Below are positions 1-64,000 of a stretch of 64,000 nucleotides of DNA, in pieces. The number at the start of each line of letters is the position of its first letter. Position 1 is the stretch's first letter. Position numbers and translations under genes: made by a program. Source of the stretch: an uncultured bacterium (GTDB taxonomy: Bacteria; Acidobacteriota; Thermoanaerobaculia; Multivoradales; J023); NCBI GenBank assembly GCA_965366625.1, contig CBDUGP010000002.1, positions 153,561 through 217,560 on the forward strand. Reading direction: 5' to 3'. The notes beneath the pieces were generated by a model. It ran no database searches and was not told where the DNA came from. It saw nothing but the letters and a program-made list of their open reading frames with translations.

Positions 1-1
1 C

Positions 2-502
2 TGTCCGCTGTCCAAAAGCTGTCGGGGACGATCCAATCCCGCTGCATTTCCAAAACCGAAACCGCGACGCAAGATCCAACGGATTGAGGTCGCCGTCGCC
101 TTGGTGCAACGGGAAGACGGGCGGGTTCTTCTCTTTCGTCGTCCCGAGAGCAGTGAACTCCTGCCGGGAATTTGGGAGCTTCCCAACGTCCCTTTCTCCT
201 ACTCTGACTCGAAGCTCAACAGCACGACCGAAGCCGACGACTTTCTCCAGCGAATCGGCAATCGCTTGAACGAGACCTACGGCGGCAGCTGGTCTTTAGA
301 GCCTTCGAAGTTTTCTGTCGAGCACAGCATTACCCACCGGGCCATCACCCTACATATCCATTCAGGTTTCTTACGATCCACCGAATCGATGGTTCGCCAA
401 CGATCCTTGGAAGCGGCCTGGATTACCGCTGATCAACGGCCAAAATTCGCCTTGTCGTCAGCAGTCAATAAAGTGCTCAAGAAGTCCTTGGGTTGGCCTT
501 GA
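2..502 (+). CDS. mutY: A/G-specific adenine glycosylase MutY, 3' partial
   Basis: Frame is open from base 2 and reads CPLSKSC (end of the Fe-S Cys motif), a PKPKPRR linker, then a NUDIX-like domain (LLFRRP..LLPGIWELP, HSITH). Confidence 0.85.
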   Translation, partial: CPLSKSCRGRSNPAAFPKPKPRRKIQRIEVAVALVQREDGRVLLFRRPESSELLPGIWELPNVPFSYSDSKLNSTTEADDFLQRIGNRLNETYGGSWSLEPSKFSVEHSITHRAITLHIHSGFLRSTESMVRQRSLEAAWITADQRPKFALSSAVNKVLKKSLGWP

Positions 503-519
503 GTCCAACCCTGATGTGT

Positions 520-815
520 CTTGCCTGTGGATCACCTGTGGGAAAGCTGAGAAGATCCACTGGAAAAGCTGTGGGAAAGGCTTCTGGAAAAGTTGTGGAC
601 AATCCCGCGGAGCAGACTGTGGAGATTCTGCGGATTTCGTGACCATCTCTTGAATCGTCGAATTTTCCCGCAATTCATCCACATATTTCCACAGCCGTTT
701 CCGCTGGTTTTCCATACCCGTAAAGCCCGTAAACACAGGCCTCTAGGTGGCTTTTCCGCAGAAAACCACCCAACCTAAGGACTCCTACTATTCTTAGTAC
801 ATATGATATTTTCCC
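520..815. other. Putative replication origin oriC (DnaA-box cluster)
   Basis: About 9 DnaA-box-like 9-mers: TGTGGATCA 526, TGTGGGAAA 537 and 570, TGTGGACAA 594, TGTGGAGAT 618, TCATCCACA 675, ATTTCCACA 685, TTTTCCATA 708, TTTTCCGCA 752. An AT-rich CCTACTATTCTTAGTACATATGATATTTT tract follows just upstream of dnaN. Confidence 0.8.
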
Positions 816-839
816 CTCCCAAGAGAAGGAGAACACCCG

Positions 840-1931
840 ATGGAAATCCGCCTGAACCGATCCGAGCTTTTGAGCGAGCTCGTTCCCATGCAAGGCATCG
901 TCGAGCGCCGGACTACGATTCCGGTCCTCAGCCACCTGCTGTTGAAAGCGGAGGGTGATGCCCTACACATTGCCGCAACCGATTTGGAGGTATCGCTGAC
1001 CTCTTCCTGCGAGGGAGATGTCCAGGAAGAAGGCGCTATCGCCATTCAGGCCAAGAAACTCTTGGAGATCATGCGCGCTGCCGAAGGCGACGAGGTCACC
1101 TTGAGACTGGACCAAGACGGTGTCCTGACGATTCTCGTCGGGCAGTCCTTATTCAAGATTCGTGGCTTGCCGGCAGAGGATTTTCCAACTTTGCCGCAAG
1201 TGGAAGAGGATCCGGTGGAAATACCCTTCGGCACCTTCCGCGGCATGGTCGGCAAAATTTTCTTCGCTATTTCGAGCGAAGAGTCGAGATTTCAATTGTC
1301 CGGCGCGTTGTTGGAGGTCCGTGAGGACTCTTTGGCTTTGGTGGCGACAGACGGTCACCGTCTAGCTTTGGTCGAGACCCCAGTCGAAGGCCTTCAAGAG
1401 GCCGAAGGCGTTCTCGTTCCGCGTAAGGCCCTTCAAGAGCTTCAGCGTTTCGAGGGAGAAAATCTGTCGTTCCGCCGAGGAGAGCACCACCTCTCGTTTA
1501 CCATCGGCCGTCGAAGGTTGATTTGTCGGATCCTCGAAGGGACCTTCCCCGACTATGAGCGGGTGATTGCAACCGAGAACGATCGACACGTGGTGGTGGA
1601 CCGCAAGCTGCTCCTGGGAGTTATCCAGCGGGTCAGCTTGCTTACCGGTGATCGCTCCAGGGCCATCCGTTTGCAGATCGAAAGCGGCAAATTGGAGTTC
1701 TCTGCCGCCAATCCCGACTTAGGCGAAGCCCGTGAGGACGTGCCCTGTGAGTACGACAATGTCGATCTCTCCATGGGATTGAACCCGGACTACCTGGTTC
1801 AATTCCTAGGTGCCGGCGACACAGAGAAAGTACGGCTCGAGCTGAAAGACGAGAACTCCCAATGTGTTTGTTATCCGGTCGACGGGGCCGACACCCGTTA
1901 CGTTTGCGTGATCATGCCGATCCGGCTCTGA
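840..1931 (+). CDS. dnaN: DNA polymerase III beta sliding clamp
   Basis: TIPVLSHLLL, ATDLE, VATDGHRL, GTFPDY and C-terminal IMPIRL motifs; AAGGAG RBS upstream. Confidence 0.97.
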   Translation: MEIRLNRSELLSELVPMQGIVERRTTIPVLSHLLLKAEGDALHIAATDLEVSLTSSCEGDVQEEGAIAIQAKKLLEIMRAAEGDEVTLRLDQDGVLTILVGQSLFKIRGLPAEDFPTLPQVEEDPVEIPFGTFRGMVGKIFFAISSEESRFQLSGALLEVREDSLALVATDGHRLALVETPVEGLQEAEGVLVPRKALQELQRFEGENLSFRRGEHHLSFTIGRRRLICRILEGTFPDYERVIATENDRHVVVDRKLLLGVIQRVSLLTGDRSRAIRLQIESGKLEFSAANPDLGEAREDVPCEYDNVDLSMGLNPDYLVQFLGAGDTEKVRLELKDENSQCVCYPVDGADTRYVCVIMPIRL

Positions 1932-1967
1932 GCCGGCCTTGATCTCGACGCAAGTCGGAACGAGCTT

Positions 1968-3047
1968 TTGTTGACCCGATTCGAATCTCGTGGGTTTCGC
2001 AACCTCGAATCTACGGGTCTAGAGTTCGAGGCCGGCGGGCATCTCTTGCTCGGCGACAACGGTGCCGGTAAGACCAGCTTCCTCGAAGGGGTCTACATGC
2101 TGGCAACAACCCGCAGCTTTCGCACCCCGCGAATCAACGATTGCCTTCGCCACGGTGAAGGCTCGTTTTTTTTGTCCGGAGAAACCGATGATCGAGCCCA
2201 GCTCGAGGTGGCGTGGGTCGACGGCGAGCGGATTCGCCGTACCCGAGGAGCGCGAGTTCCCTTGGCCGACCATTTGGCGGTTTTGCCCGTGGTCTCTTGG
2301 ACCCAAGCCGATCTCGAAGTGTTGGTAGGTCCGCCACAGGCCCGACGAAAATTTATCGATCGGGGAGTTATCGGCTGCAGGCCTGCGGCGATTTCCGTGG
2401 TTTCACGCTATCGGCAGGCCCTACAAGAAAAACGCAGGTTGCTACAGAAAGCGAGACCCTCGGACAAGGGCTTGGTCGATCTCATCGACCCTTGGAACCG
2501 GTTGGTTGCAGAAGCATCCGCCCAGCTTGCAAAACTAAGATTCAGTTACGTCGAATCTTTGCAGCAAGAGCTTCACGAGGTGATCGGTCTGTGTGAATTG
2601 GATTTGCCACCGATCAGTCTGCGTTACCGCCCTTCGCCGAAGGAGGCGTTGGAAGGGCAAAACATAATTTATGACAAACTGGAATCGGCTTTCTCAAGAG
2701 AGGTTGCGCTTCAACAGCCGGTGATGGGATGTCATCGAGACGAGTTGGAAATTCGTTGGCAAGGTCACCCGATCAGGCAGGTTGCTTCCGCTGGAGAGCG
2801 TAAGGCTCTTGGATTAGCGCTGACGGCTGCCCACGGACGAGTTCTCGAAGCTTCGTCGGTGCGGCCGGTATATTTGCTCGACGATGTGGACACCGAACTC
2901 GATGCCGGTCGCTTGGCTTCCCTATGGGAGTTTTTCGGCGCCACCAAACAAGTTTTTGCGACCTCGAATCGACCGGTCGTGTGGCGAGATCTCGCGGTCC
3001 CCAACCGATTTAGATGCAACACGGGCGCGATCCGAAGAGGGGCCTAG
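1968..3047 (+). CDS. recF: DNA replication/repair protein RecF
   Basis: GFRNL, Walker A GDNGAGKTS, SAGERK signature, Walker B LLDDVDTELD; lies between dnaN and gyrB. Confidence 0.93.
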   Translation: MLTRFESRGFRNLESTGLEFEAGGHLLLGDNGAGKTSFLEGVYMLATTRSFRTPRINDCLRHGEGSFFLSGETDDRAQLEVAWVDGERIRRTRGARVPLADHLAVLPVVSWTQADLEVLVGPPQARRKFIDRGVIGCRPAAISVVSRYRQALQEKRRLLQKARPSDKGLVDLIDPWNRLVAEASAQLAKLRFSYVESLQQELHEVIGLCELDLPPISLRYRPSPKEALEGQNIIYDKLESAFSREVALQQPVMGCHRDELEIRWQGHPIRQVASAGERKALGLALTAAHGRVLEASSVRPVYLLDDVDTELDAGRLASLWEFFGATKQVFATSNRPVVWRDLAVPNRFRCNTGAIRRGA

Positions 3048-3245
3048 AAATCTTTTGTTTTCTTAGGTTTAAGACGAGGCTTCAGGCTCTGTACCGAGTT
3101 GATCGCCTGTGATAGGATTTCACTCTGCGGAGCCGAACCTAAGACTAGAAGTCTAAGAAGCTTGAAGAGTCACCCCCCGGCGACTAGGCCCGCTCTTCCA
3201 GACCTAATTTCTTGAATTCCTCACTTGAATTTCTCAAGAGTATGA

Positions 3246-5810
<2,565 letters not shown>

Positions 5811-5911
5811 GATCTAGAGCAAGTTGGACCTGGATAGCCTACGGACCCGCTTTGTTGCAGTGGGATCGAATCCCATTGATGACTGAATAAGCCTGAAGGA
5901 AGCACGACCCA

Positions 5912-8566
5912 ATGACTGACGACAGCGAAATCTTCGACCGCGGCATCGCGCCCGTGGACATCGAAGAGGAAATGAAGAAGAGCTATCTCGATTACGCCAT
6001 GAGCGTGATCATTGGACGTGCTCTTCCGGATGTTCGAGATGGGCTCAAACCCGTTCATCGTCGTGTGCTTTACGGCATGTGGGAAAGCGGTAATCGAGCA
6101 GGCCGTGCTTATAAGAAATCTGCCCGTATCGTCGGCGAGGTCATGGGTAAATATCACCCTCACGGTGATAACGCGATCTACGACACGGTCGTCCGTTTGG
6201 CCCAGCCTTTCTCCATGCGTTATACGCTGGTGGACGGCCAAGGAAACTTTGGATCGATCGACGGCGATAACGCTGCGGCCATGCGTTATACCGAGGTCCG
6301 TCTTACCCGCTTAGCCGAAGAACTTTTGCGCGAGGATATCGACAAAGAAACCGTCGATTGGATTCCGAATTACGACAACTCGGAAACTGAACCCACGGTG
6401 TTGCCGGCTCGGCTTCCCAACCTTTTGGTCAATGGCTCCGCCGGAATCGCGGTAGGCATGGCGACCAACATACCACCCCATAATTTGGTGGAAGTGATCA
6501 ACGCTTGCATTCTGAAGATCGACGATCCTGATGTAACCCTGGGCGAGCTGATTCAAGTGATGCCGGGCCCCGATTTTCCGACCGCCGGATTCATTCACGG
6601 AGTGAGCGGCATTCACCAGGCCTATGCCACCGGTCGAGGGTCGATACAAATCCGAGCACGGGCTGTATTCGAGGACATTAGCCGTGATCGTCAAGCGATC
6701 ATCGTCAATGAGATTCCGTATCAGGTCAACAAATCCAGATTGCTCGAACGGATCGGAGAGCTGGTCCGCGAGAAAAAAATCGAGGGTATTTCCGATCTCC
6801 GAGACGAATCCGATCGTCGCGGCATCCGGGTGGTCATCGAGCTGAAACGGGGCGAAGTCCCCGAGGTCATTCTCAACACCCTCTACAAGATGACCCAGCT
6901 ACAGACGAGCTTCGGCATCAATATGTTGGCGATCGTCGACAACCAGCCACAGGTTCTAAATCTGCCTCAGATCCTGGGTTATTTCATCGATCATCGACGG
7001 ACGATCGTTATTCGCCGGGTGCGATTCGATCTGCGCAAGGCCGAAGCCAGAGCCCACATCCTGGAAGGCTTGTTGAAAGCCTTGGATTTGATCGACGAGA
7101 TCATCACCACGATTCGGGCTAGCCAAACCGTCGACGAAGCACGGGCCGGTTTGACCGAAGGATTCGGATTCAGCCAAGTCCAAGCCCAAGCCATTCTCGA
7201 CATGCGTCTGCAACGGTTGACCGGCCTAGAGCGCGAAAAGCTGCTCGAAGAGTTTAAAGAGGTCATGGCGACGATCGAGAGGCTGCGCTCCATCCTCGGC
7301 TCGGATCAGCTGCTGCTCGATGTGATCAAAGAAGAACTCCTGCAGATCAAGGAGACCTACGGAGAGAATCGTCGCACCGAGATCATCGGCCAAACAGCGG
7401 ATATCACCCTCGAAGACATGATCGCCGACGACGACATGGTGATCACGGTTACCAAATCGGGCTATATCAAGCGCACTCCCCTATCGGTCTACCGCGAACA
7501 GAGTCGCGGAGGTAAGGGGCGCAAGGGTTTGGAGACCAAAGAAGGCGATTTTGTCGAGCACCTCTACATCGCCTCGGCCCATAGCTATGTCCTGGTCTTT
7601 ACCACCAGCGGTAAGGTGCATTGGCAGAAAGTCTACGGTATTCCAGAAGCTGGACCGGCTTCCCTCGGACGATCGATCGTCAACTTGCTCGAGCTGGGAC
7701 GCGACGAGCAAATTGCCACGACCGCGGCAGTCAAGGAATTTGGTGAGGGTCATTTGATCTTCGCCACCGCCAACGGCACGGTCAAGAAAACCGAGCTGTC
7801 CGCGTATTCCCGGCCCCGGGTGGGTGGCATTATTGCTCTGACCATCGACGAAGATGATCAGCTGCTCGATGTCCGGGTCACCGACGGCGAGCAAGACGTG
7901 CTGCTCGCCACCGCCGACGGTTATTCGATTCGTTTTCCAGAAGGCGATGAAATACAGGAAGACGGCAACACCTTGACAGGTATTCGATCCATGGGTCGGG
8001 TTGCCCGAGGCGTGCGCGGCATCCGCCTTCGCCCCGGTGATCGAGTCGTGGGCATGGCCATTCTCGATAGCGACGGCGATCTACTCTCGGTGAGCGCCAA
8101 CGGTTACGGCAAACGCACGGATGTGGCGGAATACCGTCGTCAAAGCCGTGGTGGACTGGGCATCATCAACCTGAAGGTCAGCGAAAAGACCGGTCCGGTG
8201 GTGGGTGTCAAACACGTGCGCGCCGACGACGGGGTCATGCTGATCGCCCAGAGCGGCAAGCTGATCCGGACCACCGTTGATGGAGTCAGCCGAATCGGCA
8301 GATCCACCCAGGGTGTGCGTTTGATGCACCTCGGGGGCAAAGATAGGGTCGTCGCGGTAGCCAAAATCGTCGAGCGGGATGACGAAGCCGAGTTCGAAGA
8401 GGTGGCCGGCGAGCCGGGTAGCGATGACTCGGCAAACGAAGAGCCCACATCCAATGCCGGGATGACAACGACCGGGGCGGAAGCCGAAGAGGCTACCGCC
8501 GATGGATACGGCGACGAAGCTTCACCAGAAGACGCGGCCGATCCTTCCGATGGCGATGTAAATTGA
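5912..8566 (+). CDS. gyrA: DNA gyrase subunit A
   Basis: [23 protein letters not shown] catalytic Tyr, GyrA-box QSRGGKG and a long acidic tail. Confidence 0.98.
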
Positions 8567-8651
8567 TCGAAATAGCCGCGAGTCACTAAACGAATCTGAT
8601 CGTTTATTCGGCAGCAGGCTTTAAAATCTCAAGAGATCGAAAGGGAAGCAC

Positions 8652-9308
8652 ATGCAGTTTTTCTTGGACACGGCCGATATTTCGCAGATCGAAAAAGGCC
8701 TCGAGTGGGGCATGGTGGACGGAGTGACCACCAATCCGAGCTTGATCGCCAAACAGGGCAAACCCTACTTGCCCACGGTGAAAGCGATCGCCGAGCTGGT
8801 ACCGGGCCCGGTGAGTGGCGAGGTGCTCGCCACGGATTACGACGGCATGATGGATCAAGCCGGTCGTCTCTCGGATTTGGCCGACAATGTGGTGATCAAA
8901 TTACCGTTGCTGCCCGACGGGTTGCGTGCTGCTCGGACCCTCGCGGATCAAGGCATCAAGACCAACGTCACCCTGTGTTTTTCCGCCAACCAGGCACTTT
9001 TGGCCGCGAAGGCGGGTGCGACTTATATCTCTCCGTTCATCGGCCGGCTCGATGATCTGGGACAGGATGGAATGAGCCTGATCGAGGAAATTGTCGACAT
9101 CTACGACAACTTTGATTTCGAGACCGAGGTATTGGTGGCGTCCGTGCGCAGCCCGCTGCACGTCACCATGGCCGCCAGATTGGGAGCTGGAGTTGCCACG
9201 ATTCCCTTCAAGGTTCTCGAGCAGCTCTACCGTCACCCCATGACCGACAAAGGACTGGCGCAATTCCTCGCTGATTGGGAAGCCACGGGAAAGTCATTTG
9301 ACGACTGA
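8652..9308 (+). CDS. fsa: Transaldolase / fructose-6-phosphate aldolase family (short type)
   Basis: [22 protein letters not shown] and [11 protein letters not shown] motifs. Confidence 0.92.
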
Positions 9309-9882
9309 TTCGCCGGTCGATTCGCCGAATCCATTCTATCGATCGGCTTGGATCGTCTATCTGGTGTTGGCAATCCTAGGAGTTCTGGGAATCGGCAACC
9401 ACTACGGTGAAATAGAGTTGGGTTTGTTCATAGATCTCAACGGTTGGTGGGTTGATGGTTTCCTCGGCATTGGTCTTGGCGTTGCGCTGGTAGGGGCTTG
9501 GCACCTGGGCCGAATGTGGATCCCCGCCATGCGGGATTTGGAAACCTGGATGCGGCAAGCGGTCGGGCCTTTGAGCCCCTCGGAAATTTTTGCCCTAGCC
9601 TTGATTTCCGGATTTTCGGAAGAACTTCTGTTCAGGGGAGCCATACAGTCCGCGTGGGGTTGGACCTGGTCGCTGGTTATCTTCACCGTGCTGCATACCG
9701 GCCCAGGAAGATCTTTTCTTTTTTGGACCCTATTCGCCCTGGTAGCGGGCGGATCCTTCTCCTTTCTGACGGAATGGAGGGGAAATTTGTTGCCGGCGAT
9801 CATCGCCCATGTGACGGTAAACGGATTGAATCTGAGTCTTTTGATGAGGAAATCCGTCACAGATGGGCTTTCAGGTCGCTGA
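9298..9882 (+). CDS. CPBP (Abi / type II CAAX) family intramembrane metalloprotease
   Basis: Multiple hydrophobic segments with [13 protein letters not shown] and AHVTVN motifs. Confidence 0.88.
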
Positions 9883-9958
9883 AAGGTCAGTGATCCGGAC
9901 CTGCTATGCTGCGTCCGTTCCGTAAGAAGTTGCCGGCGAAGGCCGAGGAGATATACAT

Positions 9959-11350
9959 ATGTCGCGCGATAGCAAGGATGTTTTTTCCCGCATTGATCGA
10001 GAGAAGGAAAGCTACCTTGAGGAACTCAAGGACTATTTGCGAATCCCTTCTATTTCCACCGACCCGGCTTACGACCCCGATGTGCGGCGATGTGCCGAAT
10101 TCGTGCTGGAAAAGATGCGCCAGGCAGGTTTGGATGCGCGGCTGATTCAGACCGCAGGCAAACCGTTGGTTTATGGAGAATGGATCGGTGCCGAGGGCAA
10201 ACCGACGATTCTCTTCTATGGTCATTACGACGTACAGCCGGCTGATCCGTTGGAAGAATGGCGGAATCCACCCTTTGAGCCGACCCTGGAAAATGACGGC
10301 AAGCACCTCGTCGCCCGCGGGGCTACGGACGATAAAGGGCAAAGCTACGCCCATCTCAAAGCGGTGGCGGCCGTGTTGGAAGAACGGGGCGAGCTACCGG
10401 TCAACGTGAAGTTCATCATTGAAGGTGAGGAAGAGTCCGGCGGCGAAGCCATTGAAACGTTCGTCCGCACCGATGCCGGTCAGCTACTCGCATGCGACGG
10501 TGTATTCGTTTCAGATTCCTCGATGTATTCGCCCGGCCAACCGTCCTTGATTTATGGCCTCAAAGGAATGGCGTACATGGAGATTCGGGTCGACGGCCCC
10601 AATCGTGATCTCCATTCCGGCAGTTTCGGTGGTGGCGTCGCCAATCCCGGAAATGCATTGGCCTACATCGTGTCGCAATTGCTGGATCCCGAGACCGGCA
10701 GAATCAAGATCCCGGGTTTTTATGATTCCGTGCGGCCGATCGAGGATTGGGAGCGAAAGGAGTTCGCGAGCCTACCGTTTGACGAACAGGCTTATAAACA
10801 AGAGCTGGGCATCGAAGAAGTTTTCGGCGAGCAGGGTTTCTCCACCCTTGAAAGGGTTTGGGCTCGACCTACTTGTGACGTCAATGGCATCTTTGGTGGT
10901 TATGGCGGCGAAGGCGCGAAGACCATTCTTCCGGCCTGGGCGGGTGCCAAGGTATCCATGCGATTGGTCCCGGATCAAGATCCCGAGGATATCGCCCAAA
11001 AATTTTCCGACTACGTGAAATCCTTGGCGCCAAAAGGAGTCAAGGTCACGGTCAAATCCCACCACGGAGGCGCTCCGGTCTTGGTGTCCACCGAGGGGCC
11101 CATCGTTGAAGCAGCTCTAGGTGCACTGGAAGATGTGTGGCAAAAACCCGTTCGGGTTCGTGAAGGCGGTTCGATCCCAATCGTTTCTACCTTCTCCGAG
11201 GTCCTAAAGGTGCCCATCATGTTGGCGGGATTTGGTCTTTCCGATGATCGTCTCCACTCTCCCAACGAAAAATTTGATGTTGATAACTTTTACGGAGGAA
11301 TCCGGGCTGTTGTGCGATTGCTCGACAGGCTCGGCTCGGCCCATAAGTGA
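9959..11350 (+). CDS. M20 family dipeptidase
   Basis: YGHYDVQP, ARGATDDKG, EGEEESG, DLHSG and HSPNEK motifs. Confidence 0.93.
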   Translation: MSRDSKDVFSRIDREKESYLEELKDYLRIPSISTDPAYDPDVRRCAEFVLEKMRQAGLDARLIQTAGKPLVYGEWIGAEGKPTILFYGHYDVQPADPLEEWRNPPFEPTLENDGKHLVARGATDDKGQSYAHLKAVAAVLEERGELPVNVKFIIEGEEESGGEAIETFVRTDAGQLLACDGVFVSDSSMYSPGQPSLIYGLKGMAYMEIRVDGPNRDLHSGSFGGGVANPGNALAYIVSQLLDPETGRIKIPGFYDSVRPIEDWERKEFASLPFDEQAYKQELGIEEVFGEQGFSTLERVWARPTCDVNGIFGGYGGEGAKTILPAWAGAKVSMRLVPDQDPEDIAQKFSDYVKSLAPKGVKVTVKSHHGGAPVLVSTEGPIVEAALGALEDVWQKPVRVREGGSIPIVSTFSEVLKVPIMLAGFGLSDDRLHSPNEKFDVDNFYGGIRAVVRLLDRLGSAHK

Positions 11351-11940
11351 TTCACCCGGAGGGTGAGCACGAGGTTCGAATCATCATGAGTCAGTCATCT
11401 AGGATAGAACGCGAACTCAAATTCGCGGATGTGGATCATCATGCATTGAGGGAGCGTTTGAAAAGCCTCGAAGCGGAACCCCAAGGCCCCCGACGATTAG
11501 AAGACAATTGGGTCTTTGATAGGGATACCGAACTCGTCGACCACGGAAGCCTGTTGCGGCTGCGGGTCGACCGAAGCGGAACTTGGATCACCTTCAAAGG
11601 TCCCGCCAGCTACGAAGGATCGGTCAAGGTCCGGAGTGAGATCGAGACCTTAGTCGACGACGCGGACTCCATGCGCGGCATTCTCGATTCCCTGGGTTAC
11701 CGTCAGATCTATCGCTATCAGAAGTATCGGGAAGAATGGTTATTGGGTTCGATCGTCATTTCGTTGGACCACACGCCGATCGGTGACTTCGTTGAACTCG
11801 AAGGTGACGGCTGCGAGACCGTAGCCCGCCGGTTCGGATTGAAGCCGGGAGATGCGGAGCGGCGTAACTACCTGCGCCTCTACGCCGACTACCGCCAAGA
11901 AAATCCTGATGTACCAGAGGATATGATCTTCAAGACCTGA
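11347..11940 (+). CDS. CYTH domain protein (class IV adenylate cyclase-like); alternative start 11386
   Basis: ExExK motif (ERELKF), LRLR, TFKGP, KYREEW and GDFVELE. Confidence 0.88.
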   Translation: MIHPEGEHEVRIIMSQSSRIERELKFADVDHHALRERLKSLEAEPQGPRRLEDNWVFDRDTELVDHGSLLRLRVDRSGTWITFKGPASYEGSVKVRSEIETLVDDADSMRGILDSLGYRQIYRYQKYREEWLLGSIVISLDHTPIGDFVELEGDGCETVARRFGLKPGDAERRNYLRLYADYRQENPDVPEDMIFKT

Positions 11941-12006
11941 GCTGCTTGAGAGGAACTCGGCTCAAGATTAGGTCAGCTAGGCAAGATATTCAGTGCGGGA
12001 GATCCA

Positions 12007-13047
12007 GTGAGCAGACACCGCATACGGGCCTTGGTATTAACCGCGGGATTCGGTACTCGATTGCGTCCTTTGACGTACTTCATGCCGAAACCTCTGCTAC
12101 CGGTCTGCGGCGAACCGGTCACCGGTCGAACCTTGCGCTCTTTGGGCTCGGTTGGATGTGAGGTGGCGGTGCTCAACACCCATCACTTAGCATCGACAAT
12201 TCCCGGATATTTCGGCAAGAGTTACTACGGCCTGCCCCTGCGTTACAGCCACGAAGAAGAGATTCAAGGGACGTCCGGCGCTCTCTTCGGCCCTCGCTCA
12301 CTGCTCTCCGAGGCCGAAGCCGTGATCATGATCAACGGCGACAGCCTCTGCGATTGGCCTCTGAAATCCCTGGTCCGCAGGCATTTCAAAACCGGCGCGG
12401 CGGCAACCCTATTGCTTCATCGCCAAACCCCGGACGACCTCTTGGGTGGCGGGGTAGGTATCGACAGGTCCGGTAGGGTGACCCAGATTCGAGACTTGAA
12501 AGCTCAGGGCGAGACCCGCAACCGCCATGTATTTGCGGGTGCGCACGTCCTTTCTCCGCATTTGCTGGACCGGATAGAAAATCGTCCAGGGGATATCATC
12601 ACCGACCTCTACCAGCCGCTATTGGAAGAAGGCTCCCTCATTTCGAGCCTTGTCACGGGTCGGCGATGGCACGATCTAGGCACTGCCTCTAGGTATTTGC
12701 AAGCTTCGCTCGATTGGTCCCGGGGGCTGATTCCGAGCAGAATGTGGCGCGGCAAGAAGGTTTCTGCCTTGGCGGATTTGGATCCGAGCGCCAACTTAAG
12801 CCGAGCCCTGATCGAGCAACACGTCAAAGTGGAAGCAGAAGCTACCATCCAAGGTTCCTTGTTATTGGATGGAGCACGAATCGGCAAGGGCTGCCAAATC
12901 AAAGACAGCATCGTTGGACCGGGAGTCGTGCTGGCTCCGGCGTCCAACATCGAGAAGCGCATGATCAATAGGTTCGACAAACAACACGAACTCGGGCCCG
13001 GCGAATCGATCATGGGTGATCTGGTCTACACGCCCTTGGGTGTCTGA
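12007..13047 (+). CDS. Sugar-phosphate nucleotidyltransferase with C-terminal left-handed beta-helix
   Basis: LTAGFGTRLRPLT..PKPL, NGD, WHDLGT and hexapeptide-like C-terminal repeats. Confidence 0.88.
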   Translation: MSRHRIRALVLTAGFGTRLRPLTYFMPKPLLPVCGEPVTGRTLRSLGSVGCEVAVLNTHHLASTIPGYFGKSYYGLPLRYSHEEEIQGTSGALFGPRSLLSEAEAVIMINGDSLCDWPLKSLVRRHFKTGAAATLLLHRQTPDDLLGGGVGIDRSGRVTQIRDLKAQGETRNRHVFAGAHVLSPHLLDRIENRPGDIITDLYQPLLEEGSLISSLVTGRRWHDLGTASRYLQASLDWSRGLIPSRMWRGKKVSALADLDPSANLSRALIEQHVKVEAEATIQGSLLLDGARIGKGCQIKDSIVGPGVVLAPASNIEKRMINRFDKQHELGPGESIMGDLVYTPLGV

Positions 13048-13053
13048 TCCCGA

Positions 13054-13069
13054 AGTTTCACGGGAAACA
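13054..13069. other. Putative parS centromere-like site
   Basis: AGTTTCACGGGAAACA matches TGTTTCACGTGAAACA at 14/16; it lies in the gap between convergent genes about 12.5 kb from the origin. Confidence 0.65.
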
Positions 13070-13095
13070 ACGCTGGTCGCCCAATTGCTCAAGGG

Positions 13096-14274
13096 TCAAT
13101 AGTCGACGTAGCCCTTCTGTGCTCGGATCGAAAAATTCGCGCCACCGGCCTCCACCTTGACGTCGTGCCAGCTGCCGTCGTTTCTCGAGCGCGACGGATA
13201 GTAGCCGATCACATATTGCTCCCGAAGCTCATTCAGAATTCCTTCAAAGGCCTCTTCTGCTGCTTGAAGATTCTCCAGATCTACAATCCGGCCACCGCTG
13301 GATTCCACGGTGCGGGTCAAGAGTTTGTATTCTTCTTTGTAGGTCTCCGGATTTTTCCAAGCCGAGAGTCTTTGGGTTGGGTCTGCGCCGCCGGGATTGA
13401 TTCGAATCCAATAGATAAGGGCTCTGCTGCGTCGAGCCAACCAAAATACGTCGGCCATGCGCAGGCTGCTGTGGCTGTCGATGCCGTCAGACAGCACGAT
13501 CACGACCCGTCGGCCTTGGCGACTTTCCAGTCTCTTAAGTGCCAGGTACAAATGATCGTTTAACGACGTGCCCCCGGAGGCGTTAGCTTTGCTCAAACCC
13601 TCGGTCAAGATCTCGACGTCGTTTGAAAACGGGGTCGAATGAATCAGCCGATCGGCGAAAAGTAGCAAGCTGGCGTCGTCGATCTGCCGAAGACCACTCA
13701 AGAATGCTGTGGCTCCCCGCAGAGCATAGCGAAGCCTACGACCCTTCATGCTGGTGCTCGAGTCGATGAGCAAAGCAGCTGTCAGGCGGACATCACCTCG
13801 GGCAAAGGTCACGATCTGCTGCCGGAATTGATCGTCGTAGATCCGAAAATCTTCTTGCTCGAGGTTCAGAATTCGTTGACCTTGGCGGGTGACGGTCACA
13901 TAGAGCTGCTGGAGCTTGGCTTCGATCTCGTCGTCGATCCGGATCGCCGGGGTCACCATCAAAGCCGTGCCCACCTCGCCGTCGGCAGAGATGGCTTGGA
14001 CTTCAAATCTGTGGGGGCGATTCTCTTGACCGGTATCGATGCTGATCTGAAAGGGCGGCACCTGAAGCTCCCCCACCACCTGGCCATCGAAAAGGAATCG
14101 GACGATCGCCGCCTCCCCTTCAAGAATCTCCGCGCTGAGTTCGACACTACCGAAAGCCGGTTGGCCCGCGGGCGGTGAGGTGATGGTGACCGAGGGTGGT
14201 TCGGCCCGTGCTGTCGGGCAGAGCCACGTCGAGACGACCAGGGCAAGAGTCATCCATAGGGCCCAGGACTTCAT
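13096..14274 (-). CDS. Secreted Ig-like + VWA domain protein with intact MIDAS
   Basis: ATG at 14274 overlaps the upstream stop (ATGA). Signal peptide, Ig-like VTITSP domain, DSSTS, GGTSLND, LSDGID and QYVIGY motifs. Confidence 0.85.
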   Translation of the reverse strand: MKSWALWMTLALVVSTWLCPTARAEPPSVTITSPPAGQPAFGSVELSAEILEGEAAIVRFLFDGQVVGELQVPPFQISIDTGQENRPHRFEVQAISADGEVGTALMVTPAIRIDDEIEAKLQQLYVTVTRQGQRILNLEQEDFRIYDDQFRQQIVTFARGDVRLTAALLIDSSTSMKGRRLRYALRGATAFLSGLRQIDDASLLLFADRLIHSTPFSNDVEILTEGLSKANASGGTSLNDHLYLALKRLESRQGRRVVIVLSDGIDSHSSLRMADVFWLARRSRALIYWIRINPGGADPTQRLSAWKNPETYKEEYKLLTRTVESSGGRIVDLENLQAAEEAFEGILNELREQYVIGYYPSRSRNDGSWHDVKVEAGGANFSIRAQKGYVDY

Positions 14275-16487
14275 GACTTTGCCCCGGAATCTTTCGGCAC
14301 GAGTTCTTGCAGTCTGCTCAGGCGAATGCGGGCAGCTTCCAGAAGGCTTGCCCGTGTTTCGACGAGTTCTTGCTCCGGCCAACTGTCGTATTTTTTGCGC
14401 GGTGAGGGACCTTGGCCCGGCCGGGCTTGGACCTGATCGAGCAGCTCTAAGGATCTATCGGGCCGGCCTAGACGATCGTAGAGGTAGGCGATCAACACGA
14501 GGGTCCCTTCATCGGGTTCAGAAATCTGTTCCAACAGCTCGAGGGCTTCTGGAACTTGATCCAAAAAGAGATGAATACGCGCGAGTTCTTCATAGGCTAG
14601 TGAGCGAACCCAATCGGGACCGTCCAAGGTTATGACCCGCTTCAAGAAATCTCTGGATTGCAGCCGATTGCCTAGGCGTGCCGTATTCACGGCTAATCTT
14701 AGCCAAGCCACCGACATGTCCGGATAGCGGATAGTGAGTTGTTGGAGAGTCTGTTTTGATCGGCCATAGGCACCCAATCGCTCATAACCGCAGCCTAAGG
14801 CCAGCATTGCTGTTTTAGACGAGGGGTCCAGCTCGAGGGCACGGCGGTAGAGTCTTTGGCTGGTGGATGCCAAACCACCCGCTTGGAGATATCCAGCCAG
14901 GCTGGTCAAGGCCCGTGCAGCGACGATTTTCGAGCCTTGCCCGGATCCCTTTTCCGCATAGAGCTCGGCTAGCCGTTCCATCAAGACTCGACTGTGGGTG
15001 CCGAGGGAGAACAATCTTCGCCCACGGTAGGCCAAATAGAGGTCTTGATGAAGTTGGATCAGGGGCACGAGGCTCTCGGGATCGGTTTCAGCCAACGACT
15101 CGGCAAATTTAAATTCCGCGGTCTGAAGCAAAGCTGCTGCCTTTGACGAGCCTTCGTTGATCACGCGAGTCTCTAAATCCAACAGTCCGCTCATGGTCGT
15201 TGTGGTGCCGAGCTCGGTGACATCCGCTAATATTTCTCGATACTCGCGGGCTAACTTGTCGACCTTCCGGCCGCCCCGTTCTCGGATCGGGGCGTTTTCC
15301 ATTCGATCTGGAGAAGAAGGCCGTTCCGTCGGTGTTTCTCCCGTTCCTCGCCAACGAAGGTCCGACCACAGAAGGTTCTGCTCTCGGACACTGGAATCCA
15401 TCAGGTGGACGGCAGTCGCCGGCGAAACGATCGACGCGGGGACAGGTGGGCCTCCATCATTTCGGCTCTCACTTCGGCTCCCGGCATCGACCCTTAGGCC
15501 CGCTAGATATTGCACCCGCAATTCCATGGGACCCGGAGATAGGTCGGAGGGCGGTACGAACCGGGCTTCCACCAAAGCGCTGCCATCTCGCTCGACCCGA
15601 TCGATGAGGGTCAAGGGCAGGGTGGCGAGAAGCCTTTTGGGCTCCACGGATGAATCAAAAAGCAGCAGCTTGAAGCCGTCGGCGGCAGTGGGAATTCGTC
15701 CATGGAGATAGAGGGTAGACGGGTGATCAGGCACCAAGACCGGTCTCGCCGCGGGGCGAATAGCCGACTCCCCTATGCTGAACGGATACGGTTTTCGGCC
15801 CTGGGTCTTCAAACCTTCCAGGGGCTCGTTGATCAATCCGGCGAGCAGATCCTTGCTCCAAGGGCGGATCGGTATCCACGGCTCACGAAATTCAGGATCG
15901 GGAAGCAAGGGTGTCAACAACAGAGGATCATCAGGTTCCGGAACCGTCAAATCAATCTCACGCAAGCCGGCGGCTTTGCTTTGGAAATTGCGGGTCAAAA
16001 CCCTGAGGCGGTACGTGCCCGGAGCCAGAGCAAGCTCACCATAGTATTTGAGGCCGCTCTGCCAAACGATCTCTCCCAGACTCCCAACGTCGACCGCCAC
16101 CATCTCCGCGCGATAGTCCGCGATTTCGAAACCCTGCTCGCGCAAAGCGTAGACATAGATTTCCAGCCGGGTGGTGTCGGATTGGTTGAGTTCCAGGAAG
16201 CTGGTGCCGTCGATTTCGACGAACACCGCCACTCTCTGCTTCGCGGAATCAGATTCGCCTTCTTCGGCGGCAACCGTGAGCAGGGGCACAGCGAGGGCTT
16301 CCATGGCCAATTCCCCACCGGGATCGGCACGTAGGATCAAGGTCGCAATTTCGCCGGTCAGGCCCCGAAGCGCACGGGCTTGCAACGTTGAGGGGCCAAA
16401 TGGATCCGGAACCTCTTGGGCACCGGTAGCGAAGCTGATTAGCAGGAGTAGCGGGAAAAAAACAACTGAGCCGACAAATCGATTCAT
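14271..16487 (-). CDS. Secreted protein with N-terminal beta-rich domain and C-terminal TPR repeats
   Basis: Signal peptide, LAPGTYRLRV motif and TPR-like helices (YRRALELDP); 4-bp overlaps at both ends. Confidence 0.75.
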   Translation of the reverse strand: MNRFVGSVVFFPLLLLISFATGAQEVPDPFGPSTLQARALRGLTGEIATLILRADPGGELAMEALAVPLLTVAAEEGESDSAKQRVAVFVEIDGTSFLELNQSDTTRLEIYVYALREQGFEIADYRAEMVAVDVGSLGEIVWQSGLKYYGELALAPGTYRLRVLTRNFQSKAAGLREIDLTVPEPDDPLLLTPLLPDPEFREPWIPIRPWSKDLLAGLINEPLEGLKTQGRKPYPFSIGESAIRPAARPVLVPDHPSTLYLHGRIPTAADGFKLLLFDSSVEPKRLLATLPLTLIDRVERDGSALVEARFVPPSDLSPGPMELRVQYLAGLRVDAGSRSESRNDGGPPVPASIVSPATAVHLMDSSVREQNLLWSDLRWRGTGETPTERPSSPDRMENAPIRERGGRKVDKLAREYREILADVTELGTTTTMSGLLDLETRVINEGSSKAAALLQTAEFKFAESLAETDPESLVPLIQLHQDLYLAYRGRRLFSLGTHSRVLMERLAELYAEKGSGQGSKIVAARALTSLAGYLQAGGLASTSQRLYRRALELDPSSKTAMLALGCGYERLGAYGRSKQTLQQLTIRYPDMSVAWLRLAVNTARLGNRLQSRDFLKRVITLDGPDWVRSLAYEELARIHLFLDQVPEALELLEQISEPDEGTLVLIAYLYDRLGRPDRSLELLDQVQARPGQGPSPRKKYDSWPEQELVETRASLLEAARIRLSRLQELVPKDSGAKS

Positions 16488-18265
16488 GGGCTACTAGTTT
16501 CGGTCGCATCGGCAAGTTTGCCAATCGTGAGATCAAGGTGGGTAGTGGAATCGAGCTGGGCGAGCCTGTCCCGAATTCCAATGGCGATACGCTTGGGTCC
16601 CGGCTCCATGTTCAGCTCCAGAGGATATCCGGCGCTTTGGGCCATCACTTGGAGAATCTGGTCGTTCGGAATTTGCAAAGGTATCTCCACCTGACGGAAC
16701 GGAGAGATATTCTGGTTGGTTTCGTCTCTGACGACGACAAAGAGAGTTAGGCGGCCCGAATGATGGGTCTCTTCCGGCAGCAACAGGATCTTTTCAAACG
16801 GAATCTGAACCATGATCGAAACTTGGAAATTGCCACCGGCCGTCGGCTCCTGTTTCATCGAGGTCATGGCGATGTGCATGGGGTTGTCACCGAGATCGTA
16901 GAAGAGGGAGGACAAGATGCGATCTTGGAGTGTATCCAATGGATCTTTCTCCCTGACGCTCTTACCGTAGCGCACGGTCCAATCTTTGTTTTTGACCTTG
17001 ATCACGAGATCCCGTCGGTCATTGGTGATCACCGTCGGTTGGTAGCCGAGGGAATAGAAGGTCGAAAAATCGCTCCGAACTTGCTCCAGAAGCCCCTCGA
17101 TATTGGTGCTTCGCGTGTAGGCCGTGCCACCGGTTTCGTCGGCCATGCGCAGCAGGGATTCCTCGAGCGAGAATTGCTCCAGAGTGCCCACCAACTTTGA
17201 CGATCCGCCGCTTCCACTGGTGGTAAAGCTGCCTTGGGATTCCGCAGAGCCTGAGGCACGGGAGAGCAAGCTTCCAGGGGAAATGGGATAAATAGCCACC
17301 TTGGTAGCCGCCGCGTGTTGAACGAATTGATCCAGCTCTTTGGTCAGAGAGTAGTTCCCGGCACTGACGGACTGCAGATTCAGTTGATCGTCGCTGAAGC
17401 CGTTGCGGAAGAACCAATCGAGGAATTTGTCCTGCCAGGCTTGGGTGAGAGCATCAGCGGGATTCATCGACATGCCGTCACTGATATAGATCAGAGCCTT
17501 TCTTCCCTTCATGCCCGCCAATGAGCTGACGAATCCAGCCATAGCTTCTAGGGCCCCTTTGGAGCGGGTCATCCTCTCTTCCGCAAATCCCCGAATTTGG
17601 GTCGCGTAGTCCACGGCCTCGAGGCGGGTACGTTCCAGTTCGGCGCTGTTGTCACGAAATCCCTGCGACCTCGCCACCAACTTTGCGGATTGAATGCTGC
17701 GCAATAACTGCTGAAGCGTGGCATGGGTCCTCAAGCTGGGTCCGGTGGTCTTCTCCAATCGGTCGAGAACCTTGCCCACGGTTTCGGGGTCGCGGGTGAA
17801 TCCCGTTTCCAGCTTCAACGAGTCGCCGATACTGACGATCAGGATCTGGTCGTCCGGCTTTAGGCTGCGGTCGAGGAATTGGCGGAGATTGGTAAAAATC
17901 CGATTGCGGTTTTGGGGGGCGACGTGGGCATTGTCCACCACCACCACCAAATTGAGATTCTGGGTCTCTGGTTGTGAGGGAACCGTGGTGGCGGAATCTA
18001 AAGCCATACCGGTTTGATGAGTTGCCGTCGAGCCTTCAACCGCGAAAAAATTGGATATCTCAACGAGTTCGCCGTTTTCAAACAGGTCGAAGTCGTCTGG
18101 TCCTAGACCGAGGACCGGCTGACCCTCTGAATCGACCACCACCGCCTCGATATTGACGACCTGAACATCTACGGTGTCAAAGAAGAGGTTGGTGTCCGAT
18201 GAATCGGCAACCAAGCTTGAGCCGTATGAAAGAAGGGCGAGCGAGATCAGCGCGAGCTTCTGCAT
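16484..18265 (-). CDS. Acidobacterial-type VWA domain protein
   Basis: GAAGGAG RBS before ATG 18265; signal peptide; VNIEAVV..G.PV.GL..DDF, GRKALIYISDG, ADETGG and FYSLGY motifs. Confidence 0.85.
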   Translation of the reverse strand: MQKLALISLALLSYGSSLVADSSDTNLFFDTVDVQVVNIEAVVVDSEGQPVLGLGPDDFDLFENGELVEISNFFAVEGSTATHQTGMALDSATTVPSQPETQNLNLVVVVDNAHVAPQNRNRIFTNLRQFLDRSLKPDDQILIVSIGDSLKLETGFTRDPETVGKVLDRLEKTTGPSLRTHATLQQLLRSIQSAKLVARSQGFRDNSAELERTRLEAVDYATQIRGFAEERMTRSKGALEAMAGFVSSLAGMKGRKALIYISDGMSMNPADALTQAWQDKFLDWFFRNGFSDDQLNLQSVSAGNYSLTKELDQFVQHAAATKVAIYPISPGSLLSRASGSAESQGSFTTSGSGGSSKLVGTLEQFSLEESLLRMADETGGTAYTRSTNIEGLLEQVRSDFSTFYSLGYQPTVITNDRRDLVIKVKNKDWTVRYGKSVREKDPLDTLQDRILSSLFYDLGDNPMHIAMTSMKQEPTAGGNFQVSIMVQIPFEKILLLPEETHHSGRLTLFVVVRDETNQNISPFRQVEIPLQIPNDQILQVMAQSAGYPLELNMEPGPKRIAIGIRDRLAQLDSTTHLDLTIGKLADATETSSP

Positions 18266-18540
18266 GGATATCTCCTTCAAACAGGTCTCGAAGCAAAAAG
18301 TCCCGAAGCGAGAAAATAAAGTCGGCATGTTGATGCTAAAACATCGTTAGTCTCAAAGGTATGCTTCTTGGCCCTAACTTACTGCAGTCCGTCACCTGCA
18401 GGAGCTGAACCCTGAAGCCGTCCGTGGGATAATAGTCCCCGGCGGGGCATTTTCTAGGGATCCAGGTAAATCGGCTCCTGACGAGTGGCTCTCCCACTCG
18501 ATCAAGTTCCCGTTCTCCAGCCCTGTTTCAGGAGGAAATA

Positions 18541-19812
18541 ATGAAAAAACGATTCCATATCGGCCTAATGTCGACAGCGATGGCTCTGCTTCTCAGTTTC
18601 GTCGCCACAACAGTTCAGGCCCAATCAGTCTCTCGGGTCGGTTTTACCGTCAACGACGAGGCCGGCAATCCGCTCCAAGATGTCACCATCACCGCCAGTC
18701 ACCCGCCCACGGGTTTGGTGATCGAAAGAACCACCAATAAAAAGGGCAAGGCGACCTTCGCGTTCCGGGACGGCAGCCTCACCTATGAGGTCAGCCTGTC
18801 GTTGGAGGGTTACGATCCCGCCACGACCTCGCTGAAACCGAGAACCGGCGCCGTTAGCTACCAGACCTATACCCTCTACAAGACAAACTCTCGCAAGGCG
18901 GTTCCGAGTGATGAAGGCGGAACCCGAGAGATTCCGTTGACCCCGGCCCAAGTGACATTCAACGAAGGCGTGACCGCGCTCAAATCCAGCGACTTGGCCA
19001 CCGCCAAGGCGAGCTTTCTCAAAGCCTACGAAATGGACCCCGAGCTCTACCAGGCTCACTCGGCTTTGGCCGCTATTTACTTGGAAGAGAAAGACTTCCA
19101 AAGCGCCAAAGCAAGCGCGGAGATCATGATTGCGAAAGAGCCCGGTAGCGGTCGGGGCTATCGGATGCTTTACGAAGCCCTCTCGGGTCTCGGCGACCAA
19201 GAAGCCGCGGACGAGCTGCTGGCGAAAATTTCCGAACTCGAATCGAGCGCGGATGCCGTGCCTCTGATCTATAACGAAGGTGCGGAAGCCATGAGGATGG
19301 GTGATTTGAACCGGGCGCGGGAGCGGCTGGAGAAAGCCTATTCTTTGAGTCCGGAGCTGAACCAAACTGTACGGCTGCTGGCCTTGGTTTACCTCGACGA
19401 CAAAGACTTCCAAAAGGCCGCTGAATTTGCCGAGAAGGCGATTGCAGCAGATCCTGAAGATTTGACGATGAAGAAGGTTCGGCTCGATGCTTACCGTGGA
19501 CTCGGCGACACTGCCAAAGCCGAAGAGGCCTTCGAGGACGTCGCCGCCGCGGATCCCACAGCGCTGATTTCGGGCCTGTTCAAAGGCGGCCAGGAGCAAT
19601 TCAACGGCGGTGATATGGATTCTGCAGTCGGATCTTTCAAGCAGATTTTGGAAATTGATCCCGACCATGGAATGACCCACTATTTGCTCGGCCTTTGTTA
19701 CGTCAACATGGGGAAGAATGCCGACGCCAAGTCGCATTTCCAGCGCTTCATCACGTTGATGCCCGATCATGAGAATGCGGCAACCGCCAAGGAAATGTTG
19801 AGCTTCCTGTGA
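18541..19812 (+). CDS. Secreted carboxypeptidase-regulatory-like (transthyretin-like) domain + TPR protein
   Basis: AGGAGG RBS, signal peptide, V.DEAGNPL..V..TNKKG beta-sandwich and many TPR repeats. Confidence 0.85.
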   Translation: MKKRFHIGLMSTAMALLLSFVATTVQAQSVSRVGFTVNDEAGNPLQDVTITASHPPTGLVIERTTNKKGKATFAFRDGSLTYEVSLSLEGYDPATTSLKPRTGAVSYQTYTLYKTNSRKAVPSDEGGTREIPLTPAQVTFNEGVTALKSSDLATAKASFLKAYEMDPELYQAHSALAAIYLEEKDFQSAKASAEIMIAKEPGSGRGYRMLYEALSGLGDQEAADELLAKISELESSADAVPLIYNEGAEAMRMGDLNRARERLEKAYSLSPELNQTVRLLALVYLDDKDFQKAAEFAEKAIAADPEDLTMKKVRLDAYRGLGDTAKAEEAFEDVAAADPTALISGLFKGGQEQFNGGDMDSAVGSFKQILEIDPDHGMTHYLLGLCYVNMGKNADAKSHFQRFITLMPDHENAATAKEMLSFL

Positions 19813-22157
19813 CCGAGCCCCCAGCTTCCCGAAACCCGAACGCTGGGGATTCGATCAAGACCAGTAGGACCCAGAAGGTCCTACTGGTCTTCTTCGGTTT
19901 AGTGCTCTTTTCGTTAGGGTTGGTTCTAATTGAAGGGGTGCTCACCCTCCTTGGAGTCGGTGATCCTTACGCCATTGAGGATCCTTATGTGGGATTTATC
20001 GAAGGCCACGACCTCTTCGAGCTGATCCAAGTAGAGGGACAAGGGGTTTTTCGTACCCGTGAGCAGAAGCTGGGATTTTTCAACGACCAGAGCTTTGTCG
20101 CCGATAAAGATCCGACCACGCTGAGGATATTTGCTCTCGGCGGATCGACCACGGCCGGCCGACCCTATGATTGGCGCGTCGCTTTTCCGAAATGGCTGGA
20201 AATCTTCGGCAATGCAGCGAGTGATCGCACCCTGGAGGTGATCAACGCGGGGGGTATCTCGTACGCCAGCTATCGGATCGCCGTGTTGATGAAGGAGATA
20301 GTCCGCTATCAGCCCGACGTCTTTGTCATCTACACCGGGCACAACGAATTTCTCGAAGAGCGAACCTACTCCGACATCATCCACGAGCCGGCTTGGCGTC
20401 GCAGAGCTCGGGTTTGGGCCAACGGCCTGCGATCGTTGACCTTGATACGACGTCTGTTAGGGGGGTCACGGGGGACGGGCCAGATCACGGAAAGCGATAG
20501 CCGCTCGACAGGTAGCATGTCTGGGCAGCCCGGACAAGACCTGCTGGCAAGCGAAGTCGAGGCCAAGCTCGACGTCTGGAATGGTCTAGATCTCTTCGAG
20601 CGAGATGAAGAACTTCAAACCTCGGTGCTCAACCATTTTGAGCATAATCTGCGGCAGATGATCGCGTTTGCGAATGCCCACGACATTCCGGTCGTTCTGA
20701 TCAGACCCATTTCCAACCTCAAAGATTTTTCACCCTTTAAATCACAGCGTTCCGACGGATTGCCGGATTCATCGATCGAAAACCACGATCGTCACTTACA
20801 GCGCGGGGTCGAGATGCTCGGGCGCCTCGATCTAAAAAACCCTGAGAAAGTAGTCGTCCAGGCGGCCGTCCAGGAGCTGGAAGCAGCAACCTCTGAAGAT
20901 CCTCTCTTTGCCGAATCGGCGTTTAGGCTCGGCCAAGCCCTGCTCGCGGCCGGTGAACTGGAACGAGCGGCTCAAGCCTTCGTTCGTGCCAAAGACCTAG
21001 ATGTTTGTCCCTTGCGGGCTCTCGAGGCGACCAACCAGATCATCCAGAAAGTCGTCCTGGAAACGTCGACACCTTGGATCGATCTTCCAGCGGTCCTCGA
21101 GCGATCGTTGCGGCCGCGTTTTGGACACGGTATTCCCGGCAACGAGATGCTGTTGGATCACGTCCACCCCACCATCGAAGTGCATCAGTGGATCGCCTGG
21201 GAGATCTTGGAATCGCTCTCAAATATGGGGCTGCTCGAGCTACGGCCGATCAACGACTCCGTACGTCAAGCCTTGGTGGCCGGGCATATGTCCACTCTTG
21301 ACGAAAGTTACTATGCGCAACGTGATTTAAACCTCGCCAAGGTATTGGGTTGGGCGGGCAAATTCGAGGAGGCGGTTGAGCCTTTAGAGCGGGCTGTGCA
21401 AAAGCTCCCTGACGAGCCGGAGGCCTTTCGAAATCTGGGTATCGTCTACCAGAAGATCGGCCGGAGCGGGGACGCCTTGCAAGCTCATCAACGGGCGGTT
21501 GAGCTGGATCCCGCGGTGGCGGAATCTCAATTCAATTTGGGTGTTTCATTGGCCGAGGTGGGTCAATGGCAACGCTCTGCGGACTCGTTGCAGAAGGCGC
21601 TCGATCTGCGATCTGATTATCCGGAAGCAACCTTCAACCTGGCGATCGCTTTGCGCGAAACAGGGAATCTAGAGAGCGCGGAACGGCTGCTGGAATCGCT
21701 GTCGGCCATAGGATGGTCCCACCCTACCCTAGCCCGCCAGCGCGTGTTGATTACGGTTCGCAAGGCCCAAGCCAGGAGTCGTGAAGGTCGAATGGCCGAA
21801 GCGCGAACACTTTACGCACAGGCGCTGGGCGAATTGAAAAGCGGCTTGGAAAACAGCACGATGGCGAGCCACAACGATCCGGCTCAGAGAATCACTGCTC
21901 GCATTCACAACGACCTCGGCGTTCTTTTCGGCCGACAGAATCGGCTTGAGGAAGCCGAGCGGGAGCTGGTGGCGGCAATTGAGATCTCTCCGGCCTTTGC
22001 CGAGGCCCACTTTAATCTCGCGTTGATTCATGGCAATGCCGGCCGTTTCGACGAGTCTCTCGCAAGTCTCCGGACCGCCCTCGAAATAGAACCCGAGAAC
22101 CCTCGATTCAAAGCCGCTCTGCACAGATTGCATGGCTCTATCGGACGGCAGCAGTAG
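19809..22157 (+). CDS. Membrane-anchored SGNH/GDSL hydrolase fused to TPR repeats
   Basis: N-terminal TM helix; SGNH blocks GGST, NAGG, GHNE and DHVH; C-terminal TPRs; GTGA overlap with the upstream gene. Confidence 0.85.
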   Translation: MTEPPASRNPNAGDSIKTSRTQKVLLVFFGLVLFSLGLVLIEGVLTLLGVGDPYAIEDPYVGFIEGHDLFELIQVEGQGVFRTREQKLGFFNDQSFVADKDPTTLRIFALGGSTTAGRPYDWRVAFPKWLEIFGNAASDRTLEVINAGGISYASYRIAVLMKEIVRYQPDVFVIYTGHNEFLEERTYSDIIHEPAWRRRARVWANGLRSLTLIRRLLGGSRGTGQITESDSRSTGSMSGQPGQDLLASEVEAKLDVWNGLDLFERDEELQTSVLNHFEHNLRQMIAFANAHDIPVVLIRPISNLKDFSPFKSQRSDGLPDSSIENHDRHLQRGVEMLGRLDLKNPEKVVVQAAVQELEAATSEDPLFAESAFRLGQALLAAGELERAAQAFVRAKDLDVCPLRALEATNQIIQKVVLETSTPWIDLPAVLERSLRPRFGHGIPGNEMLLDHVHPTIEVHQWIAWEILESLSNMGLLELRPINDSVRQALVAGHMSTLDESYYAQRDLNLAKVLGWAGKFEEAVEPLERAVQKLPDEPEAFRNLGIVYQKIGRSGDALQAHQRAVELDPAVAESQFNLGVSLAEVGQWQRSADSLQKALDLRSDYPEATFNLAIALRETGNLESAERLLESLSAIGWSHPTLARQRVLITVRKAQARSREGRMAEARTLYAQALGELKSGLENSTMASHNDPAQRITARIHNDLGVLFGRQNRLEEAERELVAAIEISPAFAEAHFNLALIHGNAGRFDESLASLRTALEIEPENPRFKAALHRLHGSIGRQQ

Positions 22158-22262
22158 AAAAAAGACTCGGCTGGTTCTCACGCGGATCCCGACTACCCCG
22201 CTTCACAACGCATCAAAGGGTAAACGGATCGGGCGAAGGGGCCGGCGAAGGGATAGAGGAAC

Positions 22263-22291
22263 AAAAAAACCCCGGCCGAAGCCGGGGTTTT
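22263..22291. terminator. Bidirectional intrinsic terminator
   Basis: AAAAAAACCCCGGC-CGAA-GCCGGGGTTTT; the minus strand gives a UUCG loop and U7 tail downstream of the TonB receptor gene. Confidence 0.9.
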
Positions 22292-22325
22292 CCACCTTCT
22301 TACGAAGGTATCTCTCTGACGGGTA

Positions 22326-25268
22326 TCAGAAGCGGAAACCAATCGAGACGCGGTAGGTCCGCGGCAAGGTGATGTCTTCCGGGGTCAGAGGATCGCCGAA
22401 GCCATCGTCCAGATCGTAGTTTACACCCTCCGTCGGGGTGGTGGTGAACGGATCGAACGGAGCTAGGTTGTTGACGGTGTTATCGACCCGGGTGAACGAT
22501 TGCTCGTCAAACACGTTCAGCATCTCCGGCTGGATGAAGACTTCGAAGTCTCGGTTCCAGAGGTTCCACTTGAACGAGTAGTTGAGGGAAACATCCACTC
22601 GGGTGATGTCGTCGGTTGTGAACGCGCCACGGTCGGATACGAAGTAGCTGACCGAGCTGGTGGGCGTCAAATAACCGGGGTTGTTGACGTACGGACGCGG
22701 ATCGATGCTGGCAATAGCGCTGTAGGGCGTGCCCGAGGCGTAGTTGAGCAACACACTCGTGTTGAGTGAGTGGTGATCCGTGTTGAAGATGTCGTAGATA
22801 GCCCACAACCGCAGGTTGTGGCGCTGGTCGGTGGAAAGGTCACCATCGGGAGTGTTCCACCGGGCCTCGCGGTATTCCGGATAACCCAACGGATTACCGT
22901 TGATCGAACCCGAACCCGAAGTTTCGCCGTCGAAGTTACCTTCGGACATCGAGAACGTGTAGTTACCGTTGATCCGCAGGCGATCGGTGGCGCGATAGCG
23001 GAAGTTGGTCAAGAGGCCCTTGTAATCGCGATTCAGCAGATCGTTCTCGTTATAAACGACCGTGCGATCGAAAGTACCGGAAGGAATCGTGACCTGACCG
23101 GTGCGCAGGGAAGTCTCCTGGGCGTAGAAGTCACCGAACTCGCGCAGAACGACGTCCGCACGCACGATGCCTTTGTTACCCAATCGCTTGCTGACACCGA
23201 AGGTGAGCTCGTCCACGTAAGGCGAAGCCAACGTATTCTCGATCACCGCGGTGGCGCCCGGGATATTGGCGTAGAAGAGACCCGGCAGGTTGCTCAGGTC
23301 GCCGTTCGGATCGGCGGTGCCACCGTTGGCGAACCACCAATCGAAGATGGTCTGAAGAGCCTGGTCCTGGTTCTGGGTCACACCGTTGGTGTTGATCTCA
23401 GGACCTTCGTAGAAAGAAACGAAGGTCGCAGGCGTACCTGCAGCCGAGGTTTGGTCGGCGGCACCGTTGTTGATCGCGGCAACATAACGACCGGCGGTGG
23501 CGTTGATGATCCACTCACCGTCGCCCTTGAGGTCGTAGGTCAGGCCCAAACGCGGGCTGATGGCATTGTCGTCGGCGACCAATTTGCCTTCGGCGTCACG
23601 ACCGTCATTCTCGTCATAACGAAGTCCGAGGCTGACGCTCATCTTCTCGTTGATCTGCCAGCTGTCGTTGACATAGGCCGAGTTGGTCACGAGATCCGTG
23701 CCCTTCGAGCCTTCGAGAATCGGGAACCAAACCACCCAATCGAACGAGCCGTTGCCCACGACTGGGAAAATGTCGTTGCCTTGGATGATCGGATCCGCAC
23801 CGTGCCAGATCTGGAAGTCCGAGCCGGATTGGTGATTGTCGGAACGACGAATGTCGGTGAACGAATCGTAGCCGAACACGATGTCGTGCGAGCCGCTGTC
23901 CGTGGTCAAGAAGTAAGACGCCTTGGCCAAGGTGTTGTCGTTGTTACGAAGCTCCGCCGGGCAAACACCGCAGAAGGTACCGGTGTGGTACCGGGTGTTG
24001 ACCAGGGAGTGGCGGATCAAGGTGCCACCGATCAGATCGGTGGATTGAGAGCCACTGCCGTCACCGAGCAAGAACTCACGCTCGGAGTATTGAGCTTCAA
24101 CGAAGAAGTTGGAGCCGAAGATACCGGTGTAGTGAGCCGCGCTCAGCTCCTGCGGATCGTTACGATCCGACAGGCTGGCGAGGTCGAGCACGTTACCGAA
24201 CGAGCTGTTGGTCGTGGTTTGCTCGATCTCGAGGTAGTTGGCAACCACCGAGTGGCTCGGGTGCGGCGTGAGGGTGAGTTTGCCCTCTTGACGCTCCTGA
24301 GTGGAAACCCGGTTGTAGGAAATGCTCGTCGGGGCCGACGTGGTCCGGCTGGTGGAACTCTCACCGATGTCGCGGAAGGCGGCGAAGAACCAGATGTGGT
24401 CCTTCCAGAACGGGCCACCAATGGTCAGCTCGTCGGTCGCGTTCAAGGTGTCGTCGAGATCTTCGTCGAAGAAATCGGTCGAATTCGACCAGTCGTCCTG
24501 GGTGTAGGAACGGCGGATCGAGCCGCTGAATTCGTTACCACCGGACTTGGTCAACACGTTGATCACACCACCGGTGAAACGACCGTATTCGGCCGAAGCG
24601 CCATTGGTGATGGTGGTGAACTCTTGGATGGCGTCCTCGATGAACAGATCCAGGGATTGCCCGCGGATGTTCTCGTTGACCACCACGCCGTTGACCAGGT
24701 AGAGGCTCTCGAACGACATGGCACCGGCGATAGCCAGCGCAGGCGAACGGCTGCTCGACTGCTTCGGACCGGAGGCGGCGACGCCGGGGGTCAAAAGGGT
24801 TGCCGAGCGGATGTTACGAGCCACCGGTAGGTCTTCGATTTCGTCGATGCCGTAGGTGGTTTTGGTGCCCGTACCCTCGGAGATAACTTCGAGGGCGGAG
24901 GTGACGACGATTTCTTCAACGACCTCAGCCACCTTCATGGTGACGGTGACGTTCTGGGTCTGCGAGCCGGAAACCACCACTTCTTGAACAGCGGTAGCGA
25001 AACCTTCGAGCTCATAGGTGAGCTTGTAGGTACCGGGCGGCAGGAAAGCGAGTTTAAAGTCGCCATTGGTGCCGGTGACGGAAACACGGCTGCCCTGAAG
25101 GGCAGACGAGCTGGCCGTTACGGTGACGCCGGGTAGGCCTCCACCGTCGGCATCGATTACGCGACCGGTAGCCGTACCGGTCGGTAGCTGGGCAAAGAGA
25201 GTGGGCGCCAGCAGCAGCACTGCCGCTAGCCCAATCCCCAAGACCCGAGCGATTTGGTTGGTCCTCAT
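22326..25268 (-). CDS. Oar-type TonB-dependent receptor with N-terminal carboxypeptidase-regulatory-like domain
   Basis: Signal peptide, G.LPGVTVT, EEIVVT (TonB-box-like), AEYGRFTGGVINVLTKSGGN plug, C-terminal PRTYRVSIGFRF; GAGGAG RBS. Confidence 0.93.
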   Translation of the reverse strand: MRTNQIARVLGIGLAAVLLLAPTLFAQLPTGTATGRVIDADGGGLPGVTVTASSSALQGSRVSVTGTNGDFKLAFLPPGTYKLTYELEGFATAVQEVVVSGSQTQNVTVTMKVAEVVEEIVVTSALEVISEGTGTKTTYGIDEIEDLPVARNIRSATLLTPGVAASGPKQSSSRSPALAIAGAMSFESLYLVNGVVVNENIRGQSLDLFIEDAIQEFTTITNGASAEYGRFTGGVINVLTKSGGNEFSGSIRRSYTQDDWSNSTDFFDEDLDDTLNATDELTIGGPFWKDHIWFFAAFRDIGESSTSRTTSAPTSISYNRVSTQERQEGKLTLTPHPSHSVVANYLEIEQTTTNSSFGNVLDLASLSDRNDPQELSAAHYTGIFGSNFFVEAQYSEREFLLGDGSGSQSTDLIGGTLIRHSLVNTRYHTGTFCGVCPAELRNNDNTLAKASYFLTTDSGSHDIVFGYDSFTDIRRSDNHQSGSDFQIWHGADPIIQGNDIFPVVGNGSFDWVVWFPILEGSKGTDLVTNSAYVNDSWQINEKMSVSLGLRYDENDGRDAEGKLVADDNAISPRLGLTYDLKGDGEWIINATAGRYVAAINNGAADQTSAAGTPATFVSFYEGPEINTNGVTQNQDQALQTIFDWWFANGGTADPNGDLSNLPGLFYANIPGATAVIENTLASPYVDELTFGVSKRLGNKGIVRADVVLREFGDFYAQETSLRTGQVTIPSGTFDRTVVYNENDLLNRDYKGLLTNFRYRATDRLRINGNYTFSMSEGNFDGETSGSGSINGNPLGYPEYREARWNTPDGDLSTDQRHNLRLWAIYDIFNTDHHSLNTSVLLNYASGTPYSAIASIDPRPYVNNPGYLTPTSSVSYFVSDRGAFTTDDITRVDVSLNYSFKWNLWNRDFEVFIQPEMLNVFDEQSFTRVDNTVNNLAPFDPFTTTPTEGVNYDLDDGFGDPLTPEDITLPRTYRVSIGFRF

Positions 25269-25396
25269 TCTGAAGACTCCTCTGTGATGTGCTTCCTCTT
25301 CTCCTCAAGGAAGCGGTTTCTGCTGAACACCGTTTCTGTCCGATCTCCTGTGGAGCTGTCGGCGAACGGTGATAAGAACCCGTCAGTCTATGTCTG

Positions 25397-25413
25397 AGCA
25401 AGAATCAGACCAG
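25397..25413 (-). promoter_or_regulatory. Putative sigma54 -24/-12 promoter of the TonB receptor gene
   Basis: Minus strand reads CTGGTCTGATTCTTGCT, i.e. GG-N10-GC with TTGC, about 130 bp upstream of the start. Confidence 0.6.
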
Positions 25414-25520
25414 TGTGTCGGGCGATGGCCGCAAGCGCCATAAACTTAATGAAATCAACACTTATGGAAGCCGTCTAAAAACCTCAACGACTTCGACAAG
25501 ACCGCAAATCTATAATTTTG

Positions 25521-25543
25521 AATCAAACCGTTGAGTTCTCAAC
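25521..25543. promoter_or_regulatory. IHF-consensus site overlapping a palindrome (candidate activator site)
   Basis: AATCAAACCGTTG matches WATCAANNNNTTR; GTTGAG-TT-CTCAAC at 25530-25543. Confidence 0.45.
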
Positions 25544-25774
25544 AGGTGGCTGGATTGAACGGGGCCGTTGGAGGACCCTTAGAGCAATCTGTGCCGTGTA
25601 TCTGAACCGACGATAATATCGAGTTTTGGGGCCTTTAGGCTGTCCTTCGTCCCGTCTTTTTGTCTTGTGAGCCCAGGAGGTGCGTCTCGGGTCGACGACC
25701 TATCCCCTTCGATATACTCTCGGCCGCCTGCTGCGGCTCTTTGCCCGCGAGCACCGAATTCAGGAGACTCTCAA

Positions 25775-27532
25775 ATGATTGATCGATCCAGCTCGTTGCG
25801 GCCTGCTGCCATGTTCGCCCTACGTTTGCTCATTTTTACGGCTATTTTGCTCCCATGGATGTCTTGGTTGGTGGTTTTGCCGGTGATCGCCCAAGAACCG
25901 TCCGATGAAGGCGCTTCCCAGTCGGCCGGTTTCTTCGTGGAAACCCAAGACGTGAATCTGGTCAATGTCGATGTTTATGTCAGCGACAAGAAAGGAAACA
26001 GAATTCACGGTCTAGCGGTCGACGATTTCGAGCTTTTCGAAGATGGCCGTCCGGTTCAGATCACCAATTTCTATTCCGTGGCCGACGGCCGACCAGCTCG
26101 TGAGCAGCTGAGCACGTTGGAGCGCCCACAGGAAGAAATATCTTCAGGCCGGCCCGAGCCCGAGGTTGAGGTGCCCGAAGACCAACGGCTCCACCTGATT
26201 GTCTACATCGACAATTTGCATATCAGGCCGTTCAATCGCAATAAAGTGATGGCCAAAGTCCGCACGTTCTTGAATACCAAGATGCCTAAAGACAGCCAGG
26301 TCATGTTGGTGACCTTCGAAAGGTCTCTCAAGGTTAGGCATCCGTTCACCCGTGACCTCAACGAGATTGTGGAAGCAACCTACGAACTCGAAGAGCTGTC
26401 GGCCTTTACGGTCCAGCGGGAAACCGAGCGCGACAACATCATCAAGAGAATCCTGCGTACGGAGAATGCATTCGAGGCGGAGTCCCATGCAGACTTTTAC
26501 GCCAAATCGGTCTACAACGATGTCGAGATGTCGATCCGGGGCATGCGTGAGATGGTGAGCACCTTGGCGGGCTTGTCTGGACGTAAGGCGTTGCTCTACG
26601 TCAGCGATGGTTTGGAGATGCGAGCGGGTGAGGACCTCTTTCAATTGGCGGCTCAGGAGCATGCTGAGCTTCAAAATCGCGGCAGTATCTCTCTCCAAGC
26701 CAATCGATACGACGCTGGTCGACGCTACCAAGTGCTGACCGCCCACGCCAACGCCAATCGGGTGACCTTCTATACCTTAGAAGCAGCGGGATTGCGCAGC
26801 CACTCCTCCCTCTCCGCCGAGCGATCCGGGGGAGTGTCGACCATCGAAGTTGATTTCACCTACCAGCTGAACCGCCAGGAGACGCTACTCATGCTGGCGG
26901 ACGATACCGGCGGCCTAGCAACCATCAACACCAACAACTTCGCGGGCGCCTTGGATGCCATGGCCAAGGACTTTAACTCTTACTACTCCTTAGGCTACCT
27001 ACCCTCCCACAGCGGGGACGGGCGCTTTCATCGCATCGAGGTCAAAGTGCGCAAGAAGGGGCTAGAGGTTCGTCATCGAGACGGCTATCGCGACAAGAGC
27101 CTCGAGACGCGGATCACCGAAGGAACCTTAGCGGCGTTGGTTTTCGATCAAGGATCCAATCCATTGAACGCGAATATCCAGTTTCTGGATCCGGTGGTCG
27201 ACGGAAAGCGCGACACCTTCCTACCGATTGAGGTCCGAATTCCAATCGGCAGAGTGACCCTATTACCCGGAGAACAAATGCATTCGGGCAAAATCCGAAT
27301 CTCCCTAGCGGTGATGGACGAAGAGAATCAGATTTCTCCGGTAGAAATGTCAACGGTTCCGATCCAAATTCCAGAGCAAGATCTCGAAATAGCTAGGACT
27401 AAATATTATGTTTATAGCGCGACCCTTCAAGTTCGCCCCGGCAAGCAAAAAATTGCCGTAGGTCTGCGCGACGAGGTCACTGGACAACAGAGCTTTGTTT
27501 CACGCATCGCTTGGGTGGGCAGCCGCAAATGA
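25775..27532 (+). CDS. Acidobacterial-type VWA domain protein
   Basis: AGGAG RBS before ATG 25775; VNVDVYV.DKKG..I.GL..DDF, GRKALLYVSDG, ADDTGG and YYSLGY motifs; paralogue of 16484-18265. Confidence 0.87.
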   Translation: MIDRSSSLRPAAMFALRLLIFTAILLPWMSWLVVLPVIAQEPSDEGASQSAGFFVETQDVNLVNVDVYVSDKKGNRIHGLAVDDFELFEDGRPVQITNFYSVADGRPAREQLSTLERPQEEISSGRPEPEVEVPEDQRLHLIVYIDNLHIRPFNRNKVMAKVRTFLNTKMPKDSQVMLVTFERSLKVRHPFTRDLNEIVEATYELEELSAFTVQRETERDNIIKRILRTENAFEAESHADFYAKSVYNDVEMSIRGMREMVSTLAGLSGRKALLYVSDGLEMRAGEDLFQLAAQEHAELQNRGSISLQANRYDAGRRYQVLTAHANANRVTFYTLEAAGLRSHSSLSAERSGGVSTIEVDFTYQLNRQETLLMLADDTGGLATINTNNFAGALDAMAKDFNSYYSLGYLPSHSGDGRFHRIEVKVRKKGLEVRHRDGYRDKSLETRITEGTLAALVFDQGSNPLNANIQFLDPVVDGKRDTFLPIEVRIPIGRVTLLPGEQMHSGKIRISLAVMDEENQISPVEMSTVPIQIPEQDLEIARTKYYVYSATLQVRPGKQKIAVGLRDEVTGQQSFVSRIAWVGSRK

Positions 27533-29337
27533 TCGGAGCTCGGAGAGCGGTGTTGAGTTTGGCTCTTTTGGCGGCGTTCATGCCCGGCTGTGCCCCGGAT
27601 GACGGGAGCCCGAAGGGTACCGATTCAGCGCCTTCGGCCCCTTCTGCGCAGCAAGAGGCTCCCGCGAAGGGCTCGGCAGAAGCGCTGGAGGGTCCGGTTT
27701 TTCGCGAATTGGGCGCCGATGCCGGGCTGAGCTTCCATCACTTCAACGGAGCGACGGGGCGTTTCTACATGGCTGAGGTAACCGGTTCCGGCGTGGCCCT
27801 GTTCGATTTTGATCGCGACGGTGATTTAGACGTCTATTTGGTTCAAGGAACGGTTTTGGAGCCGGGAAAGGAGCTGAGTGACGCCAAATTTCCTTTGCTC
27901 CACGAGCAGGCGATCGATCGGCTCTTCCGCAATGAACTCGACTCCGGCGAGCTGCGCTTCACCGACGTCACGGAGTTGAGCGGCATTCGAGCCGGAGGTT
28001 ACGGCATGGGAGCGACCGTGGGTGACATCGATTCCGATGGTTTCCCGGATCTCTACGTCACCAATGTTGGCCCTAACCAAATGTGGCGTAATCGGGGTGA
28101 CGGCACCTTTGAAGAGGTGACGAAGAAAGCGGGATTGCAAGAGGACAGATGGAGCGTTCCAGCGGTCTTCTTCGACTACGACCGCGATGGTCATGAGGAT
28201 CTATTCATCGGTAACTACATCGCGGTCGAAATCGACAATCCCAAGCTATGTCGCGGCATTACCGGTGCCCAAGATTATTGTGGGCCCTCCGCCTATCCGC
28301 CGATACCCGATCGCCTATTTCACAATCGTGGCGACGGGACCTTTGAGGACGTCACCTGGGCGGCCGGTCTGCGGTCGGGTTTTGGGCCGGCCTTGGGAGC
28401 TGTGGCTGCGGATCTGAACGGCGACGGCTTGCTCGATCTCTACGTGGCCAACGACCAGTCGAACAACCAAATGTGGATCCAAAAGGGTGATGGCACTTTT
28501 GAGGACGAGGCATTGCTGGCAGGCTCGGCGGTCAACGCGCGCGGTCGAGCCGAAGCCTCGATGGGTGTGGACGCAGGCGACTTCGACGGTGACGGCGACG
28601 ACGATCTTTTTATGACCCATCTGATCGGTGAGACCAACACCCTCTATGAAAACGAGGGGTCGGGCACCTTTATCGACCGCACTTTGGATGTGGGCTTGGC
28701 CTCACCAAGTCGGCTCTACACCGCATTTGGAACCGCGTGGGTAGATTTCGACAACGACGGCCGGCTCGATCTCTTCGTCGCCAACGGCGCTGTCAAAGCG
28801 ATCGAGCAGCTGATGCTCGAGCGCGACCCATTTCCCTATCACCACCCGAACCAGCTCTTTCGCAATGTGCTTCGGGGTCCGAAGACCGAATTTGAAGAAG
28901 TTTCCCCAGAGCTGGCCGGCGATGCCGTCACCCGCTCGGAGGTCAGCCGGGGAATGGCGGTCGGAGATATAGACAACGATGGTGATCCTGATTTGGTGGT
29001 CGTCAACAACAACGGACCGGCCCGGGTATTGATGAACCAAATCGGTCAAGACAAGGATTGGATTGGGTTTCAGCTGGAAGGCACCAGCGGTAGCCGCAGA
29101 CGCGAGCTGGTCGGTGCCCGCCTCAGGGTCGAGCTGAGCGATGGTCGCAACTTGTGGCGTCGGGCGCGCAGGGACGGCAGCTTCGCGGGTTCGAACGACC
29201 CGCGGATTTTGATCGGTTTAGGCTCGGCGAAGAACGTCAGGGTGGTGGCCGTCGAGGTGTTCTGGCCGGACGGCACCACCGTCGTCGTATCGGGCGAGAC
29301 ACTCCAACGAAATGCATACAACACGGTGGCCCAATGA
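27529..29337 (+). CDS. CRTAC1-family FG-GAP beta-propeller + ASPIC/UnbV lipoprotein
   Basis: Lipobox-like MPGC, seven DxDxDGxxD repeats, N.GDGTF.DVT and C-terminal GLG..V.WPDG; ATGA overlap. Confidence 0.9.
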   Translation: MIGARRAVLSLALLAAFMPGCAPDDGSPKGTDSAPSAPSAQQEAPAKGSAEALEGPVFRELGADAGLSFHHFNGATGRFYMAEVTGSGVALFDFDRDGDLDVYLVQGTVLEPGKELSDAKFPLLHEQAIDRLFRNELDSGELRFTDVTELSGIRAGGYGMGATVGDIDSDGFPDLYVTNVGPNQMWRNRGDGTFEEVTKKAGLQEDRWSVPAVFFDYDRDGHEDLFIGNYIAVEIDNPKLCRGITGAQDYCGPSAYPPIPDRLFHNRGDGTFEDVTWAAGLRSGFGPALGAVAADLNGDGLLDLYVANDQSNNQMWIQKGDGTFEDEALLAGSAVNARGRAEASMGVDAGDFDGDGDDDLFMTHLIGETNTLYENEGSGTFIDRTLDVGLASPSRLYTAFGTAWVDFDNDGRLDLFVANGAVKAIEQLMLERDPFPYHHPNQLFRNVLRGPKTEFEEVSPELAGDAVTRSEVSRGMAVGDIDNDGDPDLVVVNNNGPARVLMNQIGQDKDWIGFQLEGTSGSRRRELVGARLRVELSDGRNLWRRARRDGSFAGSNDPRILIGLGSAKNVRVVAVEVFWPDGTTVVVSGETLQRNAYNTVAQ

Positions 29338-31442
29338 GATCTCCCCTGCTCACGAGTTTCTTGTTGGTGAGCCCGCTGTGGGCCGCGTTTTGGGCAGCGG
29401 GTTGTCAAGCCTCGCCCAGTCAAGCTCCCCCGGCAGGAGAAAACGAGGCGAAGCCCTCGTCCCAAGACAGCGTCACCTCGACCCTGCTCAACCTGCCGAA
29501 TCGCGACCTCGATCAATTCGACGAGCGTTGGCACGCCAGGGTGAGAGAACTCGAAGCGGACATCGAGAAGAGCATGGACGCGAAACCCATGGATCCCAAA
29601 GTGGTGGGCCATGCGTTCGGCGCTTTGGGCCAGCACTACATGGCCCATCATCTCGTGGATATGGCCACGGTCTGTTTCGATTACGCCCAGACGATCGATC
29701 CGGACGAAGTCAGATGGCCCTACCTAAATGGATTCCTGCATCAAATTCAGGATCAGTTTGACGCCGCAGCCGAGGATTTCGAAACTGCTTTGAAGATCGA
29801 CCCCAAGAATACGGGCGCGCGCCTCCGGCTCGGCGCAGTGTGGATCGAACTCGGTCGTCGGGAGGAAGCGGAGCAGCACTTGCGGACGATGCTCGCCGAA
29901 CACCCGGACCAAACCATGGCCCGTTACGAACTCGGGCGTTTGCGCCTCGATCAAGGGCAATTGGAGGAAGCGGTGAAGCTGCTTTCGTCGGTGGTTGCCG
30001 AGCAACCCGATGCCGGGGTCGCCCATTACGCCCTTGGCCAAGCCCTGCGCCGTCGAGGAGACCTGGAGGCCGCCAAGGCGGCCCTTGAAAAAGCCGACGA
30101 GCAACCCGTGGTATTTGCCGATCCGTTGTTGGGCGAACTCGCCGAGCTGGGTGTGACGGCGGAGTTCTATCGCATGCGCGCGGAGCGAGCGCTGGCCGAA
30201 GGTCGGCTCAAAGACGCCGCCGGCCATTTCAGCAAAGCTATAGAGCTGGGGGATGAAGGTTTCCAGATGCGTATGGCCTACGCCTTCGTTCTTCATCAGA
30301 GCGGTGATAGGCAGGGCGCGATCGCCCAATTAGAGGCCGCTACGGAGCTTTCGGAGTCGAATATCGACGGCACTCAAAAAGCCGAGGCTTTTCACCGTTT
30401 GGGACTGCTCTTCGCCGAGGAAGGGGATCTCGGGAGATCGGAAGCGAGTCAGCGCCGGGCCTTGGAACAAGATTCTTCACATGTCGCGGCCACGTTGGCC
30501 TTGGGGGATATGGCCGCGCGAAAGAAGCGCATCGATGAGGCTATCGAGCTTTACGATTCGGTGCTTGAACGGCCTGAGCACAAGGATCATCGGCGGGCGC
30601 TGATCAAACGTGGAACGGCGCATCTGAACACCGAAAAAAAAGACGCCGGTTTAGGGGACCTGCGCCGAGCCCTAGAGCTGCAACCCGAAGACTTCGAGCA
30701 TCAACTGCGTTGGATCGAGGCTCTTGAGCACGCGGACAAGGAGGAGCAAGCTCGACAAGCAGCGATAGATGCAGGCCGGCAATTGCTGGCTACTCCGCCC
30801 GAGGCTTCCCGGGTCCGAACGGTCTTGCTCACACGTCTCGCTCACAAGCTGCGGCGGTATGGTCAACTCGAAGCAGCCGAGCGGGGTTATCGCCTGGCCC
30901 TGGAGCCGGTGCCGGAGACCGCAGATCTGAGAATGAACCTGGCCGATCTCTTGGTGGCCAGACAGGTTTTTGACGAAGCGCGATCGTTGTATCAAGCGGT
31001 GATCGCCGCCGATCCGGAGAATAGCGACGCCCAATTTGGTGAGATTCGCTGTTTAATGGCCTCCGGCGAGTGGCTCGCTGCCAAGGCGAGCTTGGAAGGG
31101 CAGATTCGGATCACCCAAAGCGGTCGTCTGCTGCATCTGTTGGCCCGGTTGTTGGCGGTGGCCCCGGCACCGGTAGCAGAGCCCGAGCGCGCGCTACAGC
31201 TAGCCAACGAAGTCTTCAACGCCCGTCGAACTCCGGACCACGCGGCGACTTTGGGCCTCGCTCTGGCAGCCGCGGGCCAGGTCGAGCAGGCCGCCGAATG
31301 GCATGCCGGATTGCTGGCCGACACCGCTAGCCTGGGAGAGCCGTGGACGGATTGGTTGCAAGGGCAGCTCGCTGCTTTTCGCAGGGGTGAGGTATGGCAT
31401 CCAAAGGTCCCGGCTGAAATCTTTGCGCCTGGGCGTGGATAG
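29334..31442 (+). CDS. TPR-repeat lipoprotein
   Basis: ATGA overlap at 29334, AAGC lipobox, many TPRs and a FADPLL.EL motif. Confidence 0.85.
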   Translation: MRSPLLTSFLLVSPLWAAFWAAGCQASPSQAPPAGENEAKPSSQDSVTSTLLNLPNRDLDQFDERWHARVRELEADIEKSMDAKPMDPKVVGHAFGALGQHYMAHHLVDMATVCFDYAQTIDPDEVRWPYLNGFLHQIQDQFDAAAEDFETALKIDPKNTGARLRLGAVWIELGRREEAEQHLRTMLAEHPDQTMARYELGRLRLDQGQLEEAVKLLSSVVAEQPDAGVAHYALGQALRRRGDLEAAKAALEKADEQPVVFADPLLGELAELGVTAEFYRMRAERALAEGRLKDAAGHFSKAIELGDEGFQMRMAYAFVLHQSGDRQGAIAQLEAATELSESNIDGTQKAEAFHRLGLLFAEEGDLGRSEASQRRALEQDSSHVAATLALGDMAARKKRIDEAIELYDSVLERPEHKDHRRALIKRGTAHLNTEKKDAGLGDLRRALELQPEDFEHQLRWIEALEHADKEEQARQAAIDAGRQLLATPPEASRVRTVLLTRLAHKLRRYGQLEAAERGYRLALEPVPETADLRMNLADLLVARQVFDEARSLYQAVIAADPENSDAQFGEIRCLMASGEWLAAKASLEGQIRITQSGRLLHLLARLLAVAPAPVAEPERALQLANEVFNARRTPDHAATLGLALAAAGQVEQAAEWHAGLLADTASLGEPWTDWLQGQLAAFRRGEVWHPKVPAEIFAPGRG

Positions 31443-31951
31443 AGTCCTCGAAGAACGTCTCGCCAGGCAGCTTTGTCGACGCCTAACCGTGACGGCGGGC
31501 GTCGAAAGCAAGCAGTCGAGATTCTTCTGTTTTCAATGGCCAACCGTTGCATTTCTGAGCCCATCGGCATCCAAATAGCATACAATCGAGAGACCCTGGG
31601 TGGAATCAGGCCTTGATCGAGGATTAGATCTGGTTCCATCTTGTGAGATAGGTTTCCCGCCCTCTGACGAAGCTTCGATCGGAAGCCAATCGTAACCACC
31701 TGCTCGGTCCCCCCCGGTCTTAGGCCACTCGGAAGCAGATTCAGGAAACCGCCAATATTCAGTATTCGGCCAGTGGGGCCGGATTGGTCGACCTCAGTCT
31801 AAGCATGACCGAGGAGCCGTGTTGCGTCACATGACCCATTAACCTTCCGAATATGAAAAGCTAGAAGCTAGACCCGTCAGTTTTAGAGGTCGATGATTGA
31901 CAACAGATCTAAAACAGATGCAAGGAAACGGCTTTTTGAGCCGTCTTGACC

Positions 31952-31990
31952 TCTAGAGTGACGACGAGTTCTAGAGTGACGTCGAGCTTC
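31952..31990. repeat. 18-bp tandem duplication upstream of the SNF2 gene
   Basis: TCTAGAGTGACGACGAGT followed by TCTAGAGTGACGTCGAGC. Confidence 0.7.
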
Positions 31991-32029
31991 TGAGCACAGT
32001 GATCATGAAGACAGCGAAAGGTCTCGAGC

Positions 32030-35000
32030 GTGTCCTTTGAGAAGAGATGTTCCCACGAGATAGCAACGAATGACCGGGAGCGGGGGAAGCTCTATTTTGA
32101 GCAACGCCGTATCAGAATCGACGCCAGCGACGACTACGGCCTCAACGCCACGGTTCGAGGCGCGGGTAGAACCTACGAGGTTCAAATAGATTGGTTCGAT
32201 TCGGAACACTCTGGAATTCTGACGGCATCCTGCCAATGCCCGAGATATATGGCTGGGCGCCTGTGCAAGCACATTTGGGCCACCTTATTGACCGCCGACC
32301 AGCGGGGAATGGGGAAAAAGGTCGCCGGCAACGGTCAGCTCCAGGTGTTCTTGGAGTCCAGTGACGCCGAGGCCTTGATCGACGACGAGGACGTTCGGAT
32401 CGGCCAGCCGGCCGTGGCGCAAAAAGAGAAGCTTTCCTGGCGCCAAAAATTCAGAAGCCTGCGCGAGCAAATCGAAGAAGAACTCCCCCTGGCAGGCAAA
32501 GACGCTTCCGATCCTCGGCGTTTCGCTCACTATCGGATCAATGTGCTGAAGAGCATGAATTCCAACCAGCTGGTGGTCGACGTCTTCCAACGCATGGGCA
32601 AGGAAGAGGGGGCCACCCTGCGTCGCATGGGCATTAGCGATTGGGAGAACGGTTCGCTGTTCTCAGAAGATCGAGAATTTCTCCGAGTCTTGCTCGCCAT
32701 GCCTCGCACCGGAGGAGCTTCTGCTGCCGATCGATCCGAGGCTTACCTCAGCGGCGTCGTGCCGCCGGTTCTTTACGAGAGCATCATCCCCCGCCTGTCC
32801 GCCACCGGACGATTCGGCTGGATCCACGGCGTGGACGAAGCCCACGTGGAGCACCATGAGCTGGAATGGGATATCGGTTCCCCGTGGGAATTTGTGCTCG
32901 AGGTGGAGCGCGAGGAAACCGGCGACCAAGTCCTCACTCGGATATCGGGTCGTTTAGAGCGCGACAGCGAGGTTAGTGAGCTGTCCCAACCCCTCTTGTT
33001 GCTCGAGGGCATCGTGGTTTTTCGCGAGCGCGTGGCACGGCTCGAAACGGATCGACACTATTCCTGGATTTCCATGATCCGCCGGGACGGCGAGGTCAAA
33101 ATTCCCGAATCGGAAATCGATGCCATGCTCGAGGATCTGTGGAGCATGCCGGTGCTGCCGCCCCTCGACATCCCGGTGCAATGGTTGTTGGATGAGATTT
33201 TCGTCGACCCGACTCCCGGGATCACGTTCCGAACCATGGGCAGCGACCAACTGCCCCCAATGCTCGAAGGCAATATTTGGTTCGATTACGACGGTTTCTT
33301 GGTGGACGACAAATACGAGAAGCGAGCGGGATCCAAAGACCGGATCGTCGATCGCCCCCACGGCCGCTTGATTTTCAGGGATATCGAGAGAGAAAAAGAT
33401 CTGCGGGAAGACCTGAAAGAGCACGGGTTGCTGATTTTTCAACCCGAAGAAGGCTCCAAGGCCAAACGTGCAAGGTATCGGGCGAGACTGCGGGATTTTC
33501 CCGAGATTGCTACTCGGCTGATCGACCACGGATGGTTGGTAGATGCCGAAGGTCAACGCTTGCGCAGGATCAGCAAACCCCAGCTGAGTCTCAGCGTATC
33601 TGCGAGTGTCGATTGGTTCGAACTCGAAGGCGAGGTGGAATACGGTAATACCACGGCGAGCTTGCCGGCCATTCTCTCCGCCATCCGACGTGGCGAATTC
33701 TTTGTCCGTCTCGACGACGGTACTCATGGGTTGCTGCCCGAAGAGTGGATCGAGAGATATGCCGCGTTGGCGGCGAGCATTGTCGAGCCGAGCGACGCCG
33801 AAGAACCCGTCCGGTTCCTGCCTTCCCAAACGCTGCTGTTGGACAATCTGCTCAAAGGTGAGGACGTTGAGCTGGGTCGGGACTTTGAGAAGGTCCGTTC
33901 CCAGCTTCAGGCGTTTGAATCCATAGAAGCCGCCAAGGAGCCCAGGGGTTTCAAGGGAACCCTTCGGACCTACCAACAAGAAGGATTGGGTTGGCTCAAA
34001 TTTCTCAAGGACAACGGCTTCGGTGGCTGCTTGGCGGACGATATGGGTCTCGGCAAGACCGTCCAAGTCTTGGCTCTGCTGCAGCTGCGGCGAGCCCGTC
34101 CGGTGCCGGCCTGGGAACGTTTGCCATCGGTGATCGTCGTGCCGCGCAGCTTGGTCCACAATTGGATCGAAGAGGCCGCTCGCTTCACCCCAAAGCTGCG
34201 GTTGCTGAATTACACCGGTCCCGGTCGCGAGGAGTTCATGGACTTCTTCGACGAATACGACGTCATCGTGACGACCTACGGCACCATGCGTCGGGATATT
34301 GAAGAACTCCAGAAGATCGAATTCGATTACGCCATTCTCGATGAAGCTCAAGCGATCAAGAATTCTTCGTCGCAAGCGGCCAAGGCCTGTCGACAAATCC
34401 GATCCCAACATCGATTGGCGCTCACGGGAACACCGGTGGAGAATCACCTCGGCGAGCTGTGGTCCATTTTCGAATTCTTGAATCCGGGAATGCTCAGCCA
34501 ATCGGTGCTCAAGGACTTGGTGGGCACCGATACCGATGCCGAGCAGCTGGCCGCCATCTCGGCGGCCCTCAAGCCGTTTATCTTCCGCCGCACTAAAGAG
34601 CAAGTACTCAAGGATCTGCCGGCCAAGACCGAGCTGACCCTCTACTGTGAACTCGACGGTGAACAACTCAAGCTCTACGACGAGCTGAGGGATCATTACC
34701 GCGCCTCCCTCAACGAGCGAATTGAGCAGGTTGGATTGAAAAAATCCAAAATTCAGGTGCTCGAAGCGCTGCTGCGTCTTCGCCAAGCCGCGTGCCATCC
34801 CGGTTTGATCGACAGCGAGCGGTCAGCAGAGCCGAGCGCCAAGATAGACACATTGTTGGAGCACTTGGAAGAGGTTTTGGACGAGGGTCACAAGGCTTTG
34901 GTGTTCTCCCAATTCACATCTCTGCTGTCGATCTTGCGCCAGCGCTTGGATCCGCGAGGGGTGACCTACGAATATCTCGATGGCCGAACCCGTCGGCGGC

Positions 35001-35341
35001 AGGAAAAAGTGCAGCGCTTCCAAACGGATCCGGATTGCCGGCTCTTCCTGATCAGCTTGAAAGCCGGTGGTGTGGGCTTGAATCTCACCGCTGCGGACTA
35101 CGTCTTCATTCTGGATCCGTGGTGGAATCCCGCGGTCGAAGCCCAGGCCGTGGATCGCGCCCATCGGATCGGCCAAACTCGTCCGGTCTTTGCCTATCGA
35201 TTGATCAGCCGGGGTACGGTCGAAGAGAAAATCATGGAGCTACAGGGCTCGAAGAAACAGCTGGCCGACGCGATCCTCTCCGCCGACAAGAGCTTGATCG
35301 GGGACCTCTCGGCCGACGATTTGAAGATTCTTCTCAGCTAA
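32030..35341 (+). CDS. SWIM zinc-finger SNF2-family helicase/ATPase
   Basis: CQCP..CKH SWIM finger, LADDMGLGKT, DEAQ, LTGTP, FSQF and QAVDRAHRIGQ motifs. Confidence 0.95.
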   Translation: MSFEKRCSHEIATNDRERGKLYFEQRRIRIDASDDYGLNATVRGAGRTYEVQIDWFDSEHSGILTASCQCPRYMAGRLCKHIWATLLTADQRGMGKKVAGNGQLQVFLESSDAEALIDDEDVRIGQPAVAQKEKLSWRQKFRSLREQIEEELPLAGKDASDPRRFAHYRINVLKSMNSNQLVVDVFQRMGKEEGATLRRMGISDWENGSLFSEDREFLRVLLAMPRTGGASAADRSEAYLSGVVPPVLYESIIPRLSATGRFGWIHGVDEAHVEHHELEWDIGSPWEFVLEVEREETGDQVLTRISGRLERDSEVSELSQPLLLLEGIVVFRERVARLETDRHYSWISMIRRDGEVKIPESEIDAMLEDLWSMPVLPPLDIPVQWLLDEIFVDPTPGITFRTMGSDQLPPMLEGNIWFDYDGFLVDDKYEKRAGSKDRIVDRPHGRLIFRDIEREKDLREDLKEHGLLIFQPEEGSKAKRARYRARLRDFPEIATRLIDHGWLVDAEGQRLRRISKPQLSLSVSASVDWFELEGEVEYGNTTASLPAILSAIRRGEFFVRLDDGTHGLLPEEWIERYAALAASIVEPSDAEEPVRFLPSQTLLLDNLLKGEDVELGRDFEKVRSQLQAFESIEAAKEPRGFKGTLRTYQQEGLGWLKFLKDNGFGGCLADDMGLGKTVQVLALLQLRRARPVPAWERLPSVIVVPRSLVHNWIEEAARFTPKLRLLNYTGPGREEFMDFFDEYDVIVTTYGTMRRDIEELQKIEFDYAILDEAQAIKNSSSQAAKACRQIRSQHRLALTGTPVENHLGELWSIFEFLNPGMLSQSVLKDLVGTDTDAEQLAAISAALKPFIFRRTKEQVLKDLPAKTELTLYCELDGEQLKLYDELRDHYRASLNERIEQVGLKKSKIQVLEALLRLRQAACHPGLIDSERSAEPSAKIDTLLEHLEEVLDEGHKALVFSQFTSLLSILRQRLDPRGVTYEYLDGRTRRRQEKVQRFQTDPDCRLFLISLKAGGVGLNLTAADYVFILDPWWNPAVEAQAVDRAHRIGQTRPVFAYRLISRGTVEEKIMELQGSKKQLADAILSADKSLIGDLSADDLKILLS

Positions 35342-35362
35342 CTAGACATTTCGGAATTTCCA

Positions 35363-35387
35363 CAAGTCATTGATTATAAATGACTTG
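35363..35387. promoter_or_regulatory. AT-rich palindrome containing an IHF consensus
   Basis: CAAGTCATT-GATTATA-AATGACTTG; the minus strand contains AATCAATGACTTG. Confidence 0.5.
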
Positions 35388-35486
35388 ATGTAGGGGGCTT
35401 GTTCCCTCCCGCTCTTCCTTAAGGAGCGGCTCGGCTTCGCCTCGCCCGGGCGGGGGCAAGCCCGGGGCAAGCTACGCCCCTACATC
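35387..35486. repeat. GTAG-type REP/REPIN-like inverted-repeat element
   Basis: Terminal IR GATGTAGGGG...CCCCTACATC encloses nested stems (GGGCTTG/CAAGCCC, CCGCTC/GAGCGG); lies between convergent genes. Confidence 0.55.
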
Positions 35487-35547
35487 CGGAGGTTTGCGGG
35501 CGTAGCCCGCTACTAAGTTCGGCCCATCCAGGGATGGACCTGGCTGG

Positions 35548-38307
35548 TCAGGAGAGTCCGAGCACGCTTTTTAAGCAGAGCACGAGTTCGACTTGGCGAT
35601 AGGGTTTTTGTAGGAAACCCGCCAAGGATTCGTCATCGAAGCGCTCAGCGGCGATTTGCTCGCTATAACCACTGGAAAGCACGACCTTGACGGAGGGGTC
35701 GATGAGCCTCAGGCGGCGGAAGGTCTCCTGCCCATCCATCTTCGGCATGGTCATGTCTAGGATGACCACCGAGATTTGGCCTGCGTGCAAACCGTAGATT
35801 TCCAGGGCCTGCTCTCCCCCCTCCGCGTCCAACACCACCAAACCCAGCCGCTCGAGCATTCTGCGGGCCATGTGCCGAACGCTGTGATCGTCATCAACCA
35901 GCAGGATGGTGCCCGGCATCGTAAGGCTGTCAGCGTCTGTTTGCTGAGCATCTTCTTCTTGCTCAACCTCGTCTACGCACGGCAGTAAAACCGTGAAGGT
36001 CGAGCCCTCGCCGGGCTCGCTCTGCACCTTGATGCCCCCGCGGTGTCCGCGGACAATGCCGAGCACTGCGGCCAAGCCCAAACCGCGGCCGGTGAATTTG
36101 GTGGTGAAGAAAGGATCGAAAATCTTCGACTGGATTTCTTCGGCCATGCCGATGCCGTTGTCGGAAATTTCGATGAAGGCGTAGTGACCCTTCGGCAGAT
36201 CGTCCGCTAGGAAGGTGTCCTTCAAATCGTCTTGCTCGTAGAAGCCGGTTCCGGTGCGAACCAAAATGACTCCACCGTCTTCGTCCAGAGCCTCCGAAGC
36301 GTTGTTCACCAAGCTCATAATGACTTGGCGGAGCTGGGAAATATCCCCTTCGACCTTGCGCAGATCTTTCGGCAGATGGAAGTTGAGAATCGCGTTCTTG
36401 CCGATGGAGCTATCCAGCAGGTGATCGATCTCTTCGATCATCACCGAGAGATCGGTGGGCTCTACCAGGAACTGGCCACGCCCGGAATATGCGAGCATTT
36501 GTTTGGTGAGATCCGAGGCGCGCACCGCAGCGGTTTCGATCTGCTCGAGATCCTTGAACGAAGACGAAGCAGGGTCCAGATCCTGGAGCACCAGACTCGC
36601 GTTGCCCAGGATCACCATCAGCAGGTTGTTGAAATCGTGGGCGATACCACCTGCCAAAACGCCCAGACTCTCCAGCTTCTGAGCTTGTCGAACTCGGGCG
36701 TCGAGGCGCTCTCGGTCTTCTTCCGCCAGCCGCTTCTCGTTGATGTCCTCGATCACCGAAACCCAATGTACAGCGCCTTCAATGTCGAGGCTTTGTATGC
36801 GGGCAATGGTGTGAAATGCGGAGCCGTCTTTTCGGCGATGGGTGAAGTCGCCGACATAGGTTCCGTGATCTTTGAGCTGGTGGGTGAGTTCACTGAGAGA
36901 GAAATCTTTGGGTGTGCCGTGGAGTTCGCTCAAATGCTGGCCGATCATTTCTCCCGGCCCAAAGCCGAACATTTCGTCCAACGCTCGATTGGTGTAGAGC
37001 ACGAACCCGCCTTGGTTGGCGAGGGTCACTCCCTCGATCATGCTTTCCAAGACTTGGGATTGGATCTTGTGGATTCGCTCCGAGCGTTTTCGTTCGGTGA
37101 TGTCCTGACCGATGCAACTGAGGGAAACCGTGCTGCCGTCTTGTAGGTGGGCGTTGACGGTCCATAGGAGGTCATGGATTTCACCGGTGCGGCTGACCAA
37201 CCTATTCTCGAAGTGAACATCGGTAGGCGTTCCCATGCGCCAGATCTCGAGCTGTTGTTGGGTCCGTTCTCGATCCTCCGTATGCACGAAATGGAGGAAG
37301 GGAAAGTCGACACATTCTTCGGGCTCCGAGCCGAGAATCTCTCGGCAAATGGGGTTGGCGAATTCCAGTCGGCCGTCGGGGTCAATTTGCAACACCAGAT
37401 TATTGGTGCCCTCGATCAGCTCCCGGTGCCATTGCTCGCTGGAGGTGAGCCGTAGCTCGGTGTTGCGCCGTTCCGTGATGTCCGTGCACGTGGCCACGAA
37501 GCCGAGTAACTCACCATCGGACCTAAATCGCGGCACGCCCTCGTCCAGCATCCAGTGGAAGGTTCCGTCTTGGGCCGCCATTCGATATTCGATTTTGAAT
37601 CCGTGCCGGGCATGCAAGGCATCCCGGAAAGCTTCCAAATAGTCGTCGAGATCGTCCTTGTGAACATGGGCGGTCCAACCGAGCCCCAAGTCCTCTTCAG
37701 CCGGTCTGCCGGTGAACGAAATCCATGAGCTATTGAAATAGTCACGCTCACCATTGGAGCAGGAGGTCCAGATCAGGGCGGGTAGGCTGTCGACGATGTG
37801 GTGGAAGTGGGAGGCGCGAAGTTCTTTTTCGGCCTCCGGCGGGATGGGAAAGCTCTCGGCAGGACGCTCGATTCGAACGCTGCAGCGGTGTTTGCAGGAT
37901 TCGCTGTCCACGGCCTCGTCGACGGCGGGCATTGGGGAGACGGCAAAGCCCAATCGCCGTGCGGGTTGGGTGTTGGTGTCTAGGTATTGGAAGCGGGTGG
38001 TTCCGTGATTGCGCCAGGCGTCTAGACAACTTTCTTGCCAAAGGCCGAGCAACTCTTTGCCCAGGTTGGAAATGGCTAGGTCGCAGCCATGGTAGGCGGA
38101 TTGTGGGCCCTCGAGATTGAGCAGCTCGGCAAAGGCGGGAGTGCAGGTCAACAAACGTAGGTGGTCGGGGGGCTCCAGCTCTACCACGCCCAGTTGAATA
38201 TCCGATGCCTCGAGCGCCGAAGCCAGCAGCGATCGGTTGCTCGAGCCGGCCGTAGATCTTCGGCCGGCTGGCTCGGATTCATGCTCTGACTGGCTGGGTT
38301 TGAGCAT
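35548..38307 (-). CDS. Cytoplasmic multi-PAS hybrid sensor histidine kinase / receiver
   Basis: At least three PAS/PAC repeats (DITER), H-box AHDFNNLL, DNGIG, FDPFFTTK, GLGL and a receiver domain (LLVDD, LDMTMP, KP). Confidence 0.95.
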   Translation of the reverse strand: MLKPSQSEHESEPAGRRSTAGSSNRSLLASALEASDIQLGVVELEPPDHLRLLTCTPAFAELLNLEGPQSAYHGCDLAISNLGKELLGLWQESCLDAWRNHGTTRFQYLDTNTQPARRLGFAVSPMPAVDEAVDSESCKHRCSVRIERPAESFPIPPEAEKELRASHFHHIVDSLPALIWTSCSNGERDYFNSSWISFTGRPAEEDLGLGWTAHVHKDDLDDYLEAFRDALHARHGFKIEYRMAAQDGTFHWMLDEGVPRFRSDGELLGFVATCTDITERRNTELRLTSSEQWHRELIEGTNNLVLQIDPDGRLEFANPICREILGSEPEECVDFPFLHFVHTEDRERTQQQLEIWRMGTPTDVHFENRLVSRTGEIHDLLWTVNAHLQDGSTVSLSCIGQDITERKRSERIHKIQSQVLESMIEGVTLANQGGFVLYTNRALDEMFGFGPGEMIGQHLSELHGTPKDFSLSELTHQLKDHGTYVGDFTHRRKDGSAFHTIARIQSLDIEGAVHWVSVIEDINEKRLAEEDRERLDARVRQAQKLESLGVLAGGIAHDFNNLLMVILGNASLVLQDLDPASSSFKDLEQIETAAVRASDLTKQMLAYSGRGQFLVEPTDLSVMIEEIDHLLDSSIGKNAILNFHLPKDLRKVEGDISQLRQVIMSLVNNASEALDEDGGVILVRTGTGFYEQDDLKDTFLADDLPKGHYAFIEISDNGIGMAEEIQSKIFDPFFTTKFTGRGLGLAAVLGIVRGHRGGIKVQSEPGEGSTFTVLLPCVDEVEQEEDAQQTDADSLTMPGTILLVDDDHSVRHMARRMLERLGLVVLDAEGGEQALEIYGLHAGQISVVILDMTMPKMDGQETFRRLRLIDPSVKVVLSSGYSEQIAAERFDDESLAGFLQKPYRQVELVLCLKSVLGLS

Positions 38308-38672
38308 TAAGGTCTCGCCGGAAAAGGAGCCCGATGCGCGGTCCCTCTCGACCTACCAGGTTCGCCGCCGTAACCGCCGGTTGGGCGAACTTGGGGCGAA
38401 CCCTACATCTGAGTCCGGTGAAGAGCTGCAGAGCTACCCGGAAGTCTCAGGTTTTCGCTTCGGAGCCGATCGCGCGGCCCACACAGGCCACAGAGATTCT
38501 TCATCTAAAAGGCAAATACGTGAGCACACATCGAAAAGCAAAGGAGATCCATCGACACAAATCGACCGACGAACACCTTCAGCATATAAGCCCGGCGCAA
38601 AGTAGAGAACAAAGAATTTATCTTGACTATAAATCTGTTTCAACGGTCAGGGCTGAATGTACCCACGGCGCT

Positions 38673-40373
38673 CTATTGGGTATTTGGTGGCAGTCGCCTG
38701 AGTGCCTCTTGAGCTGGTTGGAACTCGGGGTCCAACTCCATGGCCAAACGCAGCCGACCCTTGGCGCTGTCCAGATCTCCTCGCTGCAGATCCAGACCCG
38801 CTAGGCTCATGAGGGCACGGGCTTTCAGCGGATCCGAAACGGAATCATCTTCGACCAACGCCGAAAGGTGAATGGCGGCCCGTTGCGAATCGCCGAGTTG
38901 TACCAAGGCGCCTGCGATCCGAAGCCGTTCGGCTGGATCCGTCGGAGGGTTTTCGTCCAGCAGGCGCGCCATTTCCGCCGCTGCTTCGTTGCGACGGCCT
39001 AGGCTCACCAATATTTGGGCTCGCTTGCCCCGCGCTTGCGGATGGTCCGGCTCTAAGGCGAGAACTCGATCGAGGCTCGCCAGGGCCTCGGCCAATAAGC
39101 CCTGGGATTGTTGGGCGTTGGCGAGAGCCAACCAAGAAGGGGAAAAGTCCGGGTGGGCGGCCAAAACCCTGCGCAGGGTCGTCACTGCCTCAGCGGCCTG
39201 CCCTGTTTGAAGCAGCAGAATCGCCAAGTCGTTGGCGAGGGTCGGCGAGCTGGGATCGAGTTCCGCGGCTCGACGGTAAAAACGGATGGCCGTCGGCAGA
39301 TCTCCTTTTTCTGCCCAGCCTCTCCCGAGGGCCTGGTGGGCGATCGGATCCTGTGGCGCGAGTTCCACGGCTCGGCGGAACTCCGCGATAGCGGTGTCTA
39401 TGTCGCCGGCGAAGCGGGCGTGTTGGCCGCGGGTGATAAAAGCCGCCGCGCCGGTGGTCAGCTCACCCAGACGGGCGTCCAGGGGATCGATGCAGCGTGC
39501 TCGTCCACCGATGCTCTTTTCTCGCTCTGCGCTACGCTGTAAGTAGACCTGGGCTTCTTTTTCTCGCCCGGCCCGTTTTAGAGCCTGTCCCAAAGGAAAC
39601 AACACCTGCAACGCATCGCTTTGGATATGCAGGGTACGCTCGAAATGCTCCACAGCCTCCGACGGTCGATCTTCGGTCAAAGCCAGCTGTCCCAGCTCGA
39701 AGTAGGCCGCCGGGCATCGTCGATCGTCCGAAGCGGCCCGTTCGAGCCAGGATCTCGCTTTGTCGCCTTGGTTGGCCTGCCGCAGCACCCGGCCCAAACG
39801 CCAAGCCGTGGCTGTGTGGATGTGGTCGGTCTGCTCGGAAGCCGGGGCGGCATCGATTCTCTTCCAGGCGAGCTCGAAAAGCTCGATCGCTTCCGGCAAG
39901 CGCCCCAGCCGTTGGGCCACGGAGCCGGCGTAATAGCTCCACTCGGCAGAAAGGGGGTCAAGGCGGCGGGCTAGATCGTAGCTCTGCTGGGCTGCCGGCA
40001 AGAGATCGTAGGCGTGGTAGAGCATGGCCAGCGAGCCGATTTTCGCGCCCAGCTCGCTCCCTCTTAGCCCCGAGCCGAGATGTTGCAATGCGACCTCGCG
40101 AGCGTTCGACAGCTGAAGGCGAACGGACGGATCCATGTGGGAGAGATCGGGATCGGGGAGTTCGGACGCCGATAGCTCAGAGCTGCCGGCAGGTCTGTCG
40201 ACTTCAACCGTCTCGAAATCATTCTCGGCAGCAACCGTCTCGGCAGCGTTGCCCTCGGCGACCTGGTCTGTACCCATGGGGTCCCCAGCCGCCTTGTCGT
40301 TCTTGTTTCCATCGCAGCCGATTATGAGGCTGATCACGAGCCCGAACGCGGGAATGAGGTGGCGGTGGGTCAT
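38673..40373 (-). CDS. TPR-repeat lipoprotein
   Basis: IIGC lipobox, LPDPDLS..DP.VR N-domain, TPRs and a DPL..L motif. Confidence 0.87.
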   Translation of the reverse strand: MTHRHLIPAFGLVISLIIGCDGNKNDKAAGDPMGTDQVAEGNAAETVAAENDFETVEVDRPAGSSELSASELPDPDLSHMDPSVRLQLSNAREVALQHLGSGLRGSELGAKIGSLAMLYHAYDLLPAAQQSYDLARRLDPLSAEWSYYAGSVAQRLGRLPEAIELFELAWKRIDAAPASEQTDHIHTATAWRLGRVLRQANQGDKARSWLERAASDDRRCPAAYFELGQLALTEDRPSEAVEHFERTLHIQSDALQVLFPLGQALKRAGREKEAQVYLQRSAEREKSIGGRARCIDPLDARLGELTTGAAAFITRGQHARFAGDIDTAIAEFRRAVELAPQDPIAHQALGRGWAEKGDLPTAIRFYRRAAELDPSSPTLANDLAILLLQTGQAAEAVTTLRRVLAAHPDFSPSWLALANAQQSQGLLAEALASLDRVLALEPDHPQARGKRAQILVSLGRRNEAAAEMARLLDENPPTDPAERLRIAGALVQLGDSQRAAIHLSALVEDDSVSDPLKARALMSLAGLDLQRGDLDSAKGRLRLAMELDPEFQPAQEALRRLPPNTQ

Positions 40374-42271
40374 GGTTCACTTACCAGGGGCCCTGGCCCT
40401 TGAAGCCCCCGGCCTTGGATAAGGGCCGTATATTGGTTTGTGGTGAGTATTTCAAAGACCTCCAGGGTACCGTCGACCCACCGAATTTCGACCTGTTGTG
40501 CTGAGGCTTGTTGTGCTGAGGCCTGTTGGGCTGAGGCTGAGTCGGCTTCCAAGACGACGAGCCTGCGTGGATCCCGGGCGCTGGCATAGCTGCCGTCAGT
40601 GCCGATTCGCACTCTGCGCGGAGAAATAATAGTAGCCCCTAGAGCGTCTCGTCCGTGGATGTCCAGCAGACGCAGCCCGAGCCATCGACGGGAGCCGGAA
40701 TGGTGATCCCCGGAACGATTGATCAGCAGTTCGAGCGGCCCGGCATTGTTGGAAATCACCAAATCGGAATCGCCGTCATTGTCCACATCGCCGACGGCCA
40801 GGCCTCTGCCCACCGATTTTTTCGCGAAGGCCAGACCTGCCTTTTCAGGATCCATAAGCTCGAAGCCCGTGCCGGTATTCCGGTAGAGCTGTTTGTGCAT
40901 TTTGAGCGGATGAGGCTCGCCCGCCTCGAGCTGCTCGGGAATTACCTTGACCGCTCCGGCCACCGCCGCGACGTCTAATCGGCCGTCCAGATCGACGTCT
41001 AGAAAGGCGACTCCAAAACCGGTCGAGTCCCAACTTGGGCCACCCAACCCGCTGGATCGGCTGCGGTCGATGAACCCACCACGACCGTCGTTGGCGTAAT
41101 AGGTGTTGGTTTCCAGCTCCAAATGGGTGAGCAAAAGGTCGTCGTCGCCGTCGCCATCTGGGTCGCCGGCGACGATGCCCATGCCCGCCTCGGCTTGACC
41201 TTCTTGATTCACGGAAATTCCGGCGGGCACGGCTATCTCCACGAAACCGCCCGAGCTTCCCGACACTCGGTTGTGCCACAAATGATTGGGCATGCCGTCG
41301 TTGGCCACCGCTAGATCCAGTCGGCCGTCGTCATCGAAGTCGAAGACCACGACTCCCAGGCCGGCGGCCGGCTCGGCGACGATGCCGAGCTTGCGGGTCA
41401 CGTCTTCGAAGGTGCCGTCGCCTCGATTCCTGTACAGGCGGTCGGCCACGGCGGGATGGGTCAAGGGACCGCAATAGTCGAGCATTCCAGTGAGTGATTT
41501 ACACGGTTTAGCCCGGGCAATGCTGAAGTCCACGTAGTGAACGACGAAGAGATCGAGATCGCCGTCCCGATCGAAGTCGAAGAAGGCCGCAGAAACCGAC
41601 CACTTCTCCGAGCCCAGGGACGCACGAGTTGTGAAATCCTCGAAGGTGCCGTCGCCTCGATTGCGCCACAGTTGGTCGGGACCGTCGTTCATCACATAGA
41701 GATCCGGAAAGCCGTCGTTGTCCACGTCGCCCACTGCCACGCCCATGCCGTAGCCATCGGCAACGATGCCCGACTCGGCGGTGACGTCGGTGAAGATCAG
41801 TTCTCCGCTGGGCTCGACCTCATTGCGGTATAAGCGATCGATCCAAGGTGGCTCAGGGGGCGTGAACACGGCCGCCTCGGCGGATTGGCCGGGATTTACC
41901 ATCCGCCCCTGGACCACATAGAGATCGAGATCCCCGTCGCGATCGAAATCGATCCAGGCCAATCCGGAGCCCATCATTTCCGAATAGAGCCGTTGTCCGG
42001 TCATGCCGTTGAAATGTCGAAAGCCACCGAGGCCGGCGGCGGCGGTGTGATCTTCAAAAATAGGTAGGGTCGAGTCCGGTGTTGGAGCCGGCACGCCGCC
42101 TTGAGAGCCCAGGGCAGTGGATTCCGTACGCTCAGCGGAGTCGGCAGATTTCTCGGCCGGTGCGGCGCATCCGACGACCATTCCGACCACGGCCAGTGCA
42201 AGAGCCGCCATTCCAAGCCCCGCCAGAAAGCCGGTCGGTTTCGTCGATCCGAGCGAGTCAGTGCCCATCAT
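40370..42271 (-). CDS. CRTAC1-family FG-GAP beta-propeller + ASPIC/UnbV lipoprotein
   Basis: VVGC lipobox and DxDxDGxxD repeats; close paralogue of 27529-29337; contains an ASAQQ tandem insert. Confidence 0.9.
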   Translation of the reverse strand: MMGTDSLGSTKPTGFLAGLGMAALALAVVGMVVGCAAPAEKSADSAERTESTALGSQGGVPAPTPDSTLPIFEDHTAAAGLGGFRHFNGMTGQRLYSEMMGSGLAWIDFDRDGDLDLYVVQGRMVNPGQSAEAAVFTPPEPPWIDRLYRNEVEPSGELIFTDVTAESGIVADGYGMGVAVGDVDNDGFPDLYVMNDGPDQLWRNRGDGTFEDFTTRASLGSEKWSVSAAFFDFDRDGDLDLFVVHYVDFSIARAKPCKSLTGMLDYCGPLTHPAVADRLYRNRGDGTFEDVTRKLGIVAEPAAGLGVVVFDFDDDGRLDLAVANDGMPNHLWHNRVSGSSGGFVEIAVPAGISVNQEGQAEAGMGIVAGDPDGDGDDDLLLTHLELETNTYYANDGRGGFIDRSRSSGLGGPSWDSTGFGVAFLDVDLDGRLDVAAVAGAVKVIPEQLEAGEPHPLKMHKQLYRNTGTGFELMDPEKAGLAFAKKSVGRGLAVGDVDNDGDSDLVISNNAGPLELLINRSGDHHSGSRRWLGLRLLDIHGRDALGATIISPRRVRIGTDGSYASARDPRRLVVLEADSASAQQASAQQASAQQVEIRWVDGTLEVFEILTTNQYTALIQGRGLQGPGPLVSEP

Positions 42272-44478
42272 GAGCCGCCCATCCAGCCGGCCAGGGTGTT
42301 GCGGGCGAGCTGTTGTTGTTGCGGATTTAGATCCCCGGATTCAAGAGCCCGGCTCAGGGCGGCGATCGCGTCTTGTCGTTTGCCGTTGCGATCGAGTACG
42401 AGGGCGTAGCTGAGTTCGAAGAATCCGTTTCGCTCCTGGCTTAGGCCTAGGGCAAATAGATGCTCGGCTTGTCCGGTATCGCCCTTCTGCATGTACAACA
42501 TGGCGGCTTTGAATAGACCCTCGGGCCGGTCGTCGTAGAGGCCGCGGTCGACGAGATCCTGGAGGACGATCAAGGAGTTTTCGAGGTCCCGGCGATGGGC
42601 GAAGAAGTCGACCATCCGTTCGGCCAAGGCCAGATTGTCGGGCTCTAATCGACGCGCGCGGCCATAGGCCTGGGCCGCCCCATCCGGATCGGATGCTTCG
42701 AGGCTTCTGGCGAGCAGAATCCAGGCTTGAGACAGCTCGGGATATTGCTCCGTGAGCTGTCGGCTCACCGCCGCCGCCCGATCCATCTTCTTCTTGTCGA
42801 TGAGATATTTCGCCAGCTCGTAGCGTAGGGGATAAACGCCCGGCAGGGCCTCTCCCCCTCGGACCAAGGCAGAAATCGCTTGGTCGGTCCGATTTCGCTC
42901 GACCGCAATTCGGTGCTCAAAGAGAAAGAAGGTCGGCAGAATTTGGTCCGCGTATTTCTGGCGCAGGGTGATCAACTCCCGTTCGGCGTCGTCGGTTCGG
43001 CCTTGGGTGATCAAAGCTTCGATTTCTCGTAGCCGGGCGTCGAGCACCAGGCCGTCTTTGGGATCCAAGGGAGCCCCCTTGCCGCGCCCGCCGCTCGACA
43101 AGTACCCCAGGCTCTCCAACTTTTGGGCGTCCTCGTCGGTCAGCTGCCGGCGATCCCCGGAATCGGCCGGACCCGAAGATCCGAGCAGGAGATCGCGCAG
43201 CTCTTGGTCTAGACGGTGGTACGTGCGGCGCTCGGCAGAGACCAGATTACGTTGTTCTCGGGGATCACGCTCGATGTCGTAAAGCTCGGGATTGGGAACC
43301 GAGATCAATTTTCGATCCCCGGAGTAGAGCCCTGTGAGCGGAGCCCAATTTCGGTCTTCTTGACCCAATAACGTTTCGAAGTAGATTTGGCGCGGTGCTG
43401 GTTCGGCAACCCCGTCCAGCAAAGGGGCGAAACTCGTACCGTCCATGGGCTCCAAACCGTCCACGGACTGTTCCACGCCCAGAAGCTCCAGCAACGTGGG
43501 TTTCAAATCCACCAAACCGATCCGCGAACTCACTACCCGACCCGGCTCGATGCCCGGACCGCTCAGGATCAGCGGCACGTGAAGGGCATGGTGGTAAGCG
43601 GTCAAACCGTGGCCATGTTCGCCATGCTCACCGAAGGCCTCGCCGTGATCGGAGGTCAGCACCACCAAAGTAGAGTCCAAAAGGCCGAGAGAATCCAGAT
43701 CGGAGATCATCTCGCCGATTTGGGCATCCACAAAGGCGACCTCTCCGTCATAGGGCTCGGCGTGTTGAGATCGATAGGGCTCCGGGGGCGAATACGGAAG
43801 ATGGGGATCGTAGAAATGCGCCCAATAAAAAAAGGGCTTTGACCCGGAAGGCTGCTCCTTCAACCAGCGACGCCACTTTGCCAACACCTGATCCGCAGGA
43901 ATCTCGGTGTTGAAAGCCCGTAGGATCTCGTCCTGGGCGAGGGTGTCGTCGTAGGTGTCGAATCCTTGGGCCAAGCCGAATTTTTCCAGCAGCACGAACG
44001 CGCCGAGGGCCGCGCCGGTGGCGAAACCTTGTCGACTCAAACACTCTGCCAGGGTCGTCTCATCGTCGGAAAGCACATAGGTGCCGTTGTTTCGCACTCC
44101 GGTGCGGATCGGCAGACGCCCGGTCATCATGGAGGCGTGGGACGGCAGGGTCATGGGCACATGGCTCAGGGCTCGGTCCATTCGGGTGCCTTGCTGGGCC
44201 AGCCTGTCCATGGCAGGGGTCGCAGCGGGTGCATAGCCGTAGGCTCCGATCCGATCCGCCCTCAGGGTATCGACGGTTATCAAGAGCAAGTGGATCGGGT
44301 CGTTGCCGCCGCGCACCCTCGGTGATTCGCCATCATCCGTGCCTACGTCTGTGCCGATATGGGGGCCGTCCGAGGTTGGAGCCGGGTCCTGTGGGGTGCA
44401 ACCGGCACCCAGAACGGCAAGGCACACGACTGCGAGCAGAAACCGTCGCGTTTTCCCGTTGCCCCGTTCGGTGATCAT
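42268..44478 (-). CDS. Sulfatase-like (alkaline phosphatase superfamily) lipoprotein fused to TPRs, Thr at the nucleophile position
   Basis: GAGC lipobox; DTLRAD, TLPSHASMMTG, DPH.PY, SDHGE and LESLGY motifs; C-terminal TPRs. Confidence 0.9.
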   Translation of the reverse strand: MITERGNGKTRRFLLAVVCLAVLGAGCTPQDPAPTSDGPHIGTDVGTDDGESPRVRGGNDPIHLLLITVDTLRADRIGAYGYAPAATPAMDRLAQQGTRMDRALSHVPMTLPSHASMMTGRLPIRTGVRNNGTYVLSDDETTLAECLSRQGFATGAALGAFVLLEKFGLAQGFDTYDDTLAQDEILRAFNTEIPADQVLAKWRRWLKEQPSGSKPFFYWAHFYDPHLPYSPPEPYRSQHAEPYDGEVAFVDAQIGEMISDLDSLGLLDSTLVVLTSDHGEAFGEHGEHGHGLTAYHHALHVPLILSGPGIEPGRVVSSRIGLVDLKPTLLELLGVEQSVDGLEPMDGTSFAPLLDGVAEPAPRQIYFETLLGQEDRNWAPLTGLYSGDRKLISVPNPELYDIERDPREQRNLVSAERRTYHRLDQELRDLLLGSSGPADSGDRRQLTDEDAQKLESLGYLSSGGRGKGAPLDPKDGLVLDARLREIEALITQGRTDDAERELITLRQKYADQILPTFFLFEHRIAVERNRTDQAISALVRGGEALPGVYPLRYELAKYLIDKKKMDRAAAVSRQLTEQYPELSQAWILLARSLEASDPDGAAQAYGRARRLEPDNLALAERMVDFFAHRRDLENSLIVLQDLVDRGLYDDRPEGLFKAAMLYMQKGDTGQAEHLFALGLSQERNGFFELSYALVLDRNGKRQDAIAALSRALESGDLNPQQQQLARNTLAGWMGGS

Positions 44479-46589
44479 CGGCCTTCTCCGCCAATGGGTG
44501 AGGTGACGATCAAATCGTCTGGCCCACCGGCGCGAAAGGCCTGCCGGTGTTCGTAGAGAGCCAGAAAGCTCTCCAAGCGACTCGCGAGGTCTTCTCGGCC
44601 GGCTCTTTTGGCCTCCTGGATCAAATTCCGTTGAATGATGGATGCTTGCTCGAAATCACCGTTCTCAGCGTGGGCCATGGCTAGGGTCTCGCCCCTTTTC
44701 ATCGACGGTTGGGCATCGAAAGCTTGGTTCGCCCATCGTACGGCCTCGTCCCCGTTTCGAACACCACCGTCTGGACAGGCGGCGAGCAAACGGGCCAAGG
44801 CGTGGCTCCATTCCTGATGACTCTTGCTGTTGCTGTCACTCGTTGAAGCGAGGGCAGCCTTCAAGCTGCGGGCGGCCTCCCGATACCGACCGGCCAGCAA
44901 CAAAGCGGTGACCTCACCGCGGCGTCCGGCCGTGGAGGTGGGATTCTGGGCTAGGACGTCACCGTATACCCGGATCGCGTCATCGAGTCGGCCGAGATGG
45001 CCCAAAACCGCTGCCATTCCCAAGCTTGCAGCGGTCAAATCCGGCTGTAGCTCGAGCGCCCGCGTGTAGTGACCTAGGGCAGAATCGAAGCTTCCTTGAA
45101 CGCTGAGCCGATCGGCGGTCGCTTTGTGTAAGGCGGCTTGGTCCCCGGGCTCGGAGGCGCTTTCCAAGGCCTGGCTCAGCAACGAGCCGGCTTCGGAGCC
45201 ACGACCCATCCGATCGAGCAAGGCTGCCAAGGGCGGTGCCGCCCGGGCGCGACCGGATGGGTGATCGTAGGCGCGTTTGAGATTCACGAGCGCTTCCTCT
45301 TGTCGGCCCAACCGCTCCAAGACGGCTGCCCGTCTTACCCGAACGTCGTGGCTCTCGGGGCTGAGATCCAAAGCCGCGGAATATTCTTTGAGGGCCTCGG
45401 CAAAGAGGCCTTGTCGTGCCAGCAGGTTGCCGAGCTTGGTGCGGGCCGCGGTAAAGGAGGTGTCGAGTTCGCGGGCGCGTCGAAAGTGGGTTTCTGCCTT
45501 GGAGTCTTGGTCCCTGGCGACCCATAGGCCGCCGAGCAAATACCGAAAGCGGGCTTCATGGGCTGGATTGGAGCGCCAATAGTCGTCTTCGACCAGCAGC
45601 TGCTCCATGCGTTCAGGGGCGCCGCCGATGTCGGCCAGTTTGGCGAGGGCGAAACCGAGGTCGGCGACGGGATCGAAGTCGTCCCGGGTCACCCGTGAGC
45701 GCACCACCTCCAACGAGGTCAGGCTCATCAAGCTTCCCAGCTCCGCAACCAACGGATCGTCGAATGACGGCCGTTGATCGCCCCGTAAACGCAAGTGTCG
45801 CTCGGCTTGATCGCGTTTGCCCAAACGCAACAAGGTCTGAGAGAGGGGGTAGTGCACGGCGGTGGCAGCGGGGTCGAGATCCAAAGTCTGCTGGAAGAGC
45901 TGTGCTGCCCGCTCGTTTTCACCACGGGCGGCCGCCACCCGAGCCCTTGCGAAAGCCACTGCGGCTCGGCTGGAAGGTTGCGGGTCCAAACCCTCGACTT
46001 GCGACAGATCAGAGGCCGCCTCATCGACTCGGTCCAGCTCGATCAAAGCATCGATGCGATGCAATCGGGCGGCAAGGTTGCCCGGCTGCAATCGGATCGC
46101 TTCAGTGTAGGCGTCGGCGGCCTCGGCCAATTTGGAATCGTCCTGTCGAGCGACGCCCAAAAAATAAGGCCAGCGAAAACTTGTCGGGTCTGCTCGCTTA
46201 GCGGTTTCGAAGCAATCGGCAGCGGATTCGTAGAGGCCGATGGCCGCCAGATGGGCTCCCAGCTCGCCGAAAGCCTTAGCCACGGCTGCCGGCTCCAGAG
46301 GTTGTCGCTCGAGGGTCGAAGTCGCATGGGCGTGTAGCCGAGCAATGCGGTCGCGGGTCGCGGGCTCCTGTCGTTCGAGTTCCGGCAGGGCTACCGGCAC
46401 TGCCGCGTCGGCGGTGAATGGAGGCGCAGGGCTGTCTTTCTGGCCGCAACCGACCCAAAGGAGAAGAAAAAGGAGAAAAAGAATCACGGCCGAGGAGGCG
46501 GCTCTGAAACCACCCGGTCTGAAACTACCCGGTCTGAAGCCCCGTGGTCCCCGGGTCGGTCGGGACGAGCGTGAAACGAAATCAGTCAT
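44475..46589 (-). CDS. TPR-repeat lipoprotein
   Basis: WVGC lipobox, TPRs, FDDPLVAEL and LARLLAACP motifs; paralogue of the 29334 and 38673 proteins. Confidence 0.87.
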   Translation of the reverse strand: MTDFVSRSSRPTRGPRGFRPGSFRPGGFRAASSAVILFLLFLLLWVGCGQKDSPAPPFTADAAVPVALPELERQEPATRDRIARLHAHATSTLERQPLEPAAVAKAFGELGAHLAAIGLYESAADCFETAKRADPTSFRWPYFLGVARQDDSKLAEAADAYTEAIRLQPGNLAARLHRIDALIELDRVDEAASDLSQVEGLDPQPSSRAAVAFARARVAAARGENERAAQLFQQTLDLDPAATAVHYPLSQTLLRLGKRDQAERHLRLRGDQRPSFDDPLVAELGSLMSLTSLEVVRSRVTRDDFDPVADLGFALAKLADIGGAPERMEQLLVEDDYWRSNPAHEARFRYLLGGLWVARDQDSKAETHFRRARELDTSFTAARTKLGNLLARQGLFAEALKEYSAALDLSPESHDVRVRRAAVLERLGRQEEALVNLKRAYDHPSGRARAAPPLAALLDRMGRGSEAGSLLSQALESASEPGDQAALHKATADRLSVQGSFDSALGHYTRALELQPDLTAASLGMAAVLGHLGRLDDAIRVYGDVLAQNPTSTAGRRGEVTALLLAGRYREAARSLKAALASTSDSNSKSHQEWSHALARLLAACPDGGVRNGDEAVRWANQAFDAQPSMKRGETLAMAHAENGDFEQASIIQRNLIQEAKRAGREDLASRLESFLALYEHRQAFRAGGPDDLIVTSPIGGEGR

Positions 46590-46623
46590 GGTTGGATCTC
46601 GGTGAATGTGGCCGGAACGTATG

Positions 46624-46674
46624 GCTGGATCTGGGATAGGACTGGATTTCGGATAGGACTGAATCTCGAATAGG
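46624..46674. repeat. Three 17-bp tandem repeats upstream of the TPR/sulfatase operon
   Basis: GCTGGATCTGGGATAGG, ACTGGATTTCGGATAGG, ACTGAATCTCGAATAGG. Confidence 0.75.
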
Positions 46675-46903
46675 TGTTGAGAAAGAGGTGTGCGGCGTTA
46701 GCGTTAGGAGAGAGCAGGGCTCCGCGACAGGAACCAACCGCTGCGGTCATTATCCCCACGGGGTCAAAGAGATGCAAAAGTCTGGGACGGAACCCGTGAA
46801 TAGCGGGCTCTTTGGGCGAAGTGGGCTGAGGGATCGTGCTAATATATGCAGTCCGGTTTGTCCGGCCGCGGCCATTAATTGTGCCGCTCGCGGGTTTGTC
46901 CTC

Positions 46904-46935
46904 TGAATACTGCAACCGTTGAATACTGAAACCGT
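46904..46935. repeat. 16-bp tandem duplication upstream of the protease gene
   Basis: TGAATACTGCAACCGT followed by TGAATACTGAAACCGT. Confidence 0.75.
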
Positions 46936-46962
46936 CGACTAGAAGTCGAACCGTCGTCGATT

Positions 46963-48291
46963 ATGCGTTTACGTCTATTGATCGCGTTATTTATGCTGTC
47001 GGTCGCGCCTCTAGCGACGACCGCGCAAAACGTGGAAAAAGATTTACCCAGGCTGTCTTCCGAGGAGCAAATTGCACGGTTGCCCTTGCCCAAGGTGGAT
47101 CTGTTCCGGGAGCTTTTGGCGGACGAAAAACGGGCATCGCGCGGCAGGGTGGCCCACTATGCCGCGGTGATCGAGGTCGACGCCGATCCCTGGCGTTTCG
47201 GTAATTGGGAAGCCGCCGACAACGGTCGCGCACGGTGGCAGCTACGGATCCATTCCCCAGGGGCGCTGTCCCTGAGCCTGGCCTTCACCGACTTTAATTT
47301 GCCTCAAGGGGCTTGGCTGAATATCACGTCGCTCGAGGGTGAGGTGCTCGCCGGTCCCTTCACCGACGCCGACAACGAAGAACACGGGCAATTGTGGACT
47401 CCTCCCCTGACCACCGACGAAGTGCTGCTCTCCGTGGAGCTGCCCATGGGTGTCTTGGACCACTTACGGCTTCTGCTCACTCGGGTGCACCACGGCTATG
47501 CGGGCTTCGGCCAGCCGTCGGCAGCGAAATCGGGATCCTGCCAGCGAGATCTAGTTTGTGCCGACAACGAATCTTGGAATCGGCTGGGTCGCTCAGTGGG
47601 TCTGATCTCGGTTGAGGGTGTCCGCTATTGCACCGGATTTTTGATCAACAACACTGCCCAAGATCAAAAACCCCTCTTCGTCACCGCCGGTCATTGTGGA
47701 ATCGACCAAAAAACGGCCCCTTCGGTAGTGGTCATGTGGGAGCACGCGGTCGACCAATGTGATGCCAGCGCTGAAGCGCCGATGCCGAGTCGCAGCTTCC
47801 AGACAGGCGCCATCCTGAGGGCGTCCCACCGGGCCTCAGACCTGGTTTTGATCGAGCTCGACGACGCTCCGAATACCGAAAGCGGCGCCTATTTCGCCGG
47901 CTGGGATCGCTCTTTCGACGACCCTCTCAGGGCGCTGACGATTCATCATCCCAATACCGATCGCCGACGGATCGCGGTGACCGAATCACCGGTGCAGAGC
48001 ACGGAGCATTTGGGCACGAAAGGCATCGATCGCGGCAATCACATCCGGGTACGGTCCTGGGATTCGGGCACCACCGAGGGCGGGTCGTCGGGCGCTCCCT
48101 TATTCAACGAAGATTTAAGGGTAGTCGGCGCCTTGCACGGTGGCCACGCAGCGTGTGGCAACCAGAAGTCCGATTGGTTCGGACGATTATCCGCGGCCTG
48201 GGACGACGGCAATGCACCCGCTCGCCGATTCAGGGATTGGCTCGATCCTGAAGGCACCGGCGCGGTCGTGTTCGACGGTCTTTCTCCCTGA
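46963..48291 (+). CDS. Secreted lysyl endopeptidase-like S1 serine protease (Achromobacter protease I family)
   Basis: Signal peptide and propeptide; CTGFLINN, TAGHC, SDLVL, HHP, TEGGSSG and DWLDP.GTG motifs. Confidence 0.9.
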   Translation: MRLRLLIALFMLSVAPLATTAQNVEKDLPRLSSEEQIARLPLPKVDLFRELLADEKRASRGRVAHYAAVIEVDADPWRFGNWEAADNGRARWQLRIHSPGALSLSLAFTDFNLPQGAWLNITSLEGEVLAGPFTDADNEEHGQLWTPPLTTDEVLLSVELPMGVLDHLRLLLTRVHHGYAGFGQPSAAKSGSCQRDLVCADNESWNRLGRSVGLISVEGVRYCTGFLINNTAQDQKPLFVTAGHCGIDQKTAPSVVVMWEHAVDQCDASAEAPMPSRSFQTGAILRASHRASDLVLIELDDAPNTESGAYFAGWDRSFDDPLRALTIHHPNTDRRRIAVTESPVQSTEHLGTKGIDRGNHIRVRSWDSGTTEGGSSGAPLFNEDLRVVGALHGGHAACGNQKSDWFGRLSAAWDDGNAPARRFRDWLDPEGTGAVVFDGLSP

Positions 48292-48388
48292 GCCTGTTAA
48301 ACCCCCCTAGGGCCTGTGACTCCCCCTCCACAGGTTTTCATCGATCTGACCCCTGGCCGCGTTGACGGCTCGTATCGAAAGACCACAG

Positions 48389-51336
48389 ATGTTTCGTTCG
48401 GTTTTGTGCTCTATCAGGTGTCGAGGGTTGACGCTGTTTTCGCTCGCGCTTTGGGTTTTGACCCCGCCGGTCTCGGCCCAGCCGCCATCGGCCGAATGGC
48501 GGACCTTGGAGATTCCCGGTTTTCGTTTTCATACCCCCGCAGAATCTGAGCCGTGGACCCGCCACCTGGCGGCGCGCATGGAGAGCATTCAAAGCCGGGT
48601 TGCAGCGGAAGTGGGTTTCTCGCCCACGCAGACTGTGGATGTTCTGGTTGTCGACCCCACGGGTTGGGCCAATGGGGTCGCTTGGCCTATTCTCAATCGG
48701 CCACGGATGGTGCTCTACACCACGCCCCCAGCCACCGACAGCGTGTTGGGTTTTTTCAACGATTGGTCCGAGCTGCTGGCCTTACACGAAACCGTGCATT
48801 TGGCACATCTGCTGCGTCCTTCGCGCAATCCCCGTCTGGAAATTTTGGAAAGACTGGTGCCGGTTGGGCCGTTGCCGAGAAAGGCGCCCAATTGGGTCAT
48901 CGAAGGTTATGCGACCATGCTCGAAGGCCGCCTTACCGGTTGGGGTCGCCCCCACGGAGACTACCGAGCCGCCCTGCTCCGCCGCTGGGCGCAGATGGGA
49001 AGGCTGCCCGCCTATGGTGAGTTGTCAGGAGATTCACGGCGTTGGCTGGGCCGCTCCTTTCCCTATTTGGTGGGCTCCGCGTATTTGGAGTGGTTGGAGA
49101 AACGCACAGGGGAAGGCAGCCTAAGAGCTCTGTGGGCTCGTTTGTCGGCCCGCCGAGAGCGTTCTTTTGAGGACGCGTTTCGAGGTGTATTCGGCGAGAC
49201 TCCGAGCAAGCTCTACCATCGCTTCGTCGCCGAACTCACGTATCGCGCCATGACCCTCGAAGAGAATATTCAAGGTTCTCTCGAAGAGGGTCGGTTGTGG
49301 ATGGATCTCAGTTGGAGGACGGGGGCTCCGGATGTGTCGCCGGACGGAAAGCGATTGGTTGCCGTGGTGCGCCAACGTGGCCGGCCGCCCCGTCTAGTGA
49401 TTTGGTCCACCGAAGACGATGCTGAGTTCGCCGAGCAAACGCGTCAAACCCAGAAAAGAATCTTGGAGCAAGATCCGGAAGATGTGGCCGAAGTGGCGGC
49501 TCTGGTCCTGCCGCGCGAGCCGCTCTATGAACTGGCGGCCTTTCATGGCGCCGGCCCGTTCGAACCGCGATTCTCTGCCGACGGCACAAGCGTGTTGTTC
49601 GTTCGTTTCGGTCCGGGCTCCTCCTCGGCGGTCTTCCCCGGGGCTCAAATCGCCGACCTTTACCAGTGGTGGCCCGAATCTGGACGGGTGGAACGGATCA
49701 CCCGAGACGCCGGCGTGCGGCGGCCGGATCCGTCCGCCGACGGTTCATGGGCAGTGGCAGTGCGCTATCCCCACGGCCTCTCCGAATTGGTGCGTATAGA
49801 ACTCGCAACCGGTCGTGTGGATCCGTTGATCGATCGACGGCCATCGGTCGACGAGGTGATCGATAGTCCCCGAATGTCGCCGGATGACGAACGGCTGCTC
49901 TACTTGAGCCGTCGCCCGAGCGGTTGGAAAATTGTCGTTCGGCATCTGGCATCCGGCACCGAGATCACCTTGCCGGCTCCCCCGCGATCGACGGTGATGC
50001 TGCCGGCTTGGACTCCGGATGGCCGTGTGGTGGCGACCTTGGGCATCGACGGCTTTTTGGACATCCACCGGTTCGAGATCACCTCAGGCGCTCGGCGCCG
50101 GATCACACGTAGCAGCGGGGGCGCGTTGGCACCGGCCCCAAGCCCGGACGGTTCAATATTTTTCTTGGCCCTTGAAGAAGACGGGTTCGATATTCGTCGG
50201 ATTCATTTGAAAGGTCCGGAAGCGGCTTCTCCACCACCGCCCTGGCCCCGCGCCGACTTCGATCTGGCTCGGCTGGCCCCGGCGGTGCGACCAGCGATGC
50301 GGGCGAAACCACAGCCCACAGGCTCCGTCGATCCGCTGGAAACCCCATCTTCTGCCTACGGAATCGGACCGCGCGAGCTATTGCCCTTGGTGGGCGGTGG
50401 CTGGGGTCCCGGCGGCGGCAGGTTTGAATTCGGGTTACGACAAGGTGACCCTGTCGGCCGATTGGAGCTATGGCTATTGGGAGCCATTGCGGATCCTGGA
50501 GCCGGAGCCGAAGGATTCGGCTTGGCGACCCGCTGGCGCGGCCGCCCAGTAGATCTTGCGGCGCGGGTTTTCTCTACCCAGGAGCGCTTTGCCGACCCGG
50601 CGGGTCCGAGGGTCGACCACATGGGTCTGGAGATTTCACTTCGCCACAGCCGCAGGGGACACCTATTCTCCTGGTCGACGGAAGGTGGGTTGTTGTGGGA
50701 CCAATCTGAGCTGAGAACGGACGTTTTGTCCGAAGAGATCTCCCGGTCCGTGCTCTTTGCCCGCGCCGCCGGCCGGTGGCGCCAGTCTTGGGGTGCGTGG
50801 AATGTAGAGGAAACGATCGCAGCTGCGAGTTATTGGGGCAAAACCGCCGGCGACGAGTGGGCTCGCTATCTACATGAAACGAGCCTAAGGTTTGGCCGAG
50901 AGCCAGTGGACGGCCGTCGCTGGCGATTGGGTATGATCTACCGGCGAGGCGGATCCAGCGATCTAACCCACGATGTCGACCGATTCGAGCTGGGCGGGAT
51001 GTCGGGCTCCCTGCTGCCTTTGAGCGTCAGGGCTCGGATCGAGGTTCCGGCTTTACCTTCGGGTTTCGCTCTTGGCGACGAAGTAGAAACCAAAGGTTGG
51101 AAATCGAGATAGGTGACCGACCGCTGAGACTTTTCGGGGAACGCCACCGGGTCTGGAATATGGACGACGACAAGCAGTGGTTACGTCTGACGGGCATCGA
51201 ATGGACCTTCCGTCGAGGACCCCAGCCCCTGCTGCGGTTACCCGGCGTGGAACTCAGCCTCGGCTTGGCCCAAGTGCTCGACGAGCCTTTCGAGGATCAC
51301 ACTGAAGGCTGGATTAATCTTCGTTGGCGGCCCTGA
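48389..51336 (+). pseudogene. HExxH metallopeptidase-like + PD40/TolB propeller + beta-barrel protein, split by a frameshift near 51090
   Basis: HETVH..WVIEG and PD40 repeats (PDVSPDG, PRFSADG, PAWTPDG). The ORF stops at 51112, while the -1 frame continues QRLEIEIG... to WINLRWRP at 51336. Could be a sequencing error. Confidence 0.65.
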
Positions 51337-51422
51337 TCCGCTCTCAAGCGCCGAGCGAAAAACCCGATTGTCCGCTCAAAACGACGTTGCTCTCGGTTTC
51401 GTACTCTGGCCGTAGATAGACT

Positions 51423-52931
51423 ATGCACGAATACATCATCAATTTTTCCGGCGAGTTGAGCCTCAAGAGCAAAGGAACCCGCAATCGGTTCCTGGATCGC
51501 TTGATGCACAACTTGGCCGACGCTCTCAAGACCCACGGGATTGAATACAAGCTGCACAGAAGATGGTCGCGGATTCGGATCGAGTCGAGTTCCGAGCGGG
51601 TGCCCGAAGTGGCCCGCCGGGTCTTTGGTGTGCGCTCGGTGGCGCGGGCTGAGAAGTATCCCTGGGAAACCCTCGACGACTTGGTGTCCACAGGAGCGGA
51701 GCACTTTCGCCCACTCGTGCAGGGACGGACCTTCGCGGTGCGCGCCAAACGTGGCGAGCAAGCCTCCCGCATTCCGTTCAAATCGCCTGAGCTGGAGAGA
51801 CGATTGGGCGCGGAGCTTGCGCCTTATTCGGCAGGGGTAAGCTTGAAAGAACCGGAGGTCGAGGCCCGGATTGAGCTTCATGGAGATGAGGCATACTTTT
51901 TCGTCCATCCAACCGTCGCGGAGGGCGGGCTTCCCCTGGGTGCCGAGGGCCGTGCGCTGACCCTCTTTTCCGGTGGCTTCGATTCACCCGTGGCTTCGTG
52001 GTCCTTGTTGCGCCGAGGGGTTCGTCAGGATTTTCTCTTTTGTAATCTCGGCGGCGAGAAACACACCCGCGAAGTCTTGGAGGTGCTGAAGTCGTTGGTC
52101 GACGGCTGGTGCTTCGGATATAGGCCACGGCTGATTATCGTCGATTTTCGTCCGGTGGTGGAAGATTTGAAGGCCAAGTCCCCGGGACCCCTGTGGCAAG
52201 TTCTGCTCAAACGGTGCATGTTGCGAGTCGCCGACGGTTTGGCGGAATTCCTCAAGGCCTCGGCGTTGATCACCGGTGAGGCTGTTGGTCAGGTTTCCTC
52301 CCAGACCCTGCAGAATTTGGACGTCATCACCCGGGCTGCAGTCCGCCCGGTCTTGCGCCCGATGGTGGCTTGGAACAAGGAAGAGATCATCGCTTTGGCG
52401 CGCAAGATAGGCACCCACGACAGCTCGTCCAAGGTGCCGGAATATTGCGGTCTTCAATCGTCGACCGGGCCGGCGATTCATGCCCGCCTGTCGGAGGTGG
52501 AAGAGGCGGAGGCCCAACTCGATTCCGAGCTTCTGTGGCGAATGGTCAAGGAGCGGGCGATTATTGATCTGCGGGCGTTGGAGCTTGCCGCTGAAGCGGT
52601 CGAGTTGGAAATTGATCACCTGCCCGAGGGGGCCCAGCTTTTGGATCTTCGATCCACCGCGGCTTTCGCAGCTTGGCACCCGGAAGGGGCGGCCCGTCAT
52701 CCATATCCAGAGATCCTTCGCCACCTGGACAACTTCGACAGGGGGCAGTCGTATGTGGTGTTTTGTGAGGTGGGCATCAAAAGCGCTCACCTCGCGGAAG
52801 CCATGACCCGCGCAGGATTTAGGGCCTTTCACCTGAAGAAAGGCGTCCAAACCCTGCGAAAACAAGAAATTGAACGAGACCCGGCCCTCGCGGCATTGCT
52901 CTCCCCGGCCTTCAGGGACAACCGGACCTAG
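51423..52931 (+). CDS. thiI: tRNA 4-thiouridine synthase ThiI with C-terminal rhodanese domain
   Basis: GELSLKS..R, THUMP domain (TFAVRAKR), PP-loop SGGFDS, GQVSSQT, EYCG and rhodanese VFCEVGIKS. Confidence 0.93.
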   Translation: MHEYIINFSGELSLKSKGTRNRFLDRLMHNLADALKTHGIEYKLHRRWSRIRIESSSERVPEVARRVFGVRSVARAEKYPWETLDDLVSTGAEHFRPLVQGRTFAVRAKRGEQASRIPFKSPELERRLGAELAPYSAGVSLKEPEVEARIELHGDEAYFFVHPTVAEGGLPLGAEGRALTLFSGGFDSPVASWSLLRRGVRQDFLFCNLGGEKHTREVLEVLKSLVDGWCFGYRPRLIIVDFRPVVEDLKAKSPGPLWQVLLKRCMLRVADGLAEFLKASALITGEAVGQVSSQTLQNLDVITRAAVRPVLRPMVAWNKEEIIALARKIGTHDSSSKVPEYCGLQSSTGPAIHARLSEVEEAEAQLDSELLWRMVKERAIIDLRALELAAEAVELEIDHLPEGAQLLDLRSTAAFAAWHPEGAARHPYPEILRHLDNFDRGQSYVVFCEVGIKSAHLAEAMTRAGFRAFHLKKGVQTLRKQEIERDPALAALLSPAFRDNRT

Positions 52932-52949
52932 GGACAACCGGACCTAGGG
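52914..52949. repeat. Perfect 16-bp tandem duplication of the thiI 3' end including the stop codon
   Basis: AGGGACAACCGGACCT twice, followed by AGGG. Confidence 0.85.
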
Positions 52950-53046
52950 CGGCTTTGAGCCGTCGCCCGTTTGAGCCACCTAGATGTAATAAAACGAGGT
53001 CGTCCTTACCGACGCCCGTCCCAATCCAACTCCGAGGAAGATGTAG

Positions 53047-55206
53047 ATGCGTGAAGCCAGACTGTTGATTTTCGGAATTCTCATGGCTATGACATTAGTT
53101 TCATGTAACGACTCACCCCAAACCGACACCCCCGACCCGGGCACCAGCGACCAGAGCGACGGAAACGTTTTGCTGGCGGAATGGACCGGCCCATATGGCG
53201 GTCTGCCGCCGTTCGACAAAATGAACATCGCGGATCTCAAACCCGCCATGTCCACGGCAATTGAGAAGAATTTGCAGGGCATTGAGGCCATCGCCGAGCA
53301 GTCGGAGCCCGCGACCTTCGACAATACGATCCTGGCCCTGGAGCGCAACGGATCCGAACTCGGCCGCGTGTCCGCGGTTTTCGGAGTTTGGATTGCAAAT
53401 CTCTCGACCCCAGAGGTGCGCGAGGCCCAGGGCGAGATCATGGCCATGTTGGCGGACATGCAGAGCAAGATCACTCAGAACAAGAAACTCTTTCAACGGA
53501 TCCAAACCGTCTATGAGAGCGACGAGCTGAAGGCGCGGAGCGCCGATGAGCAACGGTTGGTGAAGCTGGTCTACGAAGGATTTGCCCACAACGGTGCGAC
53601 CCTCGAAGGAGAGGCGAAAGAGCGTTACGCCGAGATCAACAAAGAGCTGGCGGACCTGCACACTCAATTTTCCAACAACGTGTTGGCGGACGAAGAGGGC
53701 TATGTTCTCTATTTGGACGAGTCCCAGCTCGGCGGTCTGCCCGAGTCTTTGGTCTCAGCGGCTGCGTCGGCGGCAAAAGACCGGGGCGAGGAGGGCAAAT
53801 ACGCGATTCTCAATACCCGTTCGTCGATGGATCCGTTCCTGACCTATTCGACTCAGCGAGATCTGAGAGAAAAAGTCTGGCGCACCTACTACAGCCGGGG
53901 CGACAACGGCGACGAGCACGACAACAATGCTCTGATCGCCCAAATTCTCCAGCTGCGCAATGAGCGAGTGGGTCTTTTGGGTTATGAGAATTATGCCCAG
54001 TGGAGGCTGACGGACCGCATGGCGAAAACCCCGGAAAAGGCCCTCGGGCTGATGGAAGCGGTTTGGCCGGCCGCGGTTGCACGCGTTCGCGAGGAAGTGG
54101 CGGACATGCAGGCAATCGCCGATCAGGAAGGCGCCGGCATCACCATCGAGCCCTGGGACTACCGCTACTACGCGGAGAAAGTTCGCAAAGCCAAGTACGA
54201 TTTGGATTCCAACGAGGTCAAGCAATATTTGCAGCTCGACAAGTTGCGCGAGGCCATGTTCTTTGTCGCGGGTGAACTCTTCGACTTTAAATTCACGGCC
54301 GTGCCCGACGGCACCGTGCCGGTCTTCCACGAGGACGTGAAAGTCTGGGAGGTGACGGACAAAAACTCAGGTGAGCATATCGGTCTTTGGTATTTGGATC
54401 CGTTCGCGCGGACGGGCAAGCGGTCCGGTGCTTGGGCCACGAGCTATCGAGGACACGAGACCTTTGACGGCAAGAAGACCGTGCTTTCCGCCAATAACTC
54501 GAATTTCATCAAAGGCGCCCCCGGCGAGCCGGTGCTGGTGTCCTGGGACGACGCGACGACGTTCTTCCACGAATTTGGTCACGGCCTCCATGCCCTCTCC
54601 TCCAACGTTGCTTACCCCACCCTCAACGGTGGTGTTCGGGATTACACGGAATTCCAAAGCCAGCTGCTCGAGCGCTGGTTGCTTACCGACGAGGTGATCA
54701 ATCAATTCTTAGTGCATCACGAGACGGGAGAGCCGATTCCTGCCGGGCTGGTGCAGAAAATCAAGAACGCGTCGACCTTCAACCAAGGCTTCTCCACCAC
54801 CGAATATTTGGCGTCGGCCTTGATGGACATGCGCTATCACACCGTCGATCCCACCGGATTGGATGCCGATAAATTTGAGCGTGAGACCTTGGCCGAACTC
54901 GGAATGCCCGACGAGCTGGTGATGCGCCATCGCTCGCCGCACTTTGGGCATATCTTTTCCGGCGAGGGGTATTCCACCGGTTATTACGGCTACCTTTGGG
55001 CGGACGTGCTGACCAGTGACGCGGCCGAGGCCTTTGTCGAGGCTCCGGGCGGTTTCTACGATAAAGAGATGGCCAAGAAGTTGGTGACCCACCTCTTCGC
55101 CCCACGCAACGCCGTGGATCCGGCAGACGCTTACCGCGCCTTCCGAGGTCGGGATGCAAAGATCGAAGCGTTGATGCGTGATCGAGGATTCCCGGTCAAC
55201 CCGTAA
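53047..55206 (+). CDS. dcp: M3 family peptidyl-dipeptidase Dcp-like lipoprotein
   Basis: LVSC lipobox; PWDYRYY, KRSGAW, FHEFGHGLH, HIFSG.GY..GYY.YLW motifs. Confidence 0.92.
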   Translation: MREARLLIFGILMAMTLVSCNDSPQTDTPDPGTSDQSDGNVLLAEWTGPYGGLPPFDKMNIADLKPAMSTAIEKNLQGIEAIAEQSEPATFDNTILALERNGSELGRVSAVFGVWIANLSTPEVREAQGEIMAMLADMQSKITQNKKLFQRIQTVYESDELKARSADEQRLVKLVYEGFAHNGATLEGEAKERYAEINKELADLHTQFSNNVLADEEGYVLYLDESQLGGLPESLVSAAASAAKDRGEEGKYAILNTRSSMDPFLTYSTQRDLREKVWRTYYSRGDNGDEHDNNALIAQILQLRNERVGLLGYENYAQWRLTDRMAKTPEKALGLMEAVWPAAVARVREEVADMQAIADQEGAGITIEPWDYRYYAEKVRKAKYDLDSNEVKQYLQLDKLREAMFFVAGELFDFKFTAVPDGTVPVFHEDVKVWEVTDKNSGEHIGLWYLDPFARTGKRSGAWATSYRGHETFDGKKTVLSANNSNFIKGAPGEPVLVSWDDATTFFHEFGHGLHALSSNVAYPTLNGGVRDYTEFQSQLLERWLLTDEVINQFLVHHETGEPIPAGLVQKIKNASTFNQGFSTTEYLASALMDMRYHTVDPTGLDADKFERETLAELGMPDELVMRHRSPHFGHIFSGEGYSTGYYGYLWADVLTSDAAEAFVEAPGGFYDKEMAKKLVTHLFAPRNAVDPADAYRAFRGRDAKIEALMRDRGFPVNP

Positions 55207-55230
55207 CTGGGCTGGACCAAAGTAGGCAGC

Positions 55231-55265
55231 AAAAAAGGCGTCACACCTCGGTGCGACGCCTTTTG
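55231..55265. terminator. Bidirectional intrinsic terminator between dcp and pckA
   Basis: AAAAAAGGCGTCACAC-CTCG-GTGCGACGCCTTTTG. Confidence 0.88.
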
Positions 55266-55459
55266 TGTGGGCTCGTTCTTTCTAGAAACAACCAAGCGGC
55301 TCCGGCGCGTCGGTCTGGGCCTTCCCCCGCCGGGACTCAGAGGCGCGCGACGGGTCGACCTCCCGCCCCGGCTCTGGAAGGCCCGTCCCTCCTTTTCCTC
55401 CGGCTTCTTGGCACGAAGGAGCGCCGTCAGGCGTGAGAGCTGGAAGGAAGTTAGCCCAG

Positions 55460-57073
55460 CTAGTCGACTTTGGGCGCCGCGTTTTTGATTGCGTCGCTGA
55501 CGCCGTCGGCGAATTGCTCGAAGTTGTCGACGAACATGCGCGCCAGCTTGTGGGCTTGTTGCTCGAAAGCCTGGGTGTCGGACCAAGTGTTCTTGGGCAC
55601 CAAGAGTTCGTCCGGCACGCCGTCGATGGCCGTCGGGATCTCAACGCCGAAAATGGGATCGGTCACCGTTTTGACGCCGTCCAGCTCTCCGGCCAAGGCT
55701 GCTTTTACCATTCGACGGGTGTAGGGCAGCTTCATGCGCGAGCCGACCCCGTGGGGGCCGCCGGCCCAGCCGGTATTGACCAACCACACCTTGGCGCCAT
55801 GCTCGGAGATTTTCTTGCCCAATAGCTCGGCGTACACACCGGGGTGCAGAGGCATGAACGGTGCACCAAAGCAGGTCGAAAAAGTCGCCGTGGGCTCTTT
55901 GACGCCCCTCTCCGTTCCGGCGACCTTGGCGGTATAACCGGATAGGAAGTGGTACATGGCCTGGGCTTCGGTGAGGCGTGAAATCGGCGGCAACACTCCA
56001 AAGGCGTCGCAGGTCAGGAAAACGACGTTTTTGGGATGACCCGCGGTACCCGAAAGATCCACGTTCTCCAGGTGGGTCAAGGGGTAGCTGGCGCGAGTAT
56101 TCTCAGTCTTTCCAGCATCGTCGAAGTCGATCTGGCGGCTTTCCGCATCGAAGACGATGTTTTCTAGAATCGTGCCGAACCGCTTGGTGGTGGCGTAGAT
56201 CTCAGGCTCGGTCTCGGGGTTGAGGCGGATCACCTTGGCGTAACAGCCGCCCTCGAAGTTGAACACGCCCTGGTCGCTCCAACCGTGTTCGTCGTCGCCG
56301 ATCAGCGACCGCTCGGCGTCGGCGGAAAGGGTCGTTTTCCCCGTGCCCGAGAGGCCGAAGAAGAGAGCTACGTTTTGGTCGTCGCCGGTCACGTAGTTGG
56401 CGCTGCAATGCATCGCCATGACACCTTTCTTCGGCAACAAATAATTCATCACGGTGAAGATGCTTTTCTTGATCTCACCGGCGTATTGGGTGCCGCCGAT
56501 CAAAGCAATGCGACGGCCGAAGTCGAGAAGAATGAAAGTCGAGCTGCGAGTGCCGTCGACCTCGGGAATCGCTTGGAGGCCGGGCACGTTGAGCACCGTA
56601 AAGTCGGGTTTGAAGTCCTGGAGGGCCTCGCCGTCGGCCTCGCGGATGAACATATTGCGGGCGAAAAGATTCTGCCAGGCATTCTCGTTGATCACCCGCA
56701 CCTTGATTCGGTGTTGCTCATCTGCGCCGGCATAACCGTCGAAAACAAAGAGGTCTCGATTCTGGCAGTAGGCTTGAGCCTTGCTCAGAAGGGCGTCGAA
56801 AACCGACTGATCCACCGGTCGGTTGACCGGGCCCCACCAAATGTCGTCCTTGGAAGACGGCTCTTCCACGACAAATTTGTCATTTGGAGAGCGGCCGGTG
56901 TGGGCGCCGGTTTCGGCGATCAGTGGCCCTTCCGGGGCGAGCAATGCCTCGCCTCGCAGAATGGCTTGCTCATAAAGGCGGGCCACGGGCAGGTTCCAAT
57001 AGACCGTTCCGGTGTTTTGGATGCCGTGGATATCTAGACCATGCCGGCTGATGTATGGGCCATTGTCAGTCAT
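55460..57073 (-). CDS. pckA: ATP-dependent phosphoenolpyruvate carboxykinase
   Basis: TGRSPNDK, YAGEIKK, GLSGTGKTTLS, LIGDDEHGW, NFEGGCYAK and ENTR motifs. Confidence 0.98.
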   Translation of the reverse strand: MTDNGPYISRHGLDIHGIQNTGTVYWNLPVARLYEQAILRGEALLAPEGPLIAETGAHTGRSPNDKFVVEEPSSKDDIWWGPVNRPVDQSVFDALLSKAQAYCQNRDLFVFDGYAGADEQHRIKVRVINENAWQNLFARNMFIREADGEALQDFKPDFTVLNVPGLQAIPEVDGTRSSTFILLDFGRRIALIGGTQYAGEIKKSIFTVMNYLLPKKGVMAMHCSANYVTGDDQNVALFFGLSGTGKTTLSADAERSLIGDDEHGWSDQGVFNFEGGCYAKVIRLNPETEPEIYATTKRFGTILENIVFDAESRQIDFDDAGKTENTRASYPLTHLENVDLSGTAGHPKNVVFLTCDAFGVLPPISRLTEAQAMYHFLSGYTAKVAGTERGVKEPTATFSTCFGAPFMPLHPGVYAELLGKKISEHGAKVWLVNTGWAGGPHGVGSRMKLPYTRRMVKAALAGELDGVKTVTDPIFGVEIPTAIDGVPDELLVPKNTWSDTQAFEQQAHKLARMFVDNFEQFADGVSDAIKNAAPKVD

Positions 57074-57208
57074 GGAAAGATCCTCAAAGTGGTCCTAATG
57101 CAAAAAATCTCAGGATGTTCGATTCTTGTCGGAATGGGAAATTCGAGCGAGGTTCCACGGTTGGGGAAGATCTCTGAAGAGTGTGGATGGGCTGCCCGGG
57201 AAGCGATC

Positions 57209-58252
57209 TTACACCAGGGTGCCTTGCTCCACCAGCCGTAGGGTCGTCTGGACTACAGCACGCAGGGATGAAGCATCGGCTTGGTCCTTCCCCGCAATGT
57301 CGTAAGCGGTTCCGTGATCGACTGAAGTGCGTATGTAGGGCAACCCGAGGGTCCAATTGGTGGCGTTGCCGAAGGCTGCTGTTTTGACGCCGATCAGGCC
57401 CTGATCGTGGTAGAGCGCCAGGACCCAATCGCAGGAGCCGCGGATCGCACGGGAAAAGAGGGAGTCGGCGCTTTCCGGTCCATGGACATCGAGGCCTTCG
57501 GCCCGCGCTTTCTCCACTGCCGGTCGCACTTCCCGATCGTCGACGGTGCCGATCAGTCCCCCTTCTCCGGCGTGGGGATCGAGCCCGGCGACGACGATCC
57601 GGCCGTGACAATGTCGTCCCATACATCGAAGAGCAGCGAGGACAGATTCTTGGGTCACGTGCTCGATGGCCTGTCGAAGAGAGATGTGGGTCGAGAGCAA
57701 GGCGACTTGCAGGTCGGGGGCCAGGAAGGCCATCAAATAGTCCTCGCCGTAGGTGGAGAGGCCCGCCTTTTGTGCCAGATAGTCGGTGTGTCCTCGGAAA
57801 TCCGGATCTACGTGCTGAGCAATTTCAGCCTTATTCAAGGGGGCGGTGATCAACGCCGCGCCGGAGCCCTCGGTCACCAGCCCGACTGCCAAGTCTAGGG
57901 CCGCTAGGGCGCCTCCGGCGTCCGCCTGTCCGGGCCGACCCGGAGATACCAGGCGACCCGAATCTGGCAAAGGATCCAGGATACCGATGCCCTCGCCGAT
58001 GCCCTTGAGACCGGAAATGGAATCCGAGCCGGCACCGTTGTCGAGGAAATGAAACGTGTCCCATGCCACGTCCATCGCTGAGTCCAGAAGACTGTGAAAG
58101 GCCGCCCGCTCCAAGACCAGCAGGGGTCTGCAAACCTCCCTGAGCCAGGGCTCGGAGGCTACTTTCAGCAGAATTTCCGGTCCGATGCCGGCCGGATCGC
58201 CTTGGGTGAACACCAAAACTGGTCGTGGGTCGGTGGAGGGACGATCGGTCAT
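57209..58252 (-). CDS. pdxA: 4-hydroxythreonine-4-phosphate dehydrogenase (PdxA family)
   Basis: GDPAGIGPE, TAPLNK, GHT, PHAGE, YHDQGL and RTSVDHGTA motifs; probable start ATG 58252. Confidence 0.92.
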   Translation of the reverse strand: MTDRPSTDPRPVLVFTQGDPAGIGPEILLKVASEPWLREVCRPLLVLERAAFHSLLDSAMDVAWDTFHFLDNGAGSDSISGLKGIGEGIGILDPLPDSGRLVSPGRPGQADAGGALAALDLAVGLVTEGSGAALITAPLNKAEIAQHVDPDFRGHTDYLAQKAGLSTYGEDYLMAFLAPDLQVALLSTHISLRQAIEHVTQESVLAALRCMGRHCHGRIVVAGLDPHAGEGGLIGTVDDREVRPAVEKARAEGLDVHGPESADSLFSRAIRGSCDWVLALYHDQGLIGVKTAAFGNATNWTLGLPYIRTSVDHGTAYDIAGKDQADASSLRAVVQTTLRLVEQGTLV

Positions 58253-58290
58253 GGTCGGTGATTCCCGGTTTGAGTAAGTGGGGACCCATA

Positions 58291-58334
58291 CGGCTGAGGG
58301 CCGGCGCTTCCGTAGAAGCACCGGCCCTCAGCTG
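58291..58334. other. Long GC-rich hairpin between fadL and pdxA without a U-tract
   Basis: GCTGAGGGCCGG.GCTTC-CGTA-GAAGC.CCGGCCCTCAGC. Confidence 0.7.
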
Positions 58335-58354
58335 TTCGGATCTACGAAAACGAA

Positions 58355-59638
58355 TCAGAAGCGCATGTTGAGCGACGCTCCGGCGAGTTGCACGAAGGTC
58401 TCGTAGGTACCTGCAATCACACCCTCTTCACCGGGGATAGCGGTGATGTCGTCAAACCAAAGCGGCATGTAGTAGAGGTCGAGGCTGAAGCGATTTCCCG
58501 TATGGCCATAACCGATGGATAGACCCTTGCGGTTGGCGTCCGGAATCGAGGGGCGAAGGAATTCCTCGGGAACCGGGCTTTCGTCGTAAACAGCGCCGAA
58601 TCGCCACTCCGACTTCGGAGAGGATTTCCAGATGGCACCGATGCGATAAGAGAAGGTGTCGTCCCAATTTTCTTCGACGATGAAATCGCGGGACAACAAG
58701 GTCTCAGTTTCCAAATCGACAACGATCGCCTCGAAAGCCGACCATTCCGACCAGGCGACGTCAACCTCGATCGAGAACTGATTGGTCAGCTGCACGCCCC
58801 AGCCGATCGCGGCTTGGGCCGGCAGCTCGATGGAAGCGGTGCCGGCGGAGGCCGGGAAGAACGGCGACAGAGGGCCAAAGTCGGAGTATTCAATGGCGCC
58901 GTCGAGTTCCAGCTCGAAACCGGTGCGGTAGGTGAAACCGAATGAGGTGCTGTTGCCCTGATACGACAGCGCCACGTTCCAGCCGATCTCGGTGGTATCA
59001 CCGGTCAAATTGGAAAAGCCGATCACCTCAAAACCGTTGAGGGGGTTGCCGTCCAGGTCGATGGGCACCTCACGGGAAAAAGAGCCGACGTCAGCAAACA
59101 TATAGTCCACACCAACCGCCACGCTGAAGGTCTCGGTCAGCCGGAAGGCGATGTTGGGGTTGAGCACAAACGTCGTGAGTTCCGACTTATTGGCTGTGAA
59201 GGTGATCGGACGTTGGTCCCATTCCGTCACCAAACCGAACGGAGTGGTGATGCCGATACCCCAAGCGATATTGGAGCTGACTTTCTTGGTGTAATAGAGG
59301 TGAATCGGGGTTTCGATCGAGTCTTCGGGATTGAAGGTCGTGGATTGGAAGACGCCGAAATTGGGATCGAGCACCGTCAGATCGGTATCCCCACCGGCGG
59401 TGATCAAATTGCCGCCGAATTGAAATTGGGTGCCGTCCATCCAAACCAAATTGGCCGGGTTGTACCAATTGGCGGAGGCATCGTCGGCAGAGGCGACAAA
59501 TGCCCCGGCCACGCCCGAGGCCTTGGCCCCCTGCTCGAAAATACTGAAACCGGAAGCAAAAACGCTGGAAGCGATTAGGGTCGAGGCTAAGAGGCCTAGG
59601 CCAGCCACCTTCAAGGGGCTTATGGGTTGATCGGTCAT
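58355..59638 (-). CDS. fadL: OmpP1/FadL family outer-membrane transporter
   Basis: Signal peptide, GF.IFEQ..ADDASA..YNPA hatch motif, P.IPDA.R and terminal F; AAGGAG RBS before ATG 59638. Confidence 0.9.
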   Translation of the reverse strand: MTDQPISPLKVAGLGLLASTLIASSVFASGFSIFEQGAKASGVAGAFVASADDASANWYNPANLVWMDGTQFQFGGNLITAGGDTDLTVLDPNFGVFQSTTFNPEDSIETPIHLYYTKKVSSNIAWGIGITTPFGLVTEWDQRPITFTANKSELTTFVLNPNIAFRLTETFSVAVGVDYMFADVGSFSREVPIDLDGNPLNGFEVIGFSNLTGDTTEIGWNVALSYQGNSTSFGFTYRTGFELELDGAIEYSDFGPLSPFFPASAGTASIELPAQAAIGWGVQLTNQFSIEVDVAWSEWSAFEAIVVDLETETLLSRDFIVEENWDDTFSYRIGAIWKSSPKSEWRFGAVYDESPVPEEFLRPSIPDANRKGLSIGYGHTGNRFSLDLYYMPLWFDDITAIPGEEGVIAGTYETFVQLAGASLNMRF

Positions 59639-59705
59639 TGGAGTCTCCTTGTCCACACCGCTCGAAAATAAGCTTCAATGCCGCAGTGTGGCATTTGCAG
59701 TTTAA

Positions 59706-59762
59706 ACCATCACGTCTTTAAGCCATCACGTCGTTGAATCATCACGTTGAACGGTCACGTCT
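59706..59762. repeat. Four (CA)TCACGT direct repeats upstream of fadL
   Basis: CATCACGT at 59708, 59724 and 59740, and GGTCACGT at 59753 (spacing 16, 16, 13). Confidence 0.7.
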
Positions 59763-59831
59763 CGGCCTGCCCGGGCCGTCGACGATCAGTGGGTCTTCAA
59801 TAGGAAAAAGCGGGAACGAAACTGCGAATCC

Positions 59832-59873
59832 AGTGCTCAGGAAATAAGTGCTCAGGAATTCAGCGCTCAGGAA
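59832..59873. repeat. Three 15-bp tandem repeats containing the hfq-like stop codon
   Basis: AGTGCTCAGGAAATA, AGTGCTCAGGAATTC, AGCGCTCAGGAA. Confidence 0.75.
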
Positions 59874-60193
59874 GCGGATGTAGAGCGGTCACGTTTACGA
59901 AACCGCTTGAGTTCTTCTTCTTTGAACATGTAGCGGATGTTTCGTTTCAAAACCAAAAGATTGGGCCCATTGGTGCGATTCAGCTTAATCGCCCCTTTGT
60001 CGTACCACTCGATCCAGCCCTGCAGCTCTTCATCGTTGTTCAGGACCACGACCATCGGGGTCTTGGCCGCCATCTGTTTCAGATAGTAGAACTCTTCGGC
60101 ATTGGTCTGTTCCGGAGGTACATGCTTGCGTCGTACTCCGCGCCCTGCGCGTTGGTCTGCGGCGTCCGGGCGGATCAACTTTCGATTGCTCAT
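59867..60193 (-). CDS. Divergent Hfq-like (Sm-fold) RNA-binding protein
   Basis: E..YLKQM..KTPMVVVL.N.EELQG.IEWYD..AIKL..NLLVLK.NI fits the Hfq Sm1/Sm2 pattern; basic N- and C-terminal tails. Confidence 0.75.
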   Translation of the reverse strand: MSNRKLIRPDAADQRAGRGVRRKHVPPEQTNAEEFYYLKQMAAKTPMVVVLNNDEELQGWIEWYDKGAIKLNRTNGPNLLVLKRNIRYMFKEEELKRFRKRDRSTSAS

Positions 60194-61032
60194 CGGGCAC
60201 CACCCGCAATGCGGTTCTTGCTGCGTTCACTGTCCTGGCGGGGACCTGGGTCCTGGCGGGGACCTGGGTCGTCTCCGTCCTTTCGCGGCGCGGTGGACTT
60301 GACGCCCGCTCCCTTGGGCCCCGGTGGCCGGCGCCGCGTGCTCTTTTGGTAGAGGGGGTCCTCATAGGCGAGGCAGCATAGGAGCCGTCCACACTGTCCG
60401 GAAATTTTAGACGGGTTGAGGCTGAGGTTCTGTCGTTTCGCCATCTGGATGGAGATGGGCTTGAAGTCTGTGAGCCAGGACGAGCAGCAAAGGGTTCGGC
60501 CACAGATGCCGATACCGCCGAGCAGGGCTGCTTCATCCCGTGCGCCGACTTGGACCATTTTGACCCGAGTGGAAAAGCGTCGCGCGAGGTCGCGCACCAG
60601 CTGCCGGAAGTCCACCCTACCGTTGGCGGTAAAATAGAAAGTCGCGTGCCGCCCGTTGAGTGAGATCTCGACCTTAGACACTTTCATTTCCAGCTTCAGC
60701 TCTTGGGCCCGCTGGCGACAAAATTGTTTGGCGGTGATCTCGGTTTTGATCTTCCGTGCTTGGGCCTGGCGGTCCTCGTCGGAAGCTGGGCGCACGATCT
60801 TGCGCGCGCTGGACTTCTGACAAGGCTTGAAAATAGGCATCGGGGATTTTTCAACCCGGCCGTACGCCGGGCCGTCGTCGAGTTCGACGATGACCTTGGC
60901 GTCTTTGCCGAAGAGTCTGCCATCCGTTCGGCAGAGGGTGAGGTTGGTCTCCTCACCAAAGCGGACGCCGACGTACGTGTCTTCCACGGCCGTAGACATC
61001 CCTTTAAAGCTGCAACCGCCACAACCACCCAT
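60190..61032 (-). CDS. ricT: PSP1-domain Fe-S protein RicT (YaaT)
   Basis: FYFTANGRVDFRQLVRDLA, GARDEA..LGGIGICGR.LCC, MAKRQNLSLNPSKISGQCGRLLCCL.YE; probable start MGGCGGC at 61032. Confidence 0.92.
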   Translation of the reverse strand: MGGCGGCSFKGMSTAVEDTYVGVRFGEETNLTLCRTDGRLFGKDAKVIVELDDGPAYGRVEKSPMPIFKPCQKSSARKIVRPASDEDRQAQARKIKTEITAKQFCRQRAQELKLEMKVSKVEISLNGRHATFYFTANGRVDFRQLVRDLARRFSTRVKMVQVGARDEAALLGGIGICGRTLCCSSWLTDFKPISIQMAKRQNLSLNPSKISGQCGRLLCCLAYEDPLYQKSTRRRPPGPKGAGVKSTAPRKDGDDPGPRQDPGPRQDSERSKNRIAGGAR

Positions 61033-61179
61033 AATTTCATCCGGTGGATAATTAACAGAATATTCGCGCAGGTGGCGCGATCGAGCTTCCATCCGAGGTC
61101 GTACCGGCTTCGAAGCCGGTTTAAAGCCTGCTGTCTAAACGTCGTAGCTAAAGGAACCTCGGAGGAAGACGTTGCCGCC

Positions 61180-61209
61180 ATTATGGCAGTCAATTGGAAA
61201 GACTGTCAA
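61180..61209 (-). promoter_or_regulatory. Sigma70-type promoter for ricT-hfq-like
   Basis: Minus strand reads TTGACA-N18-CATAAT with an extended -10 TGn. Confidence 0.75.
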
Positions 61210-61357
61210 CGATTCTTGCCGCAGTGCGACGTCGCCCGTTCTGGGTTGAGCCGCCGTTTGGCCGCGGGACCGAAAATGCTACCCTGGGGATTGGGAACCG
61301 TGAAGCCATGCGTTCCCACACCCTTTACTGCACACCACACCACATCGACCGAGATAA

Positions 61358-63412
61358 ATGATGATCCAAACCTCACCTCGACCCTCAGCCGCCGGGCTTT
61401 CTGCCCTGCTCGTGATCGGCTTCACCTTGCTCGTGACCGGCCCCAGTGCTTTCGGTTGTGGCCATTCGATGGCGGCGCCGCAGACGGGAGCGACGCCGTC
61501 GTCGGTGTCGACGTCAAGCTCGGCATCTTCGGAGGGCCAAGCTACCGCCGCGGATTGTCCTCCGGCCGCGGAGAATCCGCAGCGAGCCCACGCCGACGTG
61601 CTCGACCCGTTCTGGATGCCCCTGCGCGAGCGGGTGCAGCAAGCCTTGGCCCAAAAATACGACGTCTTCTACGGGTTCAAATTCGAGGATTCCGTGGAAG
61701 CCACCGGCATCACCTTCAAACACCAAATCGTCGACGATGCGGGTCGCGACTACAAAGCGGTGCACTACGACCACGGCAACGGCGTCGCCGCCGCGGACGT
61801 GGACGGCGATGGGCGCTTGGACCTCTATTTCACCAGCCAGATGGGCCCCAACGAGCTGTGGCGAAATAAGGGCGGTGGAAAGTTTGAGAATTGGACCGAG
61901 CGCGCCGGTGTTGCGGTAGCGGATCGGATCAGTGTGGCGGGATCGTTCGGCGATATCGATAATGACGGCGATCCGGACCTCTTCGTGACCACCGTCCGCC
62001 ATGGCAACTTGCTCTTCCGCAACGACGGAGGCGGCAAATTCACCGACATTTCCAAGGCGGCTGGGATCGACCACGTGGGCCACTCGTCCGGCGCGGTCTT
62101 CTTTGATTTCAACCACGACGGCCTGCTCGACTTGTTCGTGACCAACGTCGGCAAATATACCGGCGAGACCCAAGGACGAGGAGGATATTGGATCGGTTAT
62201 GCCGACGCATTTTCCGGCCACGTCTTCCCGGATCGCACTGAGAACAGCATCCTCTACCGGAATGTGGGCGGCAAACGATTCGAGGATGTCAGCGCTGAGA
62301 TGGGTTTGGTGGATGGCAGCTGGTCCGGCGACGCCGGCCTGATCGACGCCAACGATGATGGTTGGATGGACCTCTATCTGTTGAATATGCAAGGCCATGA
62401 CGAGCTGTGGATCAACGAAAAAGGGAACCGCTTCGTCAAACAGAGCCGAAAGTACTTCCCGGCGACCCCATGGGGAGCCATGGGCATCCAGATCTTCGAT
62501 TTCAATAATGACGGACGCCAAGACATCTTCGTCACCGACATGCACACCGACATGATCGAGGTGCTGCCGCCGCAAAAAGAGAAGTCGAAGATGACCAAGA
62601 ACCGTCCGGTTGAAGCATTGGCCACGGATGGCAACCACGTGTTGGGCAATGCCCTCTTCCGCAACGACGGCGGCGGTAAGTTCACCGAGGTCTCTGAGTC
62701 CATGGGTGCTGAGAACTTCTGGCCTTGGGGTCTCTCCTCCGGCGATCTCAACGCCGACGGCTGGGACGACGTCTACATCACCTCGAGCATGAACTATCCG
62801 TGGCGATACGGTGTCAGCTCCCTATTGCTCAATGAAAAGGGCAAGCGCTTCGTCGACAGTGAGTTCCTGGTGGGTGTGGAGCCGAGAAAAGGCGGCGCGA
62901 CCGCCAAACCGTGGTTCGTGCTCAATTGCTCGGGTGCCGACTCCGAGCACAGCGATTGCAAAGGCAAAACCGGCTGCATCACGGTGATGGGTGCGCTCGG
63001 TACCCGTTCCTCCGTGGTCTTCGATCTCGAAGGTGACGGCGATCTCGACATCGTCACCAACGAATTCAATGCCGAGCCTATGGTCTTGGTCAGCAATCTG
63101 TCCGAAAAACAGCCGGTCAACTTCATCGAGGTCGACCTTGAGGGCACCACCACCAATCGCCAGGGATTGGGTGCCACGGTCAAGGTCACGGCGGGTGACC
63201 AAACCTACGTCAAGGTCAATGACGGAGAGTCGGGATATCTCTCCCACAGCGATATTCCGCTCTATTTCGGCCTGGGAGACGCGAAAAAAGTCGATCGGAT
63301 CGAGGTGCTCTGGCCGTCGGGCATGAGTCAAACCGTCGACGGGCCGAAGATCAATGCTCGGGCAGTGGTGAAAGAGCCTGCGGCGAAGAAGGCGGTGGCC
63401 GATCAGGAATGA
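61358..63412 (+). CDS. CRTAC1-family FG-GAP + ASPIC/UnbV lipoprotein (distinct subfamily)
   Basis: AFGC lipobox, DxDxDGxxD repeats, N.GGGKF repeats and SGYLSHS..LYFGLG..IEVLWPSG. Confidence 0.9.
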   Translation: MMIQTSPRPSAAGLSALLVIGFTLLVTGPSAFGCGHSMAAPQTGATPSSVSTSSSASSEGQATAADCPPAAENPQRAHADVLDPFWMPLRERVQQALAQKYDVFYGFKFEDSVEATGITFKHQIVDDAGRDYKAVHYDHGNGVAAADVDGDGRLDLYFTSQMGPNELWRNKGGGKFENWTERAGVAVADRISVAGSFGDIDNDGDPDLFVTTVRHGNLLFRNDGGGKFTDISKAAGIDHVGHSSGAVFFDFNHDGLLDLFVTNVGKYTGETQGRGGYWIGYADAFSGHVFPDRTENSILYRNVGGKRFEDVSAEMGLVDGSWSGDAGLIDANDDGWMDLYLLNMQGHDELWINEKGNRFVKQSRKYFPATPWGAMGIQIFDFNNDGRQDIFVTDMHTDMIEVLPPQKEKSKMTKNRPVEALATDGNHVLGNALFRNDGGGKFTEVSESMGAENFWPWGLSSGDLNADGWDDVYITSSMNYPWRYGVSSLLLNEKGKRFVDSEFLVGVEPRKGGATAKPWFVLNCSGADSEHSDCKGKTGCITVMGALGTRSSVVFDLEGDGDLDIVTNEFNAEPMVLVSNLSEKQPVNFIEVDLEGTTTNRQGLGATVKVTAGDQTYVKVNDGESGYLSHSDIPLYFGLGDAKKVDRIEVLWPSGMSQTVDGPKINARAVVKEPAAKKAVADQE

Positions 63413-63446
63413 CGTGCTGAGAAAGTAGCGGAGCGCGATTCGGGCG

Positions 63447-64000
63447 TCAGGTCCCTTGCAGGATCCGGCGCCCGATGTCCGTGCGCAAGATCTTGTTGGG
63501 CCACTGAATGTGGGTGGATGCCGAGTAGGCTTTCTTGAGGGCATCTCGCAGCTGGGGGCCGGTGGCGCAGACGTTCAGCACCCGTCCGCCGGCCGCCACG
63601 ATCTTGTCGCCCTTGGTGGCCGTGCCCGCATGGAAGACTTCGAGCCCCTCTTGGCCCACTAGACGGTCCAGGCCTTCGATCGGATCTCCCTTGGCGGGCT
63701 TTTCTGGATAGCCCTTGCTGGCGAGCACCACGCAGGCGGCGTGTTCTTTGAGGAAACCCATTCGTAGGGTTTCGAATCGCCCGGCCGCAGCCTGCTCCAG
63801 AATTGGCATGAGGTCCGTGTTCATGCGCATCATCAAGGGTTGGGTTTCTGGATCCCCGAAGCGCACGTTGTATTCGAGCACTTTCGGACCCGCGTCGGTG
63901 ATCATCAGGCCGGTGTAGAGCACACCCATGAAGTCGCGATTCTCCATCGCCATGCCGGCCAGGGTCGGACGGACGATCTCCTCTAAGACCTGGGCGCCGA
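63447..64000 (-). CDS. purD: Phosphoribosylamine-glycine ligase, 3' partial
   Basis: GVLYTGLM, VLEYNVRFGDPETQ, VVLASKGYP, FHAGT, GGRVL and RTDIG motifs. Confidence 0.95.
   Translation of the reverse strand, partial: GAQVLEEIVRPTLAGMAMENRDFMGVLYTGLMITDAGPKVLEYNVRFGDPETQPLMMRMNTDLMPILEQAAAGRFETLRMGFLKEHAACVVLASKGYPEKPAKGDPIEGLDRLVGQEGLEVFHAGTATKGDKIVAAGGRVLNVCATGPQLRDALKKAYSASTHIQWPNKILRTDIGRRILQGT

Follow-up and report, generated by a model that had tools for sequence, protein, structure and literature searches.

A 33-kb interval in the genome of an uncultured sediment acidobacterium holds 13 exported genes, arranged as four operons around one Oar-type TonB-dependent receptor (TBDR), and raises the question of whether these genes encode a single machine serving that receptor or a collection of separable parts. 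The window, which is the whole stretch of DNA that was analysed, is 64,000 nucleotides long. Acidobacteriota are a dominant phylum in soils and sediments, and CRTAC/ASPIC, acidobacterial VWA, TPR, and Oar-type TBDR proteins are among their largest unexplained paralogue families. The interval is read here as a conserved neighbourhood of autonomous exported modules and not as one stoichiometric machine; the full modular explanation, taken as one reading, has a probability of about 0.55. A list of “hypothetical exported proteins” would thereby be reduced to a few defined, testable modules, including a VWA-scaffold-VWA triad and a propeller-TPR pair that is predicted to form a heterodimer through a mapped interface.

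The genes of the A, B, D, and G operons (numbered in operon order), the receptor, two interposed genes, and one more distant relative are as follows.

13096..14274, minus strand: A3, exported, Big_7 Ig domain and VWA with intact MIDAS (Big_7, VWA_2, and TIGR03436, 139.6 bits)
14271..16487, minus strand: A2, exported, two beta-sandwich (Ig-Ig) domains and a TPR superhelix (AF2 model, Pfam TPR)
16484..18265, minus strand: A1, exported acidobact_VWFA (TIGR03436, 172.7 bits); the longest open reading frame extends to 18328, and a signal peptide directly follows the ATG at 18265
18541..19812, plus strand: B1, exported CarboxypepD_reg and TPR protein (Pfam)
19809..22157, plus strand: B2, N-terminally membrane-anchored SGNH-like hydrolase and TPR protein (Lipase_GDSL_2, motif blocks)
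22326..25268, minus strand: Oar-type TBDR (CarboxypepD_reg, Plug, and OMP_b-brl_4, each over its cut-off)
25775..27532, plus strand: D1, exported acidobact_VWFA with a non-MIDAS VWA (TIGR03436, 205.1 bits)
27529..29337, plus strand: D2, CRTAC1-like lipoprotein, FG-GAP propeller and UnbV_ASPIC (Pfam)
29334..31442, plus strand: D3, TPR lipoprotein of the CRTAC-partner family (Pfam; lipobox by eye)
32030..35341, plus strand: SWIM/SNF2 helicase, cytoplasmic, interposed (Pfam)
35548..38307, minus strand: hybrid histidine kinase with three PAS domains, cytoplasmic (Pfam)
38673..40373, minus strand: G4, TPR lipoprotein of the CRTAC-partner family (Pfam; N-terminal partner motif, lipobox)
40370..42271, minus strand: G3, CRTAC1-like FG-GAP lipoprotein (FG-GAP_3, 150.5 bits)
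42268..44478, minus strand: G2, lipoprotein of the alkaline-phosphatase superfamily (Sulfatase fold) with TPR (Pfam Sulfatase, 166.9 bits)
44475..46589, minus strand: G1, TPR lipoprotein of the CRTAC-partner family (Pfam; full-length homologue of D3)
61358..63412, plus strand: solo CRTAC1-like gene, the third in the window and outside the 33-kb interval (FG-GAP_3, UnbV_ASPIC)

All eight junctions within the operons overlap, seven as ATGA and one, at the start of B2, as GTGA. This is far above chance, because such overlaps occur at only 336 of the 3652 open frames of at least 400 codons in the genome (9.2%). The TBDR gene is monocistronic and lies between gaps of 168 bp and 506 bp. Export signals, judged by eye for all 13 proteins, comprise a lipobox in six (D2, D3, and G1 to G4), a signal peptide in six (A1 to A3, B1, the TBDR, and D1), and a single N-terminal transmembrane anchor in B2. 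For the genomic comparisons, open reading frames were called crudely, and family labels came from phmmer searches in which the proteins of the window served as queries. The sequence-only reading had described 13 exported or lipoprotein genes in four overlap-joined operons around one TBDR, and gene content, coordinates, and all eight overlaps bear this out. The composition that it gave for each operon also stands, except that the “sulfatase” has no sulfatase signature and that two cytoplasmic genes were overlooked. The G operon is 13 kb from the TBDR because these helicase and histidine kinase genes intervene. The helicase, which is found inside the cluster in genomes G006 and G007 but not in G011, G016, and G017, is probably unrelated to the exported modules.

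The chief module joins a propeller to a TPR protein. D2 has the domain order of CRTAC1/ASPIC proteins, an FG-GAP propeller (FG-GAP_3, 169.8 bits) followed by UnbV_ASPIC (41.6 bits), and it matches cartilage acidic protein 1 (PDB 9etn, E 2e-14). G3, for which Pfam reports FG-GAP and no UnbV_ASPIC, shares 46% identity with D2 across 623 columns, its whole length. The CRTAC-partner TPR family is defined here by three features, a place next to a CRTAC gene, homology along the full length, and a shared N-terminal motif that follows the signal peptide; D3, G1, and G4 show the adjacency, the mutual homology (27% identity over 700 columns for D3 and G1), and the motif, the last read by eye. A same-strand TPR frame lies within 300 bp of the CRTAC gene at 17 of the 26 copies in this genome, where only 96 of 31818 crude open reading frames are TPR-positive, and CRTAC-TPR adjacency recurs at 17 of 20 loci from 20 other acidobacterial families. 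Of 301 genomes sampled from the phylum, 133 have a homologue of D2. TPR Pfams are present on 58 of the 120 longer homologues listed, and these 120 include at least 42 natural CRTAC-to-TPR fusions and five TPR-to-CRTAC fusions, homologous to the partner family. The fusion proteins align from about partner residue 21-70, and most of their linkers lack an internal signal peptide.

Structure prediction points the same way. A co-fold of a CRTAC-TPR pair from contig C55, paralogous to the window's own D and G genes, scored 0.87, and the best of three controls scored 0.00; 58 of 80 solved complexes reach this mark and so do 2 of 110 mismatched pairs, counts that are rough because own alignments were used. 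The runs share at least 74% of contacts, with a partner pLDDT of at least 88, and an AF2 model of one natural fusion (pTM 0.64) leaves a fixed arrangement unsettled. Segments of the predicted interface are found in all 36 paired CRTACs, and the Cys pair is missing from five of seven solo copies. D2 carries the Cys loop and the insertion, and G3 also has the interface loops; the solo gene at 61358..63412, beside which a TPR neighbour was sought and none found, has neither Cys loop nor insertion. Because adjacency, natural fusions, the co-fold, and interface loops that track the partner gene all agree, the CRTAC1-like propeller and its dedicated TPR protein are predicted to form a heterodimer, and the earlier proposal that coupled genes encode complexes is supported for this pair at least. 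In the literature searched, neither a function for bacterial CRTAC1/ASPIC forms nor a paper on a propeller/helical-repeat partner pair was found. To our knowledge, the vertebrate member has no clear molecular function yet; it shares the FG-GAP propeller and UnbV_ASPIC (PDB 9etn), whereas the bacterial forms are lipoproteins to which TPR is either fused or supplied by a dedicated partner. The Pfam scan gave no EGF-domain match in the bacterial CRTAC1-like protein.

A second module is encoded by the A operon. A1, A3, and D1 all score above the curated cut-off of TIGR03436 (acidobact_VWFA, 81.25 bits), and A1 and D1 are 30% identical over 575 columns. The MIDAS sequence DxSxS is replaced by VDNAH in A1 and IDNLH in D1, and likewise in six paralogues, which rules out both proteins as MIDAS-type ligand-binding VWAs. 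The site (DxSxS, Thr, Asp) is intact in A3 only, where D171-x-S173-x-S175, GGT, and S262-D263-G264 are invariant or nearly so across 10 orthologues. In A2, Pfam matches only TPR at 525-690; the AF2 model (pLDDT 83.2, pTM 0.74) shows one beta domain at 35-210, a second at 240-365, and a run of helical repeats spanning 400-730. An A2-like gene is immediately upstream of A3 at all 10 orthologue loci, an A2-like TPR gene is beside A3 at 76 of 80 loci, and at least seven VWA-A2 fusions of 1090-1400 amino acids exist.

These features invite the alternative that the MIDAS VWA proteins and the integrin-type FG-GAP propellers have no part in transport and instead act, tethered, as adhesins or in organising a matrix, with D1-D2 as an integrin-like head. 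The full MIDAS site kept in A3, profile matches of A3 to fimbrial Mfa5, ITIH, and integrin I domains, the kinship of D2 to the extracellular-matrix protein CRTAC1, the VWA-CRTAC gene coupling in D1-D2 and at locus L084, and the lack of a receptor near most modules are all consistent with it. In an integrin head, an alpha FG-GAP propeller meets a beta I-like VWA, and the overlapping VWA and propeller genes of the D operon are similar in this respect; however, D1 lacks the MIDAS serines, as does A1, and the supported propeller partner is the TPR protein. Adhesion alone would also leave the hydrolase fusions and the TBDR enrichment unexplained, and we consider it unlikely as the whole account.

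The hydrolases in question are fused to TPR. The Lipase_GDSL_2 match of B2 (28.7 bits) is under the cut-off of 32.9, and GGS, GHN, and DHVH (DxxH) blocks were recognised by eye. G2 also matches Pfam Phosphodiest (66.7 bits). Its T-L-P-S-H aligns to the C-S-P-S-R of iota-carrageenan sulfatase 6pt4, so that Thr and His occupy the Cys and Arg positions of sulfatases; the C/S-x-P-x-R signature is absent, and G2 was rejected as a type I (formylglycine) sulfatase. The motif, which resembles the one around the nucleophilic Thr of nucleotide pyrophosphatase/phosphodiesterases, is common to four TPR-fused paralogues in the genome and is also found in four TBDR-adjacent G2 homologues of other families. 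TPR-fused “sulfatases” without the sulfatase signature are thus likely mis-annotated, which bears on metagenome-based claims of sulfated-glycan use.

Module genes lie within 6 kb of five of the seven Oar-type TBDR genes in this genome, and the TBDR is divergent from the CRTAC operon here and in all five examined relatives of the same family. Paralogues of B1 adjoin Oar-type TBDRs on contigs C47 (107 bp apart) and C33, a B1-like gene directly adjoins a TBDR at loci L135, L145, and L149, and a TLPSH alkaline-phosphatase-TPR lipoprotein is directly beside the TBDR homologue at three of 20 loci. Across five genomes from five families, 31 of 107 CRTAC places are within about 10 kb of an Oar-type TBDR as against 8.8 by random placement, with an excess in four of the five, although the test treats clustered genes as independent and overstates significance. 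No such proximity is found for the 17 CRTAC places of genome G122. The receptor link is facultative, and most module copies have no receptor nearby. At 68 of 80 triad loci no TBDR lies within 10 kb, at 17 of 20 CRTAC-TPR loci of other families none lies in the fetched flanks, and around 14 of 20 TBDR homologues genes of the module families are all missing.

These three counts speak against the sequence-only claim of one integrated system for one receptor. That the 13 proteins form stoichiometric complexes serving a single TBDR, as a SusC/SusD-like locus built of other folds, is very unlikely, even though the whole set occurs together, rearranged, in G006, G007, G011, G016, and G017, recurs in the distant G122 of another family and as a paralogous ensemble on contig C33, and includes a TBDR with an N-terminal CarboxypepD_reg domain. 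Besides the mostly solitary modules, the interval is split by two cytoplasmic genes, the 13 proteins include no SusD-family match, and it is the propeller, not the barrel, with which the TPR genes pair. The repeated parts list is borne out, as it recurs in paralogous ensembles in the genome and in other genera and families; the proposed association with the receptor survives as proximity above chance, but not for most copies.

The opposite extreme, in which the modules are functionally unlinked and reflect the tandem growth of expanded paralogues within an origin-proximal region passed on by vertical descent, is quite improbable. Each family has many members, with 26 matches for CRTAC, 35 for acidobact_VWFA, and 25 for Plug in this genome, and a Solibacter genome paper places the same families among paralogue expansions (PMC3174227). 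The local conservation may be plain vertical inheritance, because the flanking housekeeping genes are syntenic within the family too, as in G016. However, adjacency to Oar-type TBDRs exceeds random placement in four of five genomes and recurs across families in differing arrangements, divergent or co-directional in both orders (L091, L098, L099, L129, and L135). A further proposal reverses the direction of transport, with the Oar-type TBDR exporting module lipoproteins or exoproteins across the outer membrane. Oar is reported to be required for PopC secretion in Myxococcus (PMC6434023). Six lipoproteins are encoded beside the TBDR, and B1, D3, G1, and G4 match TPR_Slam over cut-off, which may be generic TPR similarity; with this single precedent, and with a TBDR neighbour missing for most modules, export is highly improbable.

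Known envelope systems resemble the interval in part. As in SusC/SusD loci of Bacteroidota, the TBDR bears a carboxypeptidase-regulatory-like domain at its N terminus, hydrolases and helical-repeat proteins are among the clustered lipoproteins, and there are many paralogous loci per genome. In contrast to those loci, there is no SusD-family gene next to the TBDR, the Pfam scan found no SusD-family or glycoside hydrolase match in any of the 13 proteins (E≤0.01) and no TonB/ExbBD gene in the 33-kb interval, the TPR protein partners a propeller and not a barrel, and most pairs are TBDR-free. The SusC/SusD analogy is retained as a working model. The Bat (Bacteroides aerotolerance) operon encodes the VWA proteins BatA and BatB with the TPR protein BatC, a combination like that of the triad; however, the triad proteins have signal peptides and TIGR03436 domains, BatC matches are weak and far under cut-off, and no BatA N-terminal domain, MoxR, or DUF58 was found among the scanned window proteins. 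In Myxococcus, the VWA adhesin CglB works with Glt outer-membrane and TPR proteins. The likeness to Oar and CglB-Glt (an Oar-type barrel, and TPR lipoproteins encoded together with a VWA protein that resembles an adhesin) is one of shared domains only, with GltE, Tgl, and PrsT matches far under cut-offs. In BAM and Tol-Pal, envelope propellers work with TPR proteins (BamB/BamD and TolB/CpoB), as predicted here; unlike these systems, the present proteins belong to other families, match the BamD and YbgF models weakly and under cut-offs, and form up to 17 paralogous propeller-TPR pairs per genome.

We infer for the modules a function in receptor-linked capture and processing of substrates, and the localisation, ligands, and direction of transport in the following scheme are likewise proposals, set beside gene structure, conservation, adjacency, and fusions that are directly observed. 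The first module, present twice (D2-D3, and G3-G4 with G1), would be a heterodimer of a Ca-binding-type CRTAC1-like FG-GAP propeller lipoprotein and its dedicated TPR lipoprotein, whose N-terminal helix and first repeats would clamp the disulfide-type loop and the insertion of the propeller, both proteins being tethered to a membrane by flexible linkers. The second, A1-A2-A3, would combine a non-MIDAS VWA, an Ig-Ig-TPR scaffold, and an Ig and MIDAS-VWA protein, with A3 as the likely ligand-binding head. The third would consist of the TPR-fused hydrolases, B2 as a putative SGNH esterase and G2 as a putative Thr-nucleophile phospho(di)esterase-like enzyme, and B1 (CarboxypepD_reg and TPR) and the Oar-type TBDR would complete the set. 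Such mix-and-match accessory modules may capture extracellular polymers at the envelope, trim them, and, where encoded beside an Oar-type TBDR, pass the products to it, with the TPR part as the common docking element. RNA runs were checked for this stretch, and none was found to contain it.

More tentatively, Acidobacteriota may possess their own modular counterpart of the PUL, in which exchangeable heads that dock through TPR serve the Oar-type TBDRs (CRTAC1-like/TPR heterodimers for binding, MIDAS-VWA triads, and esterases and phosphoesterases fused to TPR) and the propeller-TPR heterodimer is the ancestral working form of the CRTAC1 family. If true, such an arrangement would account for the expansion, in concert, of Oar-type receptor, CRTAC, VWA, and TPR genes in the phylum; provided that the receptor link is real, it would also sketch how polymers are captured in Acidobacteriota without SusD-type proteins. 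A possible regulator is the PAS hybrid histidine kinase, which is co-directional with G4, lies 365 bp downstream of it, and has an equivalent position relative to the G4 homologue of genomes G006 and G007.

Fifteen genes lie between positions 13096 and 46589 of the window, as established by open reading frame listing, Pfam and NCBIfam scans, and inspection of start sites. The window (contig C2, 153561-217560) belongs to an assembly of 10.0 Mb in 255 contigs, related genomes being MAGs that bear the label Thermoanaerobaculia or Acidobacteriota.

Genes in 13096-46589 of the window.
A1, minus strand: acidobact_VWFA (TIGR03436) protein
A2, minus strand: TPR in the C-terminal third
A3, minus strand: Big_7 and VWA domains
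B1, plus strand: CarboxypepD_reg and TPR
B2, plus strand: transmembrane anchor, SGNH-like domain, TPR
TBDR, 22326-25268, minus strand: Oar-type TonB-dependent receptor with CarboxypepD_reg, Plug, and OMP_b-brl_4
D1, plus strand: acidobact_VWFA protein
D2, plus strand: FG-GAP and UnbV_ASPIC
D3, plus strand: TPR
32030-35341, plus strand: SWIM/SNF2 helicase, cytoplasmic, within the cluster
35548-38307, minus strand: hybrid histidine kinase with three PAS domains, cytoplasmic
G1, minus strand: TPR
G2, minus strand: sulfatase fold and TPR
G3, minus strand: FG-GAP
G4, minus strand: TPR

The exported genes form four operons (A, B, D, and G), and all eight intra-operon junctions are ATGA or GTGA overlaps, as compared with 9.2% (336/3652) of such overlaps after long frames genome-wide. 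Export signals, read by eye, include six lipoboxes, six signal peptides, and one N-terminal anchor. Because gene content, overlap junctions, and export signals are as it described, the genes and operons reported in the sequence-only reading are confirmed; its inventory overlooked the two cytoplasmic genes. Housekeeping genes flank the cluster on the right (ThiI, PEPCK, PdxA, purD, and others) and on the left (dnaN, recF, gyrB, gyrA, and others). The left flank is an origin-type run at 840-13047, in which gyrA is followed by transaldolase, CAAX protease, M20 peptidase, CYTH, and nucleotidyl transferase genes; the cluster starts about 5 kb past gyrA, and the same run flanks it in the relative G016. 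The window has no Rfam match at gathering thresholds, and thus no riboswitch hint at the receptor substrate. Promoter-like sites (7 vs 6.4 in shuffled sequence) and terminator-like sites (20 vs 19.5) are at background level, and the sequencing runs listed as containing window positions 22326-31442 are three DNA runs from one study, with no RNA run.

The best-supported new elements are a pairing of a CRTAC1-like FG-GAP propeller protein (CRTAC; D2 and G3 in the window) with a TPR lipoprotein, and an autonomous VWA-scaffold-VWA triad (A1-A2-A3). The propeller-TPR pair is multi-copy and phylum-wide, and is very likely a physical heterodimer, as predicted from the following lines of evidence. Of 301 genomes sampled from the phylum, 133 have a D2 homologue, a tally that takes in the unpublished genomes G053, G078, and G180. 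In the window's genome, a same-strand TPR frame lies within 300 bp of 17 of the 26 CRTAC-type genes, although TPR-positive frames are rare overall (96 among 31818 crude ORFs); recurrence within this genome was assessed with our own (crude) ORF calls, phmmer searches with the window proteins, and family searches. Among 20 CRTAC loci from 20 further families, an adjacent same-strand TPR gene is present in 17, and a TBDR is found within the fetched flanks of 3. The partner proteins (D3, G1, and G4 in the window) are homologous to one another along their length and have a common motif directly after the signal peptide; on these sequence grounds they are a specific family. An ESM Atlas search with G4 returned generic TPR clusters only.

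The two proteins also occur as natural fusions. TPR Pfams are found in 58 of the best 120 longer D2 homologues in a large protein collection. Of these 120, 42 are CRTAC-to-TPR fusions, which match the gene order, and 5 have the reverse order. The TPR part of the fusions aligns with the partner family nearly from the partner's start, and the linkers are mostly devoid of an internal signal peptide (three resemble frameshift artefacts, and one retains a lipobox). The AF2 model of one fusion, P0027, has a pLDDT of 88.2 and a pTM of 0.64, the latter too low to settle domain packing. Another protein, P0060, named as a Thermoanaerobaculia protein, joins a CRTAC homologue to PPIase (rotamase) domains, and ankyrin repeats or peptidase domains are found in other long CRTAC forms; partner domains of the propeller are thus of several kinds.

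Co-folding was done on the pair from contig C55, a paralogous pair that is the smallest complete one in the window's genome, from input alignments of 68 and 39 sequences (66 and 39 rows kept). The CRTAC and TPR proteins scored 0.87, versus 0.00 for the best of three controls, with contact agreement between runs of at least 74% and a partner pLDDT of at least 88. Of 80 solved complexes, 58 reach the co-fold mark, versus 2 of 110 mismatched pairs, counts that are only roughly valid here because our own alignments were used. This result supports, but does not show, the predicted binding of the C55 CRTAC to its TPR partner. The sequence-only reading had expected coupled genes to encode complexes, which the evidence supports at least for the CRTAC-TPR pair. 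In the predicted interface, the TPR protein contributes its conserved N-terminal helix, and the propeller an insertion and a Cys-x(9)-Cys loop (contacts at CRTAC 239-245, 326-338, 364-393, and 422-432, and at TPR 63-77, 112-123, 148-152, 181-184, and 239-267). Wherever a CRTAC has a partner gene (36 of 36, D2 and G3 among them), loop and insertion are both present, whereas the Cys pair is missing in five of seven solo CRTACs and both elements are missing in three of the seven. One of these three is the window's third CRTAC1-like gene (61358-63412, plus strand), which has no TPR neighbor and lacks the Cys loop and insertion.

The triad is present four times in the window's genome (contigs C2, C22, C83, and C84), with genes one and two fused on C84. 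An A2-like gene lies directly upstream of the A3 orthologue in 10 of 10 loci, and an A1-type VWA is fused to A2 in at least seven loci. Using an A3 profile built from a five-sequence alignment, 80 loci were recovered, of which 76 have A2, 42 an A1/D1-type VWA, 12 a TBDR, 7 a CRTAC, 6 B1, and 6 a G2-like gene; restricted to the 43 loci whose flanks extend the full 10 kb, these numbers are 42, 29, 8, 5, 5, and 4, respectively. The A3-type VWA domains retain DxSxS, GGT, and SDG, whereas the A1/D1-type domains have VDNxH at the DxSxS place plus large insertions; A3 is therefore likely the ligand-binding head, as far as motifs indicate. In the AF2 model of A2 (pLDDT 83.2, pTM 0.74), a TPR superhelix accompanies two beta-sandwich domains. 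Orthologues conserve residues 25-210 and 380-730 (short forms only the latter). TPR proteins dominate the Foldseek matches of the model; its beta domains resemble transglutaminase C-terminal barrels and alpha-2-macroglobulin domains only weakly, and nothing in the search points to a function.

The modules are multi-copy, as family counts in the window's genome indicate: 25 Plug, 25 UnbV_ASPIC, 35 acidobact_VWFA scoring above the cut-off, and 7 genes with OMP_b-brl_4. Module genes lie within 6 kb of five of the seven Oar-type TBDR genes, and a paralogous ensemble on contig C33 comprises TPR, CRTAC, TPR, TBDR, VWA, B1-like, and VWA genes. Collinearity with the closest relative, G006, extends across the entire window. 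The TBDR, triad, CRTAC-TPR genes, and B1 stay together, rearranged, in G007, G011, G016, and G017, which between them cover four genera of the family, and the TBDR is divergent from a CRTAC operon in the window's genome and in all five of these relatives. Yet the housekeeping flanks of G016 are syntenic too, and conservation within the family alone could thus be plain vertical inheritance. Outside the family, the modules come apart. When the neighborhood of the best TBDR homologue was inspected in 20 genomes of other families (the underlying tally includes the same unpublished genomes), 14 loci have no module gene, 2 have weak matches only, and 4 have clear matches; the TBDR locus of G122 has nearly the whole ensemble.

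Arrangements of the TBDR and its module neighbors.
Window's family: TBDR and CRTAC divergent
L091: TBDR, CRTAC, TPR
L099: CRTAC, TBDR
L135: B1, TBDR, CRTAC, TPR
L055: TBDR then G2-like gene, twice in tandem

Such varied arrangements speak for a facultative, functional link between receptor and modules rather than a fixed machine. Across five genomes from five families, an OMP_b-brl_4 TBDR is found within about 10 kb of 31 of the 107 UnbV_ASPIC places, versus 8.8 by random placement, a test that ignores clustering and so overstates significance; by genome, the counts are 16/40 (G198), 7/15 (G025), 4/8 (G284), 4/27 (G016), and 0/17 (G122). G198, from another acidobacterial family, offers a good model for this link: its complete 5.5-Mb genome has 40 UnbV_ASPIC places and about 34 genes for Oar-type TBDRs. 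The sequence-only interpretation is partly right: the parts list recurs and the propeller-TPR pair is a predicted complex, but a single integrated system is not supported, as the modules separate beyond the family and the receptor link is facultative. The modules may share a task, the capture of substrates for Oar-type receptors, a model that is reasonable though unproven; they may instead serve adhesion or export, or have no functional link. One paper reports that PopC secretion needs Oar (PMC6434023), and a Solibacter genome paper lists ASPIC/UnbV, VWA, and TonB receptors among paralogue expansions (PMC3174227). No description of the CRTAC-TPR pair, TIGR03436 proteins, or 'Multivoradales' was found in the literature searched.

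The hydrolase G2 had been labelled a sulfatase, a label that its motif does not support: its Thr-Leu-Pro-Ser-His aligns with the Cys-Ser-Pro-Ser-Arg of a solved sulfatase, and G2 is safely described, by motif, as lacking the sulfatase signature. The TLPSH motif is common to four TPR-fused paralogues and four TBDR-adjacent homologues of other families, and presumably resembles the Thr-nucleophile site of nucleotide pyrophosphatase/phosphodiesterases; G2 also matches Pfam Phosphodiest. G2-like genes adjoin the TBDR in L055, L057, and L059. In L055 (G182:C2:18000-37999), the region 2718-15165 holds two tandem copies of a two-gene unit in which the TBDR, of Oar type, precedes a TLPSH alkaline-phosphatase-superfamily/TPR lipoprotein. 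The SGNH score of B2 is under the Pfam cut-off, with catalytic blocks visible by eye. Assignment of the G2 and B2 TPR parts to the CRTAC-partner type is unsupported: B2 aligns with the C-terminal half of G4 only, and G2 has no BLAST match to D3, G1, or G4 at 1e-3.

Several other features accompany the cluster. Long antisense frames in the TBDR (22770-24830, plus strand), B1 (18625-19770, minus strand), and helicase (32954-34798, minus strand) genes remain open in relatives and are most likely a codon-usage by-product of GC-rich genes rather than genes. After G1, at 46963-51112 on the plus strand, are a trypsin-like peptidase (442 aa) and a PD40-repeat protein (916 aa), homologues of which adjoin the cluster in G006, G011 (peptidase), and G016 (PD40 protein). 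The SWIM/SNF2 helicase is 96% identical in G006 and 70% in G007, where it is also inside the cluster, and the window's genome has a second close copy on contig C20 (E 8.9e-246). The PAS hybrid histidine kinase gene follows G4 in the same direction after a gap of 365 bp, a position kept in G006 and G007 (with a 103-bp gap in G007), and the kinase may be a regulator of the G operon.
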